Shown: piece by piece, positions 1-44,042 of the stretch | Layout of the letters: every line of letters begins with the position of its first letter | Numbering within the stretch: position 1 is the stretch's first letter | Virus record (IMG/VR): IMGVR_UViG_3300012205_000001 | Location: 1-44,042 of that record | Length of the DNA: 44,042 bases | DNA from: a virus | Reading direction: 5' to 3' (one strand) | Notes under the pieces: model-generated | What the model saw: the letters and a program-made list of their open reading frames with translations, nothing else | What the model was told of the DNA's origin: nothing | The model's database searches: none | Program-made: the position numbers and the translations under genes

Positions 1-123
1 CGCTCGATGGAGCGTCCGGCCTCACGCGACCATTGGCCGGTCAATCGTCAGCAGCGGGGCGCCCGGATGGATGATCGCCCCCACCGATCGCGCAGATTGA
101 CCCCACTGCTCGATTTGCGTCTC
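1..123. repeat. Terminal direct repeat; identical copy at 43920..44042 (circular assembly overlap or terminal redundancy)
   Basis: Read directly: the first 123 nt of the window recur exactly as its last 123 nt. The repeat contains the 3' end of the minus-strand peptidase gene. Confidence 0.85.
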
Positions 124-542
124 CAGCCACCGGCGCCAGTCGTCATCACCGCCGGCGGGAAACGACCCAGCTTGCAGCAGATGCAGGACCGCGGGAAGCT
201 CCAGGTGCGGAATCTCGAACGATAGGGCTCGCAGACCGAGGCCGGTTCCGATCTCCTGGTACCGCTGCCACATGCCGGCGTCTGGCTCGGACCACGTCCA
301 GCCGTCGTCGACCTTGAAAACGTAGTCCACCGCCAGCCCGTATTGATGGAAGCTCTCCCAAGCGCGGGCCCGCGTAACGTGCCGGCCCGGCCGACGGCGT
401 AAAGCTCGGCTTGGCGGAACGGTGTGCGGCAGCATTCATAGGGCTGCAGCGGAATGCCGGCCTTATATAATTGCAGGTCGAGCTCGGGCAGTAAACCGCG
501 CAGCGCCGGGTGCAGAGTCAAGGTGCTAGGGTCGCGCGCCAT
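22..542 (-). CDS. Peptidase M15 (VanY / L-Ala-D-Glu peptidase-like) endolysin, apparently split by a frameshift near 360-380
   Basis: Track ORF 22..435 carries SFHQYGLAVDYV (SxHxxGxAxD zinc-binding signature) and FEIPH (ExxH). The N-terminal half RTPFRQAELYAVGRAGT lies in the overlapping frame of ORF 48..620, beginning at the Met at 540-542. The span 22..542 is 521 nt, not a multiple of 3. Confidence 0.6.
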
Positions 543-1243
543 CAGCGCAGCCCACGGCGGTGGGTACGGGATAGCGGATCGGCGGCCTTGCGATCCATGC
601 GGGCCGCCATGTGGTGCCAATTCGGGTCGAGCTCGCGCCCGAAATCGCTGCTGATGAACCCGTCAGGATCGCGGATCAGCCGATAGCCGCCCCCAGTGCG
701 ACTCAAGCAGAATGGCGCATCGACCGTGTCGAGATACGTGTAGGGCCGTGCTGCGCCGGCGACGAACCACGCCGGCAGGACGAAATCCGAGACCCAGATC
801 CGCCGCGTCTCGGATCCGATCGTCACCTCGATGTCGTAGCGGTCCCGCTCGCATGGGTCGCACAATTCGCGCGCCACCTGACGCCCGTCGGGCATCGGCA
901 GCCAGAGGTCGCACCTGGGGTCGGCGCGCAGCTCCAGGGCCTCATGGCTGAGCGTGGTAGCGTCCAGCGGGTCGACTGATGCCAAGACACGGCCGAACGC
1001 GAGGCCAGCCACGTCGTCGTGAAACCCAAGGGCGCCCATTTTGTCGATGTCATCGAGGATCGCCAGCGGCCAGAAGGTCCCCGCCGGCAGCCCGCTGAGC
1101 GTCGCGTAGGACCGCACGGGCCACGGCTCCTCGGCGAAGGCCGGTCCCCAATGCTGCTCCATCTGGATGTTGATGGCCCGCGCCTGGAACGCAAAATCGG
1201 CCGGCGTCAGGAGGCGGCTGCTGGCCTGGCAGGCGATTTCCAT
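542..1243 (-). CDS. Hypothetical protein (233 aa) between lysis membrane proteins and endolysin
   Basis: Track ORF; its stop overlaps the start of the downstream peptidase gene (TGATG) and its start overlaps the upstream stop, suggesting translational coupling. No motif recognised. Confidence 0.45.
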   Translation of the reverse strand: MEIACQASSRLLTPADFAFQARAINIQMEQHWGPAFAEEPWPVRSYATLSGLPAGTFWPLAILDDIDKMGALGFHDDVAGLAFGRVLASVDPLDATTLSHEALELRADPRCDLWLPMPDGRQVARELCDPCERDRYDIEVTIGSETRRIWVSDFVLPAWFVAGAARPYTYLDTVDAPFCLSRTGGGYRLIRDPDGFISSDFGRELDPNWHHMAARMDRKAADPLSRTHRRGLR

Positions 1244-1848
1244 CAGGGCAACTGATGGGTCGAGAGCCAGATTTCGGCATGATCGATCTTGAGCTGCGCG
1301 AGCCCATCCTCAGCGGCGAACGACTTGTCCTGGATCGCTTCGCCACGCAGCTGCGCGACCGCCTTGTTGACGACGCAGAGGCTGTATTTGATCGCCAGCG
1401 CTTCGAGCTGCGCGACGTAGTCCTTGACGACCAGCGCGGTTTCGACCGCAGGAAGGATCCCGGGCGACACCGCCTTCGCGCAATCGACGACGACGGGCGT
1501 CACATGGGCGCAGGAGGCCAGCGTCAGGAAGGTGATGATATACAGCTTTGCAAATAGTTGCATGATGAATCCTTTCACTCGGCTTCCAACGCGAGACGTA
1601 GTTCGTTCCACGTGTCTGGATCCGGTGATCGCCCACGCGACGCTGCGTAGCCGTTCCTCGACATCGAGGAGGGCGGCGGCCCGTCCTTCCGGGTCCAGTC
1701 CATCCGCACGGCGCGCAATCTCCAGCAGCGTGCATGTGATTCCACCAAATTGACGGGCATAGGCGTGGATGACGTCATACTCTGCCGACCTCCCATCATG
1801 ATGCGGAACCGGATCGCGAGACGGCGTAGAATGGTCATCATCGACCAC
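1243..1848 (-). CDS. Hypothetical protein; C-terminal part (from internal Met near 1563) has a lipoprotein-type signal peptide, possible outer-membrane lysis lipoprotein (o-spanin-like)
   Basis: Internal sequence MQLFAKLYIITFLTLASCAHV is a hydrophobic stretch ending in lipobox L-A-S-C, preceded by an AAAGGA-like RBS. Track ORF starts at GTG 1848. May be two genes (1564..1848 and 1243..1563). Confidence 0.4.
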   Translation of the reverse strand: MVDDDHSTPSRDPVPHHDGRSAEYDVIHAYARQFGGITCTLLEIARRADGLDPEGRAAALLDVEERLRSVAWAITGSRHVERTTSRVGSRVKGFIMQLFAKLYIITFLTLASCAHVTPVVVDCAKAVSPGILPAVETALVVKDYVAQLEALAIKYSLCVVNKAVAQLRGEAIQDKSFAAEDGLAQLKIDHAEIWLSTHQLP

Positions 1849-2100
1849 TGGCGCCTCTCGGTGGCGTGATCGCCTTCAGCACGGCAATCTCCTCCCCGTG
1901 TGTCCCCAGTCGCGCCATCGCATGGGCCAGCGTCGCGGCCAGGGCGGCATCACCCTCCTTCGACTCGCGTCGCATCTCGGTCACCTCGTTCTTGAGGCTC
2001 GTGAGCTCGGTCTCGAAGCGACCCCATATCCTCGCCAGCGCGAGGCCATAGATGATGAAACCGGCACCGGTCGAAAAGGCACCGATGTCGGCAATCGTCA
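1838..2100 (-). CDS. Small membrane protein: N-terminal TM helix plus coiled-coil region (holin/antiholin or i-spanin-like)
   Basis: From internal ATG: MTIADIGAFSTGAGFIIYGLALARIW, then charged helical ELTSLKNEVTEMRRESKEGD. The track ORF 1838..2290 extends upstream from a TTG with an Arg-rich, implausible N-terminus. Confidence 0.4.
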
Positions 2101-2283
2101 TGGCGACGTCACAACCGATGTCTTGGCCACCGCGCGGACCGACGGGCTGAGCGCCAGCGCGGCGCCGCCTATGGCCTGACAAAGGATGATGAGCCATGTC
2201 GGCGCTCCGCCCGCCACGGTGGCGATGGCGACCGATTGAGCGGCGCCGCCCAGGGCCAACATGATGCGATCGAAAGGTCCCAT
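2098..2283 (-). CDS. Small two-TM membrane protein, holin-like (61 aa)
   Basis: MGPFDRIMLALGGAAQSVAIATVAGGAPTWLIILCQAIGGAALALSP: two hydrophobic segments and a short polar C-terminus. Stop overlaps the ATG of the next membrane protein. Confidence 0.4.
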   Translation of the reverse strand: MGPFDRIMLALGGAAQSVAIATVAGGAPTWLIILCQAIGGAALALSPSVRAVAKTSVVTSP

Positions 2284-2286
2284 GAT

Positions 2287-2532
2287 TCAATCTCCTTTGT
2301 GGCTGCGAATCACGAGCGTCCGTTCATCGAGTATAGCGATGTTCTTTGCGCAATGGGTGACACGCTTTTCAAGCTCATCCATATCGCTCTCGATTTTCGT
2401 CAGACGCGTCTCTGAGGCCTCAAGATGGGACGTCGATCGACCATCACGCCAAACCCGCATCAGGACCATGACGGCGAAATTGGCGAGGAGTCCCACGACA
2501 GCGACGACTGCGGTGATGCCCTCCCAGTGCAT
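2287..2532 (-). CDS. Small membrane protein with N-terminal TM helix and coiled-coil (lysis-associated)
   Basis: MHWEGITAVVAVVGLLANFAVMVLMRVW then charged ETRLTKIESDMDELEKR. First gene of the small-membrane-protein run, downstream of motif copy D. Confidence 0.45.
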   Translation of the reverse strand: MHWEGITAVVAVVGLLANFAVMVLMRVWRDGRSTSHLEASETRLTKIESDMDELEKRVTHCAKNIAILDERTLVIRSHKGD

Positions 2533-2545
2533 TTATCTCGCACCC

Positions 2546-2577
2546 CGTCACCTGCCAGCAAAGCTGGGTCCTGTCAC
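2546..2577 (-). promoter_or_regulatory. Copy D of conserved 32-bp bipartite motif (GTGACA-N17-CAGGTGACG on minus strand) upstream of the lysis cassette
   Basis: Read directly; same length and spacing as copies at 6812..6843, 25473..25504 and 27706..27737. Confidence 0.4.
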
Positions 2578-4601
2578 GCGGTGAAGCTATCGGAGCGCCA
2601 GCGCACCAGAAAGCGCGTCTCCCATATTTCCCCACGCCGAAAAGTCGCCGCGCGGGTGCAGCCCTGGTAACGCACTTCGCTAATCCCACTCGTCGGCCAG
2701 GCGTAGCTGTCGGGGCGCTCCAGCACATCGCTGAATCGCTGCCCATCGCCCAGCGCATCGCGCATGACGGATTGCCGGTCACCGCCCCCCGCGTCGCCGC
2801 CGCCGCGCTGATACGCGACCCGAATGACGATCGTCGCCTCCCAATAGGCCTCCCCGATGGCCCGATTGCGCATCACGGGCGTGATGGCTTCGACGTCGGT
2901 GAAATAGTCGCCGTCCATCTTGCTGAGCGGCTCTTTGTCGAGTGTGAATCTGCAGCCGGACCGCAAACCGCCATCCGTAGAACTGGCCGACATGACAGCC
3001 GCCAGGCGGGCATCGATCTGAGTCAAGACGGCCGACAGGGGACAGAAGCGATTGTTGGTGGGCCCCGGCGTCACGCCGCCGCTGGTTGTGACGATCCCTG
3101 GACTGGCGGTCAGCCCGACGCCGCTGAGCGCCACCGCAAGCGACGGAACGATGCTGCCGGCCGCTGCGGTCGCGGCTGCGCCCGAGACGGCGACCGCTGT
3201 GCCGAACTGCAGGGTGCCGGCCAACGCGCTAGCCGCGTTGCCGGTGAGCGCCAGGGCCATCGCCAGTGCCACGCTGCCGACCCCGGCGGTCGCATTGCTC
3301 CCGACCGCCGGTACGTCGGTGGATGGCGTGACCGAGCCCGCCGAGGCAGTCGCCGCCTGGCCGGATAGTGCCACGGTGACATCCGAGCCGGCCGCGACCG
3401 TCGCGGCCCAATTGAGGGGGAAACGCGGCCGCCCGCCGATGGCCTGGGGTCGGCCGGGCCCGCGCAGAATAAACGGTACCGCTGCCGTGCGGCTGTCGGA
3501 GAGCAGGATCTGCGACCCAACATTACCGGCCGCCGTAGTGGCGGCCGCGCCCGTCAATGCGACATCGATGGCCGGCACCACCGTGCCGGCCGATACGGTC
3601 GCCCCCACGCCCGAGACCGGAACGGCCGTCGATGGTATGACGGTTCCGGCAGCGGCGGTTGACGCCTGGCCGGTCGCGGGGACATCGATCGCAATCGTGA
3701 CCGACCCTGCCGCCGTCGTGGCGGCCGAGCCCGTCAGTGCGACTGTGACGTCGCCCCCCGTCGGACTGGTCCATGTCAGGGGCTTAGCCGACGGCCCCAG
3801 GATGGGCATCGGCTTGCCGGGGCCACGCAGCAGGAAAGGTACCGCCATGGTGCGGGTGTCGAAGCCGGTGACCGGCGCGAAGAGATAGTTTTTTCGCGTC
3901 ATGGCCCGCATCAGGCGCGGCTTGGCGAGCGTCACATTTGGAACCGTCCGGATGATCGGTGCCCGCTCGCGAATGCTCAGGGTGCCGGTGTTGACGCCGA
4001 GGCCAGCGACCAGATCAACGCCGTTCAGATCATTGAGCGGATCGAGGAGGAGTGCATCATCACGGCGAATCTTGGTGAAGTCGGCGCCCCGGGCCAGCGC
4101 ATCGATCTCGTCCGGCCTGAGGCAGGTTCTCCACCAGCCGAATTGCTCTAACCAACAATCGGTCGTCGCGATCGTTGCATCAGTCCGCATCCAGAGCCGG
4201 ATATTGCTGGTCGTCGTCTGGCTGAAAGTACCGACCGGCGAACTGCTGGCCTGCTGTCGCCCGTCGATGTAGACGCGCATTGCCAGTGCGGCGCCGTCGT
4301 AGACCTGACAGACATGGATCCAATTCTTGTTCGTCCACTGAGCGGTCGTTGCCACCACCTGGCTACCGCTGCCGGTGATGACTTGCGCGCGGACGAGGTT
4401 GAATGCGCTGGCCGAGGGCGTGCCGACTGTAAAATCACCACTGACCGTCCCAACTCCGCGAGCGATGAATGCCCACTGAGCGACCGGCGTTATCTGAGGC
4501 TGGACCCAGATAGAGAGCGTATGGGACGTCGAGATGTCGAAGCGCCCATTGTTCGCATATTCGCGAAAGTTGGAACCGGAGGCGCCATTGTAGAGCGACA
4601 C
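2574..4601 (-). CDS. Tail fibre / receptor-binding protein: N-terminal LamG-like jellyroll domain, internally duplicated Ala/Thr/Gly/Val-rich shaft, C-terminal ~130-aa domain paralogous to gene 18515..19000
   Basis: N-terminus NKNWIHVCQVYDGAALAMRVYIDG resembles the LamG/concanavalin-like core. Two ~100-aa segments both begin AVPF(L/I)LRGPG. C-terminus aligns with the 18515 protein (FxLDKEP, VAYxRGGGDA, EVRYQG, GEIWExRF, WRSD). Starts at GTG. Confidence 0.6.
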   Translation of the reverse strand: MSLYNGASGSNFREYANNGRFDISTSHTLSIWVQPQITPVAQWAFIARGVGTVSGDFTVGTPSASAFNLVRAQVITGSGSQVVATTAQWTNKNWIHVCQVYDGAALAMRVYIDGRQQASSSPVGTFSQTTTSNIRLWMRTDATIATTDCWLEQFGWWRTCLRPDEIDALARGADFTKIRRDDALLLDPLNDLNGVDLVAGLGVNTGTLSIRERAPIIRTVPNVTLAKPRLMRAMTRKNYLFAPVTGFDTRTMAVPFLLRGPGKPMPILGPSAKPLTWTSPTGGDVTVALTGSAATTAAGSVTIAIDVPATGQASTAAAGTVIPSTAVPVSGVGATVSAGTVVPAIDVALTGAAATTAAGNVGSQILLSDSRTAAVPFILRGPGRPQAIGGRPRFPLNWAATVAAGSDVTVALSGQAATASAGSVTPSTDVPAVGSNATAGVGSVALAMALALTGNAASALAGTLQFGTAVAVSGAAATAAAGSIVPSLAVALSGVGLTASPGIVTTSGGVTPGPTNNRFCPLSAVLTQIDARLAAVMSASSTDGGLRSGCRFTLDKEPLSKMDGDYFTDVEAITPVMRNRAIGEAYWEATIVIRVAYQRGGGDAGGGDRQSVMRDALGDGQRFSDVLERPDSYAWPTSGISEVRYQGCTRAATFRRGEIWETRFLVRWRSDSFTA

Positions 4602-4613
4602 GCGCTCTCCCGC

Positions 4614-5090
4614 CTATTGCGCTTCCGGGTTATTCCCGATCCAGCGAAGCCAATGATTGGAACCGGTCGTATCGGTATTGACGGCAGTGTCATGATAGAA
4701 CATGACGCCGAAGCTGGGGCCGGGGTTCACGATGAACGCCTCGACATAAACCACGTCGCCCGTCGCTGGCGATGCCAGATTGCGCGCTACACCGATGAAT
4801 TCCGCATTGGCGCGTGTCAGCGCGCCGGCGGTCGCGGCGGCATTATCCGATCGGTGGGCCGTCCCGCCAGCATCACCGCGAATAGCATAGAGATAGAAGC
4901 CTTTGTTGCCGGTCGGTGAAGTGCCCTGCTTGAATTTTCCAAAGACGTGAATCAGAGAGTAACGCGTCACTGAATTATCGACCATGTCCGACTGTTGGCC
5001 AGCAAACGTCGTCGATGATGCGATATTCGCGATGGTGATCGTGAAGGCCGCGGATGCGGAGTATGTATCGAGGATGGCTGATTTTGCCAT
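4614..5090 (-). CDS. Hypothetical tail/fibre-associated protein (158 aa); same frame as the downstream fibre, separated by one TAG
   Basis: Track ORF. Both ORF starts are congruent mod 3, and only 4 sense codons lie between the TAG at 4614-4616 and the GTG at 4599-4601. Confidence 0.45.
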   Translation of the reverse strand: MAKSAILDTYSASAAFTITIANIASSTTFAGQQSDMVDNSVTRYSLIHVFGKFKQGTSPTGNKGFYLYAIRGDAGGTAHRSDNAAATAGALTRANAEFIGVARNLASPATGDVVYVEAFIVNPGPSFGVMFYHDTAVNTDTTGSNHWLRWIGNNPEAQ

Positions 5091-5534
5091 TTAGGTCGGC
5101 ACCCCCGTCGCGCGGCCCATGTCCCAAGTCGTAATCACAGTCCCGGTGCCGAATAAGATTTCGGCGCGACTCGCCGAGCGGTTGACGAATGCGATCAGAT
5201 TGGCGCGCGTGGTTGGCGCCGTGAGAGACGGAAACATGGCAAGAAAATTGGCCTGGACGGTCGCATTGCTGGCATCGATTTGCATGCAGGCCACATAAGA
5301 CATAAAAAGATTCTGGTTCGGTATTGATAGCAGAACGAACTCAGATTGAACGATTTGATTCATCAGCTGATAGCCGGCAATCACACCGGACCCAATCGTT
5401 TCGCTCGAACCACCGAGCGCGTTGATCAGCGCGACTCGTTGGGCGACGGTCTTGCCCGCATAGCCGAGCAGCTTCGGATCGTTGGTGATCTCGTTGCCGA
5501 GTGCCGTCAGCTGGCCGTTCGTGAGATCAGCCAT
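5091..5534 (-). CDS. Hypothetical tail module protein (147 aa)
   Basis: Track ORF, tightly packed with neighbours on the same strand; no motif recognised. Confidence 0.45.
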   Translation of the reverse strand: MADLTNGQLTALGNEITNDPKLLGYAGKTVAQRVALINALGGSSETIGSGVIAGYQLMNQIVQSEFVLLSIPNQNLFMSYVACMQIDASNATVQANFLAMFPSLTAPTTRANLIAFVNRSASRAEILFGTGTVITTWDMGRATGVPT

Positions 5535-5538
5535 CGCA

Positions 5539-6102
5539 TCAGTTGGGGCTAACGATCCTGAACTGATGGACCAGAATCGAATTGCTGGCGTTCGCGACCG
5601 ACCAGGTGCCGAACAGATCCACGACCGCAGATCCGGTGTTGTCGAAGCCGGTGCCGACGGCGGGGGCGCTGGCCGGGATGAGCAGGACGCCAGAGCCGCC
5701 GGTGCCGGGAACGGGCGAGCCGATGACCGCCTCCGAACTCCAGATTCCGGTATGCATCAGCGTGCAGGCCGTGCCACCGCCCACTGCACGACAGGTCAGG
5801 TCCCAATCGAGTTTCCAGGTCACGTTGGTTTTTGCCACGATGTTGAGCGCAAACGCGCCGCTGGTCGCTACAATGACCGAGCCGAACTTGAGATCGAATG
5901 TGAACGTCCCGGGCGTCGTGACGACCGTCGACATGCGGCCCGCCGCCTGGACCTTCAGCTCTTGGCCAATGGAGGAGAAGAAGCCGGGGAACAGCGTGAA
6001 TTTCGAGCCGGCATGCAGCAGACTGGTCGCCGTCGTGGTATTCGTGAGGGCGGCGCCATCGACCTGCGAGGTCCAGAGCGTTGAAGTGAATCCTTGCGAC
6101 AT
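5539..6102 (-). CDS. Hypothetical tail module protein (187 aa), Thr/Gly/Ser-rich
   Basis: Track ORF with beta-rich, fibre-like composition. Confidence 0.45.
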   Translation of the reverse strand: MSQGFTSTLWTSQVDGAALTNTTTATSLLHAGSKFTLFPGFFSSIGQELKVQAAGRMSTVVTTPGTFTFDLKFGSVIVATSGAFALNIVAKTNVTWKLDWDLTCRAVGGGTACTLMHTGIWSSEAVIGSPVPGTGGSGVLLIPASAPAVGTGFDNTGSAVVDLFGTWSVANASNSILVHQFRIVSPN

Positions 6103-6110
6103 GGGTTCTC

Positions 6111-6569
6111 CTATGCGATGCGAACGAGACCATTCGATGCGTCGTTGACCGGCATCGTGATCGTGAAGGTCCCGGCGGTGATCGTCTGACTGCCGAACGT
6201 GTAGACACCGATGGCCCGATTACTCTGCGTGCTGTTGTAGATCGTCACGCAATCGAACGCGGTCGTCAGCGTCACGGTCGTGTAGACGATGCTCGCGCTT
6301 GGCGTCCAGAATGCCGTTGTGCCGCTCGTCGTCGGCGCAGTTGCGTTCGTGACTGTGACGCCACCGGCCGAATATCCGGTGCCACTGACTTCGTTCGTTG
6401 CGCTGTAGGCCGTCGTCGCAGCGCCCTGGGTACCGGCGGTGGCGACATAGAGTGCCGCCTTCACGGTATCGGCGCCCGTGCCGCCACGCGTGACGGTCGT
6501 GCCCAGCGCGTGGAGTGCGGTCATCGCCTCGGACTTGAACGACGTGCAGATTGCCTGAACATTCGCCAT
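6111..6569 (-). CDS. Hypothetical tail module protein (152 aa), Thr/Ala/Gly-rich
   Basis: Track ORF; composition typical of fibre/baseplate proteins. Confidence 0.45.
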   Translation of the reverse strand: MANVQAICTSFKSEAMTALHALGTTVTRGGTGADTVKAALYVATAGTQGAATTAYSATNEVSGTGYSAGGVTVTNATAPTTSGTTAFWTPSASIVYTTVTLTTAFDCVTIYNSTQSNRAIGVYTFGSQTITAGTFTITMPVNDASNGLVRIA

Positions 6570-6572
6570 CGG

Positions 6573-6806
6573 TCAGCCCCCTACGGTCCCGGTCAATGCC
6601 GCCGCCAGCTGGCCGGCCTGCTTGAGCACCACATGAGCCGACCGGTGGACGATGAGATCACTACCCGGCAGCCGATACTCGACCCAATTCGTCAACTCGT
6701 TGTCGTTTTCGACCTGGCCCGTCAGCTTGACCAGCATCTCCTCGGGCACAGCGCACAACACGACGCCGCCGGGCTCCGGAGCGTCGAATTCATTCGGCTG
6801 ACCCAT
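6573..6806 (-). CDS. Hypothetical small protein (77 aa)
   Basis: Track ORF; ATG at 6804-6806 sits 5 nt downstream of motif copy A, whose AGGTGA serves as the Shine-Dalgarno. Confidence 0.4.
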   Translation of the reverse strand: MGQPNEFDAPEPGGVVLCAVPEEMLVKLTGQVENDNELTNWVEYRLPGSDLIVHRSAHVVLKQAGQLAAALTGTVGG

Positions 6807-6811
6807 ATAAG

Positions 6812-6843
6812 GGTCACCTGCCCAAGTCGAGACGGCCTGTCAA
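6812..6843 (-). promoter_or_regulatory. Copy A of conserved 32-bp bipartite motif (TTGACA-N17-CAGGTGACC on minus strand)
   Basis: TTGACAGGCCGTCTCGACTTGGGCAGGTGACC on the minus strand; 24 of 32 positions identical to copy B, including CGACTTGGGCAGGTGACC. Confidence 0.45.
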
Positions 6844-6994
6844 CAGCACTGAACGGCAGGTCAGCTTGCGGGAATTTTCGGGAGGTGCGAACGTTTCAGA
6901 TGCAGATCAGCTCCCGGCCTCATGAACCGTGGGTGGCGCTGGCGTCCCCGGCGCTGGGTCTGCCTAACCAGGGGACGGATGAAGGGACGGCATC

Positions 6995-7384
6995 ATGATG
7001 AAGCAACTCGGATTGATCGGGGTTTTGCTGACTGCTGGCTGCTTCGGCAGCCTGATTCTGATGACGGTCGGATGCGGAACGATTGATGAGCAGCCGACCG
7101 ATGAGAACGGGCAGCCCCTCACCTATTGCCCGCAGGATATCCCGGTGAACGTTTTCTCAGCTGGTGGTTGCCAGAATTGGATTGGCCCGAATCGTCCTCA
7201 ATGGCCAGCCGCCGGCATGAAGAAAGATGGTCGGTTCTGCGCGACGTGCTCATGGTTCACGAAGCCCAGCCCTGAAAATGGATTCACGCCTGGACCGACG
7301 ATTGGAATTGCCGATTGCATGATTGGCGGTCCGGATGCCTATCGTGGCGTACTCTGCGTCGCCTCCTGCGATGAATGTCAGTAG
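6995..7384 (+). CDS. Cys-rich secreted protein or lipoprotein (129 aa), opposite-strand insert (moron-like) in the tail module
   Basis: MMKQLGLIGVLLTAGCFGSLILMTVGCG is a signal-peptide-like N-terminus with Cys after the hydrophobic core; about 10 Cys in the mature part. GAAGGGA RBS before the ATG. Only plus-strand gene within 1-42 kb. Confidence 0.55.
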   Translation: MMKQLGLIGVLLTAGCFGSLILMTVGCGTIDEQPTDENGQPLTYCPQDIPVNVFSAGGCQNWIGPNRPQWPAAGMKKDGRFCATCSWFTKPSPENGFTPGPTIGIADCMIGGPDAYRGVLCVASCDECQ

Positions 7385-8815
7385 CTAGAACGGCGCGCCG
7401 AACGCGATCAGCGTGAAGGCTCCGATTCTGACAGAGTCAGTCGTGCCGTTCGATTTCGCGCAGAGCGCGATCCGGTCATAGGCTGCCCCAGCCCCAGCGT
7501 AGCCGAGAAAATAGGGCGCGCTGGTGAAATTCAGGCTCGCGGTGCTGGAACTCGCGACGTCGGGATACCATTTGAACGTTGCTCCGCTGATGGTCGGCGC
7601 GTTGGTAATGGCCGTCGCGGAGCTGGACATTGAGCCGGCCGAATCGCGGTTCGCCACGCCGATAGTACCGGTGTCCGTCGCGCCGTTCATCGCCGCATAT
7701 ACGAAGACGTAGATCCGTACCTGCGTATAGAGCCCCGCCGCCGAGTATCTCAGCGGCAGCGTGATGGCCGGCAAGCTGGCGGCGAAGCTGGTGCCGCCAG
7801 AGCCATAGGACTGGTCAAAGATGTAGCGGAAGTTGCTCTTGCTCGTCGTGAAGGCGACGTAACCGGTGCCGGTTCCGGGTCCGATCGCCGACCAGCCGAC
7901 CTGACCGCGGCGATATGTCAATGTGTCGACATAGTTGACTCGCATCTTTTGAAGAGTATCGCTTGAGTCGGCGGTCGCTGTGATGGCGACTACTTCGCCG
8001 CCCTGATGAAGCCGCTGCGTCCCGACGTATGGGCTCTTGCCCGCGACGGTGCCGGTCGAATCGATGTAGGCGCCAGTACTCGTCTGATCGATGAGGTCCT
8101 GGGGTTGCTGATAGACCATGCCGGCATATAGGATCGGACCATTCGAAAAGGCACCATTCTCCGGTCCTGAAAAGAATTGCATCTCGGCATTCGGCGCCAC
8201 AAAACCGCGCGCACTGATGATTGTGTCGGTCTGGATATTCGTCGGATATGGAATCTGCGGCATCGTCGTATAATTCAAATAGTTCGCGAACGTCGTATCG
8301 AAATATTTCACGCCCCAGCCCTGATTCGCCTGTTGGTTGAGCGGCGGTGAGGCCCAATGGATTTGCGCGCCTTCGGCCACATTGCCGAAATTACGCCCGC
8401 AATAGACCTGCCGGAACGCGGGCCCATAGTTCGGGTCAGAAGGCAACAGCACATGGCCAGACGTCGTCGAGACGCCGCCGGTGAAGAAGTTGAAGTAAGG
8501 TTTGCCCGAGAAGGCAAGTCGATTAAGGGCATCAGTTTCGCGCTTGATCAGCGACGCGAGTGCCGGCGCGCCGTTCCGACCCTGGGTCCTCAGTGTGTCG
8601 TCGAACAGGATCGGTGCTGCGCTGCCGCCGACCGCAATCGTCGCGCCCTGTGAGCCCGGCGTGATGCCGGTAGATGTGCCGGATCTGCCGCCAGAGCCCG
8701 TGTCGCCGCCCACACCGGATGTCCGGCCCCTGGCGCTGCCTGGGGTTGAGCCCGGCGTACGGATCAGGGCGGGGCCGAAGCGGCGGAGGCGGGGGATCAT
8801 TCGTAGCCGAACCAA
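7385..8815 (-). CDS. Tail fibre-like protein (476 aa) with Gly/Ser/Thr-rich N-terminus
   Basis: Track ORF; N-terminal GDTGSGGRSGTSTGITPGSQG low-complexity stretch, then beta-rich sequence. Its stop abuts the stop of the plus-strand gene (TAGCTA). Confidence 0.5.
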   Translation of the reverse strand: MVRLRMIPRLRRFGPALIRTPGSTPGSARGRTSGVGGDTGSGGRSGTSTGITPGSQGATIAVGGSAAPILFDDTLRTQGRNGAPALASLIKRETDALNRLAFSGKPYFNFFTGGVSTTSGHVLLPSDPNYGPAFRQVYCGRNFGNVAEGAQIHWASPPLNQQANQGWGVKYFDTTFANYLNYTTMPQIPYPTNIQTDTIISARGFVAPNAEMQFFSGPENGAFSNGPILYAGMVYQQPQDLIDQTSTGAYIDSTGTVAGKSPYVGTQRLHQGGEVVAITATADSSDTLQKMRVNYVDTLTYRRGQVGWSAIGPGTGTGYVAFTTSKSNFRYIFDQSYGSGGTSFAASLPAITLPLRYSAAGLYTQVRIYVFVYAAMNGATDTGTIGVANRDSAGSMSSSATAITNAPTISGATFKWYPDVASSSTASLNFTSAPYFLGYAGAGAAYDRIALCAKSNGTTDSVRIGAFTLIAFGAPF

Positions 8816-9447
8816 CAGCTGAAGTCAGCGATCCCAGGCAGTACGGCAGCCGACGAGCCACCTATCATGGTCACGGTTACGATTACGTTCGACGTATAAG
8901 CCGCGCCCGCGCCATTGCCGACGAGATTGAGCGCCGCCAGATAATTGGTTACCCCCAGGATCGAATCGTCGACGAGAAAATATCCGGCCGTCGTGAAATT
9001 GATCGTCACCGTGCGCGCGATCTGTTGCCCCGCCGCGCTGCCGCCGACATTCAGCTTCGTCGGGACGAAGGCCGCCCCCTGCGCGCTGGCGACATAGGGC
9101 GTCGTCGATAGGTAGACCGAGCAGGCGGTCATGGCATTGCCGCTTGCCGTGTCGCGGATCAGACCCGCAGCCCATAGCATCCTGACGGCGCCAAGCGGCA
9201 CGATGATCGGGCACTGCATCAGCGCGTACTCGCCCGCCGCCGTGACAGAGACCGAATATGTGCCGCCGACCGCGCTTTGGATGTATTGTGCCCACGGCTG
9301 GACATAGGTCGCCGCATTGTTGAGGTGGCGGACGAGATCCAGCGGAACGATGGAATGCATGCCCTCGCCGTCGTTCAACCAATCGTCGAAACCGCCGCCA
9401 GTAGCCGGGGGCCAGAGCGAGACCTGCTCCTTGAGCGTTACTGCCAT
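8797..9447 (-). CDS. Hypothetical tail/baseplate protein (216 aa)
   Basis: Track ORF between the large tip protein and the fibre-like protein. Confidence 0.45.
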   Translation of the reverse strand: MAVTLKEQVSLWPPATGGGFDDWLNDGEGMHSIVPLDLVRHLNNAATYVQPWAQYIQSAVGGTYSVSVTAAGEYALMQCPIIVPLGAVRMLWAAGLIRDTASGNAMTACSVYLSTTPYVASAQGAAFVPTKLNVGGSAAGQQIARTVTINFTTAGYFLVDDSILGVTNYLAALNLVGNGAGAAYTSNVIVTVTMIGGSSAAVLPGIADFSCWFGYE

Positions 9448-12335
9448 TTGAAGAGACTCGTCGTCGTGACGGTATCGACGCGCCGAGTGGATCCGTTGCC
9501 CTGCCAGGTCACGGATGTCGCGCCACCCTGCTTTCGGGATGTGGACGCTAGATGATACTTGTCCAGCAGCATGACATACTCGACGGCGCCGGCCAGCGCC
9601 GCGATGCCGGTCGTCAGCGTGACGGTGCGACCCGCGCCAGCCTTAGACGCAATCGTGTCATTCGAGGTGAACTGATAGCCCGAATCATTGTGCCGGGAGA
9701 CGATTCGCACCTTGTCGCCGACCGCGAAGTCAACCCCGTCATAGTTGTTCGCGGATTTTGTATAGTGGCTCGCCAGCGTCAGGATCTTCGTCCCGGTGTC
9801 ATAGCCGTTGGTGGCGGCGGTATGATCGACGAGCGCGCAGGGCGACCAAGGCGAAAAGGCGCGGGTATTCGATGAGCCCAGCACGTAGAGCTCGGCCGTA
9901 CATTCGCCGGTCCGATAGTTCTTGGAGATGCCACCGAGAATCGCGTAGACGCCGTCCGCTGCGGTGATTCCACGCGCGCCCGTGAATGGATTGGCGAGTG
10001 TGTTGTCAACGATTTGATGAAATGTCCCTGGACTGAGCATGAGCGCGGTTTTGTTCACGCTTCGATGCCAAACGGTCCATGGGAATTGATAGATAACCGA
10101 GTGGGACGTGATGTGCGGGATCAAAGCCTGCACCTGTGATCCAGTTCCGCCATGCACGCGCGCACCGAAGCTCTTGTCGGGAATGTCTTCCTGTCTGATG
10201 TCATTGGGGAAGAAACTACGCGTGGTCAGTGAGTTAACGATGATATCGGGGGCTGTGAAAGCGCCAGCCAGATTGTCCCAGCCTGTCTGAACCTTCCAGG
10301 AGCCACGCATACTGGTGCGGTCCTGCTTGGCCAGCGTTCGGTCTTCAATCTTCGCCCGATTCGCTTCGGAGAAGATGAACGATGAGCCCTGCGCACTATT
10401 GGCCGCCGCGGCGGCAGTCGGCTGCTGGATGTAACGCAGTCTGATCTTAGAGATGCTCGGATCCCAAAGGATGAATAAGCCGAACTCGCGCGCGATCGCC
10501 TGATAGTAATCATTAAACTTCGTGGTGCGATCGATGACGAATACGCGGCCGACGACTGGATCAATCGGCACGCGAAAATCATCTTTCGAGACGACATTGT
10601 TCCAGCCGATGCCGGCGCCTTGCACCCAATAGTTGAATATCGCATCGGTCGGCGCACCGGTTGACGAACAGAGCATCCGCCCAAGTGAGGCGGCGGCATC
10701 ATCATTTTCTGCAATGACCTGCTCGACGGTTCCGACCGCCCCCAGCGCATTCACATAATACGACTTCGCCCCAAGCAACGAAGCTGGCGTTACTGTGAGT
10801 GAATTCGCGATACTACCCGGCGAGAGAGATGCTATCAGTGCGGCGATACTGCCTCCAACATTGGTCGTATTATTCACAACCAATAGAGAGCCATTTCCCA
10901 GACGAACCAGATACAATGTCGCCGGAACTGACTGCGTATAGGGAATGAATTCCGCAGATGAGCCAGCTGTGCTGAGCATAATAACCAGTGATGAGGCGAG
11001 TTGCAAATAGAGTGGGACATAAATAGATGCTACCGATCTAATTCCCGTCAATGTAGAATTGCTCTGTAGCTCAATGTCCATGCTCTGTGAGTCAGGCTCG
11101 ACAGCATTGTAGGCGAAGGCATTGCGTTCCATCCCCAATGCATCGCCAATATCAGCGAAATCGCCGTCATTGCCCTGGATCAAAATAGTGAATGTGTTAT
11201 TCGTTGTCGTCGGCATTAGTAGACGGAAGTATTCCAGGCCATCCGATTGATTGATGATCGTTTTGAGTGTCAATGATAATTTGACTGCAGACATTGCTGC
11301 GTTCATCGCAGTAATTAACGCCGCCTTTGTATATATCTTTTGTGGAATTTGGAATGGTGGATCAGATGGATTACTGCTATTGCCCAGGCTGCCCCAATAC
11401 GAACTAGAACCGCCGCCGATGGCACCTGTGACGACTTTCCAGCGGCACATTTCTGGCTGCAGTAGATAGATCCCAGGACTGATAGTATCGTGTGCGAGGT
11501 CGGGCGCCACCAATGCCTTGTCGAGATCGCTCGTTATGCTGTCAATCGTCATCTGGAATCCGGTGCCATCATTGCTGGTATCGATGGCCGTCACGCGGCC
11601 CAGCATGATGCAAGTGCCATCGCTCTCGATGCCGGGTGTACTACTCGGGCCAATGCTCCCCATGTAGACTGCGGCGACGCGACCATAGATGTTCATGATG
11701 TCATTGGCGACCCACGTCCCCTCGGTCGGCTGGAGAGCGGAATCGTAGCCACCGATCCGATGATAGGGCGTCGCCGGGAACGTCGAGGAGGCATCGGACG
11801 TGGTCCCCATTGCCGGGTATTTGTTCCGGGTGATGATCTGCATGGTCGTCGTGCCGGCACCGTCATCATAAATTAGCGAGATTCCAACCGCCTCAGCCCC
11901 GACGTAAACGTCGGACTGTGCCGTCCAAGGGCCACCGCCACGGACGAAAAAGGTCGAGGTCGACCCGTCCGCGGCGATGTTGCTAGCGAGTTGGCCGACT
12001 CCATTGGTGAGACTGGAGAGCACGCGCCCTGGGGCGAAGAGTCGCGAAAAATAACCGATGCCCGGATGGGCTGGATCGTCGAAATCTAGCAGCGTCAACT
12101 TCATTCGCTCGGGACGCGCCACGCCGCCGATCAGATCGTTGAAGCGCTGCTCGACATGGTCGTCTGGGATGATAAGTCCGCGCTTGGCCCAGATGGTCGG
12201 GTAGTTCGCCGGCCTGGTGAATGGGTCGGCCGTCCCGGCGATGTTGCCGAAGATGTAGAACGGCACGCCGCTGATCCGCAGCCAGAAATAGGGCTGTAGC
12301 GCCTGCCGGTCGGTGACGTCGGTCTGCACCGTCAT
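9438..12335 (-). CDS. Large tail tip / central fibre protein (965 aa; Tal or gpJ-like by position)
   Basis: Largest ORF; lies two genes downstream of the tape measure protein, the usual position of the tip protein in siphovirus-type tail modules. No catalytic motif recognised. Confidence 0.5.
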   Translation of the reverse strand: MTVQTDVTDRQALQPYFWLRISGVPFYIFGNIAGTADPFTRPANYPTIWAKRGLIIPDDHVEQRFNDLIGGVARPERMKLTLLDFDDPAHPGIGYFSRLFAPGRVLSSLTNGVGQLASNIAADGSTSTFFVRGGGPWTAQSDVYVGAEAVGISLIYDDGAGTTTMQIITRNKYPAMGTTSDASSTFPATPYHRIGGYDSALQPTEGTWVANDIMNIYGRVAAVYMGSIGPSSTPGIESDGTCIMLGRVTAIDTSNDGTGFQMTIDSITSDLDKALVAPDLAHDTISPGIYLLQPEMCRWKVVTGAIGGGSSSYWGSLGNSSNPSDPPFQIPQKIYTKAALITAMNAAMSAVKLSLTLKTIINQSDGLEYFRLLMPTTTNNTFTILIQGNDGDFADIGDALGMERNAFAYNAVEPDSQSMDIELQSNSTLTGIRSVASIYVPLYLQLASSLVIMLSTAGSSAEFIPYTQSVPATLYLVRLGNGSLLVVNNTTNVGGSIAALIASLSPGSIANSLTVTPASLLGAKSYYVNALGAVGTVEQVIAENDDAAASLGRMLCSSTGAPTDAIFNYWVQGAGIGWNNVVSKDDFRVPIDPVVGRVFVIDRTTKFNDYYQAIAREFGLFILWDPSISKIRLRYIQQPTAAAAANSAQGSSFIFSEANRAKIEDRTLAKQDRTSMRGSWKVQTGWDNLAGAFTAPDIIVNSLTTRSFFPNDIRQEDIPDKSFGARVHGGTGSQVQALIPHITSHSVIYQFPWTVWHRSVNKTALMLSPGTFHQIVDNTLANPFTGARGITAADGVYAILGGISKNYRTGECTAELYVLGSSNTRAFSPWSPCALVDHTAATNGYDTGTKILTLASHYTKSANNYDGVDFAVGDKVRIVSRHNDSGYQFTSNDTIASKAGAGRTVTLTTGIAALAGAVEYVMLLDKYHLASTSRKQGGATSVTWQGNGSTRRVDTVTTTSLFKWQ

Positions 12336-13219
12336 ACGGTCAATACGCTTTCGCCGTTCTCGGTCACGAGTAGCGGCACGCGGATGTCCCAGAAATTCAG
12401 GTTCGGTGGCACCATCGGGGTGGCGAGCAGCTGGCCCCGCAGCTCATCGGCCGGGAAATATTCGATGTAATTGTAGGGCGAGAAACTGCCAGCGCTGGGC
12501 GCGCTGCTGGTCAGCACTGTACGATCGCGCCACATCAGCAGGCGGCGTCCGAGCGCGGGGCCGTTCTGCCACCAGGTTTCGAAGTCTTCATTGACATGGG
12601 CGCCGCTATTTGCGCGTGCCAGGTAGTAGCCATCCATGCCGTTGAAGCGATATTCGGCGGCCCACTGAACGCCATTGCTTACGGCGGCGGCGGTCATGTC
12701 GGGGGCACGCTGGACGGCGCCGGCGCTTGTTGGGATGCCGTAGTTCAGCGCGGGATCGAAAAGTTGCGGTCCAGTCATGCTGATCGGCATCCCCGGCGAC
12801 CAGAGATATGGGCTGGCGTACGTCGCTGGCGTCGTTCCCCCGCCTACGTCGAATTGCGCCCCATCCCCCAAGGCATATTCCGCTGGTGTCGTCATTCCGG
12901 TGGCGAATGCCAGGGCCGCGCTTGCCTGAATGGTCAGCGTTCCGGGCGCCGTATGCGAAAATGTCACCTTTTGCGGGAATGTCGACGTAAGGGAGACGGT
13001 CCAGATCGCGGCGGTTGTGCTTAATGACGATGCGTCGAGCTGTGTCTTGATCTCCCTGAGAAGGGACTTTCCATTCGCGGAGGTTGTCCGATTGGAGACG
13101 AGATAATACCAAATCGCCGTCGAGACGGTTTCATATGTTCCGTTGTTGTCATAAATGTAGGCGTCTGCAGTAGTTGGCGGGAACCACTGCGAGACGAACG
13201 CCGGAATCGGAGTCGCCAT
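12332..13219 (-). CDS. Distal tail protein-like (295 aa), by position
   Basis: Immediately downstream of the tape measure protein; coupled by overlapping stop/start to neighbours. Confidence 0.4.
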   Translation of the reverse strand: MATPIPAFVSQWFPPTTADAYIYDNNGTYETVSTAIWYYLVSNRTTSANGKSLLREIKTQLDASSLSTTAAIWTVSLTSTFPQKVTFSHTAPGTLTIQASAALAFATGMTTPAEYALGDGAQFDVGGGTTPATYASPYLWSPGMPISMTGPQLFDPALNYGIPTSAGAVQRAPDMTAAAVSNGVQWAAEYRFNGMDGYYLARANSGAHVNEDFETWWQNGPALGRRLLMWRDRTVLTSSAPSAGSFSPYNYIEYFPADELRGQLLATPMVPPNLNFWDIRVPLLVTENGESVLTV

Positions 13220-15205
13220 CTACGCCGCCGCCTTTCCGGTAGTCAGTGCCGTGATGTCGCTGCCTGACTCGCGTGTATAGGCGCCCAGTGCCTTGACGAT
13301 TTCGCGGCCGATTTGGGCCTCGGTGCCAGGCAGGACGCCGCTGATGTTGATCGTGATGGGCGGCTTGTCGGCATTGCTGCCGCTACTGCTGCCAGATGAG
13401 CGAGGGCCGCTGGTAAATCCGCCGCTTCCGGCGCTGCTGCCGCCGCTCGCCGCAGATGATGAGCCGCTTGTGCCGACAGCGCGCGCCCCCAGTCCTGCAC
13501 CGACACCGATGGCGCCGAAGAGTGCTGCTGATTCGAAATGAAGGGCAGCGGGTCCGGGCATGAACATCGCCAAATCAGCGATACCGGCGGCGGTCTCGTA
13601 AAGGGCCCGCCCGATGGCCTGCGCTGCCAAGCCTTCCAATATATCGTGTGTCGCTTGCCTGACGGACGTCGAATGCGCCTTGTCGCCGGCAATCGATGCG
13701 GCGATGCTGGCTCCCAAGGCGTCGGCCATTTTCTTACCAGCGCCCGCGATCATGCTCGATGTATCAAGGGCATTCTTTTGGAATTCATCGAGATGCTTGT
13801 ATGTCTCATTCGGACCATTTGGACCAAATAGCAATTGGGCCATGAGACCGCCCGGTACTCCGCCGCCGCCTTTGTCGATAATTTCCCGCAGATTCTCGGC
13901 GCGTTTTTTTACGATCTCCTCGAAGTCCTTATCATTTCGACCAGCGAAGTCCTTCTCGGCTTTGTCCATGGCCGCGCCCTGCTCGCCCATATCGGCGCCA
14001 CGCGCCTGATATTCGCGTTCCTGCCCGCCGGCAGACTGTTTGCCGTATGGCGAATAATTGTCGTATGGATCCTCGCCGCCATTCCATTGCGATAAATCAA
14101 ACGGCTTCGGCTTGTCGGGCTCATGACCGACGACACTAAATCCCTTGCCATAGCTATTTCCAACGGCAAGCCGTTTCCGTTCTGCCTCCCACATGGCATC
14201 TTCGGCGGCTTGTTTCGCGGCAGCTTCCTCTTCTTTGCGAAACTCGGACTGAGCTGCTGCGTAGGCTGTCGTATCACCATAGGGGGATACAGAAGCGAAT
14301 GTCGCAAGGCGAATACTTCCAATCGATTTCTTCGTCTCGGTACCAAGGTTCTTGACGCCAGCGATGAGGCGCTCCAGGGCACTGGCCACCGTCAGACTTT
14401 TCTCGCCCCATTTCTCGGTTGCCTCGCCTATGGATTTGAGTGCGGCCTCTTGAACCGCCAGGACCTTTTGACCGTCAGTCAATTCGGAAGTGACAAGGCC
14501 ATGCGCCTGTGCAAATGCCGCCGCCGCCTCGGTTGCGCTACCCATCACGCCAACATGCTGCAACATCTTCGTGCGACCGGTAGCAAGGCCATCAATCAGA
14601 CCGTCAAGCGCTTCTTTGACATTCGTTCCAGTGACGTCCGCATAATGTTTCGCCGCCGCAGCAACCAGGCCATATTGCTCATCTGTGAGTGTAAGTTCTT
14701 TTGCGAATCCGCGATTCTTCGCCGAGATGAGATCGATATCTGCAACCTCTCCCCGCGTGGCCTCACGCATCTGATTGATTGATCCGCGAAGCCCTTCATA
14801 GATTTTCGTATCGACGATGATTTCCTCGCCAAACCGTTTGAAGCGCTCCCAGCCCTCGGTCATTACGTCGATTACACCACGTGCAACCGTTGTAATATTT
14901 TCGAGATCCTCGGCGGTGCGTCGCCATTCAGAGGCGGCACGATTCGCGGCTATCTCATGTGCACGCTGAACTTTATTGACCGCGTCGACTTGATCCTGAA
15001 GGTCCTTGATTTGTTCCTGGGCCGTATCCTTCGCCGATTTCGTCGTCGCGTCGTTCGCCTGCTTGTGCAGGACAACCAGCTGATCGAGATAGGCCTTAAT
15101 TCGCGCATTTAGTTCGCCTTGGGTCGACGCCGCCAGCTGCTGGACCTCGGCCGGATCCATGCCCTTGATGACGAGCTTGAGCAGGATCTGATCTTCCGTT
15201 GGCAT
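13220..15205 (-). CDS. Tape measure protein (661 aa)
   Basis: Long charged, helical, Ala/Glu/Lys-rich protein with Gly-rich C-terminus (GAGLGARAVGTSGSSSAASGGSSAGSGG); flanked by putative chaperone ORFs upstream and tip proteins downstream. Confidence 0.55.
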   Translation of the reverse strand: MPTEDQILLKLVIKGMDPAEVQQLAASTQGELNARIKAYLDQLVVLHKQANDATTKSAKDTAQEQIKDLQDQVDAVNKVQRAHEIAANRAASEWRRTAEDLENITTVARGVIDVMTEGWERFKRFGEEIIVDTKIYEGLRGSINQMREATRGEVADIDLISAKNRGFAKELTLTDEQYGLVAAAAKHYADVTGTNVKEALDGLIDGLATGRTKMLQHVGVMGSATEAAAAFAQAHGLVTSELTDGQKVLAVQEAALKSIGEATEKWGEKSLTVASALERLIAGVKNLGTETKKSIGSIRLATFASVSPYGDTTAYAAAQSEFRKEEEAAAKQAAEDAMWEAERKRLAVGNSYGKGFSVVGHEPDKPKPFDLSQWNGGEDPYDNYSPYGKQSAGGQEREYQARGADMGEQGAAMDKAEKDFAGRNDKDFEEIVKKRAENLREIIDKGGGGVPGGLMAQLLFGPNGPNETYKHLDEFQKNALDTSSMIAGAGKKMADALGASIAASIAGDKAHSTSVRQATHDILEGLAAQAIGRALYETAAGIADLAMFMPGPAALHFESAALFGAIGVGAGLGARAVGTSGSSSAASGGSSAGSGGFTSGPRSSGSSSGSNADKPPITINISGVLPGTEAQIGREIVKALGAYTRESGSDITALTTGKAAA

Positions 15206-15540
15206 CAGTGCCGTCCCTTCGCCTTGCGCTTCTCGCTGTCATAATCATCGCGGGACCGCTTTTCTTTGAGCCAAATATGGACCAGGTCGATGGCCATGGG
15301 CGACAGCGTCTCGACGTTGCGCGAGCCGGATTCAATTTCGAATGCCCATTGTGAGACGAGCCGCGCCGGATGGATGCCACCGTCAATCAGATAGGGCGCC
15401 GGGAGGCCCATGCCGGCCGTGCGCAGATAGAAGGCCGGGCAATCGTCGAAGACCTCCTGCGAGCCCGGGATCGGATTCCAGGCGCCGTCAGGCCGCTTGG
15501 CGCTGATGTCCGGGCATGCCCATTGCCGTCGCATGCTCAC
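15205..15540 (-). CDS. Putative tail assembly chaperone, second ORF in the -1 frame (111 aa)
   Basis: Sits in the -1 frame relative to 15537..16199 and immediately before the tape measure protein, matching the conserved G/GT arrangement. Starts at GTG, overlapping the upstream stop (GTGA). Confidence 0.3.
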   Translation of the reverse strand: MSMRRQWACPDISAKRPDGAWNPIPGSQEVFDDCPAFYLRTAGMGLPAPYLIDGGIHPARLVSQWAFEIESGSRNVETLSPMAIDLVHIWLKEKRSRDDYDSEKRKAKGRH

Positions 15541-16199
15541 TGGACACCCGACGCAGCCTCCGGCGCGGGAGACGGCTCCATAATGGCCGTCGTGGACGCC
15601 GCCACCGATGATGGCGTCTGCGTGGACGGCGGCGATGATGCTTTTTTTACGGCGTCCTCTGGATAGGTGGCGCGGTAGATGAGGCCGCCATAGAAGGCGA
15701 CCATGCCGGGGTAGCGCGTTTCCAGATCGCTGATGAACTCAGGCGCCAGCATACGCACCCCACGCTCCTTGACCACACGCGGGTGTCGAATTTGGTCAGG
15801 CGTCTGAATCTCCTCGGGCTCGCCCGGGAAGTCGACGCCGATGCGGAAGCACACCAGCGTAGCCCTGCCCCAGCTTTCGACATTGTTGGCCGCCTCATAC
15901 CAGTAGGCTGAGGCCATGCGCGCTTCATCGGGCGTCAGATTGCGGAAGGTGATGATGCTGGCCTTGCCGGCGGATTCAAATGGGCGAAGGTGCATGGCCT
16001 CGCCGTCCTCACGCCAGCTGGCCAGTGCGGCGGCGCTGATATTCGCCAGTGCAGGATCCTCGCGCCAGATGCTCTCCCTGACCTCATGAGGCCTCCAACC
16101 GAAGCTAAGAGCCATCGCGCGCTCCCTTCGCCCACCCAGGCTTCGGGGTGGAAGAGGAAGGCGAGGGGGACGACGCGATGGCAGCAATCTGGGCGGCAA
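15537..16199 (-). CDS. Putative tail assembly chaperone (likely starts at internal MALSFGW)
   Basis: Track ORF; N-terminal 28 residues are Pro/Arg-rich and implausible. Position upstream of the tape measure protein. Confidence 0.3.
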   Translation of the reverse strand: MPPRLLPSRRPPRLPLPPRSLGGRRERAMALSFGWRPHEVRESIWREDPALANISAAALASWREDGEAMHLRPFESAGKASIITFRNLTPDEARMASAYWYEAANNVESWGRATLVCFRIGVDFPGEPEEIQTPDQIRHPRVVKERGVRMLAPEFISDLETRYPGMVAFYGGLIYRATYPEDAVKKASSPPSTQTPSSVAASTTAIMEPSPAPEAASGVQ

Positions 16200-16331
16200 G
16201 AAACGTCAGCCGCACCGAACAGCCGCACATCACCTGGACATCGCCACTTTCGGGCGCCTCCACCACCTGATGCCCAGCGTGCGGAACGTGATCGGGCGCG
16301 AGGGCCCCGACAAGGCCGATGAGCGAGTCCA

Positions 16332-17984
16332 TTACATCCATCCGACGTTGAAGCTGGGCAGCGTGGCGGCGAAGCTGTTGCCTCGGACGGCCTGCGGATG
16401 GATGGCCTGCCCATCGAGCGCGAACTCCCCTTGGCCGCCATTGTAGGTGAAGACCGCTTTGGTGAGCTGCAGGGCAGGCGCGCCGATGCAGAACGTCTCC
16501 TTCGGGTTGCCGCCCTTCTGGTAAAGGAAGTTCACCACGTCGCCGGCATGGAGGCGGTCAACCAGGTCCTTGAATGAGGCCAGATCGTCATTGTCGGCCA
16601 GGGCGGTAAAACTCATCGACACGGGCTCGACGTCCATCGCCATGCCGTCCATTTGATTGAATGCGTTCAGGCTTGGGCGTGGGATCGGCTTGAGACCGAA
16701 CATCACCTTCAGATCGCCGCAGATGACCTGTGTCCCGTCGATGCAGAGGCGGGCCCCCTTGCCGTCGACCGGCACCGTCGTGTCGAGCAGCGGAACCGGG
16801 AAGGAGGCCGACGTGATCGGATTGGTGATGTTGTATTCGATGCCCTCGGCAGCGACGTATTTCATCAGGAACTTGATCACCTGATCGCGTGCCACGTCGA
16901 GTTCGATGGTCGGCATGCAGCCATGGAAGACCTGTCGATAGAGCCCGCCGCGATAGAAGTCGAAGGTGCGGGTCCGGAAGTCGGTCGTCTTGAAACTGTA
17001 CCAGGCCGAAGCATAGATCGTGCTCGCCGCCGCCACCGACCCGGTCGTGATGACGCCGTTCTGCACGGTCAGTGTATTGGTGCTCTTGTTCAGCACCTGG
17101 AACGCCTCACCGGTGGCCAACAGGCCGAAGCCGCCGATGCTAAAGCCCGCCCCGCTGGCGGCGACGACCGTCGTTGCAGTCGAGCTGCTGACCGTCGAAC
17201 CGGTGTCGAGCGTCTCGGTCATGTGGTCGCCCAGAAGGCCGCCCATCTCCTGGGGCGGGACGGCGGCGGTGGCATTGCCGGCACTTGCCGTGAGCGGCCG
17301 CTGGGGCAGGATGATCTCCAGGGTCGATTCGGTGGTCACCGGCACGGCCGCGTCGGCGGCCTTCAGGCCCACAATTCGGCGCTGGACCACCTTGTGGGTC
17401 ATCGTCGCGGTGGCGGGCGCCTCCGGACGTAGCAGGGAGCGCAGCAGGTACAGCGCGCCGTCCCCGCCGGCCGCCGCCATGGTCGGCGTCGTGGTGAAGG
17501 TCCCGGTGCTGCTCAGAAAGCTCGCCACCTGATAGGCGCCGCCCGCATTCGTGCCGCCCTTGCCGACTAGGAACATGCCGCGATTCGTCGGAAAGCTGTC
17601 GGGCTCGTTCGTGATGCTCTGATGGGCCGAGCTGGTGACGGTTGTGGTCGTTGCCGTCGCAGTCGACCGCACAGGCACCTCGGCCGGCTGCCAGAGGGCC
17701 AACGTCGTCACGTTGGTGCCCGACGTCCAGGCGGCGTCGATCGTCGCCGTGGTCGTGCCGAGCACGAAGCTTTTGACCTGCCGCACCTGGCCGCGCGCGT
17801 CGCCATCCAGCGGCACGACGTAGTTGCCGATGCATGTGCTGGTCAGCGTCGCGCCGACGAATGTCGTCGTGGTGACCGATGAAGGGGTGATGGCGCGCGC
17901 CGTGGCCTCCTGGGAGGCTCTATACTGCGCCTCCGGGGCGGTCAGCAGTAGGTCGCGTGTTTGGATCCTTGGCTCGTTCGGCAT
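16332..17984 (-). CDS. Putative major tail protein (550 aa), Thr/Ala-rich
   Basis: Large structural-looking ORF directly upstream of the chaperone pair; assignment by gene order only. Confidence 0.35.
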   Translation of the reverse strand: MPNEPRIQTRDLLLTAPEAQYRASQEATARAITPSSVTTTTFVGATLTSTCIGNYVVPLDGDARGQVRQVKSFVLGTTTATIDAAWTSGTNVTTLALWQPAEVPVRSTATATTTTVTSSAHQSITNEPDSFPTNRGMFLVGKGGTNAGGAYQVASFLSSTGTFTTTPTMAAAGGDGALYLLRSLLRPEAPATATMTHKVVQRRIVGLKAADAAVPVTTESTLEIILPQRPLTASAGNATAAVPPQEMGGLLGDHMTETLDTGSTVSSSTATTVVAASGAGFSIGGFGLLATGEAFQVLNKSTNTLTVQNGVITTGSVAAASTIYASAWYSFKTTDFRTRTFDFYRGGLYRQVFHGCMPTIELDVARDQVIKFLMKYVAAEGIEYNITNPITSASFPVPLLDTTVPVDGKGARLCIDGTQVICGDLKVMFGLKPIPRPSLNAFNQMDGMAMDVEPVSMSFTALADNDDLASFKDLVDRLHAGDVVNFLYQKGGNPKETFCIGAPALQLTKAVFTYNGGQGEFALDGQAIHPQAVRGNSFAATLPSFNVGWM

Positions 17985-18044
17985 CTTGTTCTCCTCGGCA
18001 CTTGTTGTGTCGGTCCCCGCCCGTCGCTGTCCGCCCCGGAACTG

Positions 18045-18518
18045 CTATCGAATCTTGTCCACCGTCACCCGGAGCCCGCCCAGAAGGTCATTGGTGGCCT
18101 TCAGGATTGGCGCGATGAAACCGTATTTTCGCTGCTTGTAGGCGGCGTAGGCCTTCGACAGGGGCGCGAAGGCGCCGCCGCTCTTGTCACGCTGCCGCTC
18201 GACGTTGTGGGCGATGGCCGCCAGCATGAGCTGGCCGATCGTGGTGATGGCCCGCTGGCGCACGCTGGCGTCCGCGCTGCCGAGCGCCTTGGCGACGAAT
18301 CGGATCGGCTCCATGTCATCGCGGTCGATGTACCAGGGCGAGCGCTTGAGGCCCGCCTGGACGCGCGCGATGACCGCGTTGCGCTCGGGGCCGCGCGCGC
18401 CGGTGGGGATGACCGAGATACGCGTGCCGTCGAGGGCCTGGCTGACCTTGGCGGCTTTCAGCTTGACTGCCTGGGCAATCTGGTCGCCGATGCCCTGAAG
18501 TTCAGCGCCCGCGCTCAT
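18045..18518 (-). CDS. Hypothetical head-tail joining region protein (about 157 aa from internal MSAGAELQ)
   Basis: Track ORF 18045..18665; the internal Met at 18516-18518 overlaps the upstream stop and removes an implausible N-terminus. Confidence 0.4.
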   Translation of the reverse strand: MSAGAELQGIGDQIAQAVKLKAAKVSQALDGTRISVIPTGARGPERNAVIARVQAGLKRSPWYIDRDDMEPIRFVAKALGSADASVRQRAITTIGQLMLAAIAHNVERQRDKSGGAFAPLSKAYAAYKQRKYGFIAPILKATNDLLGGLRVTVDKIR

Positions 18519-19000
18519 GACGTCATCACGTCCGAGCGCCACTGCGCCCAGAAGCGGTGCTCCCAGATTTCGCCCTTGCCGCGGTCCAGGATGCGCCGGC
18601 TGCCCTGATAGCGGACCTCGCGGATGCCGCTGGTCGCCGTAAAGTAGTTCGCCGGCAGGTCGCACACGTCGGCGATGTGCATGCCGTCGTCACCGGCGTG
18701 GCGCAGGGTGGCGATCCTGTCGTCGGCCGCCGCGTCGCCCCCGCCCCTGAAGTAGGCGACGTTCACCGCCACGGTGGCCGCCGTGATGTTCTCGACGGTG
18801 CCGTAACGCCGCTCATGCGGGTCGACGCCCAGCACGTCGACGAAGTAACGGCCGTCCAAGGCGCTGTCAGGCTCCTTGTCCAGCTCGAAGCGGTAGCCGC
18901 TGGGCACGAGCTTGCCGTCGATGGAGCTGGCGCCCATGATCAGCGCAAGATTCACGTGGAACGTTGCCAGCACGGCGGCCGGCAGGAAGGTGCTCATGCG
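18515..19000 (-). CDS. Hypothetical structural protein carrying the ~130-aa domain shared with the tail fibre C-terminus
   Basis: Track ORF 18515..19192, likely starting at internal MSTFLPAAV near 19000. Shares FELDKEP, VAYFRGGGDA, GIREVRYQG, GEIWEHRFW and WRSD blocks with the C-terminus of 2574..4601. Confidence 0.45.
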   Translation of the reverse strand, partial: RMSTFLPAAVLATFHVNLALIMGASSIDGKLVPSGYRFELDKEPDSALDGRYFVDVLGVDPHERRYGTVENITAATVAVNVAYFRGGGDAAADDRIATLRHAGDDGMHIADVCDLPANYFTATSGIREVRYQGSRRILDRGKGEIWEHRFWAQWRSDVMTS

Positions 19001-19857
19001 CGCTCCAGGCGGCCGACCGTGAATCCAACGTCGTTGCCGCCAGACGTGATTCCGTCTTGGTCGGCGTCGATGGGCAGGTTGGCGATGATCTCGGTCTTGC
19101 GCTTGTCGTACTCGGCTTCCAGCTTGTCCATTTGGGCCGACCATTCGTCGCCGAACGAATACCGGCGTAGCAACCAGAACTTCAGCGCGCACTGGCGACG
19201 CAACTCGGCGAAGCCAAGAAACGCATGCGCCCGGTTCTTCCCACCGAGGTCCAGCAGCGTCTCATCGCGCGCTTCGCGCAGGGCGGCGACCATGTCGGTT
19301 TCGGCATCCAGGTTCAGGCCCAATTTCGGGAAAACCAGGCGCAAATCTGACTCATCGCACAGGAAGTCTGGAATCTTGGTCAAATAGCACTCAACTGCTT
19401 CGGTCAGCGTGTCGCCGGCGGGCGGCGTGAAGGTCGCCCATCCATTGGTCCAGACCGCATCGGCCTGGGTGCTGGTGACGGCATAGCTGACGCGCGTCCC
19501 GCGGAAGGTCGCGCCCGACACATGCGCCACACCGAGCGGCGCCCAAAGCGTACAGGTGCTGGCCGTCAGGCTCTTGACCGTGACGACTTCGTCGGCCTCG
19601 GTACCGTTCGGGCCGCCGAGGCGATACCGCCGACCGACCACGATGCTGGTGGCGCTCGTTACATCGACAGTCCTGGCCCGCGCAGCGGCGGCACCAGACA
19701 ACGTGGTATTGACCGTATCGACGACCGCGGCGGCGGAGCTAACCTTAAGCGCGCCGGTCGATGAATAGACGCTGACCATACAGGACGCGGGCTGCCGATC
19801 AAGAAACTGCGTCTCGACTGTGCCACCGATGCCCTTGACCAGTGTTTGGAATGCCAC
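18994..19857 (-). CDS. Hypothetical structural protein (287 aa)
   Basis: Track ORF in the head-tail module; no motif recognised. Confidence 0.45.
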   Translation of the reverse strand: MAFQTLVKGIGGTVETQFLDRQPASCMVSVYSSTGALKVSSAAAVVDTVNTTLSGAAAARARTVDVTSATSIVVGRRYRLGGPNGTEADEVVTVKSLTASTCTLWAPLGVAHVSGATFRGTRVSYAVTSTQADAVWTNGWATFTPPAGDTLTEAVECYLTKIPDFLCDESDLRLVFPKLGLNLDAETDMVAALREARDETLLDLGGKNRAHAFLGFAELRRQCALKFWLLRRYSFGDEWSAQMDKLEAEYDKRKTEIIANLPIDADQDGITSGGNDVGFTVGRLERA

Positions 19858-19860
19858 GAC

Positions 19861-20319
19861 TCACTCAGTGGGGAACCCGATGAAGGTGCTGACCGTCGGC
19901 GCGGTGCCGGACGGGACCAGAGAGCGGGTGACGAAGCGGCTGAAGTTGTCGCCCGAGACGTTGAAGGCCTCGGTGCTCAGGACGCGCAGAGCACTGACCT
20001 GCGAGCCGCCCGCGCCGGTGGCGGCGATGGGCTGCCCCTTGTTCATGGCGCCCACCCACAGCCAGCGCGGCGAACTGGCAAATACGCCTTGGTCGGCGTA
20101 GCCCAACAGGTCGATGCGGCAGGAGACCGCACCCACCGTGTCGGCGTAATCCACGGCCACCCAGATGCGGTTGGCCGCCATGAGCGGGGCCACGCCGCCG
20201 GTCATGATGTCAGACAGCGCCTTGCCGGCCGCGCCACCAGACGGATAGGCGGTCGTGGTCGTTGAAGCGTTCAGGTCCTGGACCCAGCGGATCCCGCCTT
20301 CTGCGGTTTGGTACCCCAT
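19861..20319 (-). CDS. Hypothetical structural protein (152 aa)
   Basis: Track ORF; start abuts the stop of the upstream glycosyltransferase-like gene. Confidence 0.45.
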   Translation of the reverse strand: MGYQTAEGGIRWVQDLNASTTTTAYPSGGAAGKALSDIMTGGVAPLMAANRIWVAVDYADTVGAVSCRIDLLGYADQGVFASSPRWLWVGAMNKGQPIAATGAGGSQVSALRVLSTEAFNVSGDNFSRFVTRSLVPSGTAPTVSTFIGFPTE

Positions 20320-21152
20320 TACGCGGCCTCTTTGCGCTCGGCCTTGGCCTGCGCGTCAGCGAGCAGTTGCGGCACATGGTCCAGCGCCACGAACCCGTTG
20401 ATATAACGGACCTCGGTCGCGCCGACGGCGCCGCGCAGAGCGGCGGCCTGTTCCTTGAGCGTCGGCGAATCGTCCTTCCAGCTGTCTTCCCAGTGCTGCC
20501 AAGAGAAGGTAAGTGGACCAGTGTCCTTCATGTGCACGGTGCGAAAGCGCGGGTCGGCCAGCACCTTGAAGCCGGCCGCGCGCAGCCGCGTGCAGAAATC
20601 GTAGTCTTCGCCCACCTCGGACACGCTGCCGGTGAACGTTCGCTTGATGGCGAAGCGAAACCAGGGCAGGTCGTCGCGCGTGGCCTTGAGCGCCGAGACG
20701 CGGATCATCATGAAGCCCGTCGCCACCGTCGCTACTTCGACCGGCTGGAACGGAAAGCCGCTGATGACATGGCAGCACTCCTCCGGGTGCTCCTCATGCG
20801 CCACGGTCACCGTGGGGACCATGGGGCGCTCGCGCAGGTAGACCGCGCCGATCGCGCCCACCTCGGGATGCTGATCGAACAGCGCGTGCCAGACATCCAG
20901 CGGGTTGCCGCCGGGCCCGCCCGCCTCAATCCATAGATCATCATCATGCATGACCAGAAAGTCGTACCCGTCGTTGACCGCCTGGTCGGCGATTCGAGTG
21001 CGCGCCATCTGCACCGGGCCACACGTGAACGCGAAGCTGTCCCGGCCACGCTCGAACGTGCGGCAGCCCATCTCCATGTCGCGCATGCTTTTGACGTACG
21101 CGAGGGTTGGGTGTCGCCCGCTCGGCGTGGCGTAGAACAGCCGGTCGGCCAT
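20319..21152 (-). CDS. Glycosyltransferase-like protein (GT-A fold, DxD) embedded in the head-tail module
   Basis: DFLVMHDDDLWIE (DxD-type motif) and GEDYDFCTRLRAAGFKV, reminiscent of family-2 glycosyltransferases. Lies between capsid-proximal and tail genes on the same strand. Confidence 0.5.
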   Translation of the reverse strand: MADRLFYATPSGRHPTLAYVKSMRDMEMGCRTFERGRDSFAFTCGPVQMARTRIADQAVNDGYDFLVMHDDDLWIEAGGPGGNPLDVWHALFDQHPEVGAIGAVYLRERPMVPTVTVAHEEHPEECCHVISGFPFQPVEVATVATGFMMIRVSALKATRDDLPWFRFAIKRTFTGSVSEVGEDYDFCTRLRAAGFKVLADPRFRTVHMKDTGPLTFSWQHWEDSWKDDSPTLKEQAAALRGAVGATEVRYINGFVALDHVPQLLADAQAKAERKEAA

Positions 21153-21517
21153 CAGTAGCCCATCAACTCCACGATGAGGGACGTGTTGCTGATGTTCGCG
21201 ACGGTGTTGTCGACCCAGGTTCCGACGGCCGTGGTGACCGGCAGGCCCGTGTTCAGAAACTGCAGCAGCAGGGAGGTGGTGCTGGCCGTGGTAGCGCGGA
21301 TGACGCCGCTGGCGGCGATCCCAGCGTTCTGGATCGTAACTGACGGGTTGACGGCCAGCACCTTGCCGCCCATGAAAACCTTGTTGAGCGTGTGGGTGAA
21401 GGCCTCGCCGCCCGTGGAGTACGGGTTGGTGCAGCTCACGTTGTAGCGAAGGCGCTTAATGCCGTCGATGCCATTGGCCGAGTAGGTATCGTCGATGATT
21501 GTCCAGGTCGTAGTCAT
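21152..21517 (-). CDS. Hypothetical small structural protein (121 aa)
   Basis: Track ORF; beta-rich composition. Confidence 0.45.
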   Translation of the reverse strand: MTTTWTIIDDTYSANGIDGIKRLRYNVSCTNPYSTGGEAFTHTLNKVFMGGKVLAVNPSVTIQNAGIAASGVIRATTASTTSLLLQFLNTGLPVTTAVGTWVDNTVANISNTSLIVELMGY

Positions 21518-22119
21518 GGTCGTGCCTCAACGGGCTTGGCCGCCCGCGGTTGGGTCTGTTTCGGTGCTTCGCCCTTGAGCCGCTCGTACAGGGCTTGGAT
21601 CTCGCGGTGCTCCTCGGTCGCGCCGGGCTCGGCGGCGGCTCTTTCGAGCCAGCGCCACTCCACGATGTGACCGACAGAGCCGCTACGGCTCTTGATATTG
21701 CGGATGGGCCAGCCGGCTTTCAGCAGCAGACGCCGCGCCTGTCGCCCGTTGTCCTTCGTGTCATCGATGACGGCGTCAGTGCCGTGATCGACAACGCGCT
21801 TGATGGGCTTGGCGCGCAGATTCGTGCCGGGGATTCTCGGCTCATACCATTCTGACGACTTCATCGGCTGGCCATCAATGGAAACCAGGCGAACCGGCCC
21901 GACGTTGTAGATCTTTTCCGCCCCATACTGGGGCACATTCTGCGGCGAGGTTGAGACACCGTCCAGGACTTCGAACGCCATGGTCTGCAGCGCTTCATCC
22001 TGGAGCATGAGCTCCGTATAGGTGAACGTTCCCGCCTCCATGGCGCCGATGATGGCCCCTCGGACAGCAGCAACGCGGCCCTCTCTCGTCGGCAGTTGCA
22101 AGATCGAAATGTCGAGCAC
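21514..22119 (-). CDS. Hypothetical head module protein (201 aa)
   Basis: Track ORF directly downstream of the putative major capsid gene. Confidence 0.45.
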   Translation of the reverse strand: MLDISILQLPTREGRVAAVRGAIIGAMEAGTFTYTELMLQDEALQTMAFEVLDGVSTSPQNVPQYGAEKIYNVGPVRLVSIDGQPMKSSEWYEPRIPGTNLRAKPIKRVVDHGTDAVIDDTKDNGRQARRLLLKAGWPIRNIKSRSGSVGHIVEWRWLERAAAEPGATEEHREIQALYERLKGEAPKQTQPRAAKPVEARP

Positions 22120-22134
22120 GGTTCGCCTTTCTGG

Positions 22135-23082
22135 CTATGTGGCGGAGTAGCCGGTGATCTTCCAAAAATGCTTCGGGTTATCCGCGCCGATCCCGAACGC
22201 CATGGTGATAAGCCATTTGTCCGAGTCGTCGGTCTTGCCCAACAGGTCGACCTTCATCTGCCGGCGCCATGACATGAACAGATCGCCCGTCTGGACGCCG
22301 AGAAAGATGCTGTTATCCAGGTCGCGGATCGGCGTCAGTGGCCGCCCGGCATAGGTGATGCCGGAGCTGTTGCCCTGCAGGTCGATGCTGTTGTTGCCCG
22401 ACATGATGCGGATCGAATTGTTTGCCGAGCCGGCCAGGCCGATGGCACCGCGCGCCTTCTGGATCTGCTTCGGCGACACCCATACCTGGTCGTAGCTGGA
22501 CGCATAGTCCGCGTCGCGGCTGAACCGGTCGGCGGCGTCGATGTCGGCCAGGGTCACCGTGGTACCGCTGCCCGTGGTCTCATATGCCTGAAACCAGGTA
22601 TAGGTGTTGCGGTCCAGGCCAGCGATGGTGCCGGCGCTGTCGCAGATGCCCTGGATGCCCACCGGCGACACCAGGCCCGTGCCAAGCGCGTCCGTGGATG
22701 CCAGGTCGATGACGTCGGCCATGCCCTTTTCGAACTCCTGGGCGAACTGGTCGAAGAACGCGGCCTGCGGATTGCCGTTGTTCAAAGTGTCGCGGGCGTG
22801 GCCCGTGATCTGAACGACGACCTTGTAGTAGGTGAATGGCCACTGCGCCGTGACGTATGACTGCGAGCCGGGAGCGCCCGCCGCGTCACCCTCGACGTAT
22901 CGGGTGACCGACGTGTTCTTCCCGTACTGCATCTTCCGGTTGAGCGTTGTGCCGCCGGTGTCGGGGCGCAGATTGAAGCGCCCGAGTACCTCACTATTGC
23001 GGAACGTGGTGTCGACCAGCCCGGCGATCGCCTGGGTTTTGGTCGCCGCGTCGATGGAACTAGCTGCCGTTACGCCTGCCAT
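22135..23082 (-). CDS. Putative major capsid protein (315 aa)
   Basis: Position immediately downstream of the scaffolding-like gene, with size typical of HK97-fold capsid proteins; by gene order only. Confidence 0.45.
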   Translation of the reverse strand: MAGVTAASSIDAATKTQAIAGLVDTTFRNSEVLGRFNLRPDTGGTTLNRKMQYGKNTSVTRYVEGDAAGAPGSQSYVTAQWPFTYYKVVVQITGHARDTLNNGNPQAAFFDQFAQEFEKGMADVIDLASTDALGTGLVSPVGIQGICDSAGTIAGLDRNTYTWFQAYETTGSGTTVTLADIDAADRFSRDADYASSYDQVWVSPKQIQKARGAIGLAGSANNSIRIMSGNNSIDLQGNSSGITYAGRPLTPIRDLDNSIFLGVQTGDLFMSWRRQMKVDLLGKTDDSDKWLITMAFGIGADNPKHFWKITGYSAT

Positions 23083-23091
23083 GGGACTCTC

Positions 23092-23805
23092 CTACGGACC
23101 GCCGGTGCCCTTCGGGCCTGTCAACTGGCCGCTCGCGACCATCTCGTTGACCATTGCCTGCCCGAGAGACAGAGGCTGATCCTTGCCGTCGGCGCCCTTC
23201 GGCGGGACATACGGCACTTTCACTTTTGGCTGCGCTGACCCGGTGCCAGCGCCGGCCTTGAAGTCGGGGTTTGCAAGGTAGCTTTCGGTCTTCAGCAGTT
23301 CGTCGACGAGCGCTTCGACGGTCTTTCCCTCGGGTCCGGTAACGGTGCCGTCTTCGCCCACCACCAGCTGGTGCTCCAGCATGGCGGAGAGCGCTTTCGT
23401 GCTCCGCACGCGGCCGGCGAACGGCATGAGCGCATCCCGCTTGGCAACGCCCTGTAGCTTGCCCGTCAGGTCAGCGGTGCGCTTCTGCTCTTTCGCCAGT
23501 TCCTTGGCCGTCTTGTCGTTCATCGCCTTGAGCTTTTCGACCTCGGTCTTGGCTGCCCCGGATTCATCGAGCTTGGCCTTGATCTGTTCGATCTCGGCCG
23601 GATCGGTGATCCCGAGCTTCTCCAATAGTTCGGCAGTCGCTGCCTCGCGCGCGGCTTGCTCGCGTTTCTTGGCCCTCGGTTCCCACGATGCCAGATAGGC
23701 CCCGTCGTTGTCGAAGTGCGAGCCAGTCTCCAGGGCGTCTGGGAATTCCCCCTTGCCCTCTTTCCACGCATCGAGTGCGGCCTTGATCGTCTTGGAGAGT
23801 GCCAT
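23092..23805 (-). CDS. Putative scaffolding protein (237 aa)
   Basis: Highly charged, Ala/Lys/Glu-rich helical sequence (ELLEKLGITDPAEIEQIKAKLDESGAAKTEVEKLKAMNDKTAKELAKEQKR) between portal and capsid genes. Confidence 0.5.
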   Translation of the reverse strand: MALSKTIKAALDAWKEGKGEFPDALETGSHFDNDGAYLASWEPRAKKREQAAREAATAELLEKLGITDPAEIEQIKAKLDESGAAKTEVEKLKAMNDKTAKELAKEQKRTADLTGKLQGVAKRDALMPFAGRVRSTKALSAMLEHQLVVGEDGTVTGPEGKTVEALVDELLKTESYLANPDFKAGAGTGSAQPKVKVPYVPPKGADGKDQPLSLGQAMVNEMVASGQLTGPKGTGGP

Positions 23806-23815
23806 CCGTCTTACC

Positions 23816-25465
23816 TCACCCCGGCTCTGCGGCGCCGGTAGCCTGACCGGGATTGTGGCTCCCGTTGCCCTGCCCAGGTGGTGCCGCCTGGTTCGGTTTC
23901 TTCGTTGTCACCTGCCCGGTTCCGCTGGTAGTGTCAACTGGCGGCGCTTCGACGTTCTGGAGGCTGTCGAGTAGCGGGGCCAGCTTATCTGGCGGCATGC
24001 CGGCGAACTTGCGCGCCACCATCTGGCGGCGGAGCTCCAACATGACCGCTGGCGACAGGCCAAGAAGCCGCATGGACACGACCTCATTGATTTCGTCCTG
24101 CAGGGCCTGGAGGTCGAAATCCTGCGGGTACTGGATGTGAGGTAGGTCGGCAATCGAAGCCTTGATGCCCGACGTCCGATAGGCCAGCACCAAGACGGCG
24201 AGGCGTTTTTCAAAGTCCTCAGCTGCTGATGCGATGTCACCCAGGATGCTGCGCTTGTCCTCGTTTTCCAGCTCCATGGCGGCGGCGGATGATTTCTGCA
24301 TGCTGCGCCCGAGCGTGCCGCGGCCAGTGCCGAGGCTCTCTTTCATCTGGTCCATGGTGGCCAAGATGCCTTCGGACAGGACGCGCGCCTGCTCGGGGTC
24401 AGGAGAGACGTACTGTGGCATCGCGCTGGTGCCCTGCGGATTGAACCCGAAGACCGTATTGACGCCGGCCTGCAGGACGTCGACATTCGGATCCGGCACA
24501 CACAACCAGCTGAAGGTCTGCTTGTAGTAAATCTCATCCAGCAGTGACCCGTAGTTATAGACGCGGTTCGCGCCCTTGCAGAAGTCGGCCACCAGTGCCT
24601 CGCCATCGGGAAAATCGGTGTCATCACAGCGCGTGATATAGAGCGGCTCGAACGGCACGCGGCCGAGTGGATTCGGCCTGTCGGGCAGTCTGGTCTCGCC
24701 GCCTCCGCCCGGAACGACATCATATTCCTCGACGTGATCGCGATACCAGATTCGAAAGCGATGGCCGGACTTCATTTGCTGGCGCGGCGTGCGCGCCAGA
24801 TCCAAGCACACGAACTGCTTCAGCCACTCGATTTCGCCGTCTTCGTCGACACTCCAATCGAAGATGTCGAGCGGGCTCACCCAGTAGGCATAGGGCAACC
24901 CATCGGCGTCAGGATCGGCGCCGCCCGCTGCTTGCACATCGACGCAGGCCCACATGATGCCCATCGTCAGCACGGGGCGCAGCCCATCGCGAACGAACGT
25001 GTCAATATCCTGGGAGCGATCTTCGTCGACCTCGCCCCAAAAGGTCGTTAGGTCAGGGTTGCCTTCATCGCGCGTGACGCCCTTTTTAAGCGTATGTGAG
25101 ACCAAGCTGTTGACCGTCGGCCGCACCATGTTGTGATATGTGGCGCGCTTGCGGCGATTCTCGAACTCCCACGACTGCTCACGGTTGTGGCGGAACAGTA
25201 AACAACGGGCCGCATCGTCGGCGATGCCGCTGAACGCTTTCTGATTCGGATCGATGAGCTGCCCATTGGCGTTTCGGGCCGCCAAGATCGGATATTGGAA
25301 ATCGACCGACAGCAGCGATGGCCGATGGTACTCGCGCCCGCCCACGTAGCTGACGCGGCCGAACTCGCGCCACCACCATGTCAGGTCATAGCGCGGATGG
25401 CGGTAGTACAGCGAGCCGGGGCGCGGGGTCCCCGTGATCGCGTCGATTGTGACATTCGGAAGCAA
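23816..25465 (-). CDS. Putative portal protein (549 aa)
   Basis: Large ORF immediately downstream of the terminase large subunit and upstream of the scaffold, with acidic C-terminal tail. Starts at TTG 9 nt after the AGGTGA of motif copy B. Confidence 0.55.
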   Translation of the reverse strand: MLPNVTIDAITGTPRPGSLYYRHPRYDLTWWWREFGRVSYVGGREYHRPSLLSVDFQYPILAARNANGQLIDPNQKAFSGIADDAARCLLFRHNREQSWEFENRRKRATYHNMVRPTVNSLVSHTLKKGVTRDEGNPDLTTFWGEVDEDRSQDIDTFVRDGLRPVLTMGIMWACVDVQAAGGADPDADGLPYAYWVSPLDIFDWSVDEDGEIEWLKQFVCLDLARTPRQQMKSGHRFRIWYRDHVEEYDVVPGGGGETRLPDRPNPLGRVPFEPLYITRCDDTDFPDGEALVADFCKGANRVYNYGSLLDEIYYKQTFSWLCVPDPNVDVLQAGVNTVFGFNPQGTSAMPQYVSPDPEQARVLSEGILATMDQMKESLGTGRGTLGRSMQKSSAAAMELENEDKRSILGDIASAAEDFEKRLAVLVLAYRTSGIKASIADLPHIQYPQDFDLQALQDEINEVVSMRLLGLSPAVMLELRRQMVARKFAGMPPDKLAPLLDSLQNVEAPPVDTTSGTGQVTTKKPNQAAPPGQGNGSHNPGQATGAAEPG

Positions 25466-25472
25466 GCCATGC

Positions 25473-25504
25473 GGTCACCTGCCCAAGTCGGATGTCGGTG
25501 TCAA
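25473..25504 (-). promoter_or_regulatory. Copy B of conserved 32-bp bipartite motif (TTGACA-N17-CAGGTGACC) upstream of the portal gene
   Basis: TTGACACCGACATCCGACTTGGGCAGGTGACC on the minus strand, in the 227-bp terminase-portal intergenic region; A/T-rich stretch just upstream. Confidence 0.45.
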
Positions 25505-25692
25505 TTGTATCAGGGTTTTTACCCACTTGACCTCACATTGGCAGGTTTTAGGCTTCCGGATCATGCTGGTTTTCCAACAGCGGGACGGTTTCGGGCCGTG
25601 GGTCGCGGTTCGGCCAGATTCACCACCCAAACGATTACCAATGGCCTGGTGTATCGGCTGCGCGATGCACCACCTCTGCCGCTTGGGCGGCG

Positions 25693-27039
25693 TTACGCAA
25701 TCGCACGCAGCAGTGGCCCACGCTCGACCGTGCTGGCGACGTAGCGCGCGACCGTGACGGCGTGGTCCTTTTGATGCGGGGCTGGCTGTTCAAGCTGCAA
25801 CCCGGCGGGCGTCAGCTGCCAGACGTAGTTCTCGAATTCGCTCGTCAGATTTGGGCACCGCGGGCCCAGGATCCGGATCCGATCCTGATGGAGCAACGAC
25901 GACAGCGTTCGGATTCCGGACAGCACAGAGCGTGCGTGCTCGTCGAACGTCCCGGCACCATAGTTGCGATGTTTCGAAACCCTGATCCCCGCGCGCTGAA
26001 AGCGGACCAGATTGTCCGGTTCAGCCGGATCGGCCACCCATTCATTGAAGCGCCACTTTTGCTGCAGCTTGATCGCCTCCGGCGCCCAGAAGTCTTCGAC
26101 CAACAGCGATGCAGAATAGACCTCGTCAAGAAACCACAGTACTGGTCGCTCGCCGAACGTCAGGCCGGCGACCAACAGAGCGCCCGGGTTGCTGAAGCCC
26201 CAGTCGCAGCCGCCCAAGATGCGCTGGAATTGGATCCCGTCTGGCAGTTTCGAAACCGAAACCCGCGCCCGCGCGAAACCCCGGTAGACCTGGCCGATGA
26301 ATGCCTGCCGGCTCGCCTCCCATTCGCGCTCGAAGTACTCGGGCGCCAGCGTCGCGCGCGCATGCGCGACCTCGGCCTGCAGGCCAGGCGCGCGGGTGTT
26401 GGCCGCCGTAGGCCACCAGTGGGATGAATATCCCGGCACATGGTCATTGGCCGGCCGCTCGAAGGCCTCCCACGTCCAATCGCGACCCAGCGGCGTCGTG
26501 GTGGCAATACACCAGCCCTGTTTATCGGCGAGCGCCGGCCGTAGATAGAGCGGCCAGGCATCGGCGCGGACGCGGGCGGCCTCCTCAATCCACATGCCAT
26601 CGAGACCACTGCCGACCTTTTTTTGTGGATTCCGAACCGTCTTGAATTCGATCAGGATATCGCCCTTGAGCCACCAGCGGCCCTTCGCGTTGTCGACATG
26701 GTCGATCAGCTCCTCTGGCAGGAACTGCAGCAAATAGCGCTTCGGCTCATCGAGCAGCTCATATGTATCGGCGCAGATCCAATAGTGCAGCCGCGCGCGC
26801 CGCTGCCACCAAAGGACGGTTCCGCGCCGCGCGGCGCCGGGCAGATAGAGTAGCTGCTTCCGGCGCGCGAAGTCATCCCAGACGCGCTGAATGAACTTCT
26901 TGGCGGCCGTATAAGTCTTGGCTCCGCGGCGGCCGGCCAGACCCAAGACAAAGCGCGCCGGGTCGATGAAAAACCGGTAGGCCGGCAGGTGGAGCGGGCT
27001 GTCAGGGCCGAATAGCTGGATCGTGAGCGCAAGCGACAT
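25693..27039 (-). CDS. Terminase large subunit
   Basis: N-terminal Walker A P-loop LAGRRGAKTY; C-terminal acidic nuclease-type region (GGCDWGFSNP, ADPAEPD); about 450 aa, upstream of the portal. Confidence 0.8.
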   Translation of the reverse strand: MSLALTIQLFGPDSPLHLPAYRFFIDPARFVLGLAGRRGAKTYTAAKKFIQRVWDDFARRKQLLYLPGAARRGTVLWWQRRARLHYWICADTYELLDEPKRYLLQFLPEELIDHVDNAKGRWWLKGDILIEFKTVRNPQKKVGSGLDGMWIEEAARVRADAWPLYLRPALADKQGWCIATTTPLGRDWTWEAFERPANDHVPGYSSHWWPTAANTRAPGLQAEVAHARATLAPEYFEREWEASRQAFIGQVYRGFARARVSVSKLPDGIQFQRILGGCDWGFSNPGALLVAGLTFGERPVLWFLDEVYSASLLVEDFWAPEAIKLQQKWRFNEWVADPAEPDNLVRFQRAGIRVSKHRNYGAGTFDEHARSVLSGIRTLSSLLHQDRIRILGPRCPNLTSEFENYVWQLTPAGLQLEQPAPHQKDHAVTVARYVASTVERGPLLRAIA

Positions 27040-27241
27040 TCAGGCGCACCGCCGGCTCCCTGGTATCTCCAGGTGTTGGCCTTCTGATAGCCTGACGTTG
27101 ATGGGACGCTTATCGAGGACGTTCATCTCGTGGTCACCCGCCTCACGACGCAGGAGCCGGCTTTTCTGCATGCGCCGGGCGACCGCACAGGTTACTGCCT
27201 GGGTCGTCGCCTCGCTTCGCCGTCGCTGGGTCTGGCCTTTG

Positions 27242-27700
27242 TCACGACAGTTTGTCAGCCGTCGTGGTAGTCGTTTCGGTCATCGGCGCAAGTTGGCACT
27301 GTAACTCGGGTGGCGGTGGCATGTGGGTGTGAACGTGGATTTCGGTGGGCACCACGGAGTTCGCATCTTCGATGTCGGGATCAATCGCGATCACGGCGCG
27401 CACCAGCACGTCAAGCACCTTCGCTGCATCGACCGCCAGTGATGAATGCTCCGTACCGCAATTCCTTGGCTTGAGCACCGAGATGAGCGGATTGATCTGC
27501 CCTAAAAATTGCGTCGCCAGATCCGCGCGTATGGAACGACGTATGCTGACAAGGTCATCGGTCTTGAGCCGGCTAACAATCTGTACCACCGTCATGCGTG
27601 GCATCTTGAAGTGCTGGCCCGTCTCGCTGAAGTTCTGGCTCAGCAAATAGTGCGCATAAACCGCCTCTTCCTTGGCCGGCGGTGTTTTTCTGCCCTTCAT
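27242..27700 (-). CDS. Putative terminase small subunit (likely starts at MKGRKTPP, 27698-27700)
   Basis: Gene immediately upstream of the large subunit. The track start at 27718 lies inside motif copy C; the ATG 5 nt downstream of the motif is more plausible. Confidence 0.35.
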   Translation of the reverse strand: MKGRKTPPAKEEAVYAHYLLSQNFSETGQHFKMPRMTVVQIVSRLKTDDLVSIRRSIRADLATQFLGQINPLISVLKPRNCGTEHSSLAVDAAKVLDVLVRAVIAIDPDIEDANSVVPTEIHVHTHMPPPPELQCQLAPMTETTTTTADKLS

Positions 27701-27705
27701 TCCTC

Positions 27706-27737
27706 GGTCACCTGCCACCAGCAGCTACCGCGGTCAA
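27706..27737 (-). promoter_or_regulatory. Copy C of conserved 32-bp bipartite motif (TTGACC-N17-CAGGTGACC)
   Basis: TTGACCGCGGTAGCTGCTGGTGGCAGGTGACC on the minus strand, directly upstream of the putative small terminase start. Confidence 0.4.
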
Positions 27738-28073
27738 ATGCCGCCACAACTGGGGCCGCACTCTCTTGATCGCCAGTCGCGACGTCACGATGCGCATGCC
27801 GTCGACAAACTCCACCGTAATGCGGTTCGCGGCGCCATCCGGAACCCAGCCCTGCTTCTGGGCCTCATACACGACGCGGCAGAGCTGGCCCTTGCGTTGT
27901 GGCAGTACGCGTCGTAGGAACCAGCGATAGGCAAATTCCGATGCGGGCGGCGGCGCGATGGCCGCTGGGGTCAGTTTGTTTTTCCCCAAGGGGGCCATTT
28001 CTCCGGATGGAAGGTCTCCTGTGTTTCGCCCTTCTTGAGCATCCAGATCGGGCGGCCGAGCTCGAATCGCCAC
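27708..28073 (-). CDS. Hypothetical protein (probably starts internally, about 95 aa)
   Basis: Track ORF; N-terminus implausible. Overlaps 27971..28282 in another frame, so one of the two may be spurious in the overlap. Confidence 0.3.
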   Translation of the reverse strand: MAIRARPPDLDAQEGRNTGDLPSGEMAPLGKNKLTPAAIAPPPASEFAYRWFLRRVLPQRKGQLCRVVYEAQKQGWVPDGAANRITVEFVDGMRIVTSRLAIKRVRPQLWRHLTAVAAGGR

Positions 28074-28282
28074 AGGCGGCCCATCAGCATGCGCGCCGGC
28101 GGCCGGATGCAGATGTCGCTCACGGCCCGATGCGCGACTCCCATGCTGCGCTCGACCTTTTCGTCGCTCGTCATGGCGCCATGCTGGACCACAACCTTGA
28201 CGTGTCCGTGGTGCTGGCAGTCAGGGCAGGCCCAGGGCAAGAACCATTCGATCGGGCCCTTTTGCGGCATGGTGCCTACCAC
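27971..28282 (-). CDS. Hypothetical small protein with Cys/His cluster (103 aa)
   Basis: PWACPDCQHHGHVKVV suggests a metal-binding motif; stop/start is close to the upstream glycosyltransferase. Confidence 0.35.
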   Translation of the reverse strand: MVGTMPQKGPIEWFLPWACPDCQHHGHVKVVVQHGAMTSDEKVERSMGVAHRAVSDICIRPPARMLMGRLWRFELGRPIWMLKKGETQETFHPEKWPPWGKTN

Positions 28283-29148
28283 GGGATTTCACCAAAGCGA
28301 CTCAGCATCTGTCGGTGCTCCTCCTCGCTCTGCTGGCGCGCGCCAAGGTCGCCCTGAATCATCGCCATCCCGCCGGCGGGATTGGTGGTCCGGATAACGA
28401 GTGGCTCACGGTCGCCAGAATTGACGATAACTGAATGCCGAGAGATATTCTGCAGCCAGCCATGGCGGACGGTCAATGGTTGGCCATAAAAGTAAACCAC
28501 GGGCGCGTCCTCGTCTACTAGGTGCGCGCGCTTCACGCCGTGCTTGTTCGCGCGCCCCAGCCATTCGGTGTCGACGTGGAATCGAAATCCCTCGTCCATC
28601 GGGCCGATCTCGTCCCATACGGCGCGATGCATGAGCCAGCCCGACGGCGTGGCGAAGTCATTGACGCGCTGGAAGTTGCCGGCCACGTCGACCTCGCGCT
28701 GATTACTGGTCACCATGTCGACGCGGGAGAGCCACGGGATTTGTGCAGCCAGCTTTTCGGGGCACCAGATGTCATCGTCTTCCAGGAACGCCAGCACGTC
28801 GCCGGTGGATGCGCGCACAGCGGCATTGACGGCGGCAGCTTGGCCGCCCGCGCCAGCGAATACCTGCGTAACGCCCTTGAAGCGCTCAGGTAGCAGCCCT
28901 GTGTTCAGCTGATCGCGAAAGGCTTGCATACCCATCGTCGCTGCCGCGATCGGATTGGCTGCGTTGACCTTTATCGGCGAATCCATTCCCACGACGAATT
29001 CAATTTCATGTTCGCCCGCGGCCGACTGCCGGTGCACCGACATCAGCGCGCGGTCGAGATAGAGATTCCCAGTCTCGCTCATAGGATTGACCTGCAAGCG
29101 ACTAGGTGTAATGACGCTGATTTTCACCGGCACACATCCGGAATCCAA
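28276..29148 (-). CDS. Family-2-type glycosyltransferase (GT-A fold)
   Basis: N-terminal ISVITPS, then GQAAAVNAAVRASTGDVLAFLEDDDIW (nucleotide-sugar binding region with DxD-type EDDD), typical of GT2 enzymes. Confidence 0.65.
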   Translation of the reverse strand: MDSGCVPVKISVITPSRLQVNPMSETGNLYLDRALMSVHRQSAAGEHEIEFVVGMDSPIKVNAANPIAAATMGMQAFRDQLNTGLLPERFKGVTQVFAGAGGQAAAVNAAVRASTGDVLAFLEDDDIWCPEKLAAQIPWLSRVDMVTSNQREVDVAGNFQRVNDFATPSGWLMHRAVWDEIGPMDEGFRFHVDTEWLGRANKHGVKRAHLVDEDAPVVYFYGQPLTVRHGWLQNISRHSVIVNSGDREPLVIRTTNPAGGMAMIQGDLGARQQSEEEHRQMLSRFGEIPW

Positions 29149-29422
29149 TGGTCATCGTCAACGCTGGGCTGCCATGGTTCGGACGTCTCAAGACGCGGCG
29201 GGGCGCACTGAAGACAGGTACAGCCAACAGAATGCGGGGATGTCATCAGCGCGTTTTCTTTGACGGCCAGGCGCAGGCGGCCAAGTGCATGATCGATTGT
29301 GTCTGCGGGTCGCTTCTCAGCAACGGACGTTGACATATGCGGCAGCGGGCCGTCTACCGTCTGTTTGCCATGCCACCATCCATCTTGATGAGGCCATTTA
29401 CATCCAACAAATCCACACATGA

Positions 29423-30868
29423 TCATCGCTGCCGCTCCAGTTCTTCGACGTACGGTCGATAGATAATCTCTCCCTGCCGCTTGGTCACTTGGTATTCGGG
29501 CCGCGTGATGACCGTGTGGCCATCGGCCAATTCGCGGTATCCCGAATAGTGAAAAGCCACGAGCGAGCGGTTGCCGAAGTACGGAACGCCGCCCCGGACA
29601 TCAAGCGCGCGGCCATGGATCGCCCACGGGCCAAGGTTTGCTCCTGGAGCCATAACCACATGCGCGCCATGCTTTTCCGGCCACGCGTCAAGGTATTTTT
29701 GGTCGCCATAACGCAACTGCCTTTCGGGAATTGGGACCTGCTCCACACGGTCATAACACCACTCTCGGCATTGCGCCGCCCACTCTTCGACAATCTCACG
29801 ATTCGCGATATAGACGAGGCCCACATTGTATTTTCCAAATACCTCATGCGTCTCAACTGTCGGCCCCGGTAACCCGTGCGATGCGCTGGCGAAGTTGTGC
29901 GGGAACACTGCCGCAGGTGCGGCGCCAATTTCTGCAAAGACTGGCTCTGGCGATGAATGGAACATTATGTCAGCATCGACGTAACAGACGGGACGGCCGG
30001 TCGACTTCATGACCTCTGCGATCCACCACGGACCGAGCGTCCACATCGTCTCGACCCTGGTGCGTTCCGGTCCAGGCAGGATGCCGATCGTGCCCGGCAG
30101 CTGCGTCGGGCATCCAACTGATTCTGCCCAATCACGCACGCCTTCGTCCCACGACAGAATATGCAACTCGAACGGCTGGCAGTGTCGCAGCATTGAGGCG
30201 TGGAGCGCCTTGAGGCGAGTGAGATAATTGCTATCGGCATATGTGGCGTAGACGCGCGGCCGCGCACAGACATAGGTCGTCGATCCACCGTCAGCTCGGA
30301 AAAAATCGCGACCTTGGAATCCAGTCTCCGCCATCGCGGCCATGAGGTCCATATGATTGACGTCCCAGGCCCGGAACGTCTGCCCGTAGCCATGCGTCTC
30401 GGTGCGTTTTGTCGCTATCGCCAGCGGCACACGATGAAGAATCACCCAGCGTCGCGACCGCGCGCATAGATCGGCAAGATGTATCTTCCAGTCGTCGGCA
30501 TGCATGAGGGCGCAGCCGTCGATCACGACGTCAAACGAACTCGGCAATCCGCATAAATCAAATGGCGGACGATCATGGCTGGCGAAGCAAACGAATTCGC
30601 TCTCCGGGTATCGCTCGAGCGCAACCTTGATCGCCGCTGGGCTGATGTCACAGCCGCCATAGCTTCGATATGCTATCCCCTGCCGATCCAGGACCTCACG
30701 GTTGTACCCGCTCGCGCAGCCGACCTCCCATAGCTCGCCGGGGCATTGCGTGGAGCGCACCGCATCGGCCAGGGCGCGAAACTGGATCGGCAGCGGGTCT
30801 TGCTGCAGCTGCTGATCTACCAGTTCACGCTGGGCGGCGGCGATCTCAGGCAGCATCCAGGGGTTCAC
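29423..30868 (-). CDS. Two-domain protein: N-terminal class I SAM-dependent methyltransferase-like, C-terminal nucleotide-sugar transferase-like
   Basis: LWEVGCASGYN (glycine-rich motif I-like) and DVVIDGCALMH in the N-terminal half; CYVDADIMF (DxD-like) in the C-terminal half. Confidence 0.5.
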   Translation of the reverse strand: MNPWMLPEIAAAQRELVDQQLQQDPLPIQFRALADAVRSTQCPGELWEVGCASGYNREVLDRQGIAYRSYGGCDISPAAIKVALERYPESEFVCFASHDRPPFDLCGLPSSFDVVIDGCALMHADDWKIHLADLCARSRRWVILHRVPLAIATKRTETHGYGQTFRAWDVNHMDLMAAMAETGFQGRDFFRADGGSTTYVCARPRVYATYADSNYLTRLKALHASMLRHCQPFELHILSWDEGVRDWAESVGCPTQLPGTIGILPGPERTRVETMWTLGPWWIAEVMKSTGRPVCYVDADIMFHSSPEPVFAEIGAAPAAVFPHNFASASHGLPGPTVETHEVFGKYNVGLVYIANREIVEEWAAQCREWCYDRVEQVPIPERQLRYGDQKYLDAWPEKHGAHVVMAPGANLGPWAIHGRALDVRGGVPYFGNRSLVAFHYSGYRELADGHTVITRPEYQVTKRQGEIIYRPYVEELERQR

Positions 30869-31872
30869 AAACTCCTCGCCAGCTCGACGAGCCGCGGAAT
30901 GCGCGATTCATAGGTGTGCGCGAGCAGAACATCTTGGGCCGCCTTCTCATCATCACCATAAGCGGCCTTCATGATCCAATCGCGCGCGTGCGCGGCGCTG
31001 ACAAACTCATTCGGCCCCCACCAGAATTGATCGATGAAAGCTTCGCCATCGCTCACCGGCTCAGCTCCCATCCCGGCCGCTTCATAGAGTCGCATGGCAT
31101 TCGCCGCGCCCTTCGTCCATTCGGCATGGACGTTAAAGACGGTCCTTGCTCGCGCCAGCGTTTTGAAATATTCGCGCCCAAATACCGGCGGCATCACGGT
31201 GACGATATCTTTCAGCTCCTCCAGCAACTGCGTCCGGCGTACGTGGTTAGGCCCGACGGTCCCGACAAAGATGCAGGCTAAGTCACGCTGGACGCCCATG
31301 CCGCAGGCCCGCGCACGGGTATCGAACGCGAGTGGCATATATTCACCCCGACAGCCCTTCGCATGCGCTTCGTCGATCATCCAGGGAATCGATGAGATGA
31401 CCAGGTCATAGGCGGGCGATCCATCGCGCTTGCGGACATCCCATGGCATCGGATTGCAGATGGCGGCAACCTGGGCGATCCGCTTGCCCTGCCCCTTTAT
31501 CGGCATCCCATAATTGTCGAGCACGAAGGCGACGCAGTCAGGCCCATCGATCTCAAGCGCAAACGCGCCGCCCGATACATTCACTGAGGTCGCATCCTCG
31601 CCGAACTCCCGCAGATAGTGCGAATAGCTATCCAGGTGTGAGCAGAAGAACGCCTCGTGGCAATAGAGCGAATCGGCAACTAGCCATCTCATCGCGTCCT
31701 CACGAATGTCCACGCATCGGAATATGCTTCGGGCATCGCCTCGTCTCGAATGCCGAAAAACATCCGCTGCGAGTCGGCACTCGCAAAGCCGATGCATTGC
31801 CTCGCAGCGCCGTTGATTATGACGGCGGCATTTAGATGCCGACCATCGTGGTCGAGTTCGCCGGTGATCCAA
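30865..31872 (-). CDS. Glycosyltransferase-like protein (GT-B/CgeB-like C-terminal region); likely starts at internal Met near 31692
   Basis: ACIFVGTVGPNHVRRTQLLEELKDI and NAMRLYEAAGMGA resemble the C-terminal domain of group-1-type glycosyltransferases. N-terminal 60 residues are Arg/Cys-rich and overlap the upstream gene. Confidence 0.4.
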   Translation of the reverse strand: MDHRRTRPRWSASKCRRHNQRRCEAMHRLCECRLAADVFRHSRRGDARSIFRCVDIREDAMRWLVADSLYCHEAFFCSHLDSYSHYLREFGEDATSVNVSGGAFALEIDGPDCVAFVLDNYGMPIKGQGKRIAQVAAICNPMPWDVRKRDGSPAYDLVISSIPWMIDEAHAKGCRGEYMPLAFDTRARACGMGVQRDLACIFVGTVGPNHVRRTQLLEELKDIVTVMPPVFGREYFKTLARARTVFNVHAEWTKGAANAMRLYEAAGMGAEPVSDGEAFIDQFWWGPNEFVSAAHARDWIMKAAYGDDEKAAQDVLLAHTYESRIPRLVELARSL

Positions 31873-32090
31873 TAGGTCGTCTCGCCATCGGCAGTCGGCC
31901 CGATGCTCATCGAGAAATTTGGGCCTGATGCCTTGATTATGGCCCGCACCTGGACTTTCGCGGTCGCGCTATACCAGACGCCGACGAGCGGCGTGGCGAG
32001 TTGCTCCCTGGTGGCGGCCGGAATATCGTCGCCACAGCCAAATACCAGCGGCCCGCACCAAAACAAAATCATCAACATCAATGCTCTCAT
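31689..32090 (-). CDS. Secreted protein or lipoprotein (about 133 aa from MRALMLMILFWCGPLVFGCG)
   Basis: Hydrophobic signal-like N-terminus followed by Cys; track ORF 31689..32120. Confidence 0.4.
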   Translation of the reverse strand: MRALMLMILFWCGPLVFGCGDDIPAATREQLATPLVGVWYSATAKVQVRAIIKASGPNFSMSIGPTADGETTYWITGELDHDGRHLNAAVIINGAARQCIGFASADSQRMFFGIRDEAMPEAYSDAWTFVRTR

Positions 32091-32274
32091 GTTTCTCCTC
32101 CTGCGCTCGCCCCCGCGCACAAAATCACGCGCATCGATTCGGTCACCATGCAGAGCCCGCAGTCACAGCCCGATGGGCGCTGGTAGGTCTCCATGCGGGC
32201 GCTGCCGCATTCTGGGCAGTTGAGCAGGATCCCGACGGTCCGCAGATCGCAGCTTAGGCAGCAAGACATGGCGG

Positions 32275-32601
32275 TCACTCGCCACGCTCCGCGCGCTCGG
32301 CCAGCAGCGCGATCTGATGATTCACAAACCCCTCGACCACCGAGAATGCGGTGCCAGCACATTTGTCGCAGACGTCGCCGTCCGACCATTCGCAGTCCCT
32401 GTCCACGATCACCATCGCGAAACACTCGGCGCAGATGGCGTCATTGTCCTCGCCGGGTGGCTCATGGCTGGGGAACTTCTCGGCGACCTCGCGCAGGGTA
32501 GCCGCCCGCACCTCGCGGTCACGGGCTTCAATCAGCGCCGTTCCCTGAATGTCGCCTTCGCAATCGACGACGGAATCGTAAAACTCCCGCGCCGTTTTCA
32601 C
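32275..32601 (-). CDS. Hypothetical protein with C-terminal Cys cluster (108 aa)
   Basis: CAECFAMVIVDRDCEWSDGDVCDKCAG suggests a zinc-ribbon-like motif. Confidence 0.4.
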   Translation of the reverse strand: MKTAREFYDSVVDCEGDIQGTALIEARDREVRAATLREVAEKFPSHEPPGEDNDAICAECFAMVIVDRDCEWSDGDVCDKCAGTAFSVVEGFVNHQIALLAERAERGE

Positions 32602-32888
32602 AGTCCCACCTTTTCACGCCGATAGGCATCGATGGCGCGCAGCATAACTCTCGCATCTTCTGTGACAATTGCGTTAGTTCCAAATAGCTCCCGCAACTCA
32701 TCGACGATGACAGATGCCAATGCGTCGTCATCCGCCAGCCCCGGCGCGGCCCGCATGGCGGCCAGGGCTTCGGCGCTCCCGGTGGTCATGATGCCACCGC
32801 GAAATAGAGGTCGACCGCATCCAGTCGTGTCCGTTCCCGAATCTCGGCCAGCCGCGCGGCGATGCGATGTCGTTTCTGAGCAGGCCAA
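32598..32888 (-). CDS. Hypothetical protein (96 aa)
   Basis: Track ORF overlapping neighbour stop/start; no motif. Confidence 0.3.
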   Translation of the reverse strand: MACSETTSHRRAAGRDSGTDTTGCGRPLFRGGIMTTGSAEALAAMRAAPGLADDDALASVIVDELRELFGTNAIVTEDARVMLRAIDAYRREKVGL

Positions 32889-32952
32889 TGAATTCGTCTC
32901 GCCATCCTGAAGAAATGATCATAGCGCCACCAGAAATCAATTTCATTTTCGG

Positions 32953-33306
32953 TCACAGCCCAGCCCCCATCGCGACCAACTCCACGCGGCCGACGACCGC
33001 GGTGAGTAACCAGAGTCGCCCCATCCAGTTCCCGACTATCTCGCTCGCCGGCGCCGTCGTGAACCATTCCCGTTTCGCCTCCATCAGCTTGGCCAGCCGC
33101 CGCAGGCCGGTCAGCACCGTGGTATGATGGAGACCGCCGAGCGCTTGCCCAATCTCTGGCAGCGACAGACCGATAACCCTCAGCCTGAACATCGCTTCCC
33201 ACCGCACCAACACGCGGCGCCGGCAACGATTTGGCGCCAGCATCGCGCTGACCGACAGCCCATGGGAGGCGGCCACTGCCCGGACGATGGCGCGCGTGTC
33301 AGTCAT
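32953..33306 (-). CDS. DnaA C-terminal (domain IV)-like helix-turn-helix protein
   Basis: LSLPEIGQALGGLHHTTVLTGLRRL matches the conserved DnaA domain IV DNA-binding signature (S.P.IG..FG.RDHTTV). Confidence 0.5.
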   Translation of the reverse strand: MTDTRAIVRAVAASHGLSVSAMLAPNRCRRRVLVRWEAMFRLRVIGLSLPEIGQALGGLHHTTVLTGLRRLAKLMEAKREWFTTAPASEIVGNWMGRLWLLTAVVGRVELVAMGAGL

Positions 33307-34202
33307 GTCGTTCCTTTCGCGCCCGCGTGGCGCATTCGTCGCATCTCGGCCAGTTGTTCAGGCGTCATCGCCTTCGTCGGCTTGGTCAGCCATTCTGGCT
33401 CTGGTGCCGGTGGATCCTCGCGCATTGGCGGGCGCCGGAAGGCGTCGAAATTTTTCTCTAGCAGCGCGAGTGGGTGTCTCTTCTCGATGTAGAGCTTCTC
33501 GGTCGACCGCAGGTAGCGCTTGATCGCCGGCTCCAACTCGGCCAGGTCGGGTAGCCGCATCAGCGCGTCGCCGGTCGCTTGATCCCATCGCCCCTGCCGC
33601 CATGGTAGATGCCAGCGCAGCTTCCAGTGGTGTTCGTACAAGCGGAGCAGTTCGGTCGTTGTCCTGGGCGGCCTATCTCCTGCTGTTGCGTCACGCGTTG
33701 CACCGTGTCCGTCACGCGTGTCAGAAATTGGGGGAGACTCCGGATCCGGATCTTCTTTGATCTGGATCTGATCTGATCTGCTTGGGCTGACCGCGGCTGA
33801 CGATGGCTGACTCTGCTGACTTGTCCTAGACAGCTTGGCCCGTTCGCGTTGGCGGCGCTTGTTCAGCCTGTTCCCCTCGCGCCGCAAATCTTCATCGCGC
33901 ATCTCGCGGAACCGGCGATAGTTGATCAGCGTCCAGCCGCGCTCCGCGACCGCTATGCGGCGTCCTTCGTGCTCTTGGCTCCGACTGCGCCGGTCGGGTG
34001 CCAAGAACGCAGCCAGCGCGCGCTCCGTGGCCTCCAGCGACACGTTGGCGCGGCGGGCGAGACCGTCAACGCTGGCCCCAACGTAACCGGTCCCGTCGCA
34101 CATGGCCAACATCGTGATCCACACCAAGCGCGTCTCGTTGTCCTGCGACCAAATCGTCGAATCGGTGATCGACGAGAATAACTTGGTGAAGGTTTCTGAC
34201 AT
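33303..34202 (-). CDS. Hypothetical early protein, possibly replication-associated (299 aa)
   Basis: Track ORF; N-terminal globular region followed by a charged low-complexity linker; upstream of the DnaA-like gene. Confidence 0.4.
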   Translation of the reverse strand: MSETFTKLFSSITDSTIWSQDNETRLVWITMLAMCDGTGYVGASVDGLARRANVSLEATERALAAFLAPDRRSRSQEHEGRRIAVAERGWTLINYRRFREMRDEDLRREGNRLNKRRQRERAKLSRTSQQSQPSSAAVSPSRSDQIQIKEDPDPESPPISDTRDGHGATRDATAGDRPPRTTTELLRLYEHHWKLRWHLPWRQGRWDQATGDALMRLPDLAELEPAIKRYLRSTEKLYIEKRHPLALLEKNFDAFRRPPMREDPPAPEPEWLTKPTKAMTPEQLAEMRRMRHAGAKGTT

Positions 34203-34267
34203 GTCCCAGACAGTCTCAGACGATTACACGATTGGTGTCAACCGAAATCGCTGCGTCATCCCGCCAC

Positions 34268-35290
34268 CTAGCAGAAGAGCCCACGCTGCGCGGTCCGCGC
34301 GCGCGCCAGCTGCGCGTACTCGGGCGAAAGCTCGATGAGGATCCACTGCCGGCCGAGCGCCTCGGAGACCTGGCCGACGGTACCGCTGCCGCCGAACGGA
34401 TCGAGCACGATGCCGCCGGCGGGGCAGCCGGCGAGAATGCAGGTCTCGACCAGCTTGCGCGGAAAAGTCGCGAAGTGGGCGCCGCCGTAGGGCTCGGTTG
34501 CGATCGTCCAGACGGATCGCTTATTGCGCTCGTCGACCAGACCAGCGATGGCCCCCGAGAAGGAGGCGTTCTGCTTGACGCGGAAGCCGGCGCCGCGCCC
34601 GAACCGCGTCGACGGCTTGAGGCCCTGATCGTCTCGCCCTTCGTCCTTGGGGCCGGCCTTGGGGTTGACGCCGTCGCCGCGCGGATGAGCTCTGCCCGTG
34701 ACCGGCTCCTTGATCGCCGCAGCGTCGTAATAGTACCGCTCGCTCTTCGACAACAGGAACACGAACTCGTGCGCCTTCGTCGGACGATCGGTCACCGCCT
34801 CGGGCATCTGGTTTGGCTTCGACCAGATGATGTCGCAGCGCAGGTACCAGCCATCGGCCTGCAGCGCGAAGGCGACGCGCCAGGGAATGCCGACCATGTC
34901 CTTCGGCTTGAGGCCGTGGATCGGTATGCGGTTCGGCTGGGTCATCGGGCCCATGGCCGCCATCGCCGTGTGCTTGCCGGCGTGCGATCCGTCGCGCAGG
35001 GCCCGCGTCTTCTTGCGCAGGATCGCCGCGCCGGTTGCGTAGCAGTCGCCGAGGTTCAACCAGAGCGTACCGTCTGGGCGCAGCGCGCGCCGCACCTCGC
35101 GGAACACCGCCACCAGCTCGGCCATATACTCCTCGGGCGTCGCCTCGAGTCCGATCTGGTCGGCCACGCCGTAGTCGCGCAGGCCCCAGTACGGCGGGCT
35201 CGTTACCACGCAGTGGATCGAGTCGTCTGGGATCTCGCGCAGCAGAGCACGGCAGTCGCCGACGTGGATCTCGCGGGTGGCCAGCGTCAC
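34268..35290 (-). CDS. DNA methyltransferase (N6-adenine or N4-cytosine, beta-class amino-methyltransferase)
   Basis: Catalytic motif TSPPYW near the N-terminus and SAM-binding DPFGGSGT near the C-terminus, the order typical of beta-class enzymes. Confidence 0.85.
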   Translation of the reverse strand: MTLATREIHVGDCRALLREIPDDSIHCVVTSPPYWGLRDYGVADQIGLEATPEEYMAELVAVFREVRRALRPDGTLWLNLGDCYATGAAILRKKTRALRDGSHAGKHTAMAAMGPMTQPNRIPIHGLKPKDMVGIPWRVAFALQADGWYLRCDIIWSKPNQMPEAVTDRPTKAHEFVFLLSKSERYYYDAAAIKEPVTGRAHPRGDGVNPKAGPKDEGRDDQGLKPSTRFGRGAGFRVKQNASFSGAIAGLVDERNKRSVWTIATEPYGGAHFATFPRKLVETCILAGCPAGGIVLDPFGGSGTVGQVSEALGRQWILIELSPEYAQLARARTAQRGLFC

Positions 35291-35434
35291 GCGGCGCGCT
35301 CCGCGGGCCGAAGTCGCGTCATCGCGTCGATCTCCACAGTTCCCGCGCCGCCCAGTCGACGAGCCCGGCGAACGCGAGAATCGTGCACGCGCCGACGAAT
35401 AGGAGAGCGAGGAACGGGATGGGGGCGCGGGTGG

Positions 35435-36331
35435 TCAAGCCCGCATCTCCAGAAGTTCTTTCAGGATCGCCGCGATCTTTGGCCAGTATTTTTCATCCGA
35501 CGCGGCCATAGCGGCCCGATCGGCCCGAGCGGCCCGAGCGGCCCGAGCGGCCAGAGCGGCCCGATCGGCCAGAGCGGCCAGATCGGCCAGAGCGGCCCGA
35601 GCGGCCCGAGCGGCCCGATCGGCCCGAGCGGCCAGAGCGGCCAGATCGGCCAGAGCGGCCCGATCGGCCAGAGCGGCCCGAGCGGCCAGAGCGGCCCGAG
35701 CGGCCCGAGCGGCCCGAGCGGCCCGATCGGCCCGAGCGGCCAGAGCGGCCAGATCGGCCAGAGCGGCCCGATCGGCCAGAGCGGCCCGAGCGGCCCGAGC
35801 GGCCCGAGCGGCCAGATCGGCCAGAGCGGCCCGAGCGGCCAGAGCGGCCAGAGCGGCCAGAGCGGCCAGAGCGGCCCGAGCGGCCCGAGCGGCCAGAGGA
35901 GGATGCTTTCGAAGCTCTCCTGCCAACCGCGACAGTTCTCGCGTGTGTTCACTGTCGCCGTCGCAAAGCGCAACCGTCGCATCGATCGCATCGGGTAGGA
36001 TCTCGCGCAGGCCCCAGTCAACGAGACGGACCGCGCGCTTCTCCTCGATCTCATCCGTCGACCGAGAGAACAGCAGCGCTGGCCCGAACTCTGGCGCGAG
36101 ATGCTTTCTCCAAGCCGCGCTCGCGTCCTGAATGCCGACAGTGAACCCATGTAGGACCTGCGAGGCCGTCTCTGGACACGAATACAACCTCGGGTCGAGG
36201 TCGACCCATGCGCGGAATTCCTGCCATGCGCAACGGTCACCAGGCTTACCCGTGCCGCAACCCGCGCGCAGATTCAGCGAGTCAAGATACTCGGGAGTCA
36301 CGTAAGCTGGTAGCTTCTGGATCTCGGTCAT
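35435..36331 (-). CDS. Hypothetical protein with a tripeptide repeat tract A-(A/D)-(R/L) of about 130 aa
   Basis: N-terminal non-repetitive domain (MTEIQKLPAYVTPEYLDSLNLRAGCGTGKPGDRCAWQEF), then AARAALAALAALAAL...ADRAAMAAS encoded by the 9-bp repeat array, then a short C-terminal tail. Confidence 0.5.
   Translation of the reverse strand: MTEIQKLPAYVTPEYLDSLNLRAGCGTGKPGDRCAWQEFRAWVDLDPRLYSCPETASQVLHGFTVGIQDASAAWRKHLAPEFGPALLFSRSTDEIEEKRAVRLVDWGLREILPDAIDATVALCDGDSEHTRELSRLAGELRKHPPLAARAARAALAALAALAALAARAALADLAARAARAARAALADRAALADLAALAARADRAARAARAARAALAARAALADRAALADLAALAARADRAARAARAALADLAALADRAALAARAARAARADRAAMAASDEKYWPKIAAILKELLEMRA
35500..35897. repeat. 9-bp tandem repeat array (about 44 units; variants cggcccgag, cggcccgat, cggccagag, cggccagat)
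   Basis: Read directly from 35500-35897; in-frame within the gene 35435..36331. Confidence 0.85.
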
Positions 36332-36546
36332 GGGTTGGTCCTTTCGTCTTTATGGAAATTGCATCTGTCGCACGGCCAGCCGACTACCACCTTGCCAACC
36401 CGCACGGTCGCGCCCTTCGCCCGCCAAGCGGCGATGTGCTTGGCGCACAACCACTCGCAGAGATCGAACGCGTGGGTGATTTTGCAGATGCGGACCACAG
36501 TTAGAACGCGCGATTTATCTGCAGATGGCGCAGACGTCGGCTTCAT
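36328..36546 (-). CDS. Hypothetical Cys-rich small protein (72 aa)
   Basis: Track ORF; CEWLCAKH and WPCDRCNFH motifs. Confidence 0.4.
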   Translation of the reverse strand: MKPTSAPSADKSRVLTVVRICKITHAFDLCEWLCAKHIAAWRAKGATVRVGKVVVGWPCDRCNFHKDERTNP

Positions 36547-36730
36547 CCGTCCCTCTTCTTCCCCTCACCCCGGAGCCCGCCAGGTGGTGGCGGCATCGGG
36601 ATGAAGCGCGGACAATAGCAGTACAGTGCGGGATTGTTAGTCCCATGCCGCTCTAATACCGGCGATACCATCTCGCGTCAATGACCAGTAAAAGTATCAT
36701 GGCGTGCGAACTGATGGCCACAGACGCAGG

Positions 36731-36892
36731 TCACGGCAAATACCTGCGCAGCCACGGCACAGTCGCAATCTCAGACAGGAATGCCGAGAAGGCTGCCACA
36801 ACGTCGGGGCAACTCTCGCGTGCTTGCTTGGCAATGGCGCCCATCACCCAACGGTTCAGCAATAGTTCAGCGACGTTTCGTGGCCGCTTCAT
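36731..36892 (-). CDS. Possible small ORF (53 aa) not in the track
   Basis: By eye: ATG overlapping the stop of 36892..37179 (TGATG), protein-like composition MKRPRNVAELLLNRWVMGAIAKQARES. Below the track length cutoff. Confidence 0.25.
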   Translation of the reverse strand: MKRPRNVAELLLNRWVMGAIAKQARESCPDVVAAFSAFLSEIATVPWLRRYLP

Positions 36893-37179
36893 CACGTCGC
36901 CTCCCTCGCGGCCCGCGCGCGCGCCATCCGGTCATGGTATCGCTTCGCCTCGCGACAGGCGGCTAGATGCTCGCGTGTCAACTGCCGTTGGTGCGCCTCA
37001 CTCTGCGCGCGACCGTGGGCATCGCAAAAGACGCAGACCCAAAGGCGTAGTGGATTGCGGCGGGTCTGCGTGCCGACGGGCGGCGTGAGGCGGATCATCG
37101 CAGCCACCAGTGCAGCCATAGCCCCACCACTACGCCGCCTCCACAACCGGAGCCGAAAAATATCATGGCTCGTAGCCAT
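36892..37179 (-). CDS. Hypothetical protein (95 aa)
   Basis: Track ORF. Confidence 0.35.
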   Translation of the reverse strand: MATSHDIFRLRLWRRRSGGAMAALVAAMIRLTPPVGTQTRRNPLRLWVCVFCDAHGRAQSEAHQRQLTREHLAACREAKRYHDRMARARAAREAT

Positions 37180-37204
37180 GATGGCAGCACGTCTTCATGG
37201 TCAG

Positions 37205-37402
37205 TCATAGCTTCCGGTTCCTGCCTATCTTGCGCGCCGCCCACCAGGCGGCCTTACAGCAGCCAGCGCAGAGCCTCACATCAACAGGGATGTCGCTGTC
37301 TTTCGGCTGCACAACCAATAGCGCCAACCGCGTGTCCGTCTCGCATGCGTGACACCATCCGCTGCGATTGGCGTGACTGCGAGCTGCGACGATGACCCGC
37401 AT
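37205..37402 (-). CDS. Hypothetical Cys-rich small protein (65 aa)
   Basis: CHAC and CAGCC motifs suggest a zinc-binding mini-protein. Confidence 0.35.
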   Translation of the reverse strand: MRVIVAARSHANRSGWCHACETDTRLALLVVQPKDSDIPVDVRLCAGCCKAAWWAARKIGRNRKL

Positions 37403-37618
37403 TCAGTTCACCATCTCTTCGCCGCCACTTTGAATCAGCGCCCGAATCCGCGCAATCAGCAACGATGACGTCTGCGCGGTTAGCAATAGCTTCTGCCTCG
37501 GCGTCTTGCCCGCCAGTAGCGTCGAATATTCGCGCTCGGTTTCCATTACGAGTTGGTGCGCTTGCTCGCGGATGGCCGGCGTGATGACGGCGCAGTCGAT
37601 GCGGATACGGGTTTTCAT
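37403..37618 (-). CDS. Hypothetical small protein (about 71 aa from internal MKTRIRIDCAV)
   Basis: Track ORF 37403..37678; internal Met at 37616-37618 overlaps the stop of the upstream ORF. Confidence 0.35.
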   Translation of the reverse strand: MKTRIRIDCAVITPAIREQAHQLVMETEREYSTLLAGKTPRQKLLLTAQTSSLLIARIRALIQSGGEEMVN

Positions 37619-38211
37619 CGCCGCCACCCGGTCTCGGCATCGGGCAGCAGATCGTACTCGTCGACGGTCGGCCGCCACGGCTCGCGCGCCTGCGTGACGG
37701 CGACGACGGATGGGCCGGCCTCATCTGACATGCGCAATATTCTCCTCTTTTCCGCTTCGGTTAGAAGACGGCTGCGTGTAGTAACGGCCGCTTCCCCTCC
37801 ACGGGCGGCCTCCGTGTCTGCTGAGGCGTTCGCCGCCGGCGGATGAGGCGAGACGAAGTCATGATGTTCTAAGCGATGCGTCGATGCAAGGCGCTGAGTA
37901 TGAATGGTGCAATTGATCATCCTGCACGACCCATGCACCGAATCTGTGCGCTTCCATCCACATGCGCATTCATCCTCGGGTGACACCGGCGCTGGCGCGA
38001 GGACAGGCTCTATTAGCTCCGTCTCGATCAACTCGGCGTATGTGTGCTCATGCTGATTCTCGATGCGCGTTGCACCGTCATGGCAGCAGTTTCCAAAGAC
38101 GAGCGCGGTCTTCTTGTCAATTGATTGGATCTGGAATGAATGAGCGAAGACGATGTTTCGCCCATCAGGGCGAAAGCGCCGAATCTGCCCGACTTCGAAG
38201 GTGATTGCCAT
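37615..38211 (-). CDS. Hypothetical protein (198 aa)
   Basis: Track ORF starting next to the stop of the Sak4-like gene; Cys/His-containing. Confidence 0.35.
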   Translation of the reverse strand: MAITFEVGQIRRFRPDGRNIVFAHSFQIQSIDKKTALVFGNCCHDGATRIENQHEHTYAELIETELIEPVLAPAPVSPEDECACGWKRTDSVHGSCRMINCTIHTQRLASTHRLEHHDFVSPHPPAANASADTEAARGGEAAVTTRSRLLTEAEKRRILRMSDEAGPSVVAVTQAREPWRPTVDEYDLLPDAETGWRR

Positions 38212-38213
38212 GA

Positions 38214-39212
38214 TCAGTCCTCTCCTGGTTGTCGTTGGTCAACGCCGTCCGCGATGGCGAGAAGCGCGGTCACCACGTTGGCGGCCTGCTGTTCGGTCAG
38301 TTCGGCGCGCGTCTTGACGCCATACTTCGTCCACAACCAATCCTTCGCCAGCGCCGGCCGCCAGCCGAGGCGTTCGATTTCGCGGCCAATCTCTTCGATC
38401 TGTTCGCGGCGCGCCGTCGGCGTATCCGGCAGTGATGCTGACTTTCCGTTGCTGACCGCCGCCCCACCGGCCGCCCAGCGCGCAAGCTGCTCGCCGGTCT
38501 CTTCGCTGAGTGGCGCCGTCTCTTTAAACATGCCGCGGAATTGCCCCGGCAGCTTGATGATTGCCTTCTCGCCCATCTCCTCACTGTGCCATGTCGGTAC
38601 GCCATCGCTGCCAGGATAGAGCAGGCAATTCGCCGTCATCTCATAGACAAATTCCTCGCCCGCAATCGGCATCCAGCCGCGCACCTTCGGCTTCGCGCCG
38701 CTGAGGTCCATCTTCTCTTTCGCGCGAAAACAGAACACGAAATTGATCGGCATCTGAAGAATTGTGTTCAGCAGGCGCCTCCGCTCGGCCTTCGGCTTCT
38801 GCCATCCGCTCATTTGCGCTTTCTCGGGCGGCACGCGCCAGAGCGCCGCGAGTCGCTGCGTCTCGGCGTCGTGCATTTCCAGCACGCCGCCGGGGCCTTC
38901 ATGCTCATGGCTCGCGCTGTCGATGACGATGGTCTGGGCCCCCTTGGCGGCGCAATGTTCAATCGCCGCCAAGTAATCCAGGGGCCCGAAGGGGGCGGCG
39001 AAGGGCAGATGACGGAATTTGAACTTGTCGGCATAGTGCAGCGCGCGACGGGCCTCCGTATCGATGACGTAGATGTCGCCACCGGCAACGCGTTGGATGC
39101 CGGTCGCCAGGCGCAGAGCGGAGAAAGTTTTCCCGGCACTTGAACTTCCAGTCAGGCCGATCAACAGCGGCGTCCGTTCTCTTTTGGCCTGGAAGTCTTC
39201 AAACGCTCGCAT
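38214..39212 (-). CDS. RecA-fold ATPase, Sak4-like (AAA_24-type) recombination protein
   Basis: Walker A LIGLTGSSSAGKTFSAL and hydrophobic strand plus acidic Walker B TIVIDSASHEHEG; size and neighbourhood (nuclease, HNH) typical of phage Sak4-like proteins. Confidence 0.6.
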   Translation of the reverse strand: MRAFEDFQAKRERTPLLIGLTGSSSAGKTFSALRLATGIQRVAGGDIYVIDTEARRALHYADKFKFRHLPFAAPFGPLDYLAAIEHCAAKGAQTIVIDSASHEHEGPGGVLEMHDAETQRLAALWRVPPEKAQMSGWQKPKAERRRLLNTILQMPINFVFCFRAKEKMDLSGAKPKVRGWMPIAGEEFVYEMTANCLLYPGSDGVPTWHSEEMGEKAIIKLPGQFRGMFKETAPLSEETGEQLARWAAGGAAVSNGKSASLPDTPTARREQIEEIGREIERLGWRPALAKDWLWTKYGVKTRAELTEQQAANVVTALLAIADGVDQRQPGED

Positions 39213-39681
39213 GTGCTCTCCTCTTTGTCCACGGCTTCCATGTCAATTCCATACCAGGAATTCCAAGTCCATGACGGCGCATGTGCTCTCCCTGGGTAAT
39301 CACTTCCAGGTTTGCCGGGGAATTGTTCGACTTGTTTCCATCGCGATGATGAACGATCTCGCCAGCGAGAAGCTTCCGCCCGAGCATCTCTTCGGCAACT
39401 ACCCTGTGTTCGTGTCGGCCCATGCGTTTTACATATCCGTCGCCCCGTCCACGTCCGCGTTGCAAGTCGCCACGTTGGGCGGCGCTCACCCGCGCCCGTC
39501 TGCACATCTCTGCGCTTCCGATAGAATGATGCCAAATGCACGACTTCGAACAGAACTTAGCCACTGGTTTGCGAGTAACAAACCCCCGAGCGCACTGGAT
39601 GCATTCACGCTCCTGGTAAGTGCGACCGTCGTCGCCCTTGAATATCCGGATTACGCGCGCCAGCCTAGAAGGGATGCTCAT
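39199..39681 (-). CDS. HNH endonuclease (likely starts at internal MSIPSRL)
   Basis: EIVHHRDGNKSNNSPANLEVITQGEHMRRHG carries the His-Asn-His catalytic arrangement. Track ORF 39199..39891 has an Arg-rich, implausible N-terminus. Confidence 0.6.
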   Translation of the reverse strand: MSIPSRLARVIRIFKGDDGRTYQERECIQCARGFVTRKPVAKFCSKSCIWHHSIGSAEMCRRARVSAAQRGDLQRGRGRGDGYVKRMGRHEHRVVAEEMLGRKLLAGEIVHHRDGNKSNNSPANLEVITQGEHMRRHGLGIPGMELTWKPWTKRRAHASV

Positions 39682-40489
39682 CGGAGACCTCCATCGCTGC
39701 GATCTGCTGGTCCATCTCCTCGGCGAGCTGCCATGGCTTGGCCTCCAGCGGCGCGGTGTTCTCGTAGCCGGGCCACTGCCGGGACCGCACGCAGGCCGCC
39801 CAACTGGCCTTTGCCCGCTTCCATTTGCGCGCGCCCAACTCACGCAGACTGCCGCCCAGGGACCGGATGTTGACCGCGTGAGGCGGCTCACATTCGACGA
39901 AAATGAACCGCATCTTGACCAGCCCGGCGAGCTCGGGATTGTTCGTTTCGACGCCCTCGACGTAGGCCGCGTGCTGGATATCGGCGCCGTAGGCCACGAT
40001 TGATCGCGTGATCGATTCGTCGCTGGCGTCGTCGCAGGTCTTCAGGTCGTAGATGATCCCATCCGGCATGATCAGGTGGTCCAGCACACCCTTGCATTCG
40101 CAGCCGTCCGATTCCCACACCTGCGTGACCTGACTCTGCCCGCGGAATTCGAGCCCGCGCGCTACGAGTCGATCGCGAATGGCCTGGACGGTCGCAGTCG
40201 CCGCCTCGAATTTATCGACCAGCACCGCAATCCGCCCAGCCGCCTCGGCGGCATCGCGCTGGTCCTTCGCCGCGTTGGTGCGCCAGTCTTTCGCATTGAT
40301 GACTTCGAGCTTGGGACCGCTGCCCAGAAGCATGGCATCGATCAATCGCCCGCGGCGCGTGGCGTCTGTCTGCTCGCCCTCCTCCGCGCCGCCGAGACGA
40401 TGTCGCTGCCACGCATGCAGCGGCGAGCGCCGCAGCAGAATGCTGGCAATCGACGGCGAGAGACGCATTGGTTCCGTTGTTTGATCCAT
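39665..40489 (-). CDS. Putative PD-(D/E)xK-type nuclease (likely starts at internal MDQTTEP)
   Basis: GIIYDLKTCDDAS resembles the D...(D/E)xK core; adjacent to the Sak4-like ATPase, as in phage recombination modules. Track ORF 39665..40798. Confidence 0.4.
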   Translation of the reverse strand: MDQTTEPMRLSPSIASILLRRSPLHAWQRHRLGGAEEGEQTDATRRGRLIDAMLLGSGPKLEVINAKDWRTNAAKDQRDAAEAAGRIAVLVDKFEAATATVQAIRDRLVARGLEFRGQSQVTQVWESDGCECKGVLDHLIMPDGIIYDLKTCDDASDESITRSIVAYGADIQHAAYVEGVETNNPELAGLVKMRFIFVECEPPHAVNIRSLGGSLRELGARKWKRAKASWAACVRSRQWPGYENTAPLEAKPWQLAEEMDQQIAAMEVSDEHPF

Positions 40490-40491
40490 GA

Positions 40492-40761
40492 TCACTCTCC
40501 CAATTCGTAATCGCCGACGAGTAGCATCTGCACCAGGTTGTTCGTCAGCTCGTCGACCTGCGCGTCGCTGATGGCCAGCGAACCGTAGGCCGGATCGCGC
40601 CGTTTCTCGATCAGCGCGCTGACGTCTGCGATCAGGCGCGCGACGAGGCGGCGAGGGCCTGGCCGTTCCATCGCCGCAATCGCAGCGAGCACGGGGGCCG
40701 ATTCGCGGAAGGGGTTCACTGACGCACCGGCCGCTTCGGACAGATGCCTTTGTGCGCACAT
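40492..40761 (-). CDS. Hypothetical protein (89 aa)
   Basis: Track ORF; its stop abuts the start of the nuclease gene. Confidence 0.35.
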   Translation of the reverse strand: MCAQRHLSEAAGASVNPFRESAPVLAAIAAMERPGPRRLVARLIADVSALIEKRRDPAYGSLAISDAQVDELTNNLVQMLLVGDYELGE

Positions 40762-40894
40762 AGCGACCGTTTAGCGCCCGCCAGACCGCCATGCACATCG
40801 CAGCGGAAATAGGTGTCGCTGCAATACGGGCAGCAGACGCATGACGTGTTGGGCGAGCAGGGCTTCTTTATGCTGCCCTTGTTACAGGGGCGCA

Positions 40895-41110
40895 TCACGA
40901 TTGCACCCCCATCGCCGCCGGTTGCCACTCGCCCAGGATGATCATGCCCTCCCAAAATAGCGCACATCGCGCGTGGACCCTGGTCCCGGCGACGATCAGC
41001 AGCGCGCCATCGATGTCGGTCAGGCATGCTTCGCAGGTGTCGGGTATGGCGAGTGAGCAAACGCCGCAGCTGGTACCGCAGCAGGACGGGGCGCAGTCAG
41101 CGTAGGTCAT
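40895..41110 (-). CDS. Hypothetical Cys-rich small protein (71 aa)
   Basis: CAPSCCGTSCGVCSLAIPDTCEAC; overlaps 40716..41060 in another frame, so only one is likely real. Confidence 0.3.
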   Translation of the reverse strand: MTYADCAPSCCGTSCGVCSLAIPDTCEACLTDIDGALLIVAGTRVHARCALFWEGMIILGEWQPAAMGVQS

Positions 41111-42273
41111 GTGTCACTCTCCGCCGCGCATGCCTTGATGTCTTCCAACGCCCGTTCATTGCTCGCGAAAAAATGCGGCACGCGGCCGGTGGATGCGCGA
41201 TAGATCATCGTCGCCGCACGCTGCGAATCATACTTCGCCTCCAACTTGGCCCCCGCTTCGCCCGCATGGACTATCGCCCAACCGCCGATACAGTGTGTCA
41301 TTGTGCAAGAGTGCCAGGTAGACATTTCGAGCCGCCCGCCGCCGCCAGTGACAGATTCCAGAATCTTGGCGTCCAGTCTATCAACCACAGGCACGTCCGG
41401 GTTGCGCTCGCGGTATTTCAGCATCCGCGCGCGACGGGCCGCCTTGACTTCTTCGGGCGTCGTCGGGCGGACGTATGGCTTCGCTGGATCTGAGACCGGA
41501 ATGGTTATGCCTATGGCGCCGTCGAGGCTGGCGCCGACGAGGCTGGCGCCGTCGAGGTTGGCGCCGACGAGGCTGGCGCCGTCGAGGTTGGCGCGGCCGA
41601 GGCTGGCGCCGACGAGGCTGGCGCCGACGAGGCTGGCGCCGTCGAGGTTGGCGCCGTCGAGGCTGGCGCCGACGAGGCTGGCGCCGACGAGGCTGGCGCC
41701 GACGAGGCTGGCGCCGTCGAGGTTGGCGCCGACGAGGCTGGCGCCGACGAGGCTGGCGCCGACGAGGCTGGCGCGGCCGAGGCTGGCGCCGTCGAGGTTG
41801 GCGCCGTCGAGGCTGGCGCCGACGAGGCTGGCGCCGACGAGGTTGGCGCCGTCGAGGCTGGCGCCGTCGAGGTTGGCGCCGTCGAGGTTGGCGCCGTCGA
41901 GGTTGGCGCCGTCGAGGCTGGCGCCGACGAGGTTGGCGCCGACGAGGCTGGCGCCGTCGAGGCTGGCGCCGTCGAGGTTGGCGCCGTCGAGGCTGGCGCC
42001 GTCGAGGTTGGCGCGGCCGAGGTTGGCGCGGCCGAGGCTGGCGCCGTCGAGGTTGGCGCCGTCGAGGTTGGCGCCGTCGAGGTTGGCGCCGTCGAGGTTG
42101 GCGCCGTCGAGGTTGGCGCCGTCGAGGTTGGCGCCGTCGAGGTTGGCGCGTTTTCCGCCAACCTCGTCTCTGCGCCACATGTCGTGTAGCCGTCGGACTT
42201 CGGCCAGGTCGGCTGTCGATATCGTGCGTAGTTCCATGGTCACTCCTTGATCAAGTGTGAAATCAGCCGCCAA
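41107..42273 (-). CDS. Pentapeptide-repeat protein (about 43 consecutive A-(N/S)-L-(D/V/G)-(G/R) repeats) with C-terminal globular domain
   Basis: ANLDGANLDGANLDG...ASLVGASLDG tract; pentapeptide-repeat family signature A(D/N)LXX. C-terminal ~130 aa are non-repetitive and Cys/His-containing. Confidence 0.7.
   Translation of the reverse strand: MAADFTLDQGVTMELRTISTADLAEVRRLHDMWRRDEVGGKRANLDGANLDGANLDGANLDGANLDGANLDGANLDGASLGRANLGRANLDGASLDGANLDGASLDGASLVGANLVGASLDGANLDGANLDGANLDGASLDGANLVGASLVGASLDGANLDGASLGRASLVGASLVGASLVGANLDGASLVGASLVGASLVGASLDGANLDGASLVGASLVGASLGRANLDGASLVGANLDGASLVGASLDGAIGITIPVSDPAKPYVRPTTPEEVKAARRARMLKYRERNPDVPVVDRLDAKILESVTGGGGRLEMSTWHSCTMTHCIGGWAIVHAGEAGAKLEAKYDSQRAATMIYRASTGRVPHFFASNERALEDIKACAAESDT
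41510..42150. repeat. 15-bp tandem repeat array (units ggcgccgacgaggct / ggcgccgtcgaggtt and variants) encoding the pentapeptide repeats
   Basis: Read directly; more than 40 consecutive 15-nt units. Confidence 0.85.
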
Positions 42274-42377
42274 GCCTCGACCGCCAATTCGGCGCGTTCG
42301 GCATCAGTGCGATGCTGCTCCAGCGAGCGGATCGTCAGACTCAGGGCGCGGGATAGGATCGCGTCGGTGGTCACCGA

Positions 42378-42587
42378 TTAGTCCTCCGAGTCGACGGGGA
42401 ATCGCCCCGAATGCCCCACCCGCAGCCGGCGCAGGTCGGCATACGTCCTCACCCCGCTCTGCCATGCGACCTCGGCGACCTGACCATTGATTGCGACGAT
42501 CTCACCCTCGTCGTACTGCACCGTGTATGGCGTGCCGCCCTCGACCTTTTGCCCGATGACCATCTCTGACGCTGTGTTGTTTTTCAT
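42378..42587 (-). CDS. Hypothetical small protein (69 aa), first gene of the minus-strand early operon
   Basis: Track ORF; ATG at 42585-42587, with an A/T-rich putative promoter region just upstream. Confidence 0.4.
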   Translation of the reverse strand: MKNNTASEMVIGQKVEGGTPYTVQYDEGEIVAINGQVAEVAWQSGVRTYADLRRLRVGHSGRFPVDSED

Positions 42588-42883
42588 GATTAGAATGTAT
42601 ACCTCCCGTATAACGGCGTCAACTATTTTTCCAAACTATTTTCGGCACCGAAGATTCGCGTGTGGATCCAGGTCGTTAGGGTGACATTCTCTCGCCACGC
42701 TGATTCACGGATAAAGGCCTCATGTCGCGGGCTGCGGGCCCGGAATGCGATCAGGCCACCGGTCGTCTTGGGACGCGGGGATTTGCGTTTTTGCGGCATA
42801 CCTCATGTATTACCTTTGTCGTTGACATCGTCAAGCGGTCGTGGGACAAAAGAAACATGAAGCTACGGCGAGATAGGTGAGAC
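42588..42883. promoter_or_regulatory. Divergent intergenic control region with A/T-rich stretch and palindrome TTGACatcGTCAA (42822..42834)
   Basis: Lowest-GC non-coding stretch in the window, between the minus-strand early operon and the plus-strand genes. Candidate -35/-10 on the minus strand (TTGACG ... TATACA) and an inverted repeat with a TTGACA half-site. Confidence 0.35.
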
Positions 42884-43063
42884 GTGCTGCCCGATGCTGA
42901 ACGTGAAACTCTGGCCAGGGCCGCAAAAATCCTGGACTCGCTCCGCGAGCGTGCCGCGATCACGCACCACGGGCGCGGAGATTGCGCTTGTCGTAATTGC
43001 GATTGGGCGGCAAAGGTCGCGCTTTTCCTTCGAGCCTTGGCCACGGCCGAACGTCCGGAGTGA
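42884..43063 (+). CDS. Possible small ORF (59 aa, GTG start) not in the track
   Basis: By eye: VLPDAERETLARAAKILDSLRERAAITHHGRGDCACRNCDWAAKVALFLRALATAERPE with a Cys cluster, preceded by AGGTGAG. Just below the track length cutoff. Confidence 0.3.
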   Translation: MLPDAERETLARAAKILDSLRERAAITHHGRGDCACRNCDWAAKVALFLRALATAERPE

Positions 43064-43133
43064 ACCCTAGGCGGACACACACGATGCGCCGCTATGCCGA
43101 AGGGACTTCGGTTCCAGTCGAGAAACGCAATCC

Positions 43134-43502
43134 TTGGGCGCGGATCAGCCGCGCGCCGAATGGCCTCCCAGGCCTGCAGCAAAGGCAGGGGAAGCTGGTC
43201 CGCTGATGGCGTATCAAACCGACGCCACCCAAGCCGCCATCGTCGCCGCGCTCCGCGCTGCAGGATGTAGCGTCTGCCACATTGCGAGCGCCACCGGTCA
43301 GGCCGGCATTCCGGATCTGCTGGTCGGTCGCCGCAGCGTGAACTACCTGCTGGAGGTCAAGGTCCGCGTCGGCAAGCGCAATCCACGGTCAGCCAGTCTG
43401 TCGCCGGGCCAGGTCGAATGGCACCGGAATTGGCGGGGCGCTCCGGTATGGATCGTCACGACGCCAGAAGAGGCGCTCCGGGCGGTCGGGGTGCGGATAT
43501 GA
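43134..43502 (+). CDS. VRR-NUC domain nuclease-like protein (probably starts at MAYQTDATQ near 43206)
   Basis: GIPDLLVGRRSVNYLLEVKVRVGKRNPRSASLSPGQVEW matches the VRR-NUC pattern (G.PDL ... ExK ... Q..W). Confidence 0.5.
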   Translation: MGADQPRAEWPPRPAAKAGEAGPLMAYQTDATQAAIVAALRAAGCSVCHIASATGQAGIPDLLVGRRSVNYLLEVKVRVGKRNPRSASLSPGQVEWHRNWRGAPVWIVTTPEEALRAVGVRI

Positions 43503-43519
43503 GCACGGGTCGGTGAACA

Positions 43520-43705
43520 ATGAAACGCATCTGCACGTTTTGCGGACGGCGATTCAAACCGACCGACGGCATCGTCGGAATCGAGATGACGATCACGACG
43601 CCGACGGGCGAACCCGCGAAATTGATCATCGCCAATGCTCACGACACATGCGCCGTTGTCGCGATGCCGAAGTGGCCCCGGCGTGTCGGGAATGACGTCG
43701 CATGA
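43520..43705 (+). CDS. Hypothetical small protein (61 aa) with Cys pair
   Basis: Track ORF; MKRICTFCGRRF suggests a possible zinc-ribbon N-terminus. Confidence 0.35.
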   Translation: MKRICTFCGRRFKPTDGIVGIEMTITTPTGEPAKLIIANAHDTCAVVAMPKWPRRVGNDVA

Positions 43706-44042
43706 GCAGCCTGGCATGAAAAGCATAGTCCAGCACAGGATTAGCCGGGTCGTCACGCCCGCATGAACCGTCGCTGCGTGTAGCACCAGACCCATCCGGG
43801 ACCAAACGCGCAAAACGCCCACCGCGCTCTCACCATCATCTCGTCAGGTACGATCGGTCCGCCCTTGATCGCATCCTGGCCGCAGTCCTGGCACACGGCC
43901 CGGGTGGCCGCGTCGTCAACGCTCGATGGAGCGTCCGGCCTCACGCGACCATTGGCCGGTCAATCGTCAGCAGCGGGGCGCCCGGATGGATGATCGCCCC
44001 CACCGATCGCGCAGATTGACCCCACTGCTCGATTTGCGTCTC

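Follow-up and report, generated by a model that had tools for sequence, protein, structure and literature searches.

The minus-strand gene at one end of the viral record IMGVR_UViG_3300012205_000001 carries the two halves of an M15-type peptidase in different reading frames. The question it raises is whether the enzyme has been lost, is rescued during its expression, or is broken only in the assembled sequence. Our analysis of the window, by which we mean the whole stretch of 44,042 nt, favours loss. With a probability of roughly 85%, a genuine 16-bp deletion frameshifts and inactivates a Ply500/CwlK-like M15 endolysin, which is the last gene of the lysis block in the circular genome of an uncultivated soil phage.

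Results

The peptidase gene is distributed over two reading frames

A first-pass annotation had placed an M15 gene split over two frames at positions 22-542. Both the coordinates and the split were confirmed, and intact 178-aa homologues align across the two parts. The features of the gene and of its surroundings are listed in Table 1. The length of the remnant is not a multiple of three, and its ATG (542-540) shares the sequence ATGA with the stop codon (TGA) of the preceding gene. Translation in frame A starts with MARDPS and continues to RTPFRQAELYAVG (in fuller form MARDPSTLTLHPALRGLLPELDLQLYKAGIPLQPYECCRTPFRQAELYAVG), from where it runs through nonsense to the TGA at 50-48. Frame B reads PGRHVTRARAWESFHQYGLAVDYV...FEIPH... 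(in fuller form PGRHVTRARAWESFHQYGLAVDYVFKVDDGW...LSFEIPHLE...) up to the TGA at 24-22. The product predicted from the ATG at 542 has 164 aa and is devoid of the zinc site; the N-terminal Arg segment and the zinc site are found in frames 0 and -1, respectively, and in no continuous ORF together. Intact homologues are approximately 178 aa long, show 50-72% identity in alignment A1 and carry both halves in a single frame. Because the 137-aa frame-B protein P0003 was recovered in the homologue search at E=4e-79 and the intact homologues align over both parts, the homology of the two frames is far beyond chance.

Table 1. Positions of the split endolysin gene, its landmarks and the adjacent genes in the window
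Feature	Position	Strand	Basis or remark
Remnant of the whole M15/LAS (Ply500/CwlK-like) endolysin gene	22-542	-	521 nt, against 537 nt in intact relatives; 178-aa homologues cover both halves
Frame A, 5' segment in native frame	392-542	-	ATG 542-540 to codon V50 and first base of G51
Conserved Arg codons R39 and R43 in the 5' segment	428-426 and 416-414	-	DNA alignments and codon check
Deletion junction	391-392	-	16 nt missing between 392 and 391; placement ambiguous by 1 nt owing to a shared G
Frame B, 3' segment in native frame, -1 relative to A	22-390	-	P57 to A178 and stop (24-22); matches the zinc-site region of Ply500
Zinc ligands H71, D78 and H118 in frame B, plus E115	348-346, 327-325 and 207-205, plus 216-214	-	Codons verified
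137-aa frame-B ORF as called by gene callers (P0003; also a gene call in L014)	22-435	-
First 15 residues of P0003 (MLPHTVPPSRALRRR)			5' segment translated out of frame
Out-of-frame tail of frame A (RAGTLRGPALGRASINTGW...)	48-389	-	Stop TGA 50-48
Conserved 233-aa protein, predicted distant zincin-like fold	542-1243	-	Directly upstream of the endolysin gene and translationally coupled to it; companion in relatives
106-aa putative lipoprotein, lipobox LTLASC	1243-1563	-	Gene call in L014, translation
87-aa protein	1838-2101	-	Gene call in L014
61-aa holin-like protein	2098-2283	-	Hydropathy; overlapping hydrophobic windows at about residues 7-49
81-aa protein with one TM segment	2287-2532	-	Gene call in L014, hydropathy

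The intact relatives are Ply500/CwlK-like peptidases

To characterize the family, a profile (A5) was built from 17 homologues. Compared with solved structures, it matched Ply500 (2vo9, E=1.3e-13), LysB4 (6akv, E=4e-11) and, more weakly, the LD-carboxypeptidases LdcB/DacB (approximately 2e-3). The PHROG endolysin families phrog_2649 and phrog_6523 were matched with a hand-spliced 'repaired' sequence as the query; this protein (…GRAGPGRHVT…) is an impossible product that served for the finding of homologues only, and our conclusions rest on the natural intact protein P0019. An AF2 model of P0019 (pLDDT 89), which stands for the intact relative and not for the product of the window, gave 2vo9, 6akv, LdcB, VanXY and VanX as top Foldseek matches with a probability of 1.00, the E-value against Ply500/LysB4 being 1e-7. 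The zinc motif, H-x6-D followed by a His with an acidic residue three positions ahead of it, is present in frame B as SFH71QYGLAVD78 and FE115IPH118. Across the 17 homologues of A5, no variation is seen at H71, D78 and P117, nor at the N-terminal positions R39, P41, R43 and Q44, and conservation at E115 and H118 is 90% or more. Several homologues had been named 'peptidoglycan L-alanyl-D-glutamate endopeptidase CwlK' by JGI.

Scores for the Pfam families Peptidase_M15_4 and VanY stayed below the cut-off of 25 bits, both for the frame-B ORF (21.4 bits) and for P0019 (20.5 and 17.1 bits); the relative P0008 alone passes VanY with 25.6 bits, and no NCBIfam model was matched. The M15-type endolysin of the first-pass annotation is thus upheld by profile, motifs and fold, with Pfam scores under the curated threshold, and membership in the M15/LAS superfamily holds on profile-to-structure similarity, motifs and fold rather than on curated HMM thresholds.

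Ply500 (endolysin of Listeria phage A500; enzymatically active domain, 2VO9) and LysB4 (Bacillus phage B4; 6AKV) are L-alanyl-D-glutamate peptidases of the M15/LAS group. The family described here shares with them the arrangement R...Q..LYA.GR - loop - S.H..G.A.D ... E/D..H, the H-D-H zinc triad and the nature of a phage lysis gene. It differs from them in that identity is just approximately 25-28%, in a C-terminal extension of about 55 residues in place of the Gram-positive cell-wall-binding domain, and in an E-x-x-H motif, as in VanX, where Ply500 and LysB4 have D-x-x-H; the copy in the window is, in addition, disrupted by the 16-nt deletion. The bacterial LD-/DD-peptidases CwlK, LdcB and VanY-VanXY (VanY PF02557, Peptidase_M15_4 PF13539) have the same fold and zinc site, but the sequence matches to them are weak (E approximately 2e-3; 17-22 bits, under the gathering score of 25 except for P0008), and they act in cell-wall maintenance or resistance, whereas the gene studied here belongs to a phage lysis cassette. 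Specificity for the L-Ala-D-Glu bond is predicted from the nearest solved relatives only.

A single 16-nt deletion separates the two frames

The closest intact relative has 178 aa and approximately 95% nucleotide identity to the window. P0019, an intact 178-aa protein in the 90%-identity cluster of the 137-aa ORF, reads …LYAIGRGTGTPGRHVTRARAWES… and is encoded on three contigs, L004, L005 and L006. Compared with these contigs, the window shows point substitutions and one clean gap of 16 nt, with no other indel. In the DNA alignment, L004 reads GCCATCG, the missing 16 nt and then GCCGGGCCGGCA, and in the window GCCGTCG is joined directly to GCCGGGCCGGCA. The missing sequence is GTCGCGGCACCGGCAC in L004 and extends from the second position of codon G51 to the second position of T56. 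As 16 nt correspond to five codons and one base, the deletion changes the frame by -1.

These data relocate the break. According to the first-pass annotation it lay around 355-380, in a run of G/C homopolymers; it is found at 392|391, that is 10-35 nt upstream, no homopolymer longer than 3 is present there, and frame B is already native by 355-380. The N-terminal motif quoted in that annotation is in frame except for its last four residues (RAGT), which arise from out-of-frame reading of the former P-G-R-H codons and resemble the ancestral GRGTGT by accident only. A one-base sequencing or assembly error, considered there as well, was ruled out by the 16-nt gap in the DNA alignment, and six further contigs, from different samples and assemblers, show the same junction between flanks of 100% identity.

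The deleted residues G51-R-G-T-G-T56 sit within the sole low-confidence loop (51-60) of the P0019 model, and the homologue P0015 naturally lacks 11 residues in the same loop. Since this loop appears flexible and is shortened in P0015, the protein was probably destroyed by the extra base rather than by the loss of five residues.

The gene terminates the late array of a circular genome

An exact direct repeat of 123 nt is present at both ends of the window (1-123 and 43920-44042), and contigs L008 and L014 run across the join. For these reasons the window is a circularly closed, complete phage genome of approximately 43.9 kb (about 43,919 bp), and the final 102 nt of the peptidase gene occur twice, once at each end of the window. 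Nearly all ORFs are located on the minus strand. Terminase, portal and major head protein are encoded at 27-22 kb, upstream on the same strand, and the late array ends with the peptidase gene. As in a lysis cassette, the endolysin gene stands at the end of the late operon beside genes for small membrane proteins (holin or spanin-like) and a lipoprotein; this putative lysis block covers 1243-2532 and its neighbours, with gene functions predicted from these features.

Using megablast with window 1-12000, which holds the peptidase and the lysis/tail end, no related phage was found in INPHARED, and a protein scan of viral_contigs gave no match. Comparison of window 2000-33000 with L004 showed that the lysis and early genes of L004-L006 (contigs of approximately 36 kb) have 75-92% nucleotide identity, and that no nucleotide similarity exists in the structural module. 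The genomes of the window and of L004-L006 are mosaic.

Several further features of the genome were recorded. At 41514-42149, 42 tandem copies of a 15-nt unit lie in a minus-strand ORF (41107-42273) whose product is a long protein of pentapeptide repeats (Pfam Pentapeptide, E=8e-58). The assemblies diverge at this repeat: L014 ends inside it, and L008, L015 and L017 align with a copy-number offset. Another tandem array, with 44.6 copies of a 9-nt unit (CCGAGCGGC) at 35497-35898, is covered by two minus-strand ORFs that overlap; depending on the frame used, its product would be (A-A-R/L/D)n (ORF 35435-36331) or (G/W-P-L/I)n (ORF 35461-36240). A cluster of genes for glycosyltransferases (GT2, GT1-like) and SAM-methyltransferases at 28276-31872 (minus strand) separates the replication module from the packaging module, and a further GT2-like gene is located in the structural module (20319-21152, minus strand); it is unusual for a phage of 44 kb to carry such genes. 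The gene at 32953-33306 (minus strand) encodes a small protein with a DnaA C-terminal HTH domain (E=1.7e-11). Among the few plus-strand genes, that at 43206-43502 encodes a 98-aa protein with a weak match, just below threshold, to Hjc-type resolvases (E=5e-4).

A conserved 233-aa neighbour as a possible second lysis enzyme

The remark in the first-pass annotation that another lysin would be needed if the inactivation were genuine is reasonable, and none is recognisable. Searches of approximately 40 ORFs with PHROG and Pfam revealed no lysozyme, amidase, transglycosylase or peptidase domain for a second lysin, and phmmer searches of the PDB with the three largest virion proteins revealed no lysin domain. 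In the same genome, no integrase or repressor was matched by Pfam.

The protein encoded directly upstream of the endolysin belongs to a family with the invariant signature H...SHExxE...E..D, a novel, putatively zincin-like fold predicted with high confidence, and at least 145 metagenomic homologues; Foldseek against the PDB and PDB profile searches gave nothing significant for it. Its counterpart in L004-L006 contains an intein of about 320 aa. The 233-aa gene and the M15 gene occur together in the window, L002, L004 and L007. In L018 and L020 no M15 gene was recognisable beside the 233-aa gene, and L001 has the M15 gene without its 233-aa companion. This independent assortment, seen in lysis-like gene surroundings, would be compatible with a second lysis enzyme that makes the M15 enzyme dispensable. 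The deletion-bearing phage might then be fully lysis-competent, the 233-aa protein representing an unrecognised class of endolysin or lysis peptidase, and the M15 gene would be redundant and its loss could spread. We consider this scenario unlikely, and a function of the 233-aa protein as a backup lysin is speculative.

Recoding is not supported by the junction region

Programmed -1 ribosomal frameshifting, or another type of recoding, could join frame A to frame B and yield a full-length enzyme with a loop approximately five residues shorter. The required shift is indeed -1, the common direction, frame A is open past the junction, and the deletion allele persists in several haplotypes. Moreover, a shorter loop might be tolerated, given the 11 residues absent from P0015. 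However, frame A contains no X XXY YYZ heptamer between the upstream stop of frame B (438-436) and the essential VTRARAW (approximately 378). No canonical slippery heptamer was found between 435 and 373, the best candidate positions allow 2/4 re-pairings only, and the sole canonical heptamer, TTTCCCG at 162, is located far downstream of the zinc site. There is also no A/T run for transcriptional slippage. The two-frame organisation is not conserved, as all homologues (171-258 aa; at least 15 relatives) are single-frame and show no evolutionary history of recoding, and the junction itself is the product of a recent random deletion. We therefore regard recoding as very unlikely. The first-pass annotation had likewise rated programmed frameshifting unlikely, which agrees with the heptamer-free interval and the single frame of all relatives.

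The same junction is present in independent assemblies

Loss of bases from the contig in a GC-rich stretch would mean that the true gene is intact and single-frame. The region is GC-rich with short repeats (CGGCAC CGGCAC in the intact allele), and contigs of other assemblies tend to stop within the endolysin gene; against this, a gap of 16 nt is unlike a homopolymer slip. Further contigs of the same phage were located through exact sequences of neighbouring proteins. Six of them carry the same junction: L009 (ENA ERZ27253254), L010 (JGI 3300012361), L011 (NCBI GCA_009772175.1), L012 (NCBI GCA_009772215.1), L013 (JGI 3300012202) and L014 (ENA ERZ27253268). The last is a MEGAHIT contig of 43,937 nt in which the circle is opened elsewhere, and it represents a second full-length assembly. 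All six are 99.9-100% identical to the window, with junction flanks that are 100% identical in 6/6. The junction string was seen in each of L009-L014. Its intact counterpart was confined to the more distant L004-L006 and was absent from every contig of this phage. Counting the window, the junction is shared by seven contigs, which come from no fewer than three or four samples and were built by at least two assemblers (JGI, MEGAHIT k141, NCBI deposits). It was also found in a Plass-assembled protein from another run, P0020 (SRR6266478), which has the same junction peptide and two amino-acid changes.

Some of the contigs probably derive from a single read set that was assembled more than once. 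Even so, the agreement of at least three or four samples and of two or more assemblers effectively excludes a sequencing or assembly error, and an intact gene behind an artefactual gap is extremely unlikely. Contigs from the sample of L012 and L013 differ from the window by 0.5-0.7% across 42-44 kb. Given these differences and the two changes in P0020, the deletion is common to slightly different haplotypes, at least two or three in number. The genuine inactivating frameshift that the first-pass annotation had named as one possibility is thus supported by a 16-nt deletion repeated across samples and assemblers.

Sequence editing was also considered as a cause of the gap, as the length on record (44,058) and that of the window are 16 nt apart. 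We dismissed editing, since the deletion is already present in the 137-aa protein of the database itself and in six other contigs. The junction 25-mer had no match in viral_contigs, genome_contigs and metagenome_contigs, collections without contigs of this phage, and exact-protein look-ups of P0003, the 164-aa frame-A product and a 122-aa ORF gave no match.

Five short contigs (among L008-L013) end inside the peptidase gene, at window positions 340, 339, 254 and 237, and another starts at 170. Strain heterogeneity or low coverage may account for these ends, and a minority intact allele may co-exist alongside the deleted consensus.

Finally, it is exceedingly improbable that the 137-aa frame-B ORF is translated alone, or that the two pieces complement each other, to keep lytic activity: this ORF has an ATG at 435 and all three zinc ligands and is annotated by gene callers, but no Shine-Dalgarno-like sequence precedes the ATG, the fragment lacks the helix/strand residues 1-50 including the invariant R39, P41, R43 and Q44, which are part of the LAS core in the model, and the N-terminal piece would bear a nonsense tail of 113 residues.

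The deletion is recent

Codon comparison with L004 revealed 30 synonymous and 7 non-synonymous differences, with a synonymous to non-synonymous split of 11:1 upstream and 19:6 downstream of the junction. Since synonymous changes outnumber non-synonymous ones by 30:7 against an intact relative, the deletion is recent, and the gene was under purifying selection for most of the divergence. The window has a Leu where 14/14 intact homologues in A1 have Pro (APPL), and P0020 has an Arg at a nearly invariant Leu. Both changes are compatible with the onset of decay, the counts being too small for proof.

Discussion

Inactivation of the endolysin by the deletion can be pictured as follows. The intact gene encodes a Ply500/CwlK-like zinc peptidoglycan peptidase, predicted to be of the L-alanyl-D-glutamate type, in a podovirus-like soil phage of approximately 43.9 kb. 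In the lineage of the window, a single 16-bp deletion took away part of the flexible surface loop G51-R-G-T-G-T56, so that the zinc-binding and catalytic two-thirds (H71, D78, E115, H118) are shifted by -1 with respect to the start codon and to the Arg-bearing N-terminal third. Translation from the ATG then gives a protein of 164 aa with 50 native residues followed by the nonsense tail, and hence, most probably, an inactive endolysin. Judged from its sequence, the product of the split gene is predicted to be non-functional. The phage would depend on another, unrecognised lysin, or would be a defective or host-carried element.

Frameshift-inactivated lysis genes are known in defective prophages and phage-derived elements. 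As in decaying prophages, the endolysin ORF is interrupted by a small indel in an element that otherwise looks intact. Unlike in that setting, neither integrase nor repressor was found, the contig is circularly closed and the element was sampled repeatedly. In several samples and haplotypes of this intact-looking circular genome, in which neither integrase nor repressor was detected, the deleted allele is the consensus. A lethal mutation would not be expected to behave in this way in a strictly lytic phage; either this phage can do without the enzyme, or something rescues it.

For annotation, the recorded 137-aa 'hypothetical protein' should be read as what remains of a broken endolysin, namely its 3' two-thirds, and the genuine lesion should be left uncorrected. 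The mutation itself is a routine loss of function of an ordinary kind. That it persists across samples as the consensus allele would imply redundancy in lysis or non-lytic maintenance of this phage, and the putatively zincin-like 233-aa neighbour is worth attention as a candidate lysis enzyme.

Follow-up and report, generated by a model that had tools for sequence, protein, structure and literature searches.

Contigs of the DTR type in CheckV and IMG-VR carry an exact direct end repeat whose length equals a common k, together with viral hallmarks, and they have no host flanks and an arbitrary break. The lengths of terminal repeats in metagenomic contigs are reported to pile up at assembler k values, as a circular template is opened by the assembler at a random point and a repeat of length k remains (CheckV, PMC8116208). 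In the JGI MEGAHIT k-list (23, 43, 63, 83, 103, 123), the last k is 123 (PMC6243002, PMC6646334). The window analysed here, which is the whole stretch of 44,042 nucleotides, differs in nothing essential from such contigs, except that its closure was also verified by a second assembly, a strain variant and a related phage. It is very probable that the window represents a 43,919-bp cycle forming the complete genome of an uncultivated, highly divergent soil member of the Caudoviricetes, that its 123-bp repeat is an assembler overlap, and that no integrated prophage is involved.

The longest exact match between the start and the end of the window was 123 bases, and the flanking bases beyond it differed on both sides. 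The identity between positions 1-123 and 43920-44042, claimed in an earlier sequence-only reading, was therefore exact, and the segment was found nowhere else in the window, as a single pair of copies in direct orientation, both at the ends. As an exact match of this length has a chance probability of about 4^-123, coincidence is impossible. The unique sequence is 43,919 bp (43,919 + 123 = 44,042).

1-123, no strand: left copy of the overlap, covering 33 codons at the end of the peptidase ORF with its stop, and 21 nt beyond it
43920-44042, no strand: right copy of the overlap, redundant; trimming it gives the 43,919-bp circle

The 3' end of the peptidase gene does lie inside the overlap, as had been read from the letters: 102 of the 123 bases belong to the minus-strand ORF 22-435, and the other 21 lie downstream of its stop codon (TGA at 24-22). 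One edge of the overlap is thus 21 nt past a stop codon, and the other is within coding sequence. Around the junction, no promoter or terminator scored above shuffled sequences.

The length of the overlap is the final k of the JGI list, which is circumstantial for this contig's own assembly. This equality, the pile-up of repeat lengths reported by CheckV, and edges in or near coding sequence argue together that the 123 bp are an artefact of a closed cycle, and almost certainly the repeat was left by the assembler and is no real end of the virus DNA. The sequence-only reading had left a choice between an assembler artefact and a true terminal repeat; the former is upheld by the final JGI k and the CheckV rule, while the latter is not. 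The window would be a 'looped' de Bruijn-graph contig, a closed 43,919-bp cycle cut at an arbitrary k-mer, for which the assembler would print the cycle plus k = 123 repeated bases, resulting in 44,042. The sequenced DNA must have been circular, concatemeric or circularly permuted, with reads running across every position. A genuine terminal repeat of at least k bases would likewise make a linear genome collapse into a cycle, and the arguments against the 123 bp being the terminal repeat are arguments from coincidence that are still compatible with a repeat or cos site elsewhere.

The circular join was confirmed by three independent sources. The first is the ENA contig ERZ27253268:k141_1592461 (43,937 bp, MEGAHIT k141), which was rebuilt from four overlapping loci and showed 0 mismatches to the circle of the window. 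It starts at window position 41947, a rotation of 2.1 kb, passes from 43919 to 1 through a single copy of the 123 bp, and terminates with an 18-bp end overlap inside a 15-bp tandem array in a pentapeptide-repeat gene. This contig perhaps comes from the same reads as the window, making it independent in method but maybe not in sample. The second is the JGI contig Ga0137363_10064477, which spans the window from 42024 through 43919 to 170, across the junction, and also holds the overlap once; at 99.5% identity it comes from another strain and sample. The third is a related mosaic phage, JGI Ga0577640_0000124 (36,341 bp), with a 1,113-bp alignment at 81% identity running from window position 862 across the junction to 43737. 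In this phage the alignment sits about 19.5 kb from the contig end, with the same genes on both sides. The circular assembly of about 43.9 kb that had been claimed is therefore borne out by a contig broken elsewhere, a strain variant and the gene order of a related phage.

A different circle length, suggested by the arithmetic 43,937 - 141 = 44,042 - 246, was considered and dropped, as the ENA contig, once rebuilt, proved to describe one and the same circle of 43,919 bp. For the 15-bp array (636 bp), the number of copies comes from the window alone, and as Ga0137363_10064477, from the other sample, has a shorter array, the length of 43,919 bp could be wrong by some multiple of 15.

The same junction evidence bears on whether the contig could instead show the true ends of a linear genome, with the 123 bp as a genuine short direct repeat present once per physical end. 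T7-like phages share the repeat-unique-repeat form and a repeat of about one to two hundred bases, the break falls where the lysis genes naturally give way to the early region, and in two more distant relatives the terminase lies on the same strand at nearly equal distance from the contig end. However, the repeat of the window equals an assembler k exactly, its edges are within or beside coding sequence, and it is crossed by other contigs, including an assembly at k = 141, longer than the repeat, which requires reads covering both flanks. The homologous region is internal to the contig of a relative (L099). Shared physical ends in the two IMG/VR relatives were dropped as an explanation when one of them, L035, was walked to its contig end (the other, L039, was left out); it had no terminal repeat and ended within a g02-like gene, therefore no end is shared. 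Much of the clustering of ends among relatives is explained by assemblies that repeatedly break within or close to the pentapeptide tandem array. The terminase of the window showed no specific affinity to the T7-like group, and none of the solved terminases nearest to it is of the short-repeat type. A genuine short terminal repeat is hence extremely improbable, and the assembler overlap is the reading followed below.

The window carries 59 genes at a coding density of 90%, with a complete Caudoviricetes set in which the terminase large subunit, portal and major capsid protein each occur once, plus tail and lysis genes. The order early, packaging, head, tail, lysis, proposed from the sequence, was found when the minus strand is followed from 43.9 kb to position 22. 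The genes outside the packaging and lysis regions, with the tandem arrays, are as follows.

2574-17984, minus: tail module, most roles assigned from position and size, with family searches giving no match for most
2574-4601, minus: fibre-like protein, 675 aa, with a Laminin_G_3 domain
9438-12335, minus: 965-aa protein of the tail module, a gene call
13220-15205, minus: tape-measure-like protein, 661 aa, from position and size
16332-17984, minus: candidate major tail protein, 550 aa, from position and size
18045-22119, minus: head-tail joining genes (Phage_tail_S, phrog_26, phrog_1574)
18045-18518, minus: tail-completion/Neck1-like protein in the head-tail joining region
18515-18997, minus: 160-aa protein, paralogous to the fibre C-terminus
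20319-21152, minus: GT2-like protein in the head-tail joining region
22135-23082, minus: major capsid protein (major head protein PHROG; SU10_MCP weak; NCBIfam capsid_maj_Podo at 77 bits, cut-off 80)
23816-25465, minus: portal protein (phrog_145, E 2e-46; SPP1_portal weak)
28276-31692, minus: sugar and methyl transfer module, with the same module in a relative (L016)
28276-29082, minus: GT2 glycosyltransferase of this module
29423-30856, minus: methyltransferase-domain protein of this module
30865-31692, minus: GT1-like protein of this module
32953-40489, minus: replication and recombination genes, from family matches
32953-33306, minus: DnaA C-terminal-domain protein
34268-35290, minus: N6/N4 DNA methylase
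35497-35898, no strand: tandem array of 9 bp x 44.6 inside gene 35435-36331, giving Ala-rich three-residue repeats on the minus strand
38214-39212, minus: AAA_24 ATPase
39199-39681, minus: HNH endonuclease
39665-40489, minus: PD-(D/E)XK exonuclease VIII-like protein
41107-42237, minus: pentapeptide-repeat protein gene, holding the tandem array of 15 bp x 42.4 (41514-42149)
43084-43502, plus: two genes convergent with the late operon and the only convincing ones on the plus strand, an ORF of 40 aa and a small endonuclease-like protein of 98 aa

The 98-aa plus-strand protein matched a phrog_93 endonuclease (E 4e-10) and, weakly, Hjc. A Pfam Collagen match on the plus strand (E 3e-18) was rejected as an antisense shadow of the Ala-rich repeat gene, with Arg-rich flanks and no start codon. 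The ORF at 43753-43944 is doubtful; its start overlaps the peptidase stop, yet it was not called by gene callers on any contig.

The 15-bp array is a recurrent assembly breakpoint, as the ENA contig and those of two relatives (L100 and L101) terminate within the pentapeptide-repeat gene. Metagenome graphs do hold spurious cycles, and a genome with two long tandem arrays is troublesome for assemblers; the circle could then be false, with a 123-bp repeat within a larger genome, or in two genomes, having joined unrelated ends. Against this, the 123 bp were found at the ends only, two other contigs and the related phage show the same flanks around a single copy, the densely coding gene set is that of one complete, non-duplicated phage genome, and the contigs of relatives reach a similar 40-48 kb. 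We give a spurious circle next to no credence and retain the closed 43,919-bp genome.

Alternatively, the window could hold an integrated prophage or a phage-plasmid kept as an episome, and not the genome of a lytic-type phage. Distant terminase relatives (34-37% identity) were found in large MAG contigs of 204 kb and 1.47 Mb, so that these relatives are probably prophages, and a closed circle would fit a plasmid-like prophage too. However, no integrase, recombinase, transposase or host gene was found by Pfam and PHROG scans of all minus-strand ORFs of at least 180 aa and ten plus-strand ORFs (including all of at least 219 aa), which agrees with the absence of host genes and integrase noted from the sequence. 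The scanned ORFs held no partition or plasmid replication gene either, and there were no tRNAs or Rfam families in the window. None of the contigs showed a host flank, the two ends of the window joining each other instead. The early region had no match among 72,556 plasmids, and the terminase had no relative above 37% identity in 185,579 species genomes. An integrated or episomal element is thus very unlikely, and nothing in the window is host DNA.

No match was found by megablast when both halves of the window were compared with 50,697 phage records, and the capsid protein had no tblastn match among phages. The terminase large subunit shows about 25% identity to any cultured phage. Judged by these comparisons, the phage is very far from cultured ones.

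The packaging region lies upstream of the head genes.

25693-27039, minus: terminase large subunit (phrog_2 and others; 67 homologues; profile match to the solved terminases of D6E, P74-26 and P22)
27242-27700, minus: candidate terminase small subunit, from position; its C-terminus may resemble a Terminase_2 protein of a relative, a weak likeness

The solved terminases of Oshimavirus P74-26 and Salmonella phage P22 match the profile of the large subunit, and a circular assembly map is what the permuted, terminally redundant DNA of phages of this type gives. On the other hand, the identity to these phages is low and at profile level only, no pac site was recognised in the window, and its capsid protein has more in common with the SU10/podovirus-type family. 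P74-26 is a headful phage (PMC12407722). The nearness of the terminase profile to D6E, P74-26 and P22, with the Terminase_2-type small subunit carried by a relative (which is weakly linked to the candidate small subunit of the window), weakly favours headful packaging. Most likely, the virion DNA would be linear and cut from concatemers by a headful mechanism; such cutting would produce permuted, redundant ends, which would themselves yield a circular assembly.

It is nevertheless an appreciable, though lesser, possibility that the genome is complete and the overlap an artefact while the virion DNA has fixed ends, either cos or a longer terminal repeat elsewhere. T5-like phages have long terminal repeats, and some of the best tblastn matches to the terminase in cultured phages are T5-like Vibrio phages. 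HK97-like cos phages have an HNH gene adjoining the terminase, whereas the HNH gene of the window is 12 kb from the terminase, a weak point against fixed ends. The profile search, which puts the terminase nearest D6E, headful P74-26 and the P22 nuclease, is likewise a weak point against them. The circular assembly fits both, as any phage with a concatemeric or circular stage will assemble into a cycle (CheckV, PMC8116208).

The lysis cassette adjoins the junction.

22-542, minus: M15-type L-Ala-D-Glu peptidase (endolysin), frameshifted (Peptidase_M15_4, endolysin PHROGs)
542-1243, minus: g02, conserved and uncharacterised; zincin-like fold (metalloprotease) with S-H-E-x-x-E in an invariant helix
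1243-2532, minus: small membrane proteins of the lysis cassette, functions from sequence features only
1243-1563, minus: 106-aa spanin-like lipoprotein with a LASC lipobox
1838-2101, minus: 87-aa protein, TM segment plus coiled coil
2098-2283, minus: 61-aa holin-like protein with two hydrophobic segments
2287-2532, minus: 81-aa protein, TM segment plus coiled coil

The peptidase gene is read from 542 for its first 52 codons, has a 16-nt deletion near 391/392 and continues in another frame as the ORF 22-435 (137 aa). The deletion was seen by DNA alignment to an intact 178-aa homologue (P0074), named CwlK endopeptidase by JGI. A variant endolysin start, suggested by gene calls on short fragments, was dropped, as the fragments are identical to the window; a genuine difference emerged only on comparison with P0074. 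The neighbouring g02 is a candidate lysis enzyme, and a relative carries an intein at the conserved ELC|D site.

To summarise, the finding of a complete genome is correct, yet ordinary. The window can be used as one complete 43,919-bp phage genome once its last 123 bases are trimmed, with features near the ends read across the junction. Nothing new is learnt from the terminal repeat, a textbook trace of k-mer assemblers printing circles, which should not be presented as a biological one. The genome is an addition to a soil virosphere that is still poorly known, a routine outcome for genomes recovered from metagenomes. A more speculative reading, which we consider rather unlikely, is that the phage belongs to a deep uncultivated lineage, possibly on Myxococcota-like soil bacteria, in which the M15 endolysin would be inactivated by the 16-nt deletion in every sample seen and g02 would cleave the cell wall instead. 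If this is true, g02 would represent a widespread family of zincin-like enzymes, marked by an HExxE helix and not yet described, which inteins target in a relative.

The two ends of the window (44,042 bases, G+C 62.5%) carry the same sequence, and the overlap described in the sequence-only reading was confirmed: positions 1-123 are identical to 43920-44042, this being the longest exact match of prefix and suffix (123 bases), with adjoining bases that are not the same. A match of this length between two ends is far beyond chance. In a repeat search of the window the 123-base pair was confined to the ends, so the unique sequence amounts to 43,919 bp, and the only other sizeable repeats were two tandem arrays.

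Gene calls were taken from public contigs of the same sequence and put into window coordinates, giving 59 genes at a coding density of 90%, almost all of them on the minus strand. The order from early functions through packaging, head and tail to lysis, without host genes or an integrase, was as first described.

Gene order of the phage, read from 43.9 kb downwards
43084-43502, plus strand, short region of two genes, the larger encoding a small endonuclease-like protein
Minus strand, early genes: pentapeptide-repeat protein, PD-(D/E)XK exonuclease VIII-like protein, HNH endonuclease, AAA_24 ATPase, N6/N4 DNA methylase and DnaA C-terminal-domain protein
28276-31692, minus strand, glycosyltransferase and methyltransferase block, after the early genes and before the terminase
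25693-27039, minus strand, terminase large subunit
23816-25465, minus strand, portal
22135-23082, minus strand, major capsid protein
Minus strand, head-tail joining genes, after the major capsid gene
Minus strand, long tail module, most of it without family matches
Minus strand, lysis cassette, its last gene being the M15-type peptidase ORF, 22-435

No tRNA and no Rfam family was found in the window, and no integrase, recombinase or transposase was found in the minus-strand ORFs of at least 180 aa or in the ten plus-strand ORFs tested, which take in all of at least 219 aa. Besides the block at 28276-31692, a separate GT2-like gene (20319-21152, minus strand) lies inside the head-tail module, and a relative at 58% terminase identity retains a like sugar and methyl transfer block, plus an aminotransferase (2299-7748 of its contig); these glycosyltransferase and methyltransferase genes may have a role in sugar modification of the virion or DNA. 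Along its full length, a 160-aa head-tail protein (18515-18997, minus strand) shares 49% identity with the last 157 residues (2574-3047, minus strand) of a 675-aa Laminin_G_3 fibre-like protein, and the domain common to both may be a docking domain. The 578-bp gap without a called gene at 6807-7384 contains a plus-strand ORF of 129 aa (6995-7384), cysteine-rich and with a lipoprotein-like signal, which had no family match and is absent from the gene callers' output on the public contigs.

That the window is a circular assembly of a phage genome of about 43.9 kb, rather than a prophage with host flanks, was supported by three sources that cross the junction, where position 43919 meets position 1. 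The ENA contig ERZ27253268:k141_1592461 (43,937 bp), located by exact-protein look-ups and rebuilt whole from four overlapping loci, aligned with 0 mismatches to the 43,919-bp circle when the latter was opened at window position 41947. Its peptidase gene lies 2 kb inside one end, and it passes from 43919 to 1 with the 123 bases present once; its own ends overlap by 18 bp within the pentapeptide-repeat gene, in the 15-bp tandem array. As contig and window are broken at different places, each bridges the break of the other. When JGI metagenome contigs were scanned with a junction-spanning 36-mer, Ga0137363_10064477 (2,675 bp) was found, which runs from window position 42024 through 43919 to 170 and, being 99.5% identical, represents another strain. 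The third source, the related mosaic phage Ga0577640_0000124 (36,341 bp), has modules in common with the window at 81-92% nucleotide identity; in mid-contig it aligns from window position 862 across the junction to 43737, the junction having the peptidase gene to one side and the early genes, together with the endonuclease-like gene, to the other. Judged from these assembled sequences, the adjacency of the window ends is shown by all three sources and is conserved in evolution, and host flanks are excluded.

A 234-bp stretch (43503-43736), on the junction side of the 3' end of the plus-strand endonuclease-like gene, is missing in the mosaic phage, the flanks being otherwise collinear. Protein cluster tables also list a contig that encodes the same proteins and, at 44,058 bp, exceeds the window by 16 bases.

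The overlap had been read as either an assembler artefact or a true terminal repeat, and several points favour the first. A k-mer assembler at k = 123 would print the closed path as 43,919 + 123 = 44,042 bases, and JGI samples contain fragments of this phage; the k-list of JGI MEGAHIT runs is 23, 43, 63, 83, 103, 123 (PMC6243002, PMC6646334). According to the CheckV paper, terminal repeats in metagenomic contigs tend to have lengths equal to assembler k values, a circular template being cut at a random place with a repeat of length k left over (PMC8116208). The 123-bp repeat starts 21 nt past the peptidase stop codon and ends within the peptidase coding sequence. Such edges bound to coding sequence are atypical for short physical repeats. 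The repeat is also crossed by an assembly whose k of 141 exceeds its length, which requires reads that reach into both flanks. A physical terminal repeat is a very improbable reading of the 123 bases, as its length would happen to match an assembler k and the k = 141 assembly crosses it. The overlap is almost certainly an assembler artefact, and it marks the phage genome as closed and complete. A cycle would likewise be assembled from a linear genome carrying a cos site or a longer repeat, so different kinds of virion end would give the same assembled sequence.

In two IMG/VR relatives, 47.6 and 48.1 kb long and belonging to different species, the terminase gene lies on the same strand as in the window and almost equally far from a contig end. 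Shared physical ends were considered and rejected after one of the two was followed to its contig end, which has no terminal repeat and falls inside a gene like the zincin-like neighbour of the peptidase gene. The pentapeptide tandem array lies 2 kb from the window junction, and several contigs of the phage group end in it or close by; recurrent breaks there explain the clustering of contig ends in this region.

This array (41514-42149, in the minus-strand early gene 41107-42237) consists of 42 copies of 15 bp encoding about 42 pentapeptide repeats. Three contigs or more terminate within this array, and in another sample it is much shorter; as it differs between samples, the true length of the genome may deviate by multiples of 15 bp. 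The second array (35497-35898, in the minus-strand gene 35435-36331) has 45 copies of 9 bp encoding Ala-rich three-residue repeats. Its plus-strand shadow reads as perfect Gly-X-Y and matches Pfam Collagen (E 3e-18); this collagen-like reading was judged an antisense artefact, the flanks not being protein-like.

In DNA alignment, the M15 peptidase (endolysin) gene (22-542, minus strand) lacks 16 nt near 391/392 compared with an intact homologue of 178 aa and at least 90% identity, named L-Ala-D-Glu endopeptidase by JGI. As a result, reading from 542 yields the first 52 codons, and the remainder forms ORF 22-435. The ENA contig shares this deletion, as do fragments from five other assemblies, and it is real because these fragments align gap-free over the site. 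The mosaic phage counterpart (8340-10001) of the neighbouring zincin-like gene (542-1243) is interrupted by a 324-aa intein, located exactly at AREL|C...|CDPCE with an invariant acidic residue on either side.

The terminase shares about 25% identity at most with any cultured-phage terminase, its best matches including T5-like Vibrio phages. Among solved terminases, a profile built from 37 homologues matches those of Geobacillus phage D6E and Thermus phage P74-26 and, for P22, the nuclease domain; the likeness to P74-26 and P22, both headful phages (PMC12407722), is at profile level. In the relative at 58% terminase identity the small subunit is of the Terminase_2 type, and the C-terminus of this subunit weakly resembles that of the candidate small subunit in the window. 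On these resemblances, headful packaging would be the slightly favoured mode.

A search of 185,579 species genomes found no close relatives. At 34-37% identity, distant relatives of the terminase occur in MAGs that carry the label Deltaproteobacteria or Polyangia, some of them on very large contigs, and terminase relatives at 34-36% identity lie within MAG contigs of 204 kb and 1.47 Mb; from contigs of this size, these relatives are probably prophages, and they give a hint of the host group. One protein match came from a Myxococcales MAG. The lysis cassette includes a lipoprotein with a lipobox, which suggests a host with an outer membrane. Within the window there was no pointer to lysogeny. 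An assembler overlap on a closed contig is ordinary for metagenome-derived viral contigs, and the phage it closes is very divergent and new, of a kind already known.

Follow-up and report, generated by a model that had tools for sequence, protein, structure and literature searches.

A divergent cysteine-rich lipoprotein gene antisense to the tail block of an uncultured soil phage, with a possible role in superinfection exclusion

Introduction

The window considered here (the whole stretch of DNA that was analyzed, 44,042 nucleotides) is a phage genome of about 44 kb read in one direction, in this resembling the virulent podovirus-type phages, and it raises the question of what a small gene for a cysteine-rich protein is doing in the opposite orientation at the very end of the tail block. 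Several phage-encoded proteins present themselves for comparison. One is Bor of lambda, a classic moron, encoded by an opposite-strand lipoprotein gene amid the late genes and expressed autonomously. Another example is presented by Ltp of the Streptococcus phage TP-J34 and by Sp of T4, exported or lipid-anchored proteins that bind the tail-tip or ejection proteins of superinfecting phages. A third example is presented by Llp, Cor, and Rtp45, small periplasmic lipoproteins that require a disulfide for function, whose genes are located beside the gene for the receptor-binding protein (RBP) and are expressed early, protecting both the cell and the progeny (PMC9586334, PMC12685063, PMC8594841, PMC11990801, bioRxiv 10.64898/2026.03.26.714494). 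The Rtp45-type lipoproteins are encoded together with the cognate RBP, and they differ between phages using different receptors (PMC12685063, PMC8594841). We ask here whether the gene in the window is genuine, whether it has been inserted, as the initial annotation had it, and what its product may be doing.

Results

The gene and its composition

The open reading frame in question (Table 1) encodes a protein of 129 amino acids with exactly 10 Cys (residues 16, 27, 45, 59, 82, 85, 108, 121, 125, and 128), the initial annotation having counted about 10. The same annotation described it as the sole plus-strand gene within approximately 42 kb of minus-strand operons, and this also stands, the only further possible plus-strand gene in the window (43134..43502) falling outside of these 42 kb. 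The length of the open reading frame is not beyond chance, as 21% of the 578-bp gaps simulated under a Markov model with the same composition contain one of at least 129 codons. Its content of Cys, on the other hand, does exceed chance, at 7.8% where the proteins of the phage as a whole have 1.4% (binomial P = 1.4e-5). The reading frame is the sole occupant of the biggest gap in the window that is free of minus-strand ORFs (6807..7384), and it is the only plus-strand ORF in the window to combine such a gap with a positive coding score, this score being the best of the six frames. Codon adaptation is likewise the best of the six frames, yet the lowest among all the genes. Comparison of GC and codon usage with the other genes, one of the checks proposed at the outset, reveals this lowest adaptation score, by a small difference, and a base composition that deviates only mildly, with GC of 56.7% (56-66% for the genes of the genome) and GC3 of 0.62 (0.61-0.86), both at the low edge of the range. 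One copy, L001/P0001, is otherwise identical to the gene in the window and carries a 66-bp in-frame deletion, by which 22 residues, including Cys108, are gone.

Taken with the lipoprotein signal described below, the enrichment in Cys, the best-frame coding score, and the sole occupancy of the largest minus-strand-free gap establish the gene as a genuine lipoprotein precursor gene, and they are joined in this by dN/dS values below 1 in four pairs of the family members and by a C-terminal motif that is kept despite synonymous changes.

Table 1. Coordinates of the features at the locus, in positions of the window
Feature	Positions	Strand	Remarks
Neighboring 77-aa gene	6573..6806	-	Divergent from the lipoprotein gene; first late gene past the antisense cassette; GC3 0.79-0.81
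Divergent intergenic region	6807..6994		188 bp, between the ATG of the 77-aa gene (-) and the ATG of the lipoprotein gene (+)
Cys-rich lipoprotein precursor CDS	6995..7384	+	ATG start, TAG stop (7382..7384); 129 aa
Predicted lipoprotein signal peptide	6995..7075	+	Two lipoboxes: LLTAGC16 (Cys codon 7040..7042) and LMTVGC27 (Cys codon 7073..7075)
Predicted mature Cys-rich domain	7127..7381	+	C45-13-C59-22-C82xxC85-22-C108-12-C121xxxC125xxC128
Segment deleted in the variant	7272..7339	+	Residues 94-115, ENGFTPGPTIGIADCMIGGPDA, includes framework Cys108
C-terminal motif GVLCVASCDEC	7346..7378	+	Most conserved part of the protein
Abutting convergent stops	7382..7387		TAG/CTA = TAGCTA; in relatives TAGCTA or overlapping CTAG
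Distal tail protein gene	7385..8815	-	476 aa (471 aa in the JGI call); last of the tail block

The lipoprotein signal and the eight-Cys domain

The rule applied for recognizing lipoproteins was of the PROSITE PS51257 style, demanding a positively charged n-region, a hydrophobic h-region, and a lipobox [LVI..][AST..][GAS]-C whose Cys falls near positions 15-35, with uncharged residues before the box. The protein starts with MMK followed by a hydrophobic run, and LLTAGC16 and LMTVGC27 each satisfy the rule, the lipoprotein prediction called for by the initial annotation thus being passed twice, while just about six of the six-frame segments across the whole window pass the filter. The positional counterparts of the gene in related phages all satisfy the lipobox rule as well. 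The protein had been described as secreted, with an N-terminus like a signal peptide; the export signal is retained in our analysis, but the two lipoboxes predict a membrane-anchored lipoprotein rather than a simply secreted protein. A role in the cytoplasm, in assembly or as an assembly chaperone, is ruled out by this export signal.

Of the two candidate lipidation sites, C27 is favored, since LMTVGC27GTIDEQ aligns with LMTLVGCGTADQQ of the relative L010, and since 8 Cys are then left, an even number, as in most of the relatives. This preference is tentative, as the MAFFT alignment A3 instead matches C16 to the lipid Cys of the relatives. The membrane of destination is likewise uncertain, because several of the relatives possess Asp at position +2 after the lipid Cys. 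The mature part would be of about 102 residues, with 8 Cys and approximately 12% Pro, and a C-terminal transmembrane segment, looked for in the 129-aa protein, is not present. We predict that the eight framework Cys form four disulfides in the oxidizing periplasm, resulting in a compact, knot-like domain. Comparison of Cys spacing reveals this eight-Cys framework to be common to the protein in the window, its relatives, and the homologue in locus L030 (see below). Conservation is the highest at the C-terminus, where 11 of 12 residues, the whole of GVLCVASCDEC among them, are identical to those of the L030 protein (E = 4e-5), the stretch VLCVASCD is identical in the L024 protein, and the pattern h-C-[VL]-x(2-5)-C-x2-C is family-wide. 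With synonymous differences present, the motif must be constrained at the protein level. An AF2 model of the protein, built from four sequences, has a pLDDT of 41.6, too low for use.

Distribution and mobility of the family

A word-indexed search of 5.8 billion proteins returned only the deletion variant, and an exhaustive phmmer search of 1.84 billion representative proteins added two matches, both spurious (28 residues of the signal peptide and the linker were matched, over and over, to a repetitive subject), and no bacterial homologue. A protein search with the family profile returned only three proteins, and neither phmmer nor profile searches connected the relatives with the protein in the window. 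Pfam, PHROGs, NCBIfam, and PADLOC contain no match for this protein or for any family member. Searches of the PDB with phmmer and with the family profile, with Llp and Rtp45 entries present in this database according to the literature, produced chance matches only, with E above 0.9 (VEGF-D and flavivirus E at about 1), and blastn and tblastn searches of annotated phages and plasmids produced no match for the lipoprotein or its tail neighbors.

A different picture emerges from gene order in related metagenomic phages. An antisense gene for a Cys-rich lipoprotein is found in 12 of the 13 informative loci, in 11 of them directly at the stop of the tail gene (placed by tblastn anchoring). The tail genes of 12 of the 13 relatives are only 36-56% identical, with the same slot and the same Cys framework. 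In the lineage of the window, the lipoprotein genes always run antisense and end stop-to-stop against the gene that closes the conserved tail block (661-295-965-216-476 aa). The slot is therefore ancestral to this phage lineage and does not represent a one-off insertion. The view of the gene as a classic moron, inserted in this particular genome, is not supported, and its presence in 12 of the 13 relatives, as opposed to absence between unchanged flanks, counts against a recent insertion.

At the level of the family, nevertheless, the gene is mobile. Homologues of the window protein are found in L024 and in L030, the L030 protein being closer to it than are those of the 13 related loci. The L030 locus belongs to an Mx4-like phage unrelated to the phage in the window, where the gene is antisense in the tail module and adjoins a VapBC-like (MazE/PIN) pair, while its cultured relative Mx4 possesses no antisense gene at this position, and it is this presence in L030 and absence in Mx4 that indicates the mobility. 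All the contexts of the family genes are phage contigs. Gene content beyond the antisense cassette varies among the relatives, with extra modules coming and going: a further conserved lipoprotein frequently accompanies the first, a small membrane protein is co-encoded with the lipoprotein in L007, the antisense block of L009 includes genes for a methyltransferase and a TROVE/vWA protein, and HTH/CI-like genes are present in some of the relatives.

The protein in the window scores 4.1-4.9 bits against the profile of 10 relatives (p of about 0.02-0.03; 4.9 bits is reached by 119 of 5000 shuffles), compared to 8-50 bits for true family members. The L030 protein reaches 12.9 bits with the family profile (one of 5000 shuffles as good), and with L030 added to the profile the window protein scores 8.9 bits (10 of 5000 shuffles). 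Its own score being weak, its membership follows by transitivity through L030, along with the framework and the position, and from these the protein appears to belong, as a divergent member, to a fast-evolving family that is restricted to phages and has not been described before.

Evolutionary rate

The lipoprotein family evolves faster than its neighbors while still under purifying selection. The dN/dS values, calculated for pairs of the relatives as the own copies of the window gene are 100% identical in DNA, are 0.35-0.50 for the lipoprotein (four pairs) and 0.13-0.27 for the neighbors, those of the lipoprotein being 1.6-3.3 times those of the tail gene. Next to a tail-protein C-terminus with 93% identity, the lipoprotein retains 60%, with dN 8.6 times higher. 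The lipoprotein diverges without co-variation with this tail protein.

The upstream region, the stop junction, and the neighboring genes

The upstream region of 188 bp and the ribosome-binding site reported initially are both there, the latter as a Shine-Dalgarno-like GAAGGGA at 6981..6987, 7 nt 5' of the ATG, and the region presumably holds promoter(s). A promoter scan returned zero sigma-70-like sites, though the sigma-70 consensus may not be that of the host. An Rfam search of this region revealed no family, its RNA folding was not significant (z = 0.98), and the repeats in it are only short and two-copy; a tRNA search and folding of the antisense-strand RNA likewise produced nothing significant. 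The TAGCTA junction, stop-to-stop against the tail gene, is as originally described, the TAG of the lipoprotein gene touching the TAG that ends the 476-aa gene on the reverse strand (CTA, 7385..7387); it is shared with L024, and most of the relatives possess the CTAG overlap. As the stops abut, there is no intergenic space for a terminator, and the lone terminator-like match of the terminator scan is inside the coding sequence of the lipoprotein and is no better than shuffles. The promoter and terminator expected of a moron thus did not materialize, with the reservation about sigma-70 given above. Independence of expression from the late operon, also proposed initially, is supported by the antisense orientation in a one-directional genome.

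The 476-aa tail protein possesses a jelly-roll of the lectin/CBM-like kind that is typically seen in tail proteins binding a receptor, its C-terminus being the most conserved part, and a Foldseek search of BFVD with its model produced only low TM-scores, of about 0.2, to assorted tail fiber and structural proteins, a result that is consistent but undiagnostic. A second RBP candidate is a Laminin_G_3 protein encoded at 2574..4601. The 77-aa gene has no family match in the library searches. A putative lysis cassette is located about 5 kb from the lipoprotein gene (22..2532), consisting of an M15 peptidase-like gene and genes for two proteins with transmembrane segments and coiled coils and for a lipobox protein of its own. 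Among the approximately 50 genes of the window scanned, none was found to encode an integrase, a repressor, or another lysogeny function.

Discussion

As to the function, we give an even chance to the product being a periplasmic lipoprotein of superinfection exclusion, or "lytic conversion," an analogue of T5 Llp, Cor, and Rtp45 but no homologue of theirs. This proposal is drawn from position, export, and evolutionary rate, from the nature of the 476-aa neighbor with its jelly-roll, and from T5 llp being similarly placed on the opposite strand; the mobility along with accessory cargo, as in L030 beside the MazE/PIN pair, is also counted in its favor. The family keeps strictly to the vicinity of tail genes in two unrelated lineages, for which a role in adsorption or entry is the more natural explanation. 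Among the functions suggested by the initial annotation, superinfection exclusion is the best supported one, even with no homology to Llp, Cor, or Rtp45, while lysogenic conversion finds no integrase or repressor to go with, and "lytic conversion" of the T5 style would be a better fit.

The following sequence of events can be envisioned. The precursor would be exported and cleaved at a lipobox, probably before C27, leaving a lipid-anchored domain of about 100 residues on a membrane of a diderm host. A promoter of its own in the 188-bp region would drive transcription independent of, and opposed to, the late operon, and so the protein would be made before or apart from the virion genes. The envelope of the infected cell would then be altered and adsorption or injection by further phages blocked, either through periplasmic-side binding of the receptor or of the entry machinery, as for T5 Llp, Cor, and Rtp45, or through binding the incoming tail-tip or ejection proteins, as for Ltp and T4 Sp. 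Exclusion would also keep the progeny from adsorbing to lysis debris, and the divergence of the loops between the Cys may reflect an arms race with the target. A number of observations go against this proposal: no link to Llp, Cor, or Rtp45 is seen in sequence or in structure, and the own profile score of the protein is weak; the co-variation with the adjacent tail protein that a strictly matched pair of RBP and exclusion protein would display is missing; the 476-aa protein is only a putative RBP, given its conserved C-terminus and the Laminin_G_3 alternative; a natural variant exists without 22 residues, Cys108 among them; and neither promoter nor terminator is recognizable.

The comparison with the known systems is instructive on both counts. 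As with T5 Llp and with Cor of T1 and phi80, we are dealing with a phage lipoprotein whose gene adjoins a tail or receptor-binding gene (PMC9586334; bioRxiv 10.64898/2026.03.26.714494), and in T5, a phage of the virulent type in which the effect of Llp is thus one of "lytic conversion," llp (T5.158) is opposite in strand to oad/pb5 and the late operon, with divergent promoters, reminiscent of the divergent intergenic region in the window. However, there is no detectable similarity to Llp (BLASTP E = 0.13), llp is head-to-head with oad while the gene in the window is tail-to-tail with the tail gene, and mature Llp is of 61 aa with 2 Cys and one disulfide (PMC9586334), the domain predicted here, of about 100 aa and with 8 Cys, being about 1.7 times larger. 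As a group, Llp, Cor, and Rtp45 are marked by a mature size of about 6-7 kDa and one intramolecular disulfide. Like the predicted product of the window gene, Rtp45 and the other exclusion lipoproteins of small siphophages (Drexlerviridae and relatives) are small periplasmic lipoproteins; they are encoded in the tail-tip/RBP locus, but they are of about 6 kDa, are not Cys-rich, and have no sequence similarity to the window protein, and the Rtp45-type loci co-vary with receptor specificity, whereas the lipoprotein of the window family diverges beside a tail protein that is 93% identical. A mode of action like that of Ltp or T4 Sp would explain such fast evolution, independent of the own tail protein; neither of the two is related in sequence to the window protein in any library search, and their genes belong to the lysogeny module or the early genes, while the gene in the window is tail-adjacent. 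With lambda Bor, the gene shares the opposite-strand position among late genes and the mobility of its family between unrelated phages, but it has no detectable promoter/terminator pair, no lysogeny module, and no bacterial homologues, and genes of its type occur in nearly all the relatives rather than sporadically.

Other explanations need to be weighed against exclusion. A periplasmic effector with another target, inhibiting or masking a host envelope enzyme, a transporter, or a secretion or defense component, or guarding against tailocins, bacteriocins, or predators, and in this way aiding replication, has a modest chance of being the correct answer. Such an effector would account equally for export, the lipid anchor, and the Cys-knot-like framework, and for fast evolution without co-variation with the tail protein, and accessory or conflict genes are indeed nearby in L030 and L009, as is, often, the second lipoprotein. 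No similarity to defense or counter-defense (PADLOC) or to inhibitor families was detected, however, and the strict tail-gene linkage in two unrelated lineages suits adsorption or entry better. Conversion of the Bor kind, by a moron expressed from a prophage and raising host fitness (resistance to stress, predation, or antimicrobials) while taking no part in the lytic cycle, would be in agreement with the architecture, with the separate upstream region, and with the HTH/CI-like genes of some relatives, but the one-directional genome with no lysogeny gene and the restriction of the family to phage contigs among 1.84 billion representatives make it decidedly improbable.

Two more of the alternatives concern the nature of the gene rather than the target. 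If the boundary between tail and late genes were a recombination hotspot, capturing differing small lipoprotein genes, then the gene in the window could be an analogous, non-homologous insertion, possibly acting in some other way, and the low profile score, the failure of phmmer and profile searches to connect the proteins, and the variable gene content past the cassette are what such a scenario predicts. We hold it highly improbable, given the equal number and order of Cys, their overlapping spacing ranges, the common terminal h-C-V-x-x-C-x-x-C, the bridging of the groups by L030, and the identical stop junction. An open reading frame arising by chance in a 578-bp non-coding spacer, to which the simulated gaps, the low codon adaptation, and the undetected promoter could be seen as pointing, is scarcely credible in light of the lipoprotein signal and Cys enrichment, dN/dS below 1 for the counterparts, the motif kept in L030 despite synonymous changes, and a natural deletion that is in frame, and such a non-coding gap would also be the largest in the genome. 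An accessory role in lysis, as an outer-membrane lipoprotein like an o-spanin or as a regulator, is also a very distant prospect: a Pro-rich lipoprotein would fit, as would the small membrane protein of L007, but the gene is on the wrong strand and away from a putative lysis cassette that has a lipobox protein of its own, it has no adjacent or embedded i-spanin partner and no C-terminal transmembrane segment for a unimolecular spanin, and eight framework Cys and fast evolution are atypical of such proteins.

Returning to exclusion, a more speculative extension of it, to which we assign a small chance, is that the family represents a novel class of effectors, periplasmic, lipid-anchored, and built as disulfide knots, moving between unrelated phages, in which the obligatory antisense, stop-to-stop placement is itself functional, with convergent transcription acting as a timer (early expression, silenced by late read-through), and in which the hypervariable loops between the Cys track a target in the host or in rival phages. 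Such a target could perhaps be novel to phage exclusion and belong to soil bacteria of the Acidobacteriota or Myxococcota type.

Should the exclusion function hold, this would be a family of exclusion lipoproteins novel in sequence, from uncultured soil phages, exceeding Llp, Cor, and Rtp45 in size and, by a wide margin, in disulfide content; fast evolution beside a conserved tail gene, along with movement between unrelated lineages, would offer a tractable case of arms races between phages, and between phage and envelope, outside of the enterobacteria, and the partner protein could reveal the receptor or the entry route of these phages. Should the function be different, a well-defined ORFan family would still be at hand, with a strong synteny rule in need of explanation. 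The curated libraries contain no entry for the family, and the antisense position at the end of the tail block can serve as a signature for mining. Copies identical to the gene described here are present in three other metagenome assemblies.

A conserved antisense cassette next to the tail genes

The initial annotation described a lone plus-strand gene for a Cys-rich protein, with 188 bp of upstream sequence of its own, a ribosome-binding site and a TAGCTA junction with the neighboring tail gene. The ORF, the sequence and the coding-potential scan all bear this out: the candidate is the sole plus-strand ORF that both occupies a gap without minus-strand ORFs and scores positively in codon log-likelihood (0.13 per codon), its gap (6807..7384) being the largest of this kind in the window, and the only other possible plus-strand gene lies at 43134..43502. 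The length of the ORF is no evidence of a gene, as 21% of Markov simulations of the 578-bp gap contain a complete ORF of 129 codons or more. Cysteines, spaced as C-13-C-22-CxxC-22-C-12-CxxxCxxC, make up 7.8% of the residues vs 1.4% in the phage proteome (P = 1.4e-5), and the N-terminus, initially noted as signal-peptide-like, passes the lipoprotein signal rule twice (LLTAGC16 and LMTVGC27), a rule satisfied by approximately six six-frame segments across the 44 kb. Composition is slightly unusual at most (GC 56.7%, GC3 0.62), and the adaptation score is the lowest among all genes, yet the best among the six frames. As scans of the locus detected no promoter (sigma-70-like consensus) or terminator, and no known RNA or significant RNA structure either, it is only the orientation of the gene that suggests expression independent of the late genes.

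Coordinates of the candidate gene and of associated features
Feature	Sequence	Position	Strand	Remarks
Candidate lipoprotein CDS	window	6995..7384	+	start ATGATG, 129 aa, 10 cysteines
Divergent upstream region	window	6807..6994		exactly 188 bp, bounded by start codon of 77-aa minus-strand gene
Plausible Shine-Dalgarno GAAGGGA	window	6981..6987	+	7 nt 5' of candidate ATG
Stop junction TAGCTA	window	7382..7384 (candidate TAG)		abuts reverse-strand TAG of 476-aa gene, 7385..8815
66-bp in-frame deletion	L001 (NCBI GCA_009772215.1, WNFP01464179.1)	window 7272-7339		copy otherwise 100% identical
MazE/AbrB antitoxin-like and PIN-domain ORFs (VapBC-like pair)	L030	4351-5320	+	adjoins lipoprotein gene, Mx4-like tail module
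Second antisense lipoprotein genes	L009; L017; L018; L020; L022; L025; L011	9493-9918; 3545-3973; 1963-2391; 1131-1612; 700-1119; 2193-2612; 6188-6643	-	upstream of Cys-rich gene
Putative lysis cassette	window	22-2532	-	left genome end
Weak Peptidase_M15_4 match	window	22..435	-	in putative lysis cassette
N-terminal TM and coiled-coil proteins	window	2287..2532; 1838..2290 (from internal start)	-	in putative lysis cassette
Lipobox protein MQLFAKLYIITFLTLASC	window	internal start within 1243..1848	-	in putative lysis cassette

By sequence the protein is almost an ORFan: an indexed search of 5.8 billion proteins and an exhaustive phmmer search of 1.84 billion representatives returned no real homologue beyond a deletion variant. 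The neighboring 476-aa tail protein has relatives that are 36-56% identical, and synteny of the tail block (661-295-965-216-476 aa) extends to four long contigs, all with one or two opposite-strand genes directly after the last tail gene, the ends overlapping by 4 nt. These genes encode lipoproteins (lipoboxes LVVGC, LLVGC, LAIGC, and TLVGC), in which a Gly/Ala-rich linker leads from the lipobox to a Cys-rich C-terminal domain. In a wider survey the tail-protein alignment was scanned against viral, genome and metagenome collections, with tail-gene ends anchored by tblastn. Of the 13 loci with sufficient downstream sequence, 12 possess an antisense Cys-rich lipoprotein gene, in 11 directly at the tail-gene stop, the sole exception being the most distant relative (28% identity). 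The mature domains mostly contain exactly eight cysteines (C..C..Cx2-3C..C..Cx3-6Cx2C), of which the last three are C-terminal. The position of the family is strictly antisense and tail-adjacent. The insertion of a moron, as originally proposed, does not describe the window's own lineage, in which the Cys-rich gene is a conserved cassette; the idea survives at a larger scale, as the family is mobile between lineages.

Homology and evolutionary rate

Against a hidden Markov model of the mature domains of ten relatives, the candidate scores 4.1-4.9 bits, equalled by 2.4-3.4% of Cys-preserving shuffles, vs 8-50 bits for true family members in leave-one-out tests, as would be expected if it were an analogue of these lipoproteins and not a homologue. 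We consider an analogue quite improbable, as two sequences bridge the candidate to the tail-adjacent family. One is found at L024, the locus of the closest tail-gene relative (54-56% identity), whose opposite strand carries a Cys-rich ORF, truncated where the contig ends; this ORF has the C-terminus NVLCVASCDFPR and forms the same TAGCTA junction. The other, found via a shared 20-nt motif search of the viral collection, is a 192-aa lipoprotein on the 62.9-kb contig L030, with lipobox LTLIGC, a long Gly/Thr/Pro linker, the framework C-11-C-16-CxxC-16-C-16-CxxxCxxC and the C-terminus GGVLCVASCDECR. Eleven of its 12 final residues are identical to those of the candidate (E = 4e-5), and synonymous differences are present, showing selection on the protein. 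Against the ten-relative profile, the Cys domain of L030 reaches 12.9 bits (equalled by 1 of 5000 shuffles), and with L030 added to the profile the candidate scores 8.9 bits (10 of 5000). Despite the weak direct statistics, these bridging sequences settle reasonably well that the candidate is probably a divergent member of the same family.

The Cys-rich lipoprotein gene evolves much faster than its neighbors, and dN/dS below 1 in all four pairs computed indicates that it is truly coding. The family retains the signal peptide, the cysteines and the C-terminal motif, and the loops vary, gaining or losing residues. Overall, the candidate is a real gene, for a protein predicted to be exported, lipid-anchored and disulfide-rich, of an undescribed, fast-evolving, phage-restricted family.

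dN/dS in four pairs of loci
Pair	Tail gene	Cys-rich lipoprotein	Second lipoprotein
L017/L018	0.13	0.35	0.12
L007/L021	0.15 (93% aa identity)	0.50 (60% aa identity; dN 8.6 times higher)	
L009/L022	0.17	0.44	0.22
window/L024	0.27	0.42	

Copies of the candidate occur in three other assemblies, with DNA 100% identical, one of them carrying an in-frame deletion with GCC microhomology on either side. Residues 94-115 are gone, among them framework Cys108, leaving an odd cysteine number; this copy may represent a defective allele, a variant that is tolerated, or an artefact of the assembly.

Mobility and cargo of the cassette

The family is mobile and modular. In L030 the lipoprotein gene is antisense and follows tape-measure-like and Mx4 p61-like tail genes, beside the MazE/PIN pair, whereas the p61 gene of cultured Mx4, a Myxococcus phage, has baseplate genes on its own strand directly after it and no antisense gene there. 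The second antisense lipoprotein, absent from the window, is slow-evolving (dN/dS 0.12-0.22). In many relatives it possesses a ribbon-helix-helix-like N-terminal segment (RVTVRLxDxxLARLEAAA..) leading straight into the lipobox, after which come a 4-Cys domain (CWSSMERPxCG...WLVAHGCP) and then an acidic tail; two separate ORFs represent it in L020. A module of approximately 100 residues (..GRWVSRSSGEVIDL..YLGTQYLV..LTPGGLYDL) stands alone in L019 (5289-5657, -), as a Cys-free lipoprotein, and in L010 (9218-9769, -) is fused between lipobox and Cys-rich domain, an arrangement that, by sequence, points to domain shuffling inside the cassette. In some relatives the antisense block extends into a SAM methyltransferase (L009 10217-12754, -; L025 2662-3381, -), and in L009 it also holds a TROVE/Ro60-vWA protein, cargo that is unusual in the tail region of a phage. 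The sole match in the collection of species-representative genomes, L013 (JAMQPK010000004.1), is a 1.9-kb contig binned to a Vicinamibacterales (Acidobacteriota) MAG. Hints as to the host are weak and conflicting: Acidobacteriota (L013) vs Myxococcus (the Mx4-like context of L030).

Possible function

Both the architecture and the likely role of the candidate are already familiar to phage biologists; the Cys-rich family itself, the synteny rule and the evolutionary rate are new and testable. The initial interpretation is supported in part. Of the two roles initially associated with such a gene, lysogenic conversion lacks support, as neither an integrase nor a repressor was found among the approximately 50 genes of the window that were scanned. 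The other, superinfection exclusion at the level of the envelope, or lytic conversion, appears to be the likeliest role, with about an even chance of being correct. By analogy, the candidate would best fit the paradigm of Llp (from T5), Cor and Rtp45, small periplasmic lipoproteins that require a disulfide for function, are encoded next to the receptor-binding protein gene, are made within minutes of infection and disable the receptor, so that the infected cell is protected and progeny are not lost on debris (PMC9586334, PMC12685063, PMC8594841, PMC11990801, bioRxiv 10.64898/2026.03.26.714494). The T5 annotation places llp opposite in strand to oad/pb5 and the entire late operon, with a 79-bp region containing two divergent promoters in between; the candidate gene is likewise opposite in strand to the late operon. 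The resemblance would be functional and architectural only: no sequence similarity to Llp, Cor or Rtp45 was found, and the candidate differs from them in its larger size and its four putative disulfides. As the lipoprotein diverges even beside a near-identical tail protein, its partner may differ from the phage's own receptor, and may be another component of the envelope or, for example, a tail-tip or ejection protein from a competing phage. Of other roles considered, one in cytoplasmic assembly is ruled out by the signal peptide, and that of a spanin is unlikely, the putative lysis cassette, approximately 5 kb away, having its own lipobox protein and the candidate having no i-spanin partner.

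Other genes in the window

The window is essentially a whole phage genome of approximately 44 kb, as the same tail protein is found on a 44,058-bp contig. The genes run on one strand, from right to left, from early/replication functions through the portal and an SU10-like capsid protein and the tail to the putative lysis cassette, which looks like a holin/spanin-type set, suggesting a diderm host. Among the earliest genes is one for a 388-aa pentapeptide-repeat protein (41107-42273, -; Pfam E = 8e-58), which may be of the DNA-mimic or anti-restriction type. Two small early ORFs (32087-32425 and 40716-41060, -) equal the candidate in Cys content (11/112 and 10/114 residues); they have no signal peptide or family match and may be zinc-binding proteins or spurious. 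A third lipoprotein candidate, MRALMLMILFWCGPLVFGC|GDD.., with one further Cys only and no family match, is encoded in the early/modification region (31689-32120, -). The interval between the packaging and replication modules holds several genes for glycosyltransferases and SAM methyltransferases (28276-31872, -), an N6/N4 DNA methylase is encoded at 34268..35290, and a GT2-like gene is found within the head/tail morphogenesis block (20319-21152, -). The 152-aa protein encoded at 6111-6569 (-) belongs to phrog_644, with homologues (34-45% identical) in Roseobacter CRP phages and a freshwater viral genome, where the gene annotated as tail fibre follows them directly. The 476-aa tail protein possesses an N-terminal Gly/Ser/Thr/Arg-rich low-complexity extension of approximately 57 residues (8645-8815), absent in relatives of 384-406 aa; its closest relative, P0005 (715 aa, L024 240-2387), has instead an extra C-terminal domain of approximately 235 residues.

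Follow-up and report, generated by a model that had tools for sequence, protein, structure and literature searches.

A bipartite TTGAC-N16-GNCAG motif as a putative late promoter in a family of uncultured soil phages

The window analysed here, a stretch of 44,042 nucleotides, carries five copies of a bipartite motif, TTGACA-N17-CAGGTGAC, all of them on the minus (coding) strand and all within the late region (27.7-2.5 kb), with none in the early region. At least 16 non-redundant relatives keep its core, TTGAC-N16-GNCAG, at syntenic late-gene positions, with the same fixed spacing and orientation. The motif is probably the late promoter of this phage family, in which a canonical -35 element is combined with a new, G+C-rich element in the -10 region. 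A phage-specific late promoter or activator site was among the explanations offered in the initial annotation of this DNA, and it is the one favoured by the comparative evidence, with promoter function deduced from sequence.

The first and the last 123 bases of the window (1-123 and 43920-44042) are exactly identical, so that it represents a circularly assembled, complete phage genome of 43,919 bp (43.9 kb). The same contig is also present in ENA, JGI, NCBI and Logan assemblies. Nearly all genes are encoded on the minus strand. Read in the direction of transcription, the region from 44 kb to 28 kb holds replication- and modification-type genes, among which domain searches on about 40 ORFs have identified an AAA_24 protein, a PD-(D/E)XK nuclease, a pentapeptide-repeat protein, an N6/N4 methylase, a second methyltransferase, glycosyltransferases and a protein with a DnaA_C helix-turn-helix (HTH). 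Two ORFs contain long in-frame tandem DNA repeats (-), with a period of 15 nt at ~41511-42149 in the pentapeptide-repeat gene (41107-42273), and with a period of 9 nt (TCGGGCCGCTC-type) at ~35526-35888 in a 298-aa ORF (35435-36331). From 27.7 kb to 0 follow terS, terL, the portal gene, a scaffold-like gene, a SU10-type capsid gene, and head and tail genes, up to a lectin-like protein of 675 aa and a final gene (22-435); the portal, capsid and endolysin matches in this region are weak. A megablast search with the terS-portal region gave no match among the deposited phage genomes (INPHARED), and neither did the portal protein alone in IMG/VR or TerL alone in GTDB genomes.

Four minus-strand copies of the motif, each of 32 nt and equal in spacing, had been reported in the initial annotation, and the sequence bears out their coordinates (copies A to D in Table 1); the total falls short by one, as copy E has to be added. 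An identity of 24 of 32 positions and a shared 18-nt block had been assigned to copies A and B, when they belong to B and C (6812 and 25473); A and B share 19 of 32. The upstream half is indeed a perfect or near-perfect TTGACA, with TTGACA or TTGACC in four of the copies and, in A, GTGACA. AGGTGA in the downstream half does lie 5-9 nt before the start codon in three copies (7 nt in B, 9 nt in C and 7 nt in D), and the outlier is copy A, with a gap of 15 nt, and not copy D, as had been proposed. The lysis cassette said to follow copy A is weakly supported, since the matches of gene 22-435 to endolysin and Peptidase_M15_4 are weak.

Table 1. Copies of the motif and associated features in the window (first nine rows by topic, then the early promoter candidates).
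Feature	Position	Strand	Sequence or composition	Context
Copy A	2546..2577	-	GTGACA-N15-GGCAG-GTGACG; GTGACAGGACCCAGCTTTGCTGGCAGGTGACG	Before the last gene block
Copy B	6812..6843	-	Perfect copy; TTGACAGGCCGTCTCGACTTGGGCAGGTGACC	Before a 77-aa ORF (ATG 6806)
Copy C	25473..25504	-	TTGACA-N15-GGCAG-GTGACC; TTGACACCGACATCCGACTTGGGCAGGTGACC	End of the 227-nt TerL-portal gap
Copy D	27706..27737	-	TTGACC-N15-GGCAG-GTGACC; TTGACCGCGGTAGCTGCTGGTGGCAGGTGACC	Directly before terS (ATG 27700)
Copy E	23906..23937	-	Perfect TTGACA-N17-CAGGTGAC; TTGACACTACCAGCGGAACCGGGCAGGTGACA	Inside the 3' end of the portal ORF (23816..25465)
Leader after copy E	23803..23916	-	Three tandem hairpins, H1 23874-23891, H2 23848-23864 and H3 23821-23838, then GAGG and ATG 23805	
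Six-gene cassette	2574..6806	-	77, 152, 187, 147, 158 and 675 aa (the last ConA/lectin-like)	Copy B upstream, copy A downstream
96-aa protein	27708..27998	-		Directly upstream of terS in 10 relatives
99-aa protein	27971..28270	-		Two genes upstream of terS in motif-bearing relatives
Early promoter candidate	36653-36681	-	TTGACG-N17-TATTAG-N6-ATG	
Early promoter candidate	42594..42622	-	TTGACG-N17-TACATT	6 nt before ATG 42587 (69-aa ORF 42378-42587)
Early promoter candidate	42807-42834	-	TTGACG-N16-TAATAC-N7-ATG	Opens a 57-aa basic ORF (42626-42799)

A genome-wide search with mismatches on both strands, suggested as a check in the initial annotation, returned five matches to TTGACA-N17-CAGGTGAC with zero or one mismatch; these are the five copies, all on the minus strand. 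With up to three mismatches, the window yields 9 matches, versus 2.4 +/- 1.5 in shuffled sequences. The shorter pattern TTGAC-N16-GGCAG, with up to one mismatch, is found 11 times, versus 3.2 +/- 1.8, a count reached by 0 of 100 shuffles. As the counts in the window exceed those in the shuffles, a chance origin of the motif is excluded. The remaining one-mismatch matches of the shorter pattern are no more numerous than expected by chance and are spread over the two strands. A possible sixth copy before the capsid gene (23099-23124, minus strand, TTGACA-N15-GGCGG) has been rejected as a chance match, because TTGAC is not kept there in the relatives; the GGCGGxCCGTAGGAG of this region is the end of the scaffold gene plus a Shine-Dalgarno (SD) sequence.

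The copies abut or overlap the genes around them in different ways. Copy D extends over the final 10 codons of the 96-aa gene together with its stop codon, and the first half of copy A overlaps the TGA stop codon of the 675-aa lectin-like gene, the block after it beginning at ATG 2532, at a distance of 45 nt from base 1 of the motif. At copy C, the ATG that adjoins the motif (25470) belongs to a different reading frame from the portal ORF, whose in-frame start is TTG 25465, at 39 nt from the first T of TTGAC. Copy B lies downstream of a plus-strand ORF (6995-7384) and at the head of the cassette that runs from 6806 to 2574. This lone ORF, of 129 aa, interrupts the minus-strand tail genes, is Cys-rich, carries a lipoprotein-like signal (MMKQLGLIGVLLTAGC) and looks like a moron. 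In the TerL-portal gap, from 25527 onward on the plus strand and antisense to the genes, a sigma-70-like TTGACC-N16-TAGGCT-N8-ATG leads into a 64-aa ORF, and may either drive antisense transcription or have arisen by chance.

Relatives of this phage have been collected through TerL homologues, and are contigs of uncultured phages, mostly from soil and rhizosphere metagenomes. The exact motif of the window is absent from them. Nevertheless, a blind search for repeated 10-12-mers revealed that they have repeats of their own, different in each phage (GTCACTGGCAGAGGGTC in L006, GGGCAGTTGGT in L007, CGGCGATAGGCAGGG in L009 and GACGGTAGGCAGAGGGT in L010), which occupy three shared places: before terS, before the portal gene and near the portal 3' end. 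When these sites were aligned, TTGAC was found exactly 16 nt upstream of GGCAG in every one of them. In relatives with 42-77% TerL identity the bipartite arrangement TTGAC-N16-G(G/A)CAG-NN-GGTC is found with invariant spacing, and the family consensus can be written as TTGAC(A/G)-N15-G(G/A)CAG-NN-GGTC. TTGAC is present in all 37 family sites, those of the blind search included, while the second half has subfamily variants (GACAG, GACAA or GYCAG) and L008 carries degenerate versions of the motif. The spacer drifts and is not conserved, and the 6-10 bases flanking GGCAG are constant within a phage and different between phages, a pattern that fits a protein site with two contacts.

The syntenic sites lie before terS (in L006, L007, L009, L010, L024, L027, L028 and L055), before the portal gene, ahead of lysis genes and, at a distance of ~110 nt, ahead of the scaffold-like gene. 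The fourth copy of the L028 phage (47.6 kb) lies directly before an endolysin-like ORF with a GH25-type start ('GIDVNHYNGDVDW') and is analogous to copy A. In 96 non-redundant loci that together span 915 kb, the coding strand has 38 occurrences of TTGAC-N16-GNCAR and the other strand 8. The coding-strand occurrences come as several per phage and only in relatives with a TerL identity of at least 42%, and those on the other strand are mostly single per locus, with one pair in a distant locus. A TerL profile detected in GTDB genomes only relatives with 34-38% identity, in Myxococcota, 'Deltaproteobacteria' and unclassified MAGs, and repeated copies of the motif were absent from these Myxococcota-type MAGs, where only stray matches on the opposite strand were seen. 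The exact 18-mer CGACTTGGGCAGGTGACC has two matches in IMG/VR, neither with an upstream TTGAC, which is about the number expected by chance for an 18-mer in a collection of that size. A literature search for the motif returned nothing relevant.

The position of several copies close to start codons would also suit a start-associated translational element, similar to the SAS of mycobacteriophages or an enhanced SD, which would bring ribosomes or a translational activator to the gene that opens each block. The initial annotation had raised this reading too, and it would explain the short gap of 7-9 nt between AGGTGA and the start in copies B, C and D, as well as the portal start codon at a fixed +39..41 from TTGAC in 11 relatives, which is TTG or GTG in most of them and would need help for initiation. 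Its placement resembles that of the SAS of Cluster K mycobacteriophages, a contiguous 13-mer (GGGATAGGAGCCC) present in 11-19 copies, only at non-structural genes and 3-7 nt before their starts, and of the ESAS, in which 17-bp inverted repeats accompany the SAS (PMC3203893). As in those phages, asymmetric repeats in a single orientation and with an SD-like core lie a few bases upstream of starts and are conserved across a phage cluster (PMC3203893). Unlike them, the motif is bipartite with a -35 box, has four to five copies at late genes only and includes one class of copies far from starts; its sequence differs, and no inverted repeat is apparent by eye. The distances speak against translation as well, since copy A lies 15 nt from its start codon, and the AGGTGA of copy E 102 nt from the next one (ATG 23805), with 12 or more counterparts of copy E at ~100 nt from a start. 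The conserved cores, TTGAC and GNCAG, follow no anti-SD logic, and TTGAC often falls within the upstream gene or its stop codon. Moreover, SD likeness is not the conserved property, because in the relatives the downstream half reads GACAAGCGGTC, GGCAGTTGGTG or GGCAGATGGTC, often not SD-like, and separate SD sequences (AAGGA, GAGG) come after it. A translational element is, according to these data, decidedly improbable as the meaning of the motif, even though the downstream half in the window is a good anti-SD complement (AGGTGA), which is a point against the promoter reading.

The copy at the end of the portal gene is especially informative. Its syntenic counterparts in 12 or more relatives lie ~110 nt from any start codon. 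It falls within the portal coding sequence in the window, L005, L006 and L007 and is non-coding in L009 and L010. Where TTGAC lies in a portal tail, it is read as V-D in some phages and as L-T in another, in different frames. These copies are far from starts, coding or non-coding, and in differing frames, and thus the constraint acts on the DNA and not on a peptide or an SD.

Downstream of copy E lies a leader with three tandem hairpins. Its repeat unit consists of xAAC, a stem of 4-5 bp, a GCC...A loop, the other side of the stem and GG. In some phages, the window included, the leader overlaps the sequence that encodes the C-terminal tail of the portal, and in others it is non-coding; where it is coding, synonymous changes are compensatory. 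A covariance model built from 10 sequences gave exactly one match per phage in 13 distinct phages, four of them outside the seed, and nothing else in 534 kb. In the alignment, 86% of the cells pair, versus 69% in shuffles and at most 53% when partners are slid, and 11 of 15 pairs show changes on both sides, figures that lean towards a structure, as the alignment was fitted to the model. RNAalifold on a plain MAFFT alignment, unguided, recovered only H3, with compensatory changes, and single-sequence minimum free energy folds are inconsistent. Rfam covariance models at the gathering threshold gave no match in the whole window, leader included. The leader could stabilise the 5' end, serve as an operator for a protein or act in antitermination. 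It can be compared with the put RNA of HK022 and with 5'-terminal stabilising stem-loops, since it too consists of tandem stem-loops directly after the putative promoter of a long operon. Unlike put, it is formed by three hairpins of a repeated unit and overlaps a coding region in several phages. No terminators that it might override have been identified.

The sequences show that the sites are conserved, syntenic, fixed in spacing and orientation and restricted to late genes; promoter activity, the points at which transcripts begin and the dependence on a phage factor are inferred. TTGAC(A/G) would be an ordinary -35 element, recognised by region 4 of a sigma factor of the sigma-70 family, and G(G/A)CAG-NN-GGTC, 16 bases downstream, would fill the -10 and discriminator region in place of TAnnnT. 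Like sigma-70 promoters (TTGACA-N17-TATAAT), the copies have an identical -35 hexamer, a fixed spacer compatible with 15-17 nt and an A at the predicted -11, the invariant A of GNCAG and the only match to a canonical -10 in the late sites. Unlike them, the second hexamer is CAGGTG (CAG-NN-G in the family), at a 17-nt spacer, instead of TAnnnT; it is G+C-rich, has no T at -12 or -7 (the predicted -12 is C across the family, and the predicted -7 is G in 31 of 37 sites) and is followed by a conserved GGTC. The initial annotation was thus right that no sigma-70 -10 hexamer stands at the expected place. A sigma-70 consensus scan of the window recovered 0 of the 5 sites. With its G+C-rich second half and no T at either -12 or -7, the late motif is therefore not a housekeeping promoter. 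The same G+C-richness, unfavourable for melting, counts against a promoter.

The window does contain candidates for ordinary sigma-70 promoters, which precede early genes (Table 1). All three are intergenic, and in each of them 6-7 nt separate the -10 from the ATG, as in genes with leaderless mRNAs. From these candidates, the polymerase of the host apparently reads TTGACN/TAnnnT, and the late sites differ only in the -10 region. As in sigma-70 promoters, A-rich tracts are found upstream of the non-coding late copies, such as CCAAAAATAGAA-TTGACA in L009. Two of the early candidates have such a tract too, that at 42622 reading GGAAAAATAG-TTGACG. As promoter evidence these tracts are weak and anecdotal.

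Promoters of other classes have been considered and rejected. In a sigma-54 promoter, with GG at -24 and GC at -12 (GG-N10-GC within TGGCAC-N5-TTGC), (T/G)GGCAG would correspond to TGGCAC, which it resembles, but there is no conserved GC at -12: 12-13 nt after GG, position 33 is A in 12 sites, C in 12, G in 9 and T in 4, and position 34 is C in 15 and G in 13. In an ECF promoter, a GGAAC-like -35 and a CGT(C)-like -10 lie 16-17 nt apart, and here the -35 is TTGAC and GGTC comes 23 nt after it, which is too far. A SigB-type reading fails on spacing.

Because G(G/A)CAG-NN-GGTC replaces TAnnnT, the host holoenzyme alone should be inefficient at the late sites. Their activity would have to await an early or middle product of the phage that alters the specificity for the -10 region, which may be a sigma-like factor encoded by the phage or an activator that binds GGCAG..GGTC. 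Transcripts are predicted, by geometry, to start ~8-12 nt after GGCAG, with +33..37 from TTGAC as the predicted range at the portal. Five promoters would then divide the late region into terS-terL, the portal gene, scaffold and capsid through the tail genes, an accessory cassette and the last, lysis-containing block. The mRNAs of terS, of the 77-aa gene and of the portal gene would be leaderless or have very short leaders, and that of the capsid operon would carry a leader of about 100-110 nt with the three hairpins. At copy B, transcription of the minus strand must re-initiate, because the plus-strand ORF 6995-7384 breaks the gene array. A start at about +35 leaves the portal mRNA with a leader of 3-6 nt without an SD, a poor fit for a non-AUG start codon. 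The downstream half may for this reason also matter on read-through RNA: either the hosts translate mRNAs with such short leaders, or the portal is translated mainly from read-through transcripts that contain the motif.

A DNA site for a phage regulator that is not a promoter would suit some of the same features. Such an operator, roadblock of the stoperator type or loading site for an antiterminator would act on transcription that comes from elsewhere. The stoperators of phage L5 contain TTGACA on one strand; they are bound by the repressor of a temperate phage and occur throughout its genome. The motif shares with the stoperators of L5 and Cluster A a scale of 13 bp, asymmetry, orientation with transcription and location at gene boundaries (PMC3203893), and its G+C-rich second half is unlike a melting element. 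Unlike stoperators, its five sites are confined to the late region. The invariant half is, besides, the exact -35 consensus, placed at the -35 distance from a conserved A, and TTGAC also heads the canonical early promoter candidates. Neither a repressor nor an integrase was found by Pfam, PHROGs and NCBIfam searches, in a window where many ORFs are without annotation. At copy B a site of this kind would have nothing to act on, as the gene upstream is on the plus strand. On this evidence, a regulator site other than a promoter is unlikely.

Promoters that depend on phage factors are well known, among them the late promoters of T4 (gp55), its middle promoters (MotA/AsiA), those of SPO1 (gp28, and gp33/34), and those read with Mu C and P2 Ogr. 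With them the late promoter proposed here shares a short phage-specific consensus before late units, absent from early genes and unusable as an ordinary host promoter. The consensus is confined to late units and conserved in related phages. In most known cases a -10-like element is kept and the -35 is lost or replaced (T4 late and middle, Mu, P2, phi29). The motif does the reverse of this usual phage strategy, keeping a canonical -35 and replacing the -10. Phage-specific late promoters are a known kind, whereas a version in which GNCAG-NN-GGTC follows a canonical -35 and substitutes for the -10 has not been described.

No homologue of any known late or middle phage factor was found in the ORFs of the window, and Pfam, PHROGs and NCBIfam searches on about 40 ORFs identified neither a sigma factor nor a known activator. 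Many phages encode late activators in the slot just upstream of terS. Here this region encodes two small proteins, of 99 and 96 aa, whose genes co-occur with the motif in the relatives. The 99-aa protein has invariant C15, C18, H47 and C54 (CxxC...H...C) and a C-terminal WPPW, and only 20 cluster representatives were found among 1.8 billion proteins; its AF2 model is confident (pLDDT 91), and no structural neighbour was found. The 96-aa protein has the core YRW..RR.LPER.G..CRIV...VEF.DG, with a helix-turn-helix-like N-terminal extension in some relatives, and its single-sequence AF2 model is unusable (pLDDT 50). For both proteins, a word-indexed homologue search returned only the queries themselves, and profile searches against PDB sequences gave nothing useful. 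They are candidate late regulators by position and co-occurrence only, and thus only a lead. A joint reading that goes further, possible if doubtful, would combine an undescribed promoter class (-35 plus GNCAG-NN-GGTC), a new phage factor, perhaps the 99-aa protein with its novel fold or the 96-aa protein, and control by the three-hairpin leader, which would act on the capsid operon as an operator for a protein, through stabilisation or by put-like antitermination.

The six-gene cassette between copies B and A has a homologue in L010 (13059-18198), where it lies between the portal and scaffold genes and is flanked by copies of the motif at 13059 and 18173. Cassettes flanked in this manner at different positions of the two genomes (77/152/187/.../lectin), together with the 18-nt block identical in B and C, could point to a recombination or module-boundary sequence, which would provide homology for cassette exchange without a role in expression. 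Exchange by homology would need contiguous identity, yet only 5 + 5 bases at a fixed spacing are conserved across the phages and the spacer is free, and wherever the motif precedes terS, portal or scaffold its position is syntenic throughout the relatives, with no rearrangement. Such a sequence is very improbable, and the mobility of the cassette is more simply seen as a by-product of each transcription unit having its own promoter. In fact, the motif at the head of the cassette in two phages is what would be expected if every late transcription unit carries one.

If the motif is a late promoter, it would directly delimit the transcription units across an entire family of uncultured soil phages, and would predict a new way of redirecting the bacterial RNA polymerase, in which recognition of the -35 is kept and that of the -10 is swapped, by candidate factors without a known fold. 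The parts that can be tested are small: a 37-bp promoter, two small candidate regulators and a structured leader of 110 nt. The consensus could be used to find the boundaries of late genes and further members of the family in metagenomes, and accessory cassettes in these phages would travel with their own promoter.

Follow-up and report, generated by a model that had tools for sequence, protein, structure and literature searches.

The window analysed here, a 44,042-nucleotide stretch of viral DNA (IMG/VR virus record IMGVR_UViG_3300012205_000001), encodes two diverged copies of one domain. The first is a free-standing 160-aa protein, which on its predicted fold and gene order we conclude to be the tail terminator of this phage, and the second forms the C-terminus of a 675-aa fibre-like protein encoded about 14 kb away. 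The comparison of both copies with their relatives suggests that the C-terminal domain of the fibre is a conserved virion-anchoring module, which probably forms or joins a terminator-type ring, most likely at the neck.

An old domain duplication within the genome

Residues 509-675 of the fibre-like protein (675-aa ORF at 2574..4601) aligned with the ORF at 18515..19192, both on the minus strand, with 80 identities over 168 positions (48%), 2 gaps and an E-value of 2e-40 (BLASTP with compositional adjustment). The Smith-Waterman score of the two domain copies was 336, against 29.8 +/- 5.0 (maximum 55) for 500 shuffles (z = 61). An earlier sequence-only reading of this DNA had claimed that a fibre-like protein and a separately encoded protein of the head-tail junction share a domain duplicated within the genome, a claim that the alignment bears out. 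Indeed, all five motif blocks on which it was based are present in both proteins (FELDKEP/FTLDKEP, VAYFRGGGDA/VAYQRGGGDA, EVRYQG, GEIWEHRF/GEIWETRF and WRSD). Some of the limits given for them require revision: the shared unit comprises about 160 aa instead of ~130, the fibre copy, given as 2574 to about 2990, reaches about 3077, and the small protein, given as 18515..19000, starts at the ATG at 18997.

The refutation named in advance was that the similarity might be compositional, that is, a chance resemblance between two GC-rich, Ala/Gly-rich ORFs, and the composition of this DNA gives some reason for the concern, with a genome of 62% G+C and a fibre rich in Ala, Gly and Thr. However, this explanation is excluded by the adjusted E-value and by a z-score far above the range of the shuffles; the aligned region also lies outside the low-complexity repeats of the fibre, and the family is recovered from independent metagenomes. 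At the nucleotide level the two copies are 55% identical and their longest exact match is 10 nt, so that the fibre C-terminus and the 160-aa protein represent, as judged from their sequences, an old domain duplication rather than a recent one or an assembly artefact. The same nucleotide identity rules out gene conversion. A profile search of the six-frame translation located exactly two copies of the domain in the window.

The 160-aa protein is predicted to be the tail terminator

The following features surround the free-standing copy:

18515..18997, minus strand: predicted tail terminator with a gpU-like fold, free-standing copy, 160 aa (assigned by predicted fold and synteny)
18045..18518, minus strand: 157-aa Phage_tail_S-like protein (PHROG 26, 'tail completion or Neck1'), translationally coupled to the terminator
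18994..19857, minus strand: 287-aa conserved neck-region protein of no assigned fold, directly upstream of the terminator with an ATGA overlap
22135..23082: SU10-type major capsid protein (SU10_MCP-like), upstream of the terminator
16332..17984, minus strand: 550-aa conserved protein, candidate major tail protein (or sheath) by synteny
15537..16115, minus strand: 192-aa protein, after the 550-aa gene

The ATG at 18997 overlaps the stop codon of the upstream gene (ATGA), the stop codon of the 160-aa gene in turn overlaps the start of the next gene, and 11 of 11 database homologues of the protein begin at the same MSxxLP. A gene of the 157-aa type lies directly downstream of the terminator in the related contigs L001, L002, L003, L005, L006, L016 and L017, and counterparts of the 287-aa neck-region protein, of 282-295 aa, occupy the same place in relatives. 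Upstream of the terminator, the capsid gene is accompanied by several unassigned genes and a GT2-like gene. On the other side, the 550-aa gene is followed by ORFs of 78, 192 and 111 aa (small, chaperone-like) and then by the gene for a 661-aa tape-measure-like protein. Family scans and profile searches with the 550-aa protein gave no match in Pfam, PHROGs, NCBIfam or PDB sequences, and the 192-aa protein had no homologue in these same collections. The order capsid, terminator, Phage_tail_S-like, 550-aa and tape-measure-like protein is kept in 7 related metagenome contigs. The place expected of a terminator gene, within the head-tail joining cluster, is that of the 160-aa copy and not that of the fibre copy, which is encoded at the distal end of the tail module.

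The AlphaFold2 model of the shared domain, built from 19 sequences (pLDDT 83.9, pTM 0.81), consists of a helix, two strands, a long helix and two further strands. In this model, four antiparallel strands pack on helices and can be superimposed on solved terminators. A Foldseek search with the domain model supported the terminator fold, and annotated actinophage terminators rank among its best matches in predicted viral structures. To judge from these neighbours (BFVD), the host may belong to the Actinobacteria. Sequence-family searches were empty, so the family is recognisable as a terminator by fold search only. Indeed, the 160-aa protein has no match in Pfam, PHROGs or NCBIfam that would place it in a curated terminator family, none of 61 diverse family members (0/61) matched a terminator family in Pfam at E <= 1, and profile searches with 19 and 61 family sequences did not find the PDB terminators. 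The lack of a sequence-level match to any Pfam or PDB terminator counts against a terminator identity. Nevertheless, from the predicted fold and the conserved gene context, and not from sequence membership of a curated family, we conclude that the 160-aa protein is the tail terminator of the phage; on the model, it joins the terminator fold class as a new, sequence-orphan member.

Two functions had been suggested for the shared domain from sequence inspection. That of a carbohydrate-binding unit does not hold, since the predicted fold is the alpha/beta fold of terminators instead of a beta-sandwich or lectin fold and the domain has no CBM or lectin family match; the candidate sugar binder is the N-terminal Laminin_G_3 domain of the fibre. 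The other suggestion, a shared attachment or adaptor module, is the reading favoured here, in view of a ring-forming terminator fold that is also the best-conserved part of the fibre.

Architecture and conservation of the fibre-like protein

The fibre gene and its neighbours comprise the following features:

2574..4601, minus strand: fibre-like protein, 675 aa, with a lectin-like domain, repeats and a terminator-like domain; GTG start preceded by GGGAGA
2577..3077, minus strand: C-terminal terminator-like domain, second copy (aa 509-675), 48% identical to the 160-aa protein
3078..3866, minus strand: two internally duplicated blocks, each an 'AVPFxLRGPG' segment with four or five 20-aa repeats at a regular 20-residue spacing
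4104..4553, minus strand: N-terminal Laminin_G_3 domain (concanavalin A-like lectin/glucanase, Pfam PF13385), aa 17-166
4614..6569, minus strand: four small genes (152, 187, 147 and 158 aa), a conserved block in L004, L007, L008 and L017

The Laminin_G_3 (LamG) match clears its gathering cutoff (E = 2.8e-12; 47.5 bits against 27.6), and the same domain is recorded for the fibre-type proteins P0018 and that of L017. The repeats of the shaft follow the consensus xxDVxxTGxxATxxAGxVxP and are predicted as strands, and the two repeat blocks are 45% identical to each other (E = 2e-25). They match no known repeat family and are visible only at the protein level, a DNA tandem-repeat search of the fibre gene having given nothing useful. 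The model of the full-length fibre, based on 4 sequences, is of low confidence (pLDDT 33) and was not used for fold search; the secondary structure that it predicts for the C-terminus repeats the terminator pattern.

Orthologues of the fibre (P0018, P0027 and L017:18802-20910) are found at the corresponding position, where their genes close the tail module just ahead of the lysis genes. Among these orthologues, the identity amounts to 67-76% in the terminator-like domain, to 42-67% in the repeat region and to 8-63% in the LamG end, which is effectively swapped; the neck terminators of the same phages are 71-73% identical. Such a gradient, with a conserved C-terminal and a variable N-terminal end, is typical of an anchor joined to a tip that faces the host, here with the polarity reversed; the variable LamG end is presumably the host-facing one and may bind sugars. 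The name 'receptor-binding tail fibre' that had been given to the 675-aa protein is an assumption, since the protein may be located at the tail tip or at the neck of the virion.

The four small genes always directly precede the fibre gene in relatives, and in L017 a CHAP gene and genes on the reverse strand lie between them and the main tail module. They gave no informative match in Pfam or the PDB, their sole family match being PHROG 644 (unknown function), and they may encode fibre partners or assembly factors.

Relatives with both copies and relatives with extended terminators

The search for the domain beyond this genome that had been recommended along with the initial observation was run as a profile search of 1.8 billion representative proteins and recovered a family of about 105 clusters, including members from independent metagenomes. 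No relatives were found in INPHARED (tblastn, blastn), IMG/VR or GTDB reference genomes, and those known come only from metagenome assemblies, of soil/rhizosphere and other origins. One contig, L017, whose terminator is 72% identical to that of the window, combines a plain terminator of 160 aa, encoded at the neck position, with a 702-aa fibre of LamG-repeat-terminator architecture, which indicates that the duplication is old and has been maintained.

The two paralogues of any one two-copy genome share 48-53% identity. Neighbour-joining groups the fibre-type domains in a single clade, sister to the neck-position clade, and both paralogues evolve at the same rate. Both types have the same residue at 52 of the 160 positions, with the invariant RGGGD..DR loop and the C-terminal strands among them, and the 16 substitutions that are specific to one type are concentrated in hairpin loops (positions 44-45, 61-72 and 137-138).

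In 16 clusters the domain is N-terminal and is followed by 80-560 extra residues; wherever the gene context could be obtained, these extended terminators are the neck-position gene itself. P0029 (672 aa, L006:4432-6450) is a neck-position terminator with a C-terminal Lipase_GDSL_2 domain (GDSL/SGNH esterase, E about 1e-10), and P0031 and P0022 also have GDSL domains, which are apparently putative glycan-modifying enzymes mounted on the neck ring. P0020 (644 aa) and P0014 (298 aa) are neck-position terminators with an extension, that of P0020 being of no identified family, and in P0015 the extension of the neck-position terminator is N-terminal. P0035 (L018:4090-5376) belongs to the fibre-type clade and lies at the fibre position; it begins with its terminator-like domain and ends with a LamG-like region, the reverse of the order in the window's fibre, and that LamG-like region resembles one in the neck-type P0029. 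Together with the extended neck terminators, this order indicates that the terminator fold accepts cargo at either end, and similar cargo occurs on both paralogue types. In a distant family member, P0062 (567 aa), the terminator-like domain is central (residues about 329-485), preceded by a long Ala/Leu/Thr-rich repetitive N-terminal region and followed by a C-terminal tail of ~80 aa.

A candidate anchoring mechanism and its alternatives

According to the mechanism proposed here, the last ~165 residues of the fibre, an old terminator paralogue, would fasten it to the virion by forming or joining a terminator-type ring on the tail tube, as expected from its homology to the terminator, and the repeat shaft and variable LamG domain would project outward as ancillary host-surface binders. 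The polarity of the fibre would then be reversed with respect to the usual tail fibre, with a C-terminal anchor and an N-terminal binder. The neck is the most likely site because relatives carry fused modules on the neck-position terminator. We regard this anchoring role as probable. The observations behind it are the homology and fold of the domain, the genomic setting, the graded conservation along the fibre, and the presence in relatives, too, of two copies or of terminators fused to other modules. From these we infer that the fibre copy forms a ring, where in the virion it is located and that the LamG end binds sugars.

Known terminators are arranged in hexameric rings on the tube, and the purified proteins crystallise as hexamers; larger terminators with additional domains are documented, Pvc16 having a second terminator-fold domain, and in the T5 terminator p142 loop 63-67 contacts the tube (PMC11784142). 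If the substitution cluster at positions 61-72 is the equivalent of this loop, the fibre copy may bind a different partner, which would leave room for a second ring or a tail-tip site.

Two observations count against an anchor at the neck: the fibre gene is separated from those of the neck by ~14 kb and lies with distal-tail genes, beside the lysis cassette, and it always travels with the four small genes of no assigned function. A place of this kind is usual for genes of tail-tip fibres. The fold and the anchoring role could indeed be the same and the ring be located at the distal end of the tail, around or below the tube, like that of Dit, in which case the protein would be a tail-tip side fibre. 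In addition to the location of the gene at the end of the tail module, the concentration of type-specific substitutions in loops, possibly including the T5-type tube-contact loop, is compatible with a distal ring, as is the example of the lactococcal neck passage structure (NPS), whose ring domain is homologous to a baseplate protein and works at a different site of the virion (PMC6669499). By this precedent, homology does not fix the location in the virion. However, none of the structural matches was a tail-tip terminator-fold ring, and in relatives it is the neck-position terminator that bears comparable modules, a LamG-like region among them, and we consider a distal ring unlikely. To our knowledge, no terminator-fold ring at a tail tip is known.

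A fibre attached at the neck might also do without a ring of its own, if its terminator-like domain replaced some subunits of the ordinary terminator hexamer, so that a fraction of the positions would bear a fibre. Both the set of positions identical in the two paralogues, which takes in the RGGGD..DR loop and the C-terminal strands, and their equal evolutionary rates fit such a mixed ring, and the TpeX extension of 936-group phages, by which a fraction of the major tail proteins bears a CBM, provides a precedent for partial decoration of a tail ring (PMC6669499). Nevertheless, the identity of the paralogues in each genome is only 48-53% and each type has its own conserved loop residues, which argues for distinct contacts and makes a mixed ring, in our judgement, quite improbable.

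Many phage fibres end in a chaperone or oligomerisation domain, and the terminator-like domain could instead be an oligomerisation or folding module (an intramolecular chaperone), or else a functionless remnant of a fusion. Purified terminators do self-assemble into hexamers (PMC11784142), as an oligomerisation module would. However, the domain is the best-conserved part of the fibre, as strongly conserved as the essential neck terminator, and is kept in five orthologues as well as in the permuted P0035, where it is N-terminal; scans of the fibre against Pfam, PHROGs and NCBIfam detected no autoproteolysis motif or chaperone family. A non-anchoring domain therefore appears highly improbable.

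Returning to the anchor at the neck, the variety of proteins in the family allows a broader proposal, which we advance only tentatively: the neck terminator ring may be a general display platform for host-surface modules in this lineage. Some genomes would use it through GDSL esterases or other domains fused to the terminator, and others through a plain terminator accompanied by a paralogous, lectin-tipped fibre domain, in a second ring or in the same one.

Other genes in the window

The window contains three glycosyltransferase-like genes and a methyltransferase gene (20319..21152, 28276..29148, 30865..31872 and 29423..30868, all on the minus strand). One of the former, GT2-like, lies between the capsid and neck genes, a position kept in relatives. 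Tracts rich in Thr occur in the 550-aa tail protein, and the tail of the 192-aa protein is rich in Ser, Pro and Thr; these features, taken with the glycosyltransferase-like genes, raise the possibility of virion protein glycosylation in this phage. Collagen triple-helix repeats (Pfam Collagen, E = 3e-18) occur in the 588-aa product of a gene at 34232..35998, on the plus strand and so opposite to nearly all other genes. In the replication/early region, a 388-aa pentapeptide-repeat protein (Pfam Pentapeptide, E = 8e-58) is encoded at 41107..42273 on the minus strand, near the genes for an AAA_24 protein (38214..39212) and a PD-(D/E)XK nuclease (39665..40798).

Implications

Tail terminators are treated as small, invariant parts of the neck, and the annotation of fibres normally seeks conserved N-terminal anchors. 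The use of virion ring proteins as scaffolds for host-binding modules is known, and what would be new is the terminator fold in that role. The present analysis assigns a predicted fold and a role to an unannotated orphan family of about 105 sequence clusters. If the anchor reading is true, it provides a new type of anchor, here C-terminal, by which receptor-binding proteins could be recognised in phage genomes, an engineering handle in the form of a 160-aa anchor that takes cargo at its N- or C-terminus and on which modules might be exchanged, and a natural system for studying whether the paralogous subunits of a ring divide one site of a symmetric assembly between them or occupy it jointly, and how. 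If the more tentative display platform were also true, it would represent a new mode of attachment for neck fibres and virion enzymes, with paralogous ring subunits setting the copy number of the appendages.

Comparison with known systems

The known terminators (lambda gpU, T5 p142, SPP1 gp17, those of Mu and RcGTA, and the pyocin/PVC cap proteins) have the predicted fold in common with the 160-aa protein, with no match at the sequence level. They differ from the present case in that here a fibre with 500 aa of lectin and repeat regions, whose gene is 14 kb distant, bears a second copy at its C-terminus, and in that the terminators of relatives carry a GDSL esterase or other extensions of 80-560 aa. 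In a literature survey that was partial and did not target LamG or lectins, no terminator paralogue acting as a fibre anchor and no terminator-GDSL esterase fusion was found.

The neck passage structure of lactococcal 936/P335 phages (e.g. TP901-1 NPS) is built, like the window fibre, from a conserved anchor, a shaft and exchangeable distal modules; these modules are CBM, beta-helix or carbohydrate-esterase-like, and a ring protein from another site of the virion is homologous to the anchor (PMC6669499). The modules found on the terminator-fold anchor family are LamG, GDSL esterase or of no identified family. Like the window fibre gene, the NPS gene closes the tail module and is followed by the lysis genes. 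The NPS has an N-terminal BppU-like beta-sandwich anchor and a trimeric coiled coil, whereas the window fibre has Laminin_G_3 at its N-terminus, 20-aa beta-type repeats and a predicted terminator-fold anchor that is usually C-terminal, as is the conserved end here; there is no sequence relationship between the two on this comparison, and the neck site of the NPS was demonstrated by EM, whereas that of the fibre is a proposal. Thus, the window fibre, with its conserved anchor, exchangeable glycan-binding or glycan-modifying modules and gene at the end of the tail module, is an analogue of the NPS and not a member of it.

The collar and whiskers of myophages (T4 fibritin, XM1 gp40, Bas63) are likewise fibrous appendages at the head-tail junction, for which sensing, attachment or stabilising roles have been proposed. 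In contrast to the arrangement proposed here, they are anchored by coiled coils or Ig-like collar rings on adaptor or head-completion proteins and not by a terminator paralogue. By analogy, the window fibre would work like a collar or neck-passage fibre, but without a BppU-like or Ig-like anchor and without a coiled coil. Lastly, the 'evolved' Dit and the extensions of the major tail protein (TpeX) also use a conserved ring protein of the tail for the display of glycan-binding modules, in cis or on a subset of subunits (PMC6669499). The scaffold differs in our case, being the predicted terminator at another position of the tail, and one version of it is encoded by a separate paralogous gene.

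Follow-up and report, generated by a model that had tools for sequence, protein, structure and literature searches.

An uncultured phage carries, embedded among the head and neck genes of its late operon, a core gene of its lineage coding for a predicted glycosyltransferase (GT) of the GT-A type. The best explanation for the presence of this gene is the late, cytoplasmic glycosylation of head or other virion proteins, a reading to which we give a probability of about 0.55. The window analysed here is the complete 44,042-nucleotide stretch of IMG/VR record IMGVR_UViG_3300012205_000001. It represents a complete circular assembly of a 43.9 kb genome with a terminal overlap of 123 nt and has a GC content of 62.5%. 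The GT gene, with a GC3 of 0.85, is typical for genes of the window.

The GT gene in the late operon

The gene belongs to a minus-strand array with the order TerL, portal, 237-aa protein, major capsid protein (MCP), 201-aa protein, 121-aa protein, GT, 152-aa protein, 287-aa protein and Phage_tail_S protein, the last of which opens the tail block. The features of this region are:

25693-27039, minus strand: TerL (phrog_2, 2.5e-19)
23816-25465, minus strand: portal protein (phrog_145, 2.4e-46)
23092-23805, minus strand: scaffold-like protein of 237 aa, a putative scaffold from its position only
22135-23082, minus strand: major capsid protein, SU10-like, HK97 class (Pfam SU10_MCP 1.6e-4, phrog_9953)
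21514-22119, minus strand: conserved 201-aa protein directly after the capsid gene, with a Pro/Ala/Lys-rich C-terminal tail
21152-21517, minus strand: beta-sandwich protein of 121 aa whose gene directly precedes the GT throughout the lineage
20319-21152, minus strand: GT of 277 aa with an ATG start, a real ORF
20327-20333, minus strand: Shine-Dalgarno-like AAAGAGG inside the last GT codons, putative ribosome-binding site of the 152-aa gene
19861-20319, minus strand: 152-aa protein coupled to the GT stop, with a conserved S/T-rich N-terminal stretch, STTTTAYPS
18994-19857, minus strand: conserved 287-aa protein (orthologues of 48-60% identity), a neck/connector candidate by position
18045-18665, minus strand: tail-completion protein, P2 gpS-like (Pfam Phage_tail_S 4.4e-5, phrog_26 1.2e-8)
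16332-17984: conserved 550-aa S/T-rich protein that follows the tail-completion gene

The stop codon of the 121-aa gene overlaps the start of the GT gene in the sequence TGATG, and in the same way TAATG holds both the GT stop and the start of the 152-aa gene. Judged from these junctions, the GT is translationally coupled to both neighbours within the late operon. The original prediction had described the gene as embedded and tightly packed among head and tail genes, and the overlaps bear this out, with co-translation alongside head and neck genes. Promoter-like and terminator-like sites between positions 15000 and 29500 were not above shuffled controls.

Several neighbours of the GT are conserved proteins for which database searches give little. 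The 201-aa protein has orthologues in all related loci and no Pfam, PHROG or NCBIfam match. Of the 25 proteins scored, the 121-aa protein is the richest in Ser+Thr (24%), and an S/T tract at about residues 76-83 is conserved in it. A structure search with its model returned only weak and generic beta-sandwich matches, for which reason the label of decoration protein was dropped and the protein is kept as a candidate for a surface or decoration role. Profile searches of the PDB with the 121-aa and 152-aa families yielded nothing meaningful. Locus L003 has no 152-aa gene, so that the 152-aa protein need not accompany the GT. The 287-aa protein has no Pfam match; its designation as an adaptor was also rejected, as hhalign does not relate it to the SU10_adaptor proteins found in loci L039 and L041.

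Fold, motifs and family of the GT

The original prediction was built on a 277-aa ORF with the motifs MHDDDLWIE and GEDYDFC. Both ORF and motifs are confirmed: the motifs lie at residues 68-76 and 181-187, respectively, and their DDD, GED and C187 residues are invariant across homologues, which speaks against chance. The key residues of the GT are R51, DDD70-72, GED181-183, C187, H207 and K209; all of these except K209 were found invariant in 32 homologues of 35-58% identity. The R, DxD, ED, C and H positions are also kept across the wider superfamily, and a GT paralogue in locus L002 retains the expected catalytic residues.

Structure prediction was the point at which the enzyme assignment could have failed through lack of a detectable GT fold. 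The AF2 model has instead very high confidence (pLDDT 95.6, pTM 0.92) and displays a GT-A fold with a single Rossmann-like alpha/beta/alpha domain and the conserved catalytic motifs. In the model, DDD follows directly after strand 65-69 and ED opens helix 182-192, the usual places in GT-A enzymes. The GT-A core covers approximately residues 1-217 and is followed by a lineage-specific extension (approximately residues 218-277) made of a helix, a hairpin and a long helix. The nearest solved structure is A197 of the archaeal virus STIV (PDB 2c0n), and the top structural matches include LH3, COLGALT1 and ppGalNAc-T, which act on proteins. The xED motif is read as the catalytic base by analogy with the TED/ED of GT2 enzymes, and D183 of GED would hold this role in the phage protein. 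We infer that the GT is a soluble, active and metal-dependent GT-A enzyme, probably inverting and GT2-like.

The HMM search against GT families that had been proposed as a check gave a divided answer. The protein matches the phrog_1574 profile (2.6e-17), whereas curated GT models stay below their thresholds: the Pfam GT2 models Glyco_trans_2_3 and Glyco_tranf_2_3 score 23.1 and 20.4 bits for a gathering cut-off of 27, and NCBIfam HpsN 19.6 bits for a cut-off of 425. Since the Pfam GT2 matches are sub-threshold, the GT assignment rests on fold and conserved motifs and not on a curated family. A phmmer sequence search of the PDB and a tblastn search of 50,697 phage records (E <= 1e-5) gave no match to the GT. 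Among 185,579 species genomes scanned, none yielded a relative of the GT, which leaves no prophage or host clue. No membrane segment is predicted in the GT or in the three partner enzymes described below (KD19 never >1.31).

Core-gene status within the lineage

The family HMM places the GT at the same position in every locus of the lineage that is long enough (L001-L003, L005-L012, L014, L016-L019, L021 and L032-L035). Identity to the window is 43-54% for the GT, 45-57% for the capsid protein, 40-53% for the portal and 46-51% for TerL. On these sequence comparisons, the GT gene belongs to the vertically transmitted core of an uncultured phage lineage and diverges like the genes for capsid, portal and terminase. 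Its own family is narrow, with 31 representatives at E <= 1e-30 versus 5072 at E <= 1e-3. A scan of viral contigs with the single capsid protein gave no match.

Partner sugar-modifying genes

Additional genes for glycan-modifying enzymes are found at a distance from the GT gene in the same genome:

28276-29148, minus strand: second glycosyltransferase, of the GT2 type (Pfam Glycos_transf_2 5.8e-8, above cut-off)
29423-30868, minus strand: protein of 481 aa that begins with a class-I SAM methyltransferase domain (Pfam Methyltransf_11/12)
30865-31872, minus strand: Glyco_trans_1_2 protein, GT-B-type and CgeB-like (Pfam PF13524 7.3e-7, above cut-off)

The GT2 gene precedes the packaging genes, is transcribed in their direction and is conserved in L001-L003, L008, L009, L011 and L022. 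The 481-aa protein has orthologues in L003, L008 and L022. Its C-terminal half (280 aa) has no Pfam or PDB match and may be a further nucleotide-sugar transferase, given a GT-like DxD judged by eye only. Translation of the Glyco_trans_1_2 protein probably begins around the Met of codon 61.

Recurrence beside capsid genes

The window carries the same four enzyme families as a distant clade of the superfamily, exemplified by locus L023, with the difference that in the window they are split in two blocks that flank the packaging and head genes. This L023-like clade comprises 867 protein clusters (profile search, E <= 1e-10) in a superfamily of approximately 5,000 representatives. A GT relative accompanied by GT2, methyltransferase and Glyco_trans_1_2 comes directly after the capsid gene in all five loci inspected in the clade. 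The order in L023 is MCP, a 144-aa protein, the superfamily GT, a GT2+methyltransferase fusion and Glyco_trans_1_2. In all four sampled loci, L038-L041, the MCP gene is followed by two small genes and then by GT-A, GT2 (in some cases with a methyltransferase domain) and Glyco_trans_1_2. L038 and L040 have additionally separate Methyltransf_24 genes and a radical-SAM gene; in L039 and L041 an SU10_adaptor gene is annotated further downstream.

The capsid gene adjoins the GT relative in L023, L028, L029 and L038-L041. The arrangement extends to an unrelated capsid type in MW202496 and MW202462, where the order is scaffold, MCP, small protein and GT. Superfamily members are also found elsewhere: one lies in a replication region (MW202753), and in T4-like cyanophages they precede baseplate genes.

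Proposed role of the GT

We privilege the hypothesis that the GT is made late, its translation coupled to that of head and neck proteins, and that, in the cytoplasm, it transfers sugar from a host nucleotide-sugar to a virion protein of the phage. DDD70-72 would bind the NDP-sugar and a metal ion. The capsid protein is the leading acceptor candidate because it is the sole neighbour of the GT that is constant across different lineages; the 121-aa beta-sandwich protein encoded just upstream would be the second candidate. GT2, the methyltransferase fusion and Glyco_trans_1_2 could then extend and methylate the glycan, in an order that we only presume, and the outcome would be a glycan-decorated capsid as in mycobacteriophages, with a putative biological benefit.

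That the phage glycosylates its own structural proteins was the central idea of the original prediction. It receives indirect support because the GT is a core gene, recurs next to capsid genes, belongs to a shared set of enzymes and is found in a genome from which alternative pathways are absent; the acceptor and donor are presumed. The gene neighbourhood is circumstantial, and late co-expression would fit a DNA- or envelope-modifying enzyme too. The suggested search for Ser/Thr-rich tracts did find them in neighbouring virion proteins, but we judge this result non-discriminating. The capsid protein shows no obvious Ser/Thr-rich terminal extension like those of the glycosylated mycobacteriophage proteins.

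More tentatively, the window GT and the L023-like clade could form one dedicated family of capsid-glycosylating enzymes, at the core of a portable cassette. This possible cassette would consist of GT-A, GT2, one or more methyltransferases, a CgeB-like GT and sometimes a radical-SAM protein, placed between the MCP and the neck or adaptor genes.

Collagen-type glycosylation of hydroxylysine had been suggested by a plus-strand 'collagen' ORF combined with the LH3 and COLGALT1 fold matches. It is rejected: the repeat is in a minus-strand ORF, the plus-strand ORF mostly overlaps a bona fide N6_N4 methylase gene on the opposite strand, and no hydroxylase is present.

Alternative roles

The GT set might modify the host envelope rather than the virion, altering a precursor of a surface glycan (LPS/O-antigen, teichoic acid, capsule or S-layer) and thereby keeping progeny or competitor phages off infected cells or their debris. 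Late co-expression would suit this role too, and there is a precedent in TarP, a prophage enzyme that modifies wall teichoic acid. We nevertheless find it rather unlikely: the GT gene keeps strict synteny as part of the core, changes in step with the structural genes and is no moron with a promoter or terminator of its own, and what it repeatedly sits beside in unrelated phages is the capsid gene. The enzymes have no transmembrane segment and come without flippase, polymerase or membrane-anchored GT, and Pfam scans of the complete genome identified no integrase or lysogeny module. Gtr-type serotype conversion by lipid-carrier glycosylation would call for a membrane-anchored GT, a flippase and an acceptor-specific membrane GT on a temperate phage, features of which the segment prediction and the Pfam scans gave no sign.

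The acceptor could also be another cytoplasmic molecule, such as a host protein or small molecule (e.g. a defence or translation factor inactivated by the sugar) or a phage protein outside the virion like the scaffold, the place in the head operon reflecting timing only. Such a role is improbable in our view, even if LH3, COLGALT1 and ppGalNAc-T among the top structural matches act on proteins and members of the superfamily occur in contexts other than the head genes. A set of four enzymes that includes a methyltransferase suggests an elaborated glycan instead of a single inactivating sugar, and the strict, repeated placement between capsid and neck genes in several lineages would be left without explanation.

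Hypermodification of DNA would have the GT attach a sugar to a hydroxylated base before or during packaging, as a shield against restriction. The enzyme would then belong to, or lie close to, the GT-A DNA glycosyltransferases, which are related to the base-J glucosyltransferase of trypanosomes. To our knowledge, every known route of DNA glycosylation needs a hydroxymethylase or TET, and the Pfam scans of the complete genome reveal no thymidylate-synthase homologue, TET/5mYOX or C5-methyltransferase. The only DNA methylase found when all long ORFs were scanned is the N6_N4 methylase; the one unassigned ORF, of 299 aa, looks by eye like a replication organiser. Resemblance at the active site is nonetheless real: R51, DDD70-72 and EDY182-184 match the signature of DNA-modifying phage GT-As (bioRxiv 10.1101/2023.12.21.572611), and the phage 5hmC GT-As of Pyle et al. 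have in common with the window GT the GT-A fold and the R...DDD...EDY/F motifs. These 5hmC enzymes have relatives in TarP and in the base-J glucosyltransferase of T. cruzi, find their best PDB match in TarP and not in A197, and work with C5-methyltransferase and 5mYOX or with ThyS homologues, which the window genome lacks. About 65% of the GT contigs retrieved with the HMMs of Pyle et al. have no base-modification neighbour, so that non-adjacency is common. The GT position within the packaging and head operon and its late co-expression also fit hypermodifications being installed late, up to packaging, as stated in PMC13326640. With no gene for the hydroxylation step found in these scans, we hold modification of DNA to be quite improbable.

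It is hardly credible that the protein is a structural component or an inactive relic, a GT-A fold recruited without catalysis and with a coincidental DxD, since all expected catalytic residues are invariant in the 32 homologues and kept in the wider superfamily, the L002 paralogue included, and the analogous enzymes of mycobacteriophage Corndog are not in virions (PMC4351075).

Comparison with known systems

Virion glycosylation by the GT would have its closest structural parallel in STIV A197, an essential protein of a virus with a glycosylated capsid protein (PMC10551542). The two enzymes differ in that STIV is an archaeal virus with a double-jelly-roll capsid and the window a tailed phage; there is no sequence-level match between them, the phage GT is longer by a C-terminal domain of some 60 residues, and the acceptor of A197 is itself only putative.

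The genetic organisation finds a parallel in mycobacteriophages, in which the glycans on capsid and tail-tube subunits require phage-encoded GTs of this kind (Freeman 2023, cited in PMC12619734 and PMC12363180). In Corndog, the portal and protease genes enclose genes for a methyltransferase and three GTs, enzymes that are all absent from virions (PMC4351075), and it was consequently an overstatement of the original prediction that enzymes are unusual at this position. The Corndog gp35-38 and Che8 gp110 systems resemble the window in having several GTs and an O-methyltransferase within the virion structural operon, expressed with the head genes. They differ by the place of the GTs, which is portal-protease in Corndog and capsid-neck in the window, by the splitting of the window set in two blocks, by the phage lineage and presumably by the host. 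With hhalign, the window GT family gives probabilities below 1% against Corndog gp36, gp37 and gp38; by this comparison no sequence relationship links the window GT to the mycobacteriophage GTs with a proven part in virion glycosylation.

The wider superfamily of phrog_1574 is made of small GT-As of approximately 200-290 aa, for example those of the L023-like clade and ORF96 of cyanomyovirus S-SCSM2R. They share with the window GT the R, DxD, ED, C and H positions, and a member in BK063679 is annotated as phrog_1574. L023-type enzymes occupy the same capsid-proximal position with the same partner enzyme families, whereas their identity to the window GT is only about 24% and the C-terminal extension is carried by the window GT. 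A more remote likeness exists with PBCV-1, whose cytoplasmic viral GT-As (e.g. A64R) build and partly methylate the glycan of its own major capsid protein (see PMC5408694 and PMC9614988). PBCV-1 is a eukaryotic giant virus; none of its enzymes figures among the top 50-60 structural matches of the GT and no sequence relation is seen.

Implications for virion glycans

We know of no demonstration of particle glycosylation in tailed phages outside mycobacteriophages. There, the virion glycans shield the particle from antibodies. In the lineage of the window, an unrelated GT family is found as a capsid-adjacent core gene across a whole group of uncultured phages, and a related cassette is present in hundreds of further uncultured phage genomes. 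If these enzymes do glycosylate the capsid, virion glycans would be a widespread trait of environmental phages. This would have consequences for how phages adsorb to mucus, particles and hosts, for the stability of the particle and for the immune recognition of therapeutic phages, and would affect the identification of capsid proteins by mass spectrometry. It would also provide a function for phrog_1574 (listed as unknown in PHROG), for the STIV A197-type fold and possibly for the cyanophage homologues. Should the possible dedicated family exist, glycan-coated capsids would be common and ancient in uncultured tailed phages, possibly including marine cyanomyoviruses, the enzyme lineage would be shared with archaeal STIV, and capsid glycans would be no peculiarity of mycobacteriophages.

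The 3' end of the GT gene

A purine-rich element at the 3' end of the GT gene, followed by a start codon that overlaps the stop or lies a few bases from it, is found in 10-11 loci. The C-terminus of the family is conserved as [KE][EK]AA probably because the putative Shine-Dalgarno sequence of the next gene lies inside the last GT codons. A role of [KE][EK]AA as a degradation or docking tag was considered and set aside, as it is better explained by the ribosome-binding site of the following gene.

The GT gene and its place in the late operon

The 277-aa glycosyltransferase-like protein (GT) is encoded by a genuine ORF, as the original prediction held: it begins with ATG, its GC3 is 0.85 (the window has 62.5% GC), and its product carries MHDDDLWIE (residues 68-76) and GEDYDFC (residues 181-187). 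The minus strand holds nearly all genes of the window, and those around GT are ordered from the terminase gene onwards.

Genes around GT, in order
25693-27039, minus strand: terminase large subunit
23816-25465, minus strand: portal
between the portal and capsid genes, minus strand: 237-aa scaffold-like protein
22135-23082, minus strand: SU10-like major capsid protein
between the capsid gene and GT, minus strand: 201-aa protein, then 121-aa protein
20319-21152, minus strand: GT (ATG start, 277 aa)
after GT and ahead of the tail-completion gene, minus strand: 152-aa protein, then 287-aa protein
18045-18665, minus strand: P2 gpS-like tail-completion protein
16332-17984, minus strand: conserved 550-aa protein, followed by the remaining tail block

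GT shares bases with both neighbours: its start with the stop codon of the upstream gene (TGATG), its stop with the start of the next gene (TAATG). The description of GT as tightly packed on the same strand, with capsid-proximal genes on one side and tail genes on the other, is correct. Across positions 15000-29500, promoter-like and terminator-like sites are in no excess over shuffled controls. Since positions 1-123 are identical to 43920-44042, the window is a circularly closed assembly corresponding to a complete phage genome of 43,919 bp.

Sequence and predicted fold of GT

The proposed HMM comparison with glycosyltransferase families gives only weak hits, to two GT2-type Pfam families, both under their gathering scores. 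NCBIfam yields a trivial match, and phrog_1574, a PHROG family of unknown function, matches no more than residues 136-210, at 2.6e-17; PDB sequences give no match. A large protein collection contains 53 clusters of homologues with 35-99% identity, none of them named. Alignment of 32 homologues reveals invariant VQMAR47-51, DDD70-72, D86 and GED181-183, together with C187, D200, T205, H207 and K209. In the structural model DDD directly follows strand 65-69 and ED lies at the start of helix 182-192; GT-A/GT2 enzymes have their metal/NDP-binding DxD and catalytic acid at such positions of the fold. The model, by placing both motifs at these sites, answers the concern that no glycosyltransferase fold would be detectable. 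GT is strongly supported as a glycosyltransferase, with a predicted GT-A fold of the kind found in phrog_1574 and in A197, the glycosyltransferase of Sulfolobus turreted icosahedral virus (STIV). It has no hydrophobic segment and is therefore soluble.

Inheritance within the phage lineage

About 25 loci of this phage lineage were retrieved by look-ups and scans that started from GT, its 121-aa neighbour or the capsid protein, several being overlapping views of the same contigs. The family HMM finds GT directly after the 121-aa gene in every locus reaching that position, sometimes with one small extra ORF in between. Identity to the window protein is 43-54% for GT, no different from the capsid protein (45-57%), the portal (40-53%) and the terminase (46-51%). 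GT belongs to the core genes of the lineage and is inherited vertically; it is no moron.

The GT carboxyl terminus is conserved as [KE][EK]AA, whose codons coincide with a purine-rich Shine-Dalgarno-like element (AAGGAGG or AAAGAGG) of the next gene (window 20322-20333 and its equivalents in loci L001-L035). In 11 loci the start codon of that gene either shares bases with the GT stop or is only a few bases away; the recurrence of both element and close start shows that coupling of GT to its downstream gene is itself conserved. The overlapping translation signal appears to impose the conservation seen at the protein level.

One lineage locus (L002) encodes a second GT paralogue (13233-14096) with all motifs intact and 38% identity to the window protein, placed in the same block a few genes beyond GT, between homologues of the 287-aa and 225-aa genes. 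When 1.84 billion representatives were searched exhaustively with the GT profile, 31 matched at E <= 1e-30; the number rises to 244 at E <= 1e-10 and to 5072 at E <= 1e-3, so that the window family forms one narrow branch within a broad superfamily of ~200-290-aa proteins, in which the R, DxD, ED, C and H positions are retained.

A recurring capsid-adjacent neighbourhood

The recurrence of the GT neighbourhood is the most informative result. In a distant contig (L023/L024), whose SU10-like capsid protein is 24% identical to that of the window, the order is portal, scaffold, capsid protein, 144-aa protein and a 261-aa superfamily member scoring 47 bits to the GT family HMM, with a GT2-methyltransferase fusion and then Glyco_trans_1_2 behind it. 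The distant alignment, used as a search profile, recovers 867 clusters of this clade at E <= 1e-10, mostly of 250-290 aa and on contigs of 30-45 kb. Four of them (L038-L041), chosen for long contigs and identity spread, were looked up. All four show terminase (in three, the gene before portal, which runs off the locus and has no family match), portal, scaffold, a capsid protein of ~320 aa, two small genes and GT-A, then GT2, in some cases with a methyltransferase domain, and Glyco_trans_1_2. L039 and L041 have an SU10_adaptor gene farther downstream. L038 and L040 have additionally two or three Methyltransf_24 genes and a B12-binding radical-SAM enzyme (10870-12378 and 10520-12007, respectively) alongside the glycosyltransferases, which hints at unusual, possibly C-methylated, sugars.

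A different capsid type is seen in the assembled spring phages MW202496 and MW202462, and the order is again scaffold, capsid protein, ~100-aa protein, GT; an archaeal virus, of Methanobacteriales, has its phrog_1574 gene just ahead of a tail gene. The small proteins between capsid gene and GT share no homology between lineages, and the capsid gene is the constant partner. Exceptions are one phage with a GT relative in the replication region and T4-like cyanophages, where it lies shortly upstream of baseplate wedge genes. There, in Synechococcus phage S-SCSM2R (L037, 4812-6401), the relative ORF96 is two genes from a 2OG-Fe(II) oxygenase, a pairing that recalls hydroxylase-plus-GT systems.

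All four enzyme families of the L023-type cassette are also present in the window, split into two blocks: GT-A after the capsid gene, and a second block just upstream of the packaging genes and transcribed in the same direction.

Second block
28276-29148, minus strand: GT2
29423-30868, minus strand: methyltransferase protein
30865-31872, minus strand: Glyco_trans_1_2

GT2 is present in every lineage locus extending far enough upstream and the methyltransferase in all three that extend further. The carboxyl-terminal half of the latter (280 aa) has no Pfam or PDB match; a DxD-like VDADIMF and a GDQKYLD stretch are discernible by eye, and it may be a further nucleotide-sugar transferase domain.

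Putative acceptors

Phage glycosyltransferases have three documented roles: DNA glucosylation, host-surface conversion and virion glycosylation. The original proposal, in which the structural proteins of the phage itself are glycosylated, is the best supported, on genomic context and exclusion of alternatives; we give it slightly better than even odds (about 0.55), the acceptor itself being deduced. Glycosylated virion proteins would accord with the repeated placement next to the capsid gene, with late, coupled expression and with a set of several enzymes that includes methyltransferases. Two precedents agree with this reading. In mycobacteriophages of the Corndog type, a methyltransferase and three glycosyltransferases are encoded between portal and protease; these enzymes are expressed in infected cells and absent from virions (PMC4351075); capsid and tail-tube subunits of mycobacteriophages are glycosylated by such enzymes, according to Freeman 2023 as cited in PMC12619734 and PMC12363180. 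In STIV, A197 is essential and the capsid protein is glycosylated (PMC10551542).

Modification of the host surface keeps some weight, as soluble enzymes such as TarP act on wall polymers. However, the window revealed neither an integrase nor a flippase nor a membrane-anchored enzyme, none of the four enzymes has transmembrane segments, and GT is strictly syntenic, co-diverging and translationally coupled, unlike conversion morons. As to DNA modification, the window encodes an N6_N4 DNA methyltransferase (34268-35290, minus strand; Pfam 5.6e-46) and a small ORF (43134-43502, plus strand) with a weak, sub-threshold match to the Holliday-junction resolvase Hjc (E 4.9e-4, 20.4 bits versus a cut-off of 21.1), both ordinary phage functions.

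If virion proteins are the acceptors, Ser/Thr-rich tracts are of interest, and the anticipated tracts are present and conserved in the 121-aa, 152-aa and 550-aa proteins, a clue that is suggestive only. The 121-aa protein has the highest Ser+Thr content (24%) of 25 proteins scored; its model is a β-sandwich (pLDDT 86.6) with weak, generic structural matches. L003 keeps GT and is missing the 152-aa gene. The 550-aa protein, possibly a sheath, has no family match at all and displays TTTT near residue 40 and 9 Ser/Thr in 12 residues at 261-272.

Relation to known systems and other features of the window

Virion glycosylation encoded within a phage structural operon is already known, and the window locus resembles those of mycobacteriophages in organisation, but GT lies outside their protein families (hhalign probabilities below 1% against Corndog gp36-38). 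Searches by tblastn of 50,697 phage records give no match at E <= 1e-5, and no relatives were found in 185,579 species genomes; the closest cultured phage has 27% portal identity, leaving the lineage with no close cultured relative. New are the enzyme family, its fixed site between capsid and neck genes, its standing as a core gene of an uncultured lineage and the link to a far larger, uncharacterised capsid-adjacent cassette.

Two repeat regions lie elsewhere in the genome. A 9-bp tandem repeat of 44.6 copies (35497-35898) reads on the plus strand as a collagen-like G-X-Y tract (Pfam Collagen 3.3e-18) and on the minus strand as A-[RL]-A repeats within ORF 35435-36331; the surrounding genes are all on the minus strand, and the plus-strand ORF mostly overlaps the genuine N6_N4 methylase gene. 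A 388-aa pentapeptide-repeat protein (41107-42273, minus strand; Pfam 8e-58) is encoded with a 15-bp unit in 42 copies of 92% identity (41514-42149), unusually regular for a phage gene.
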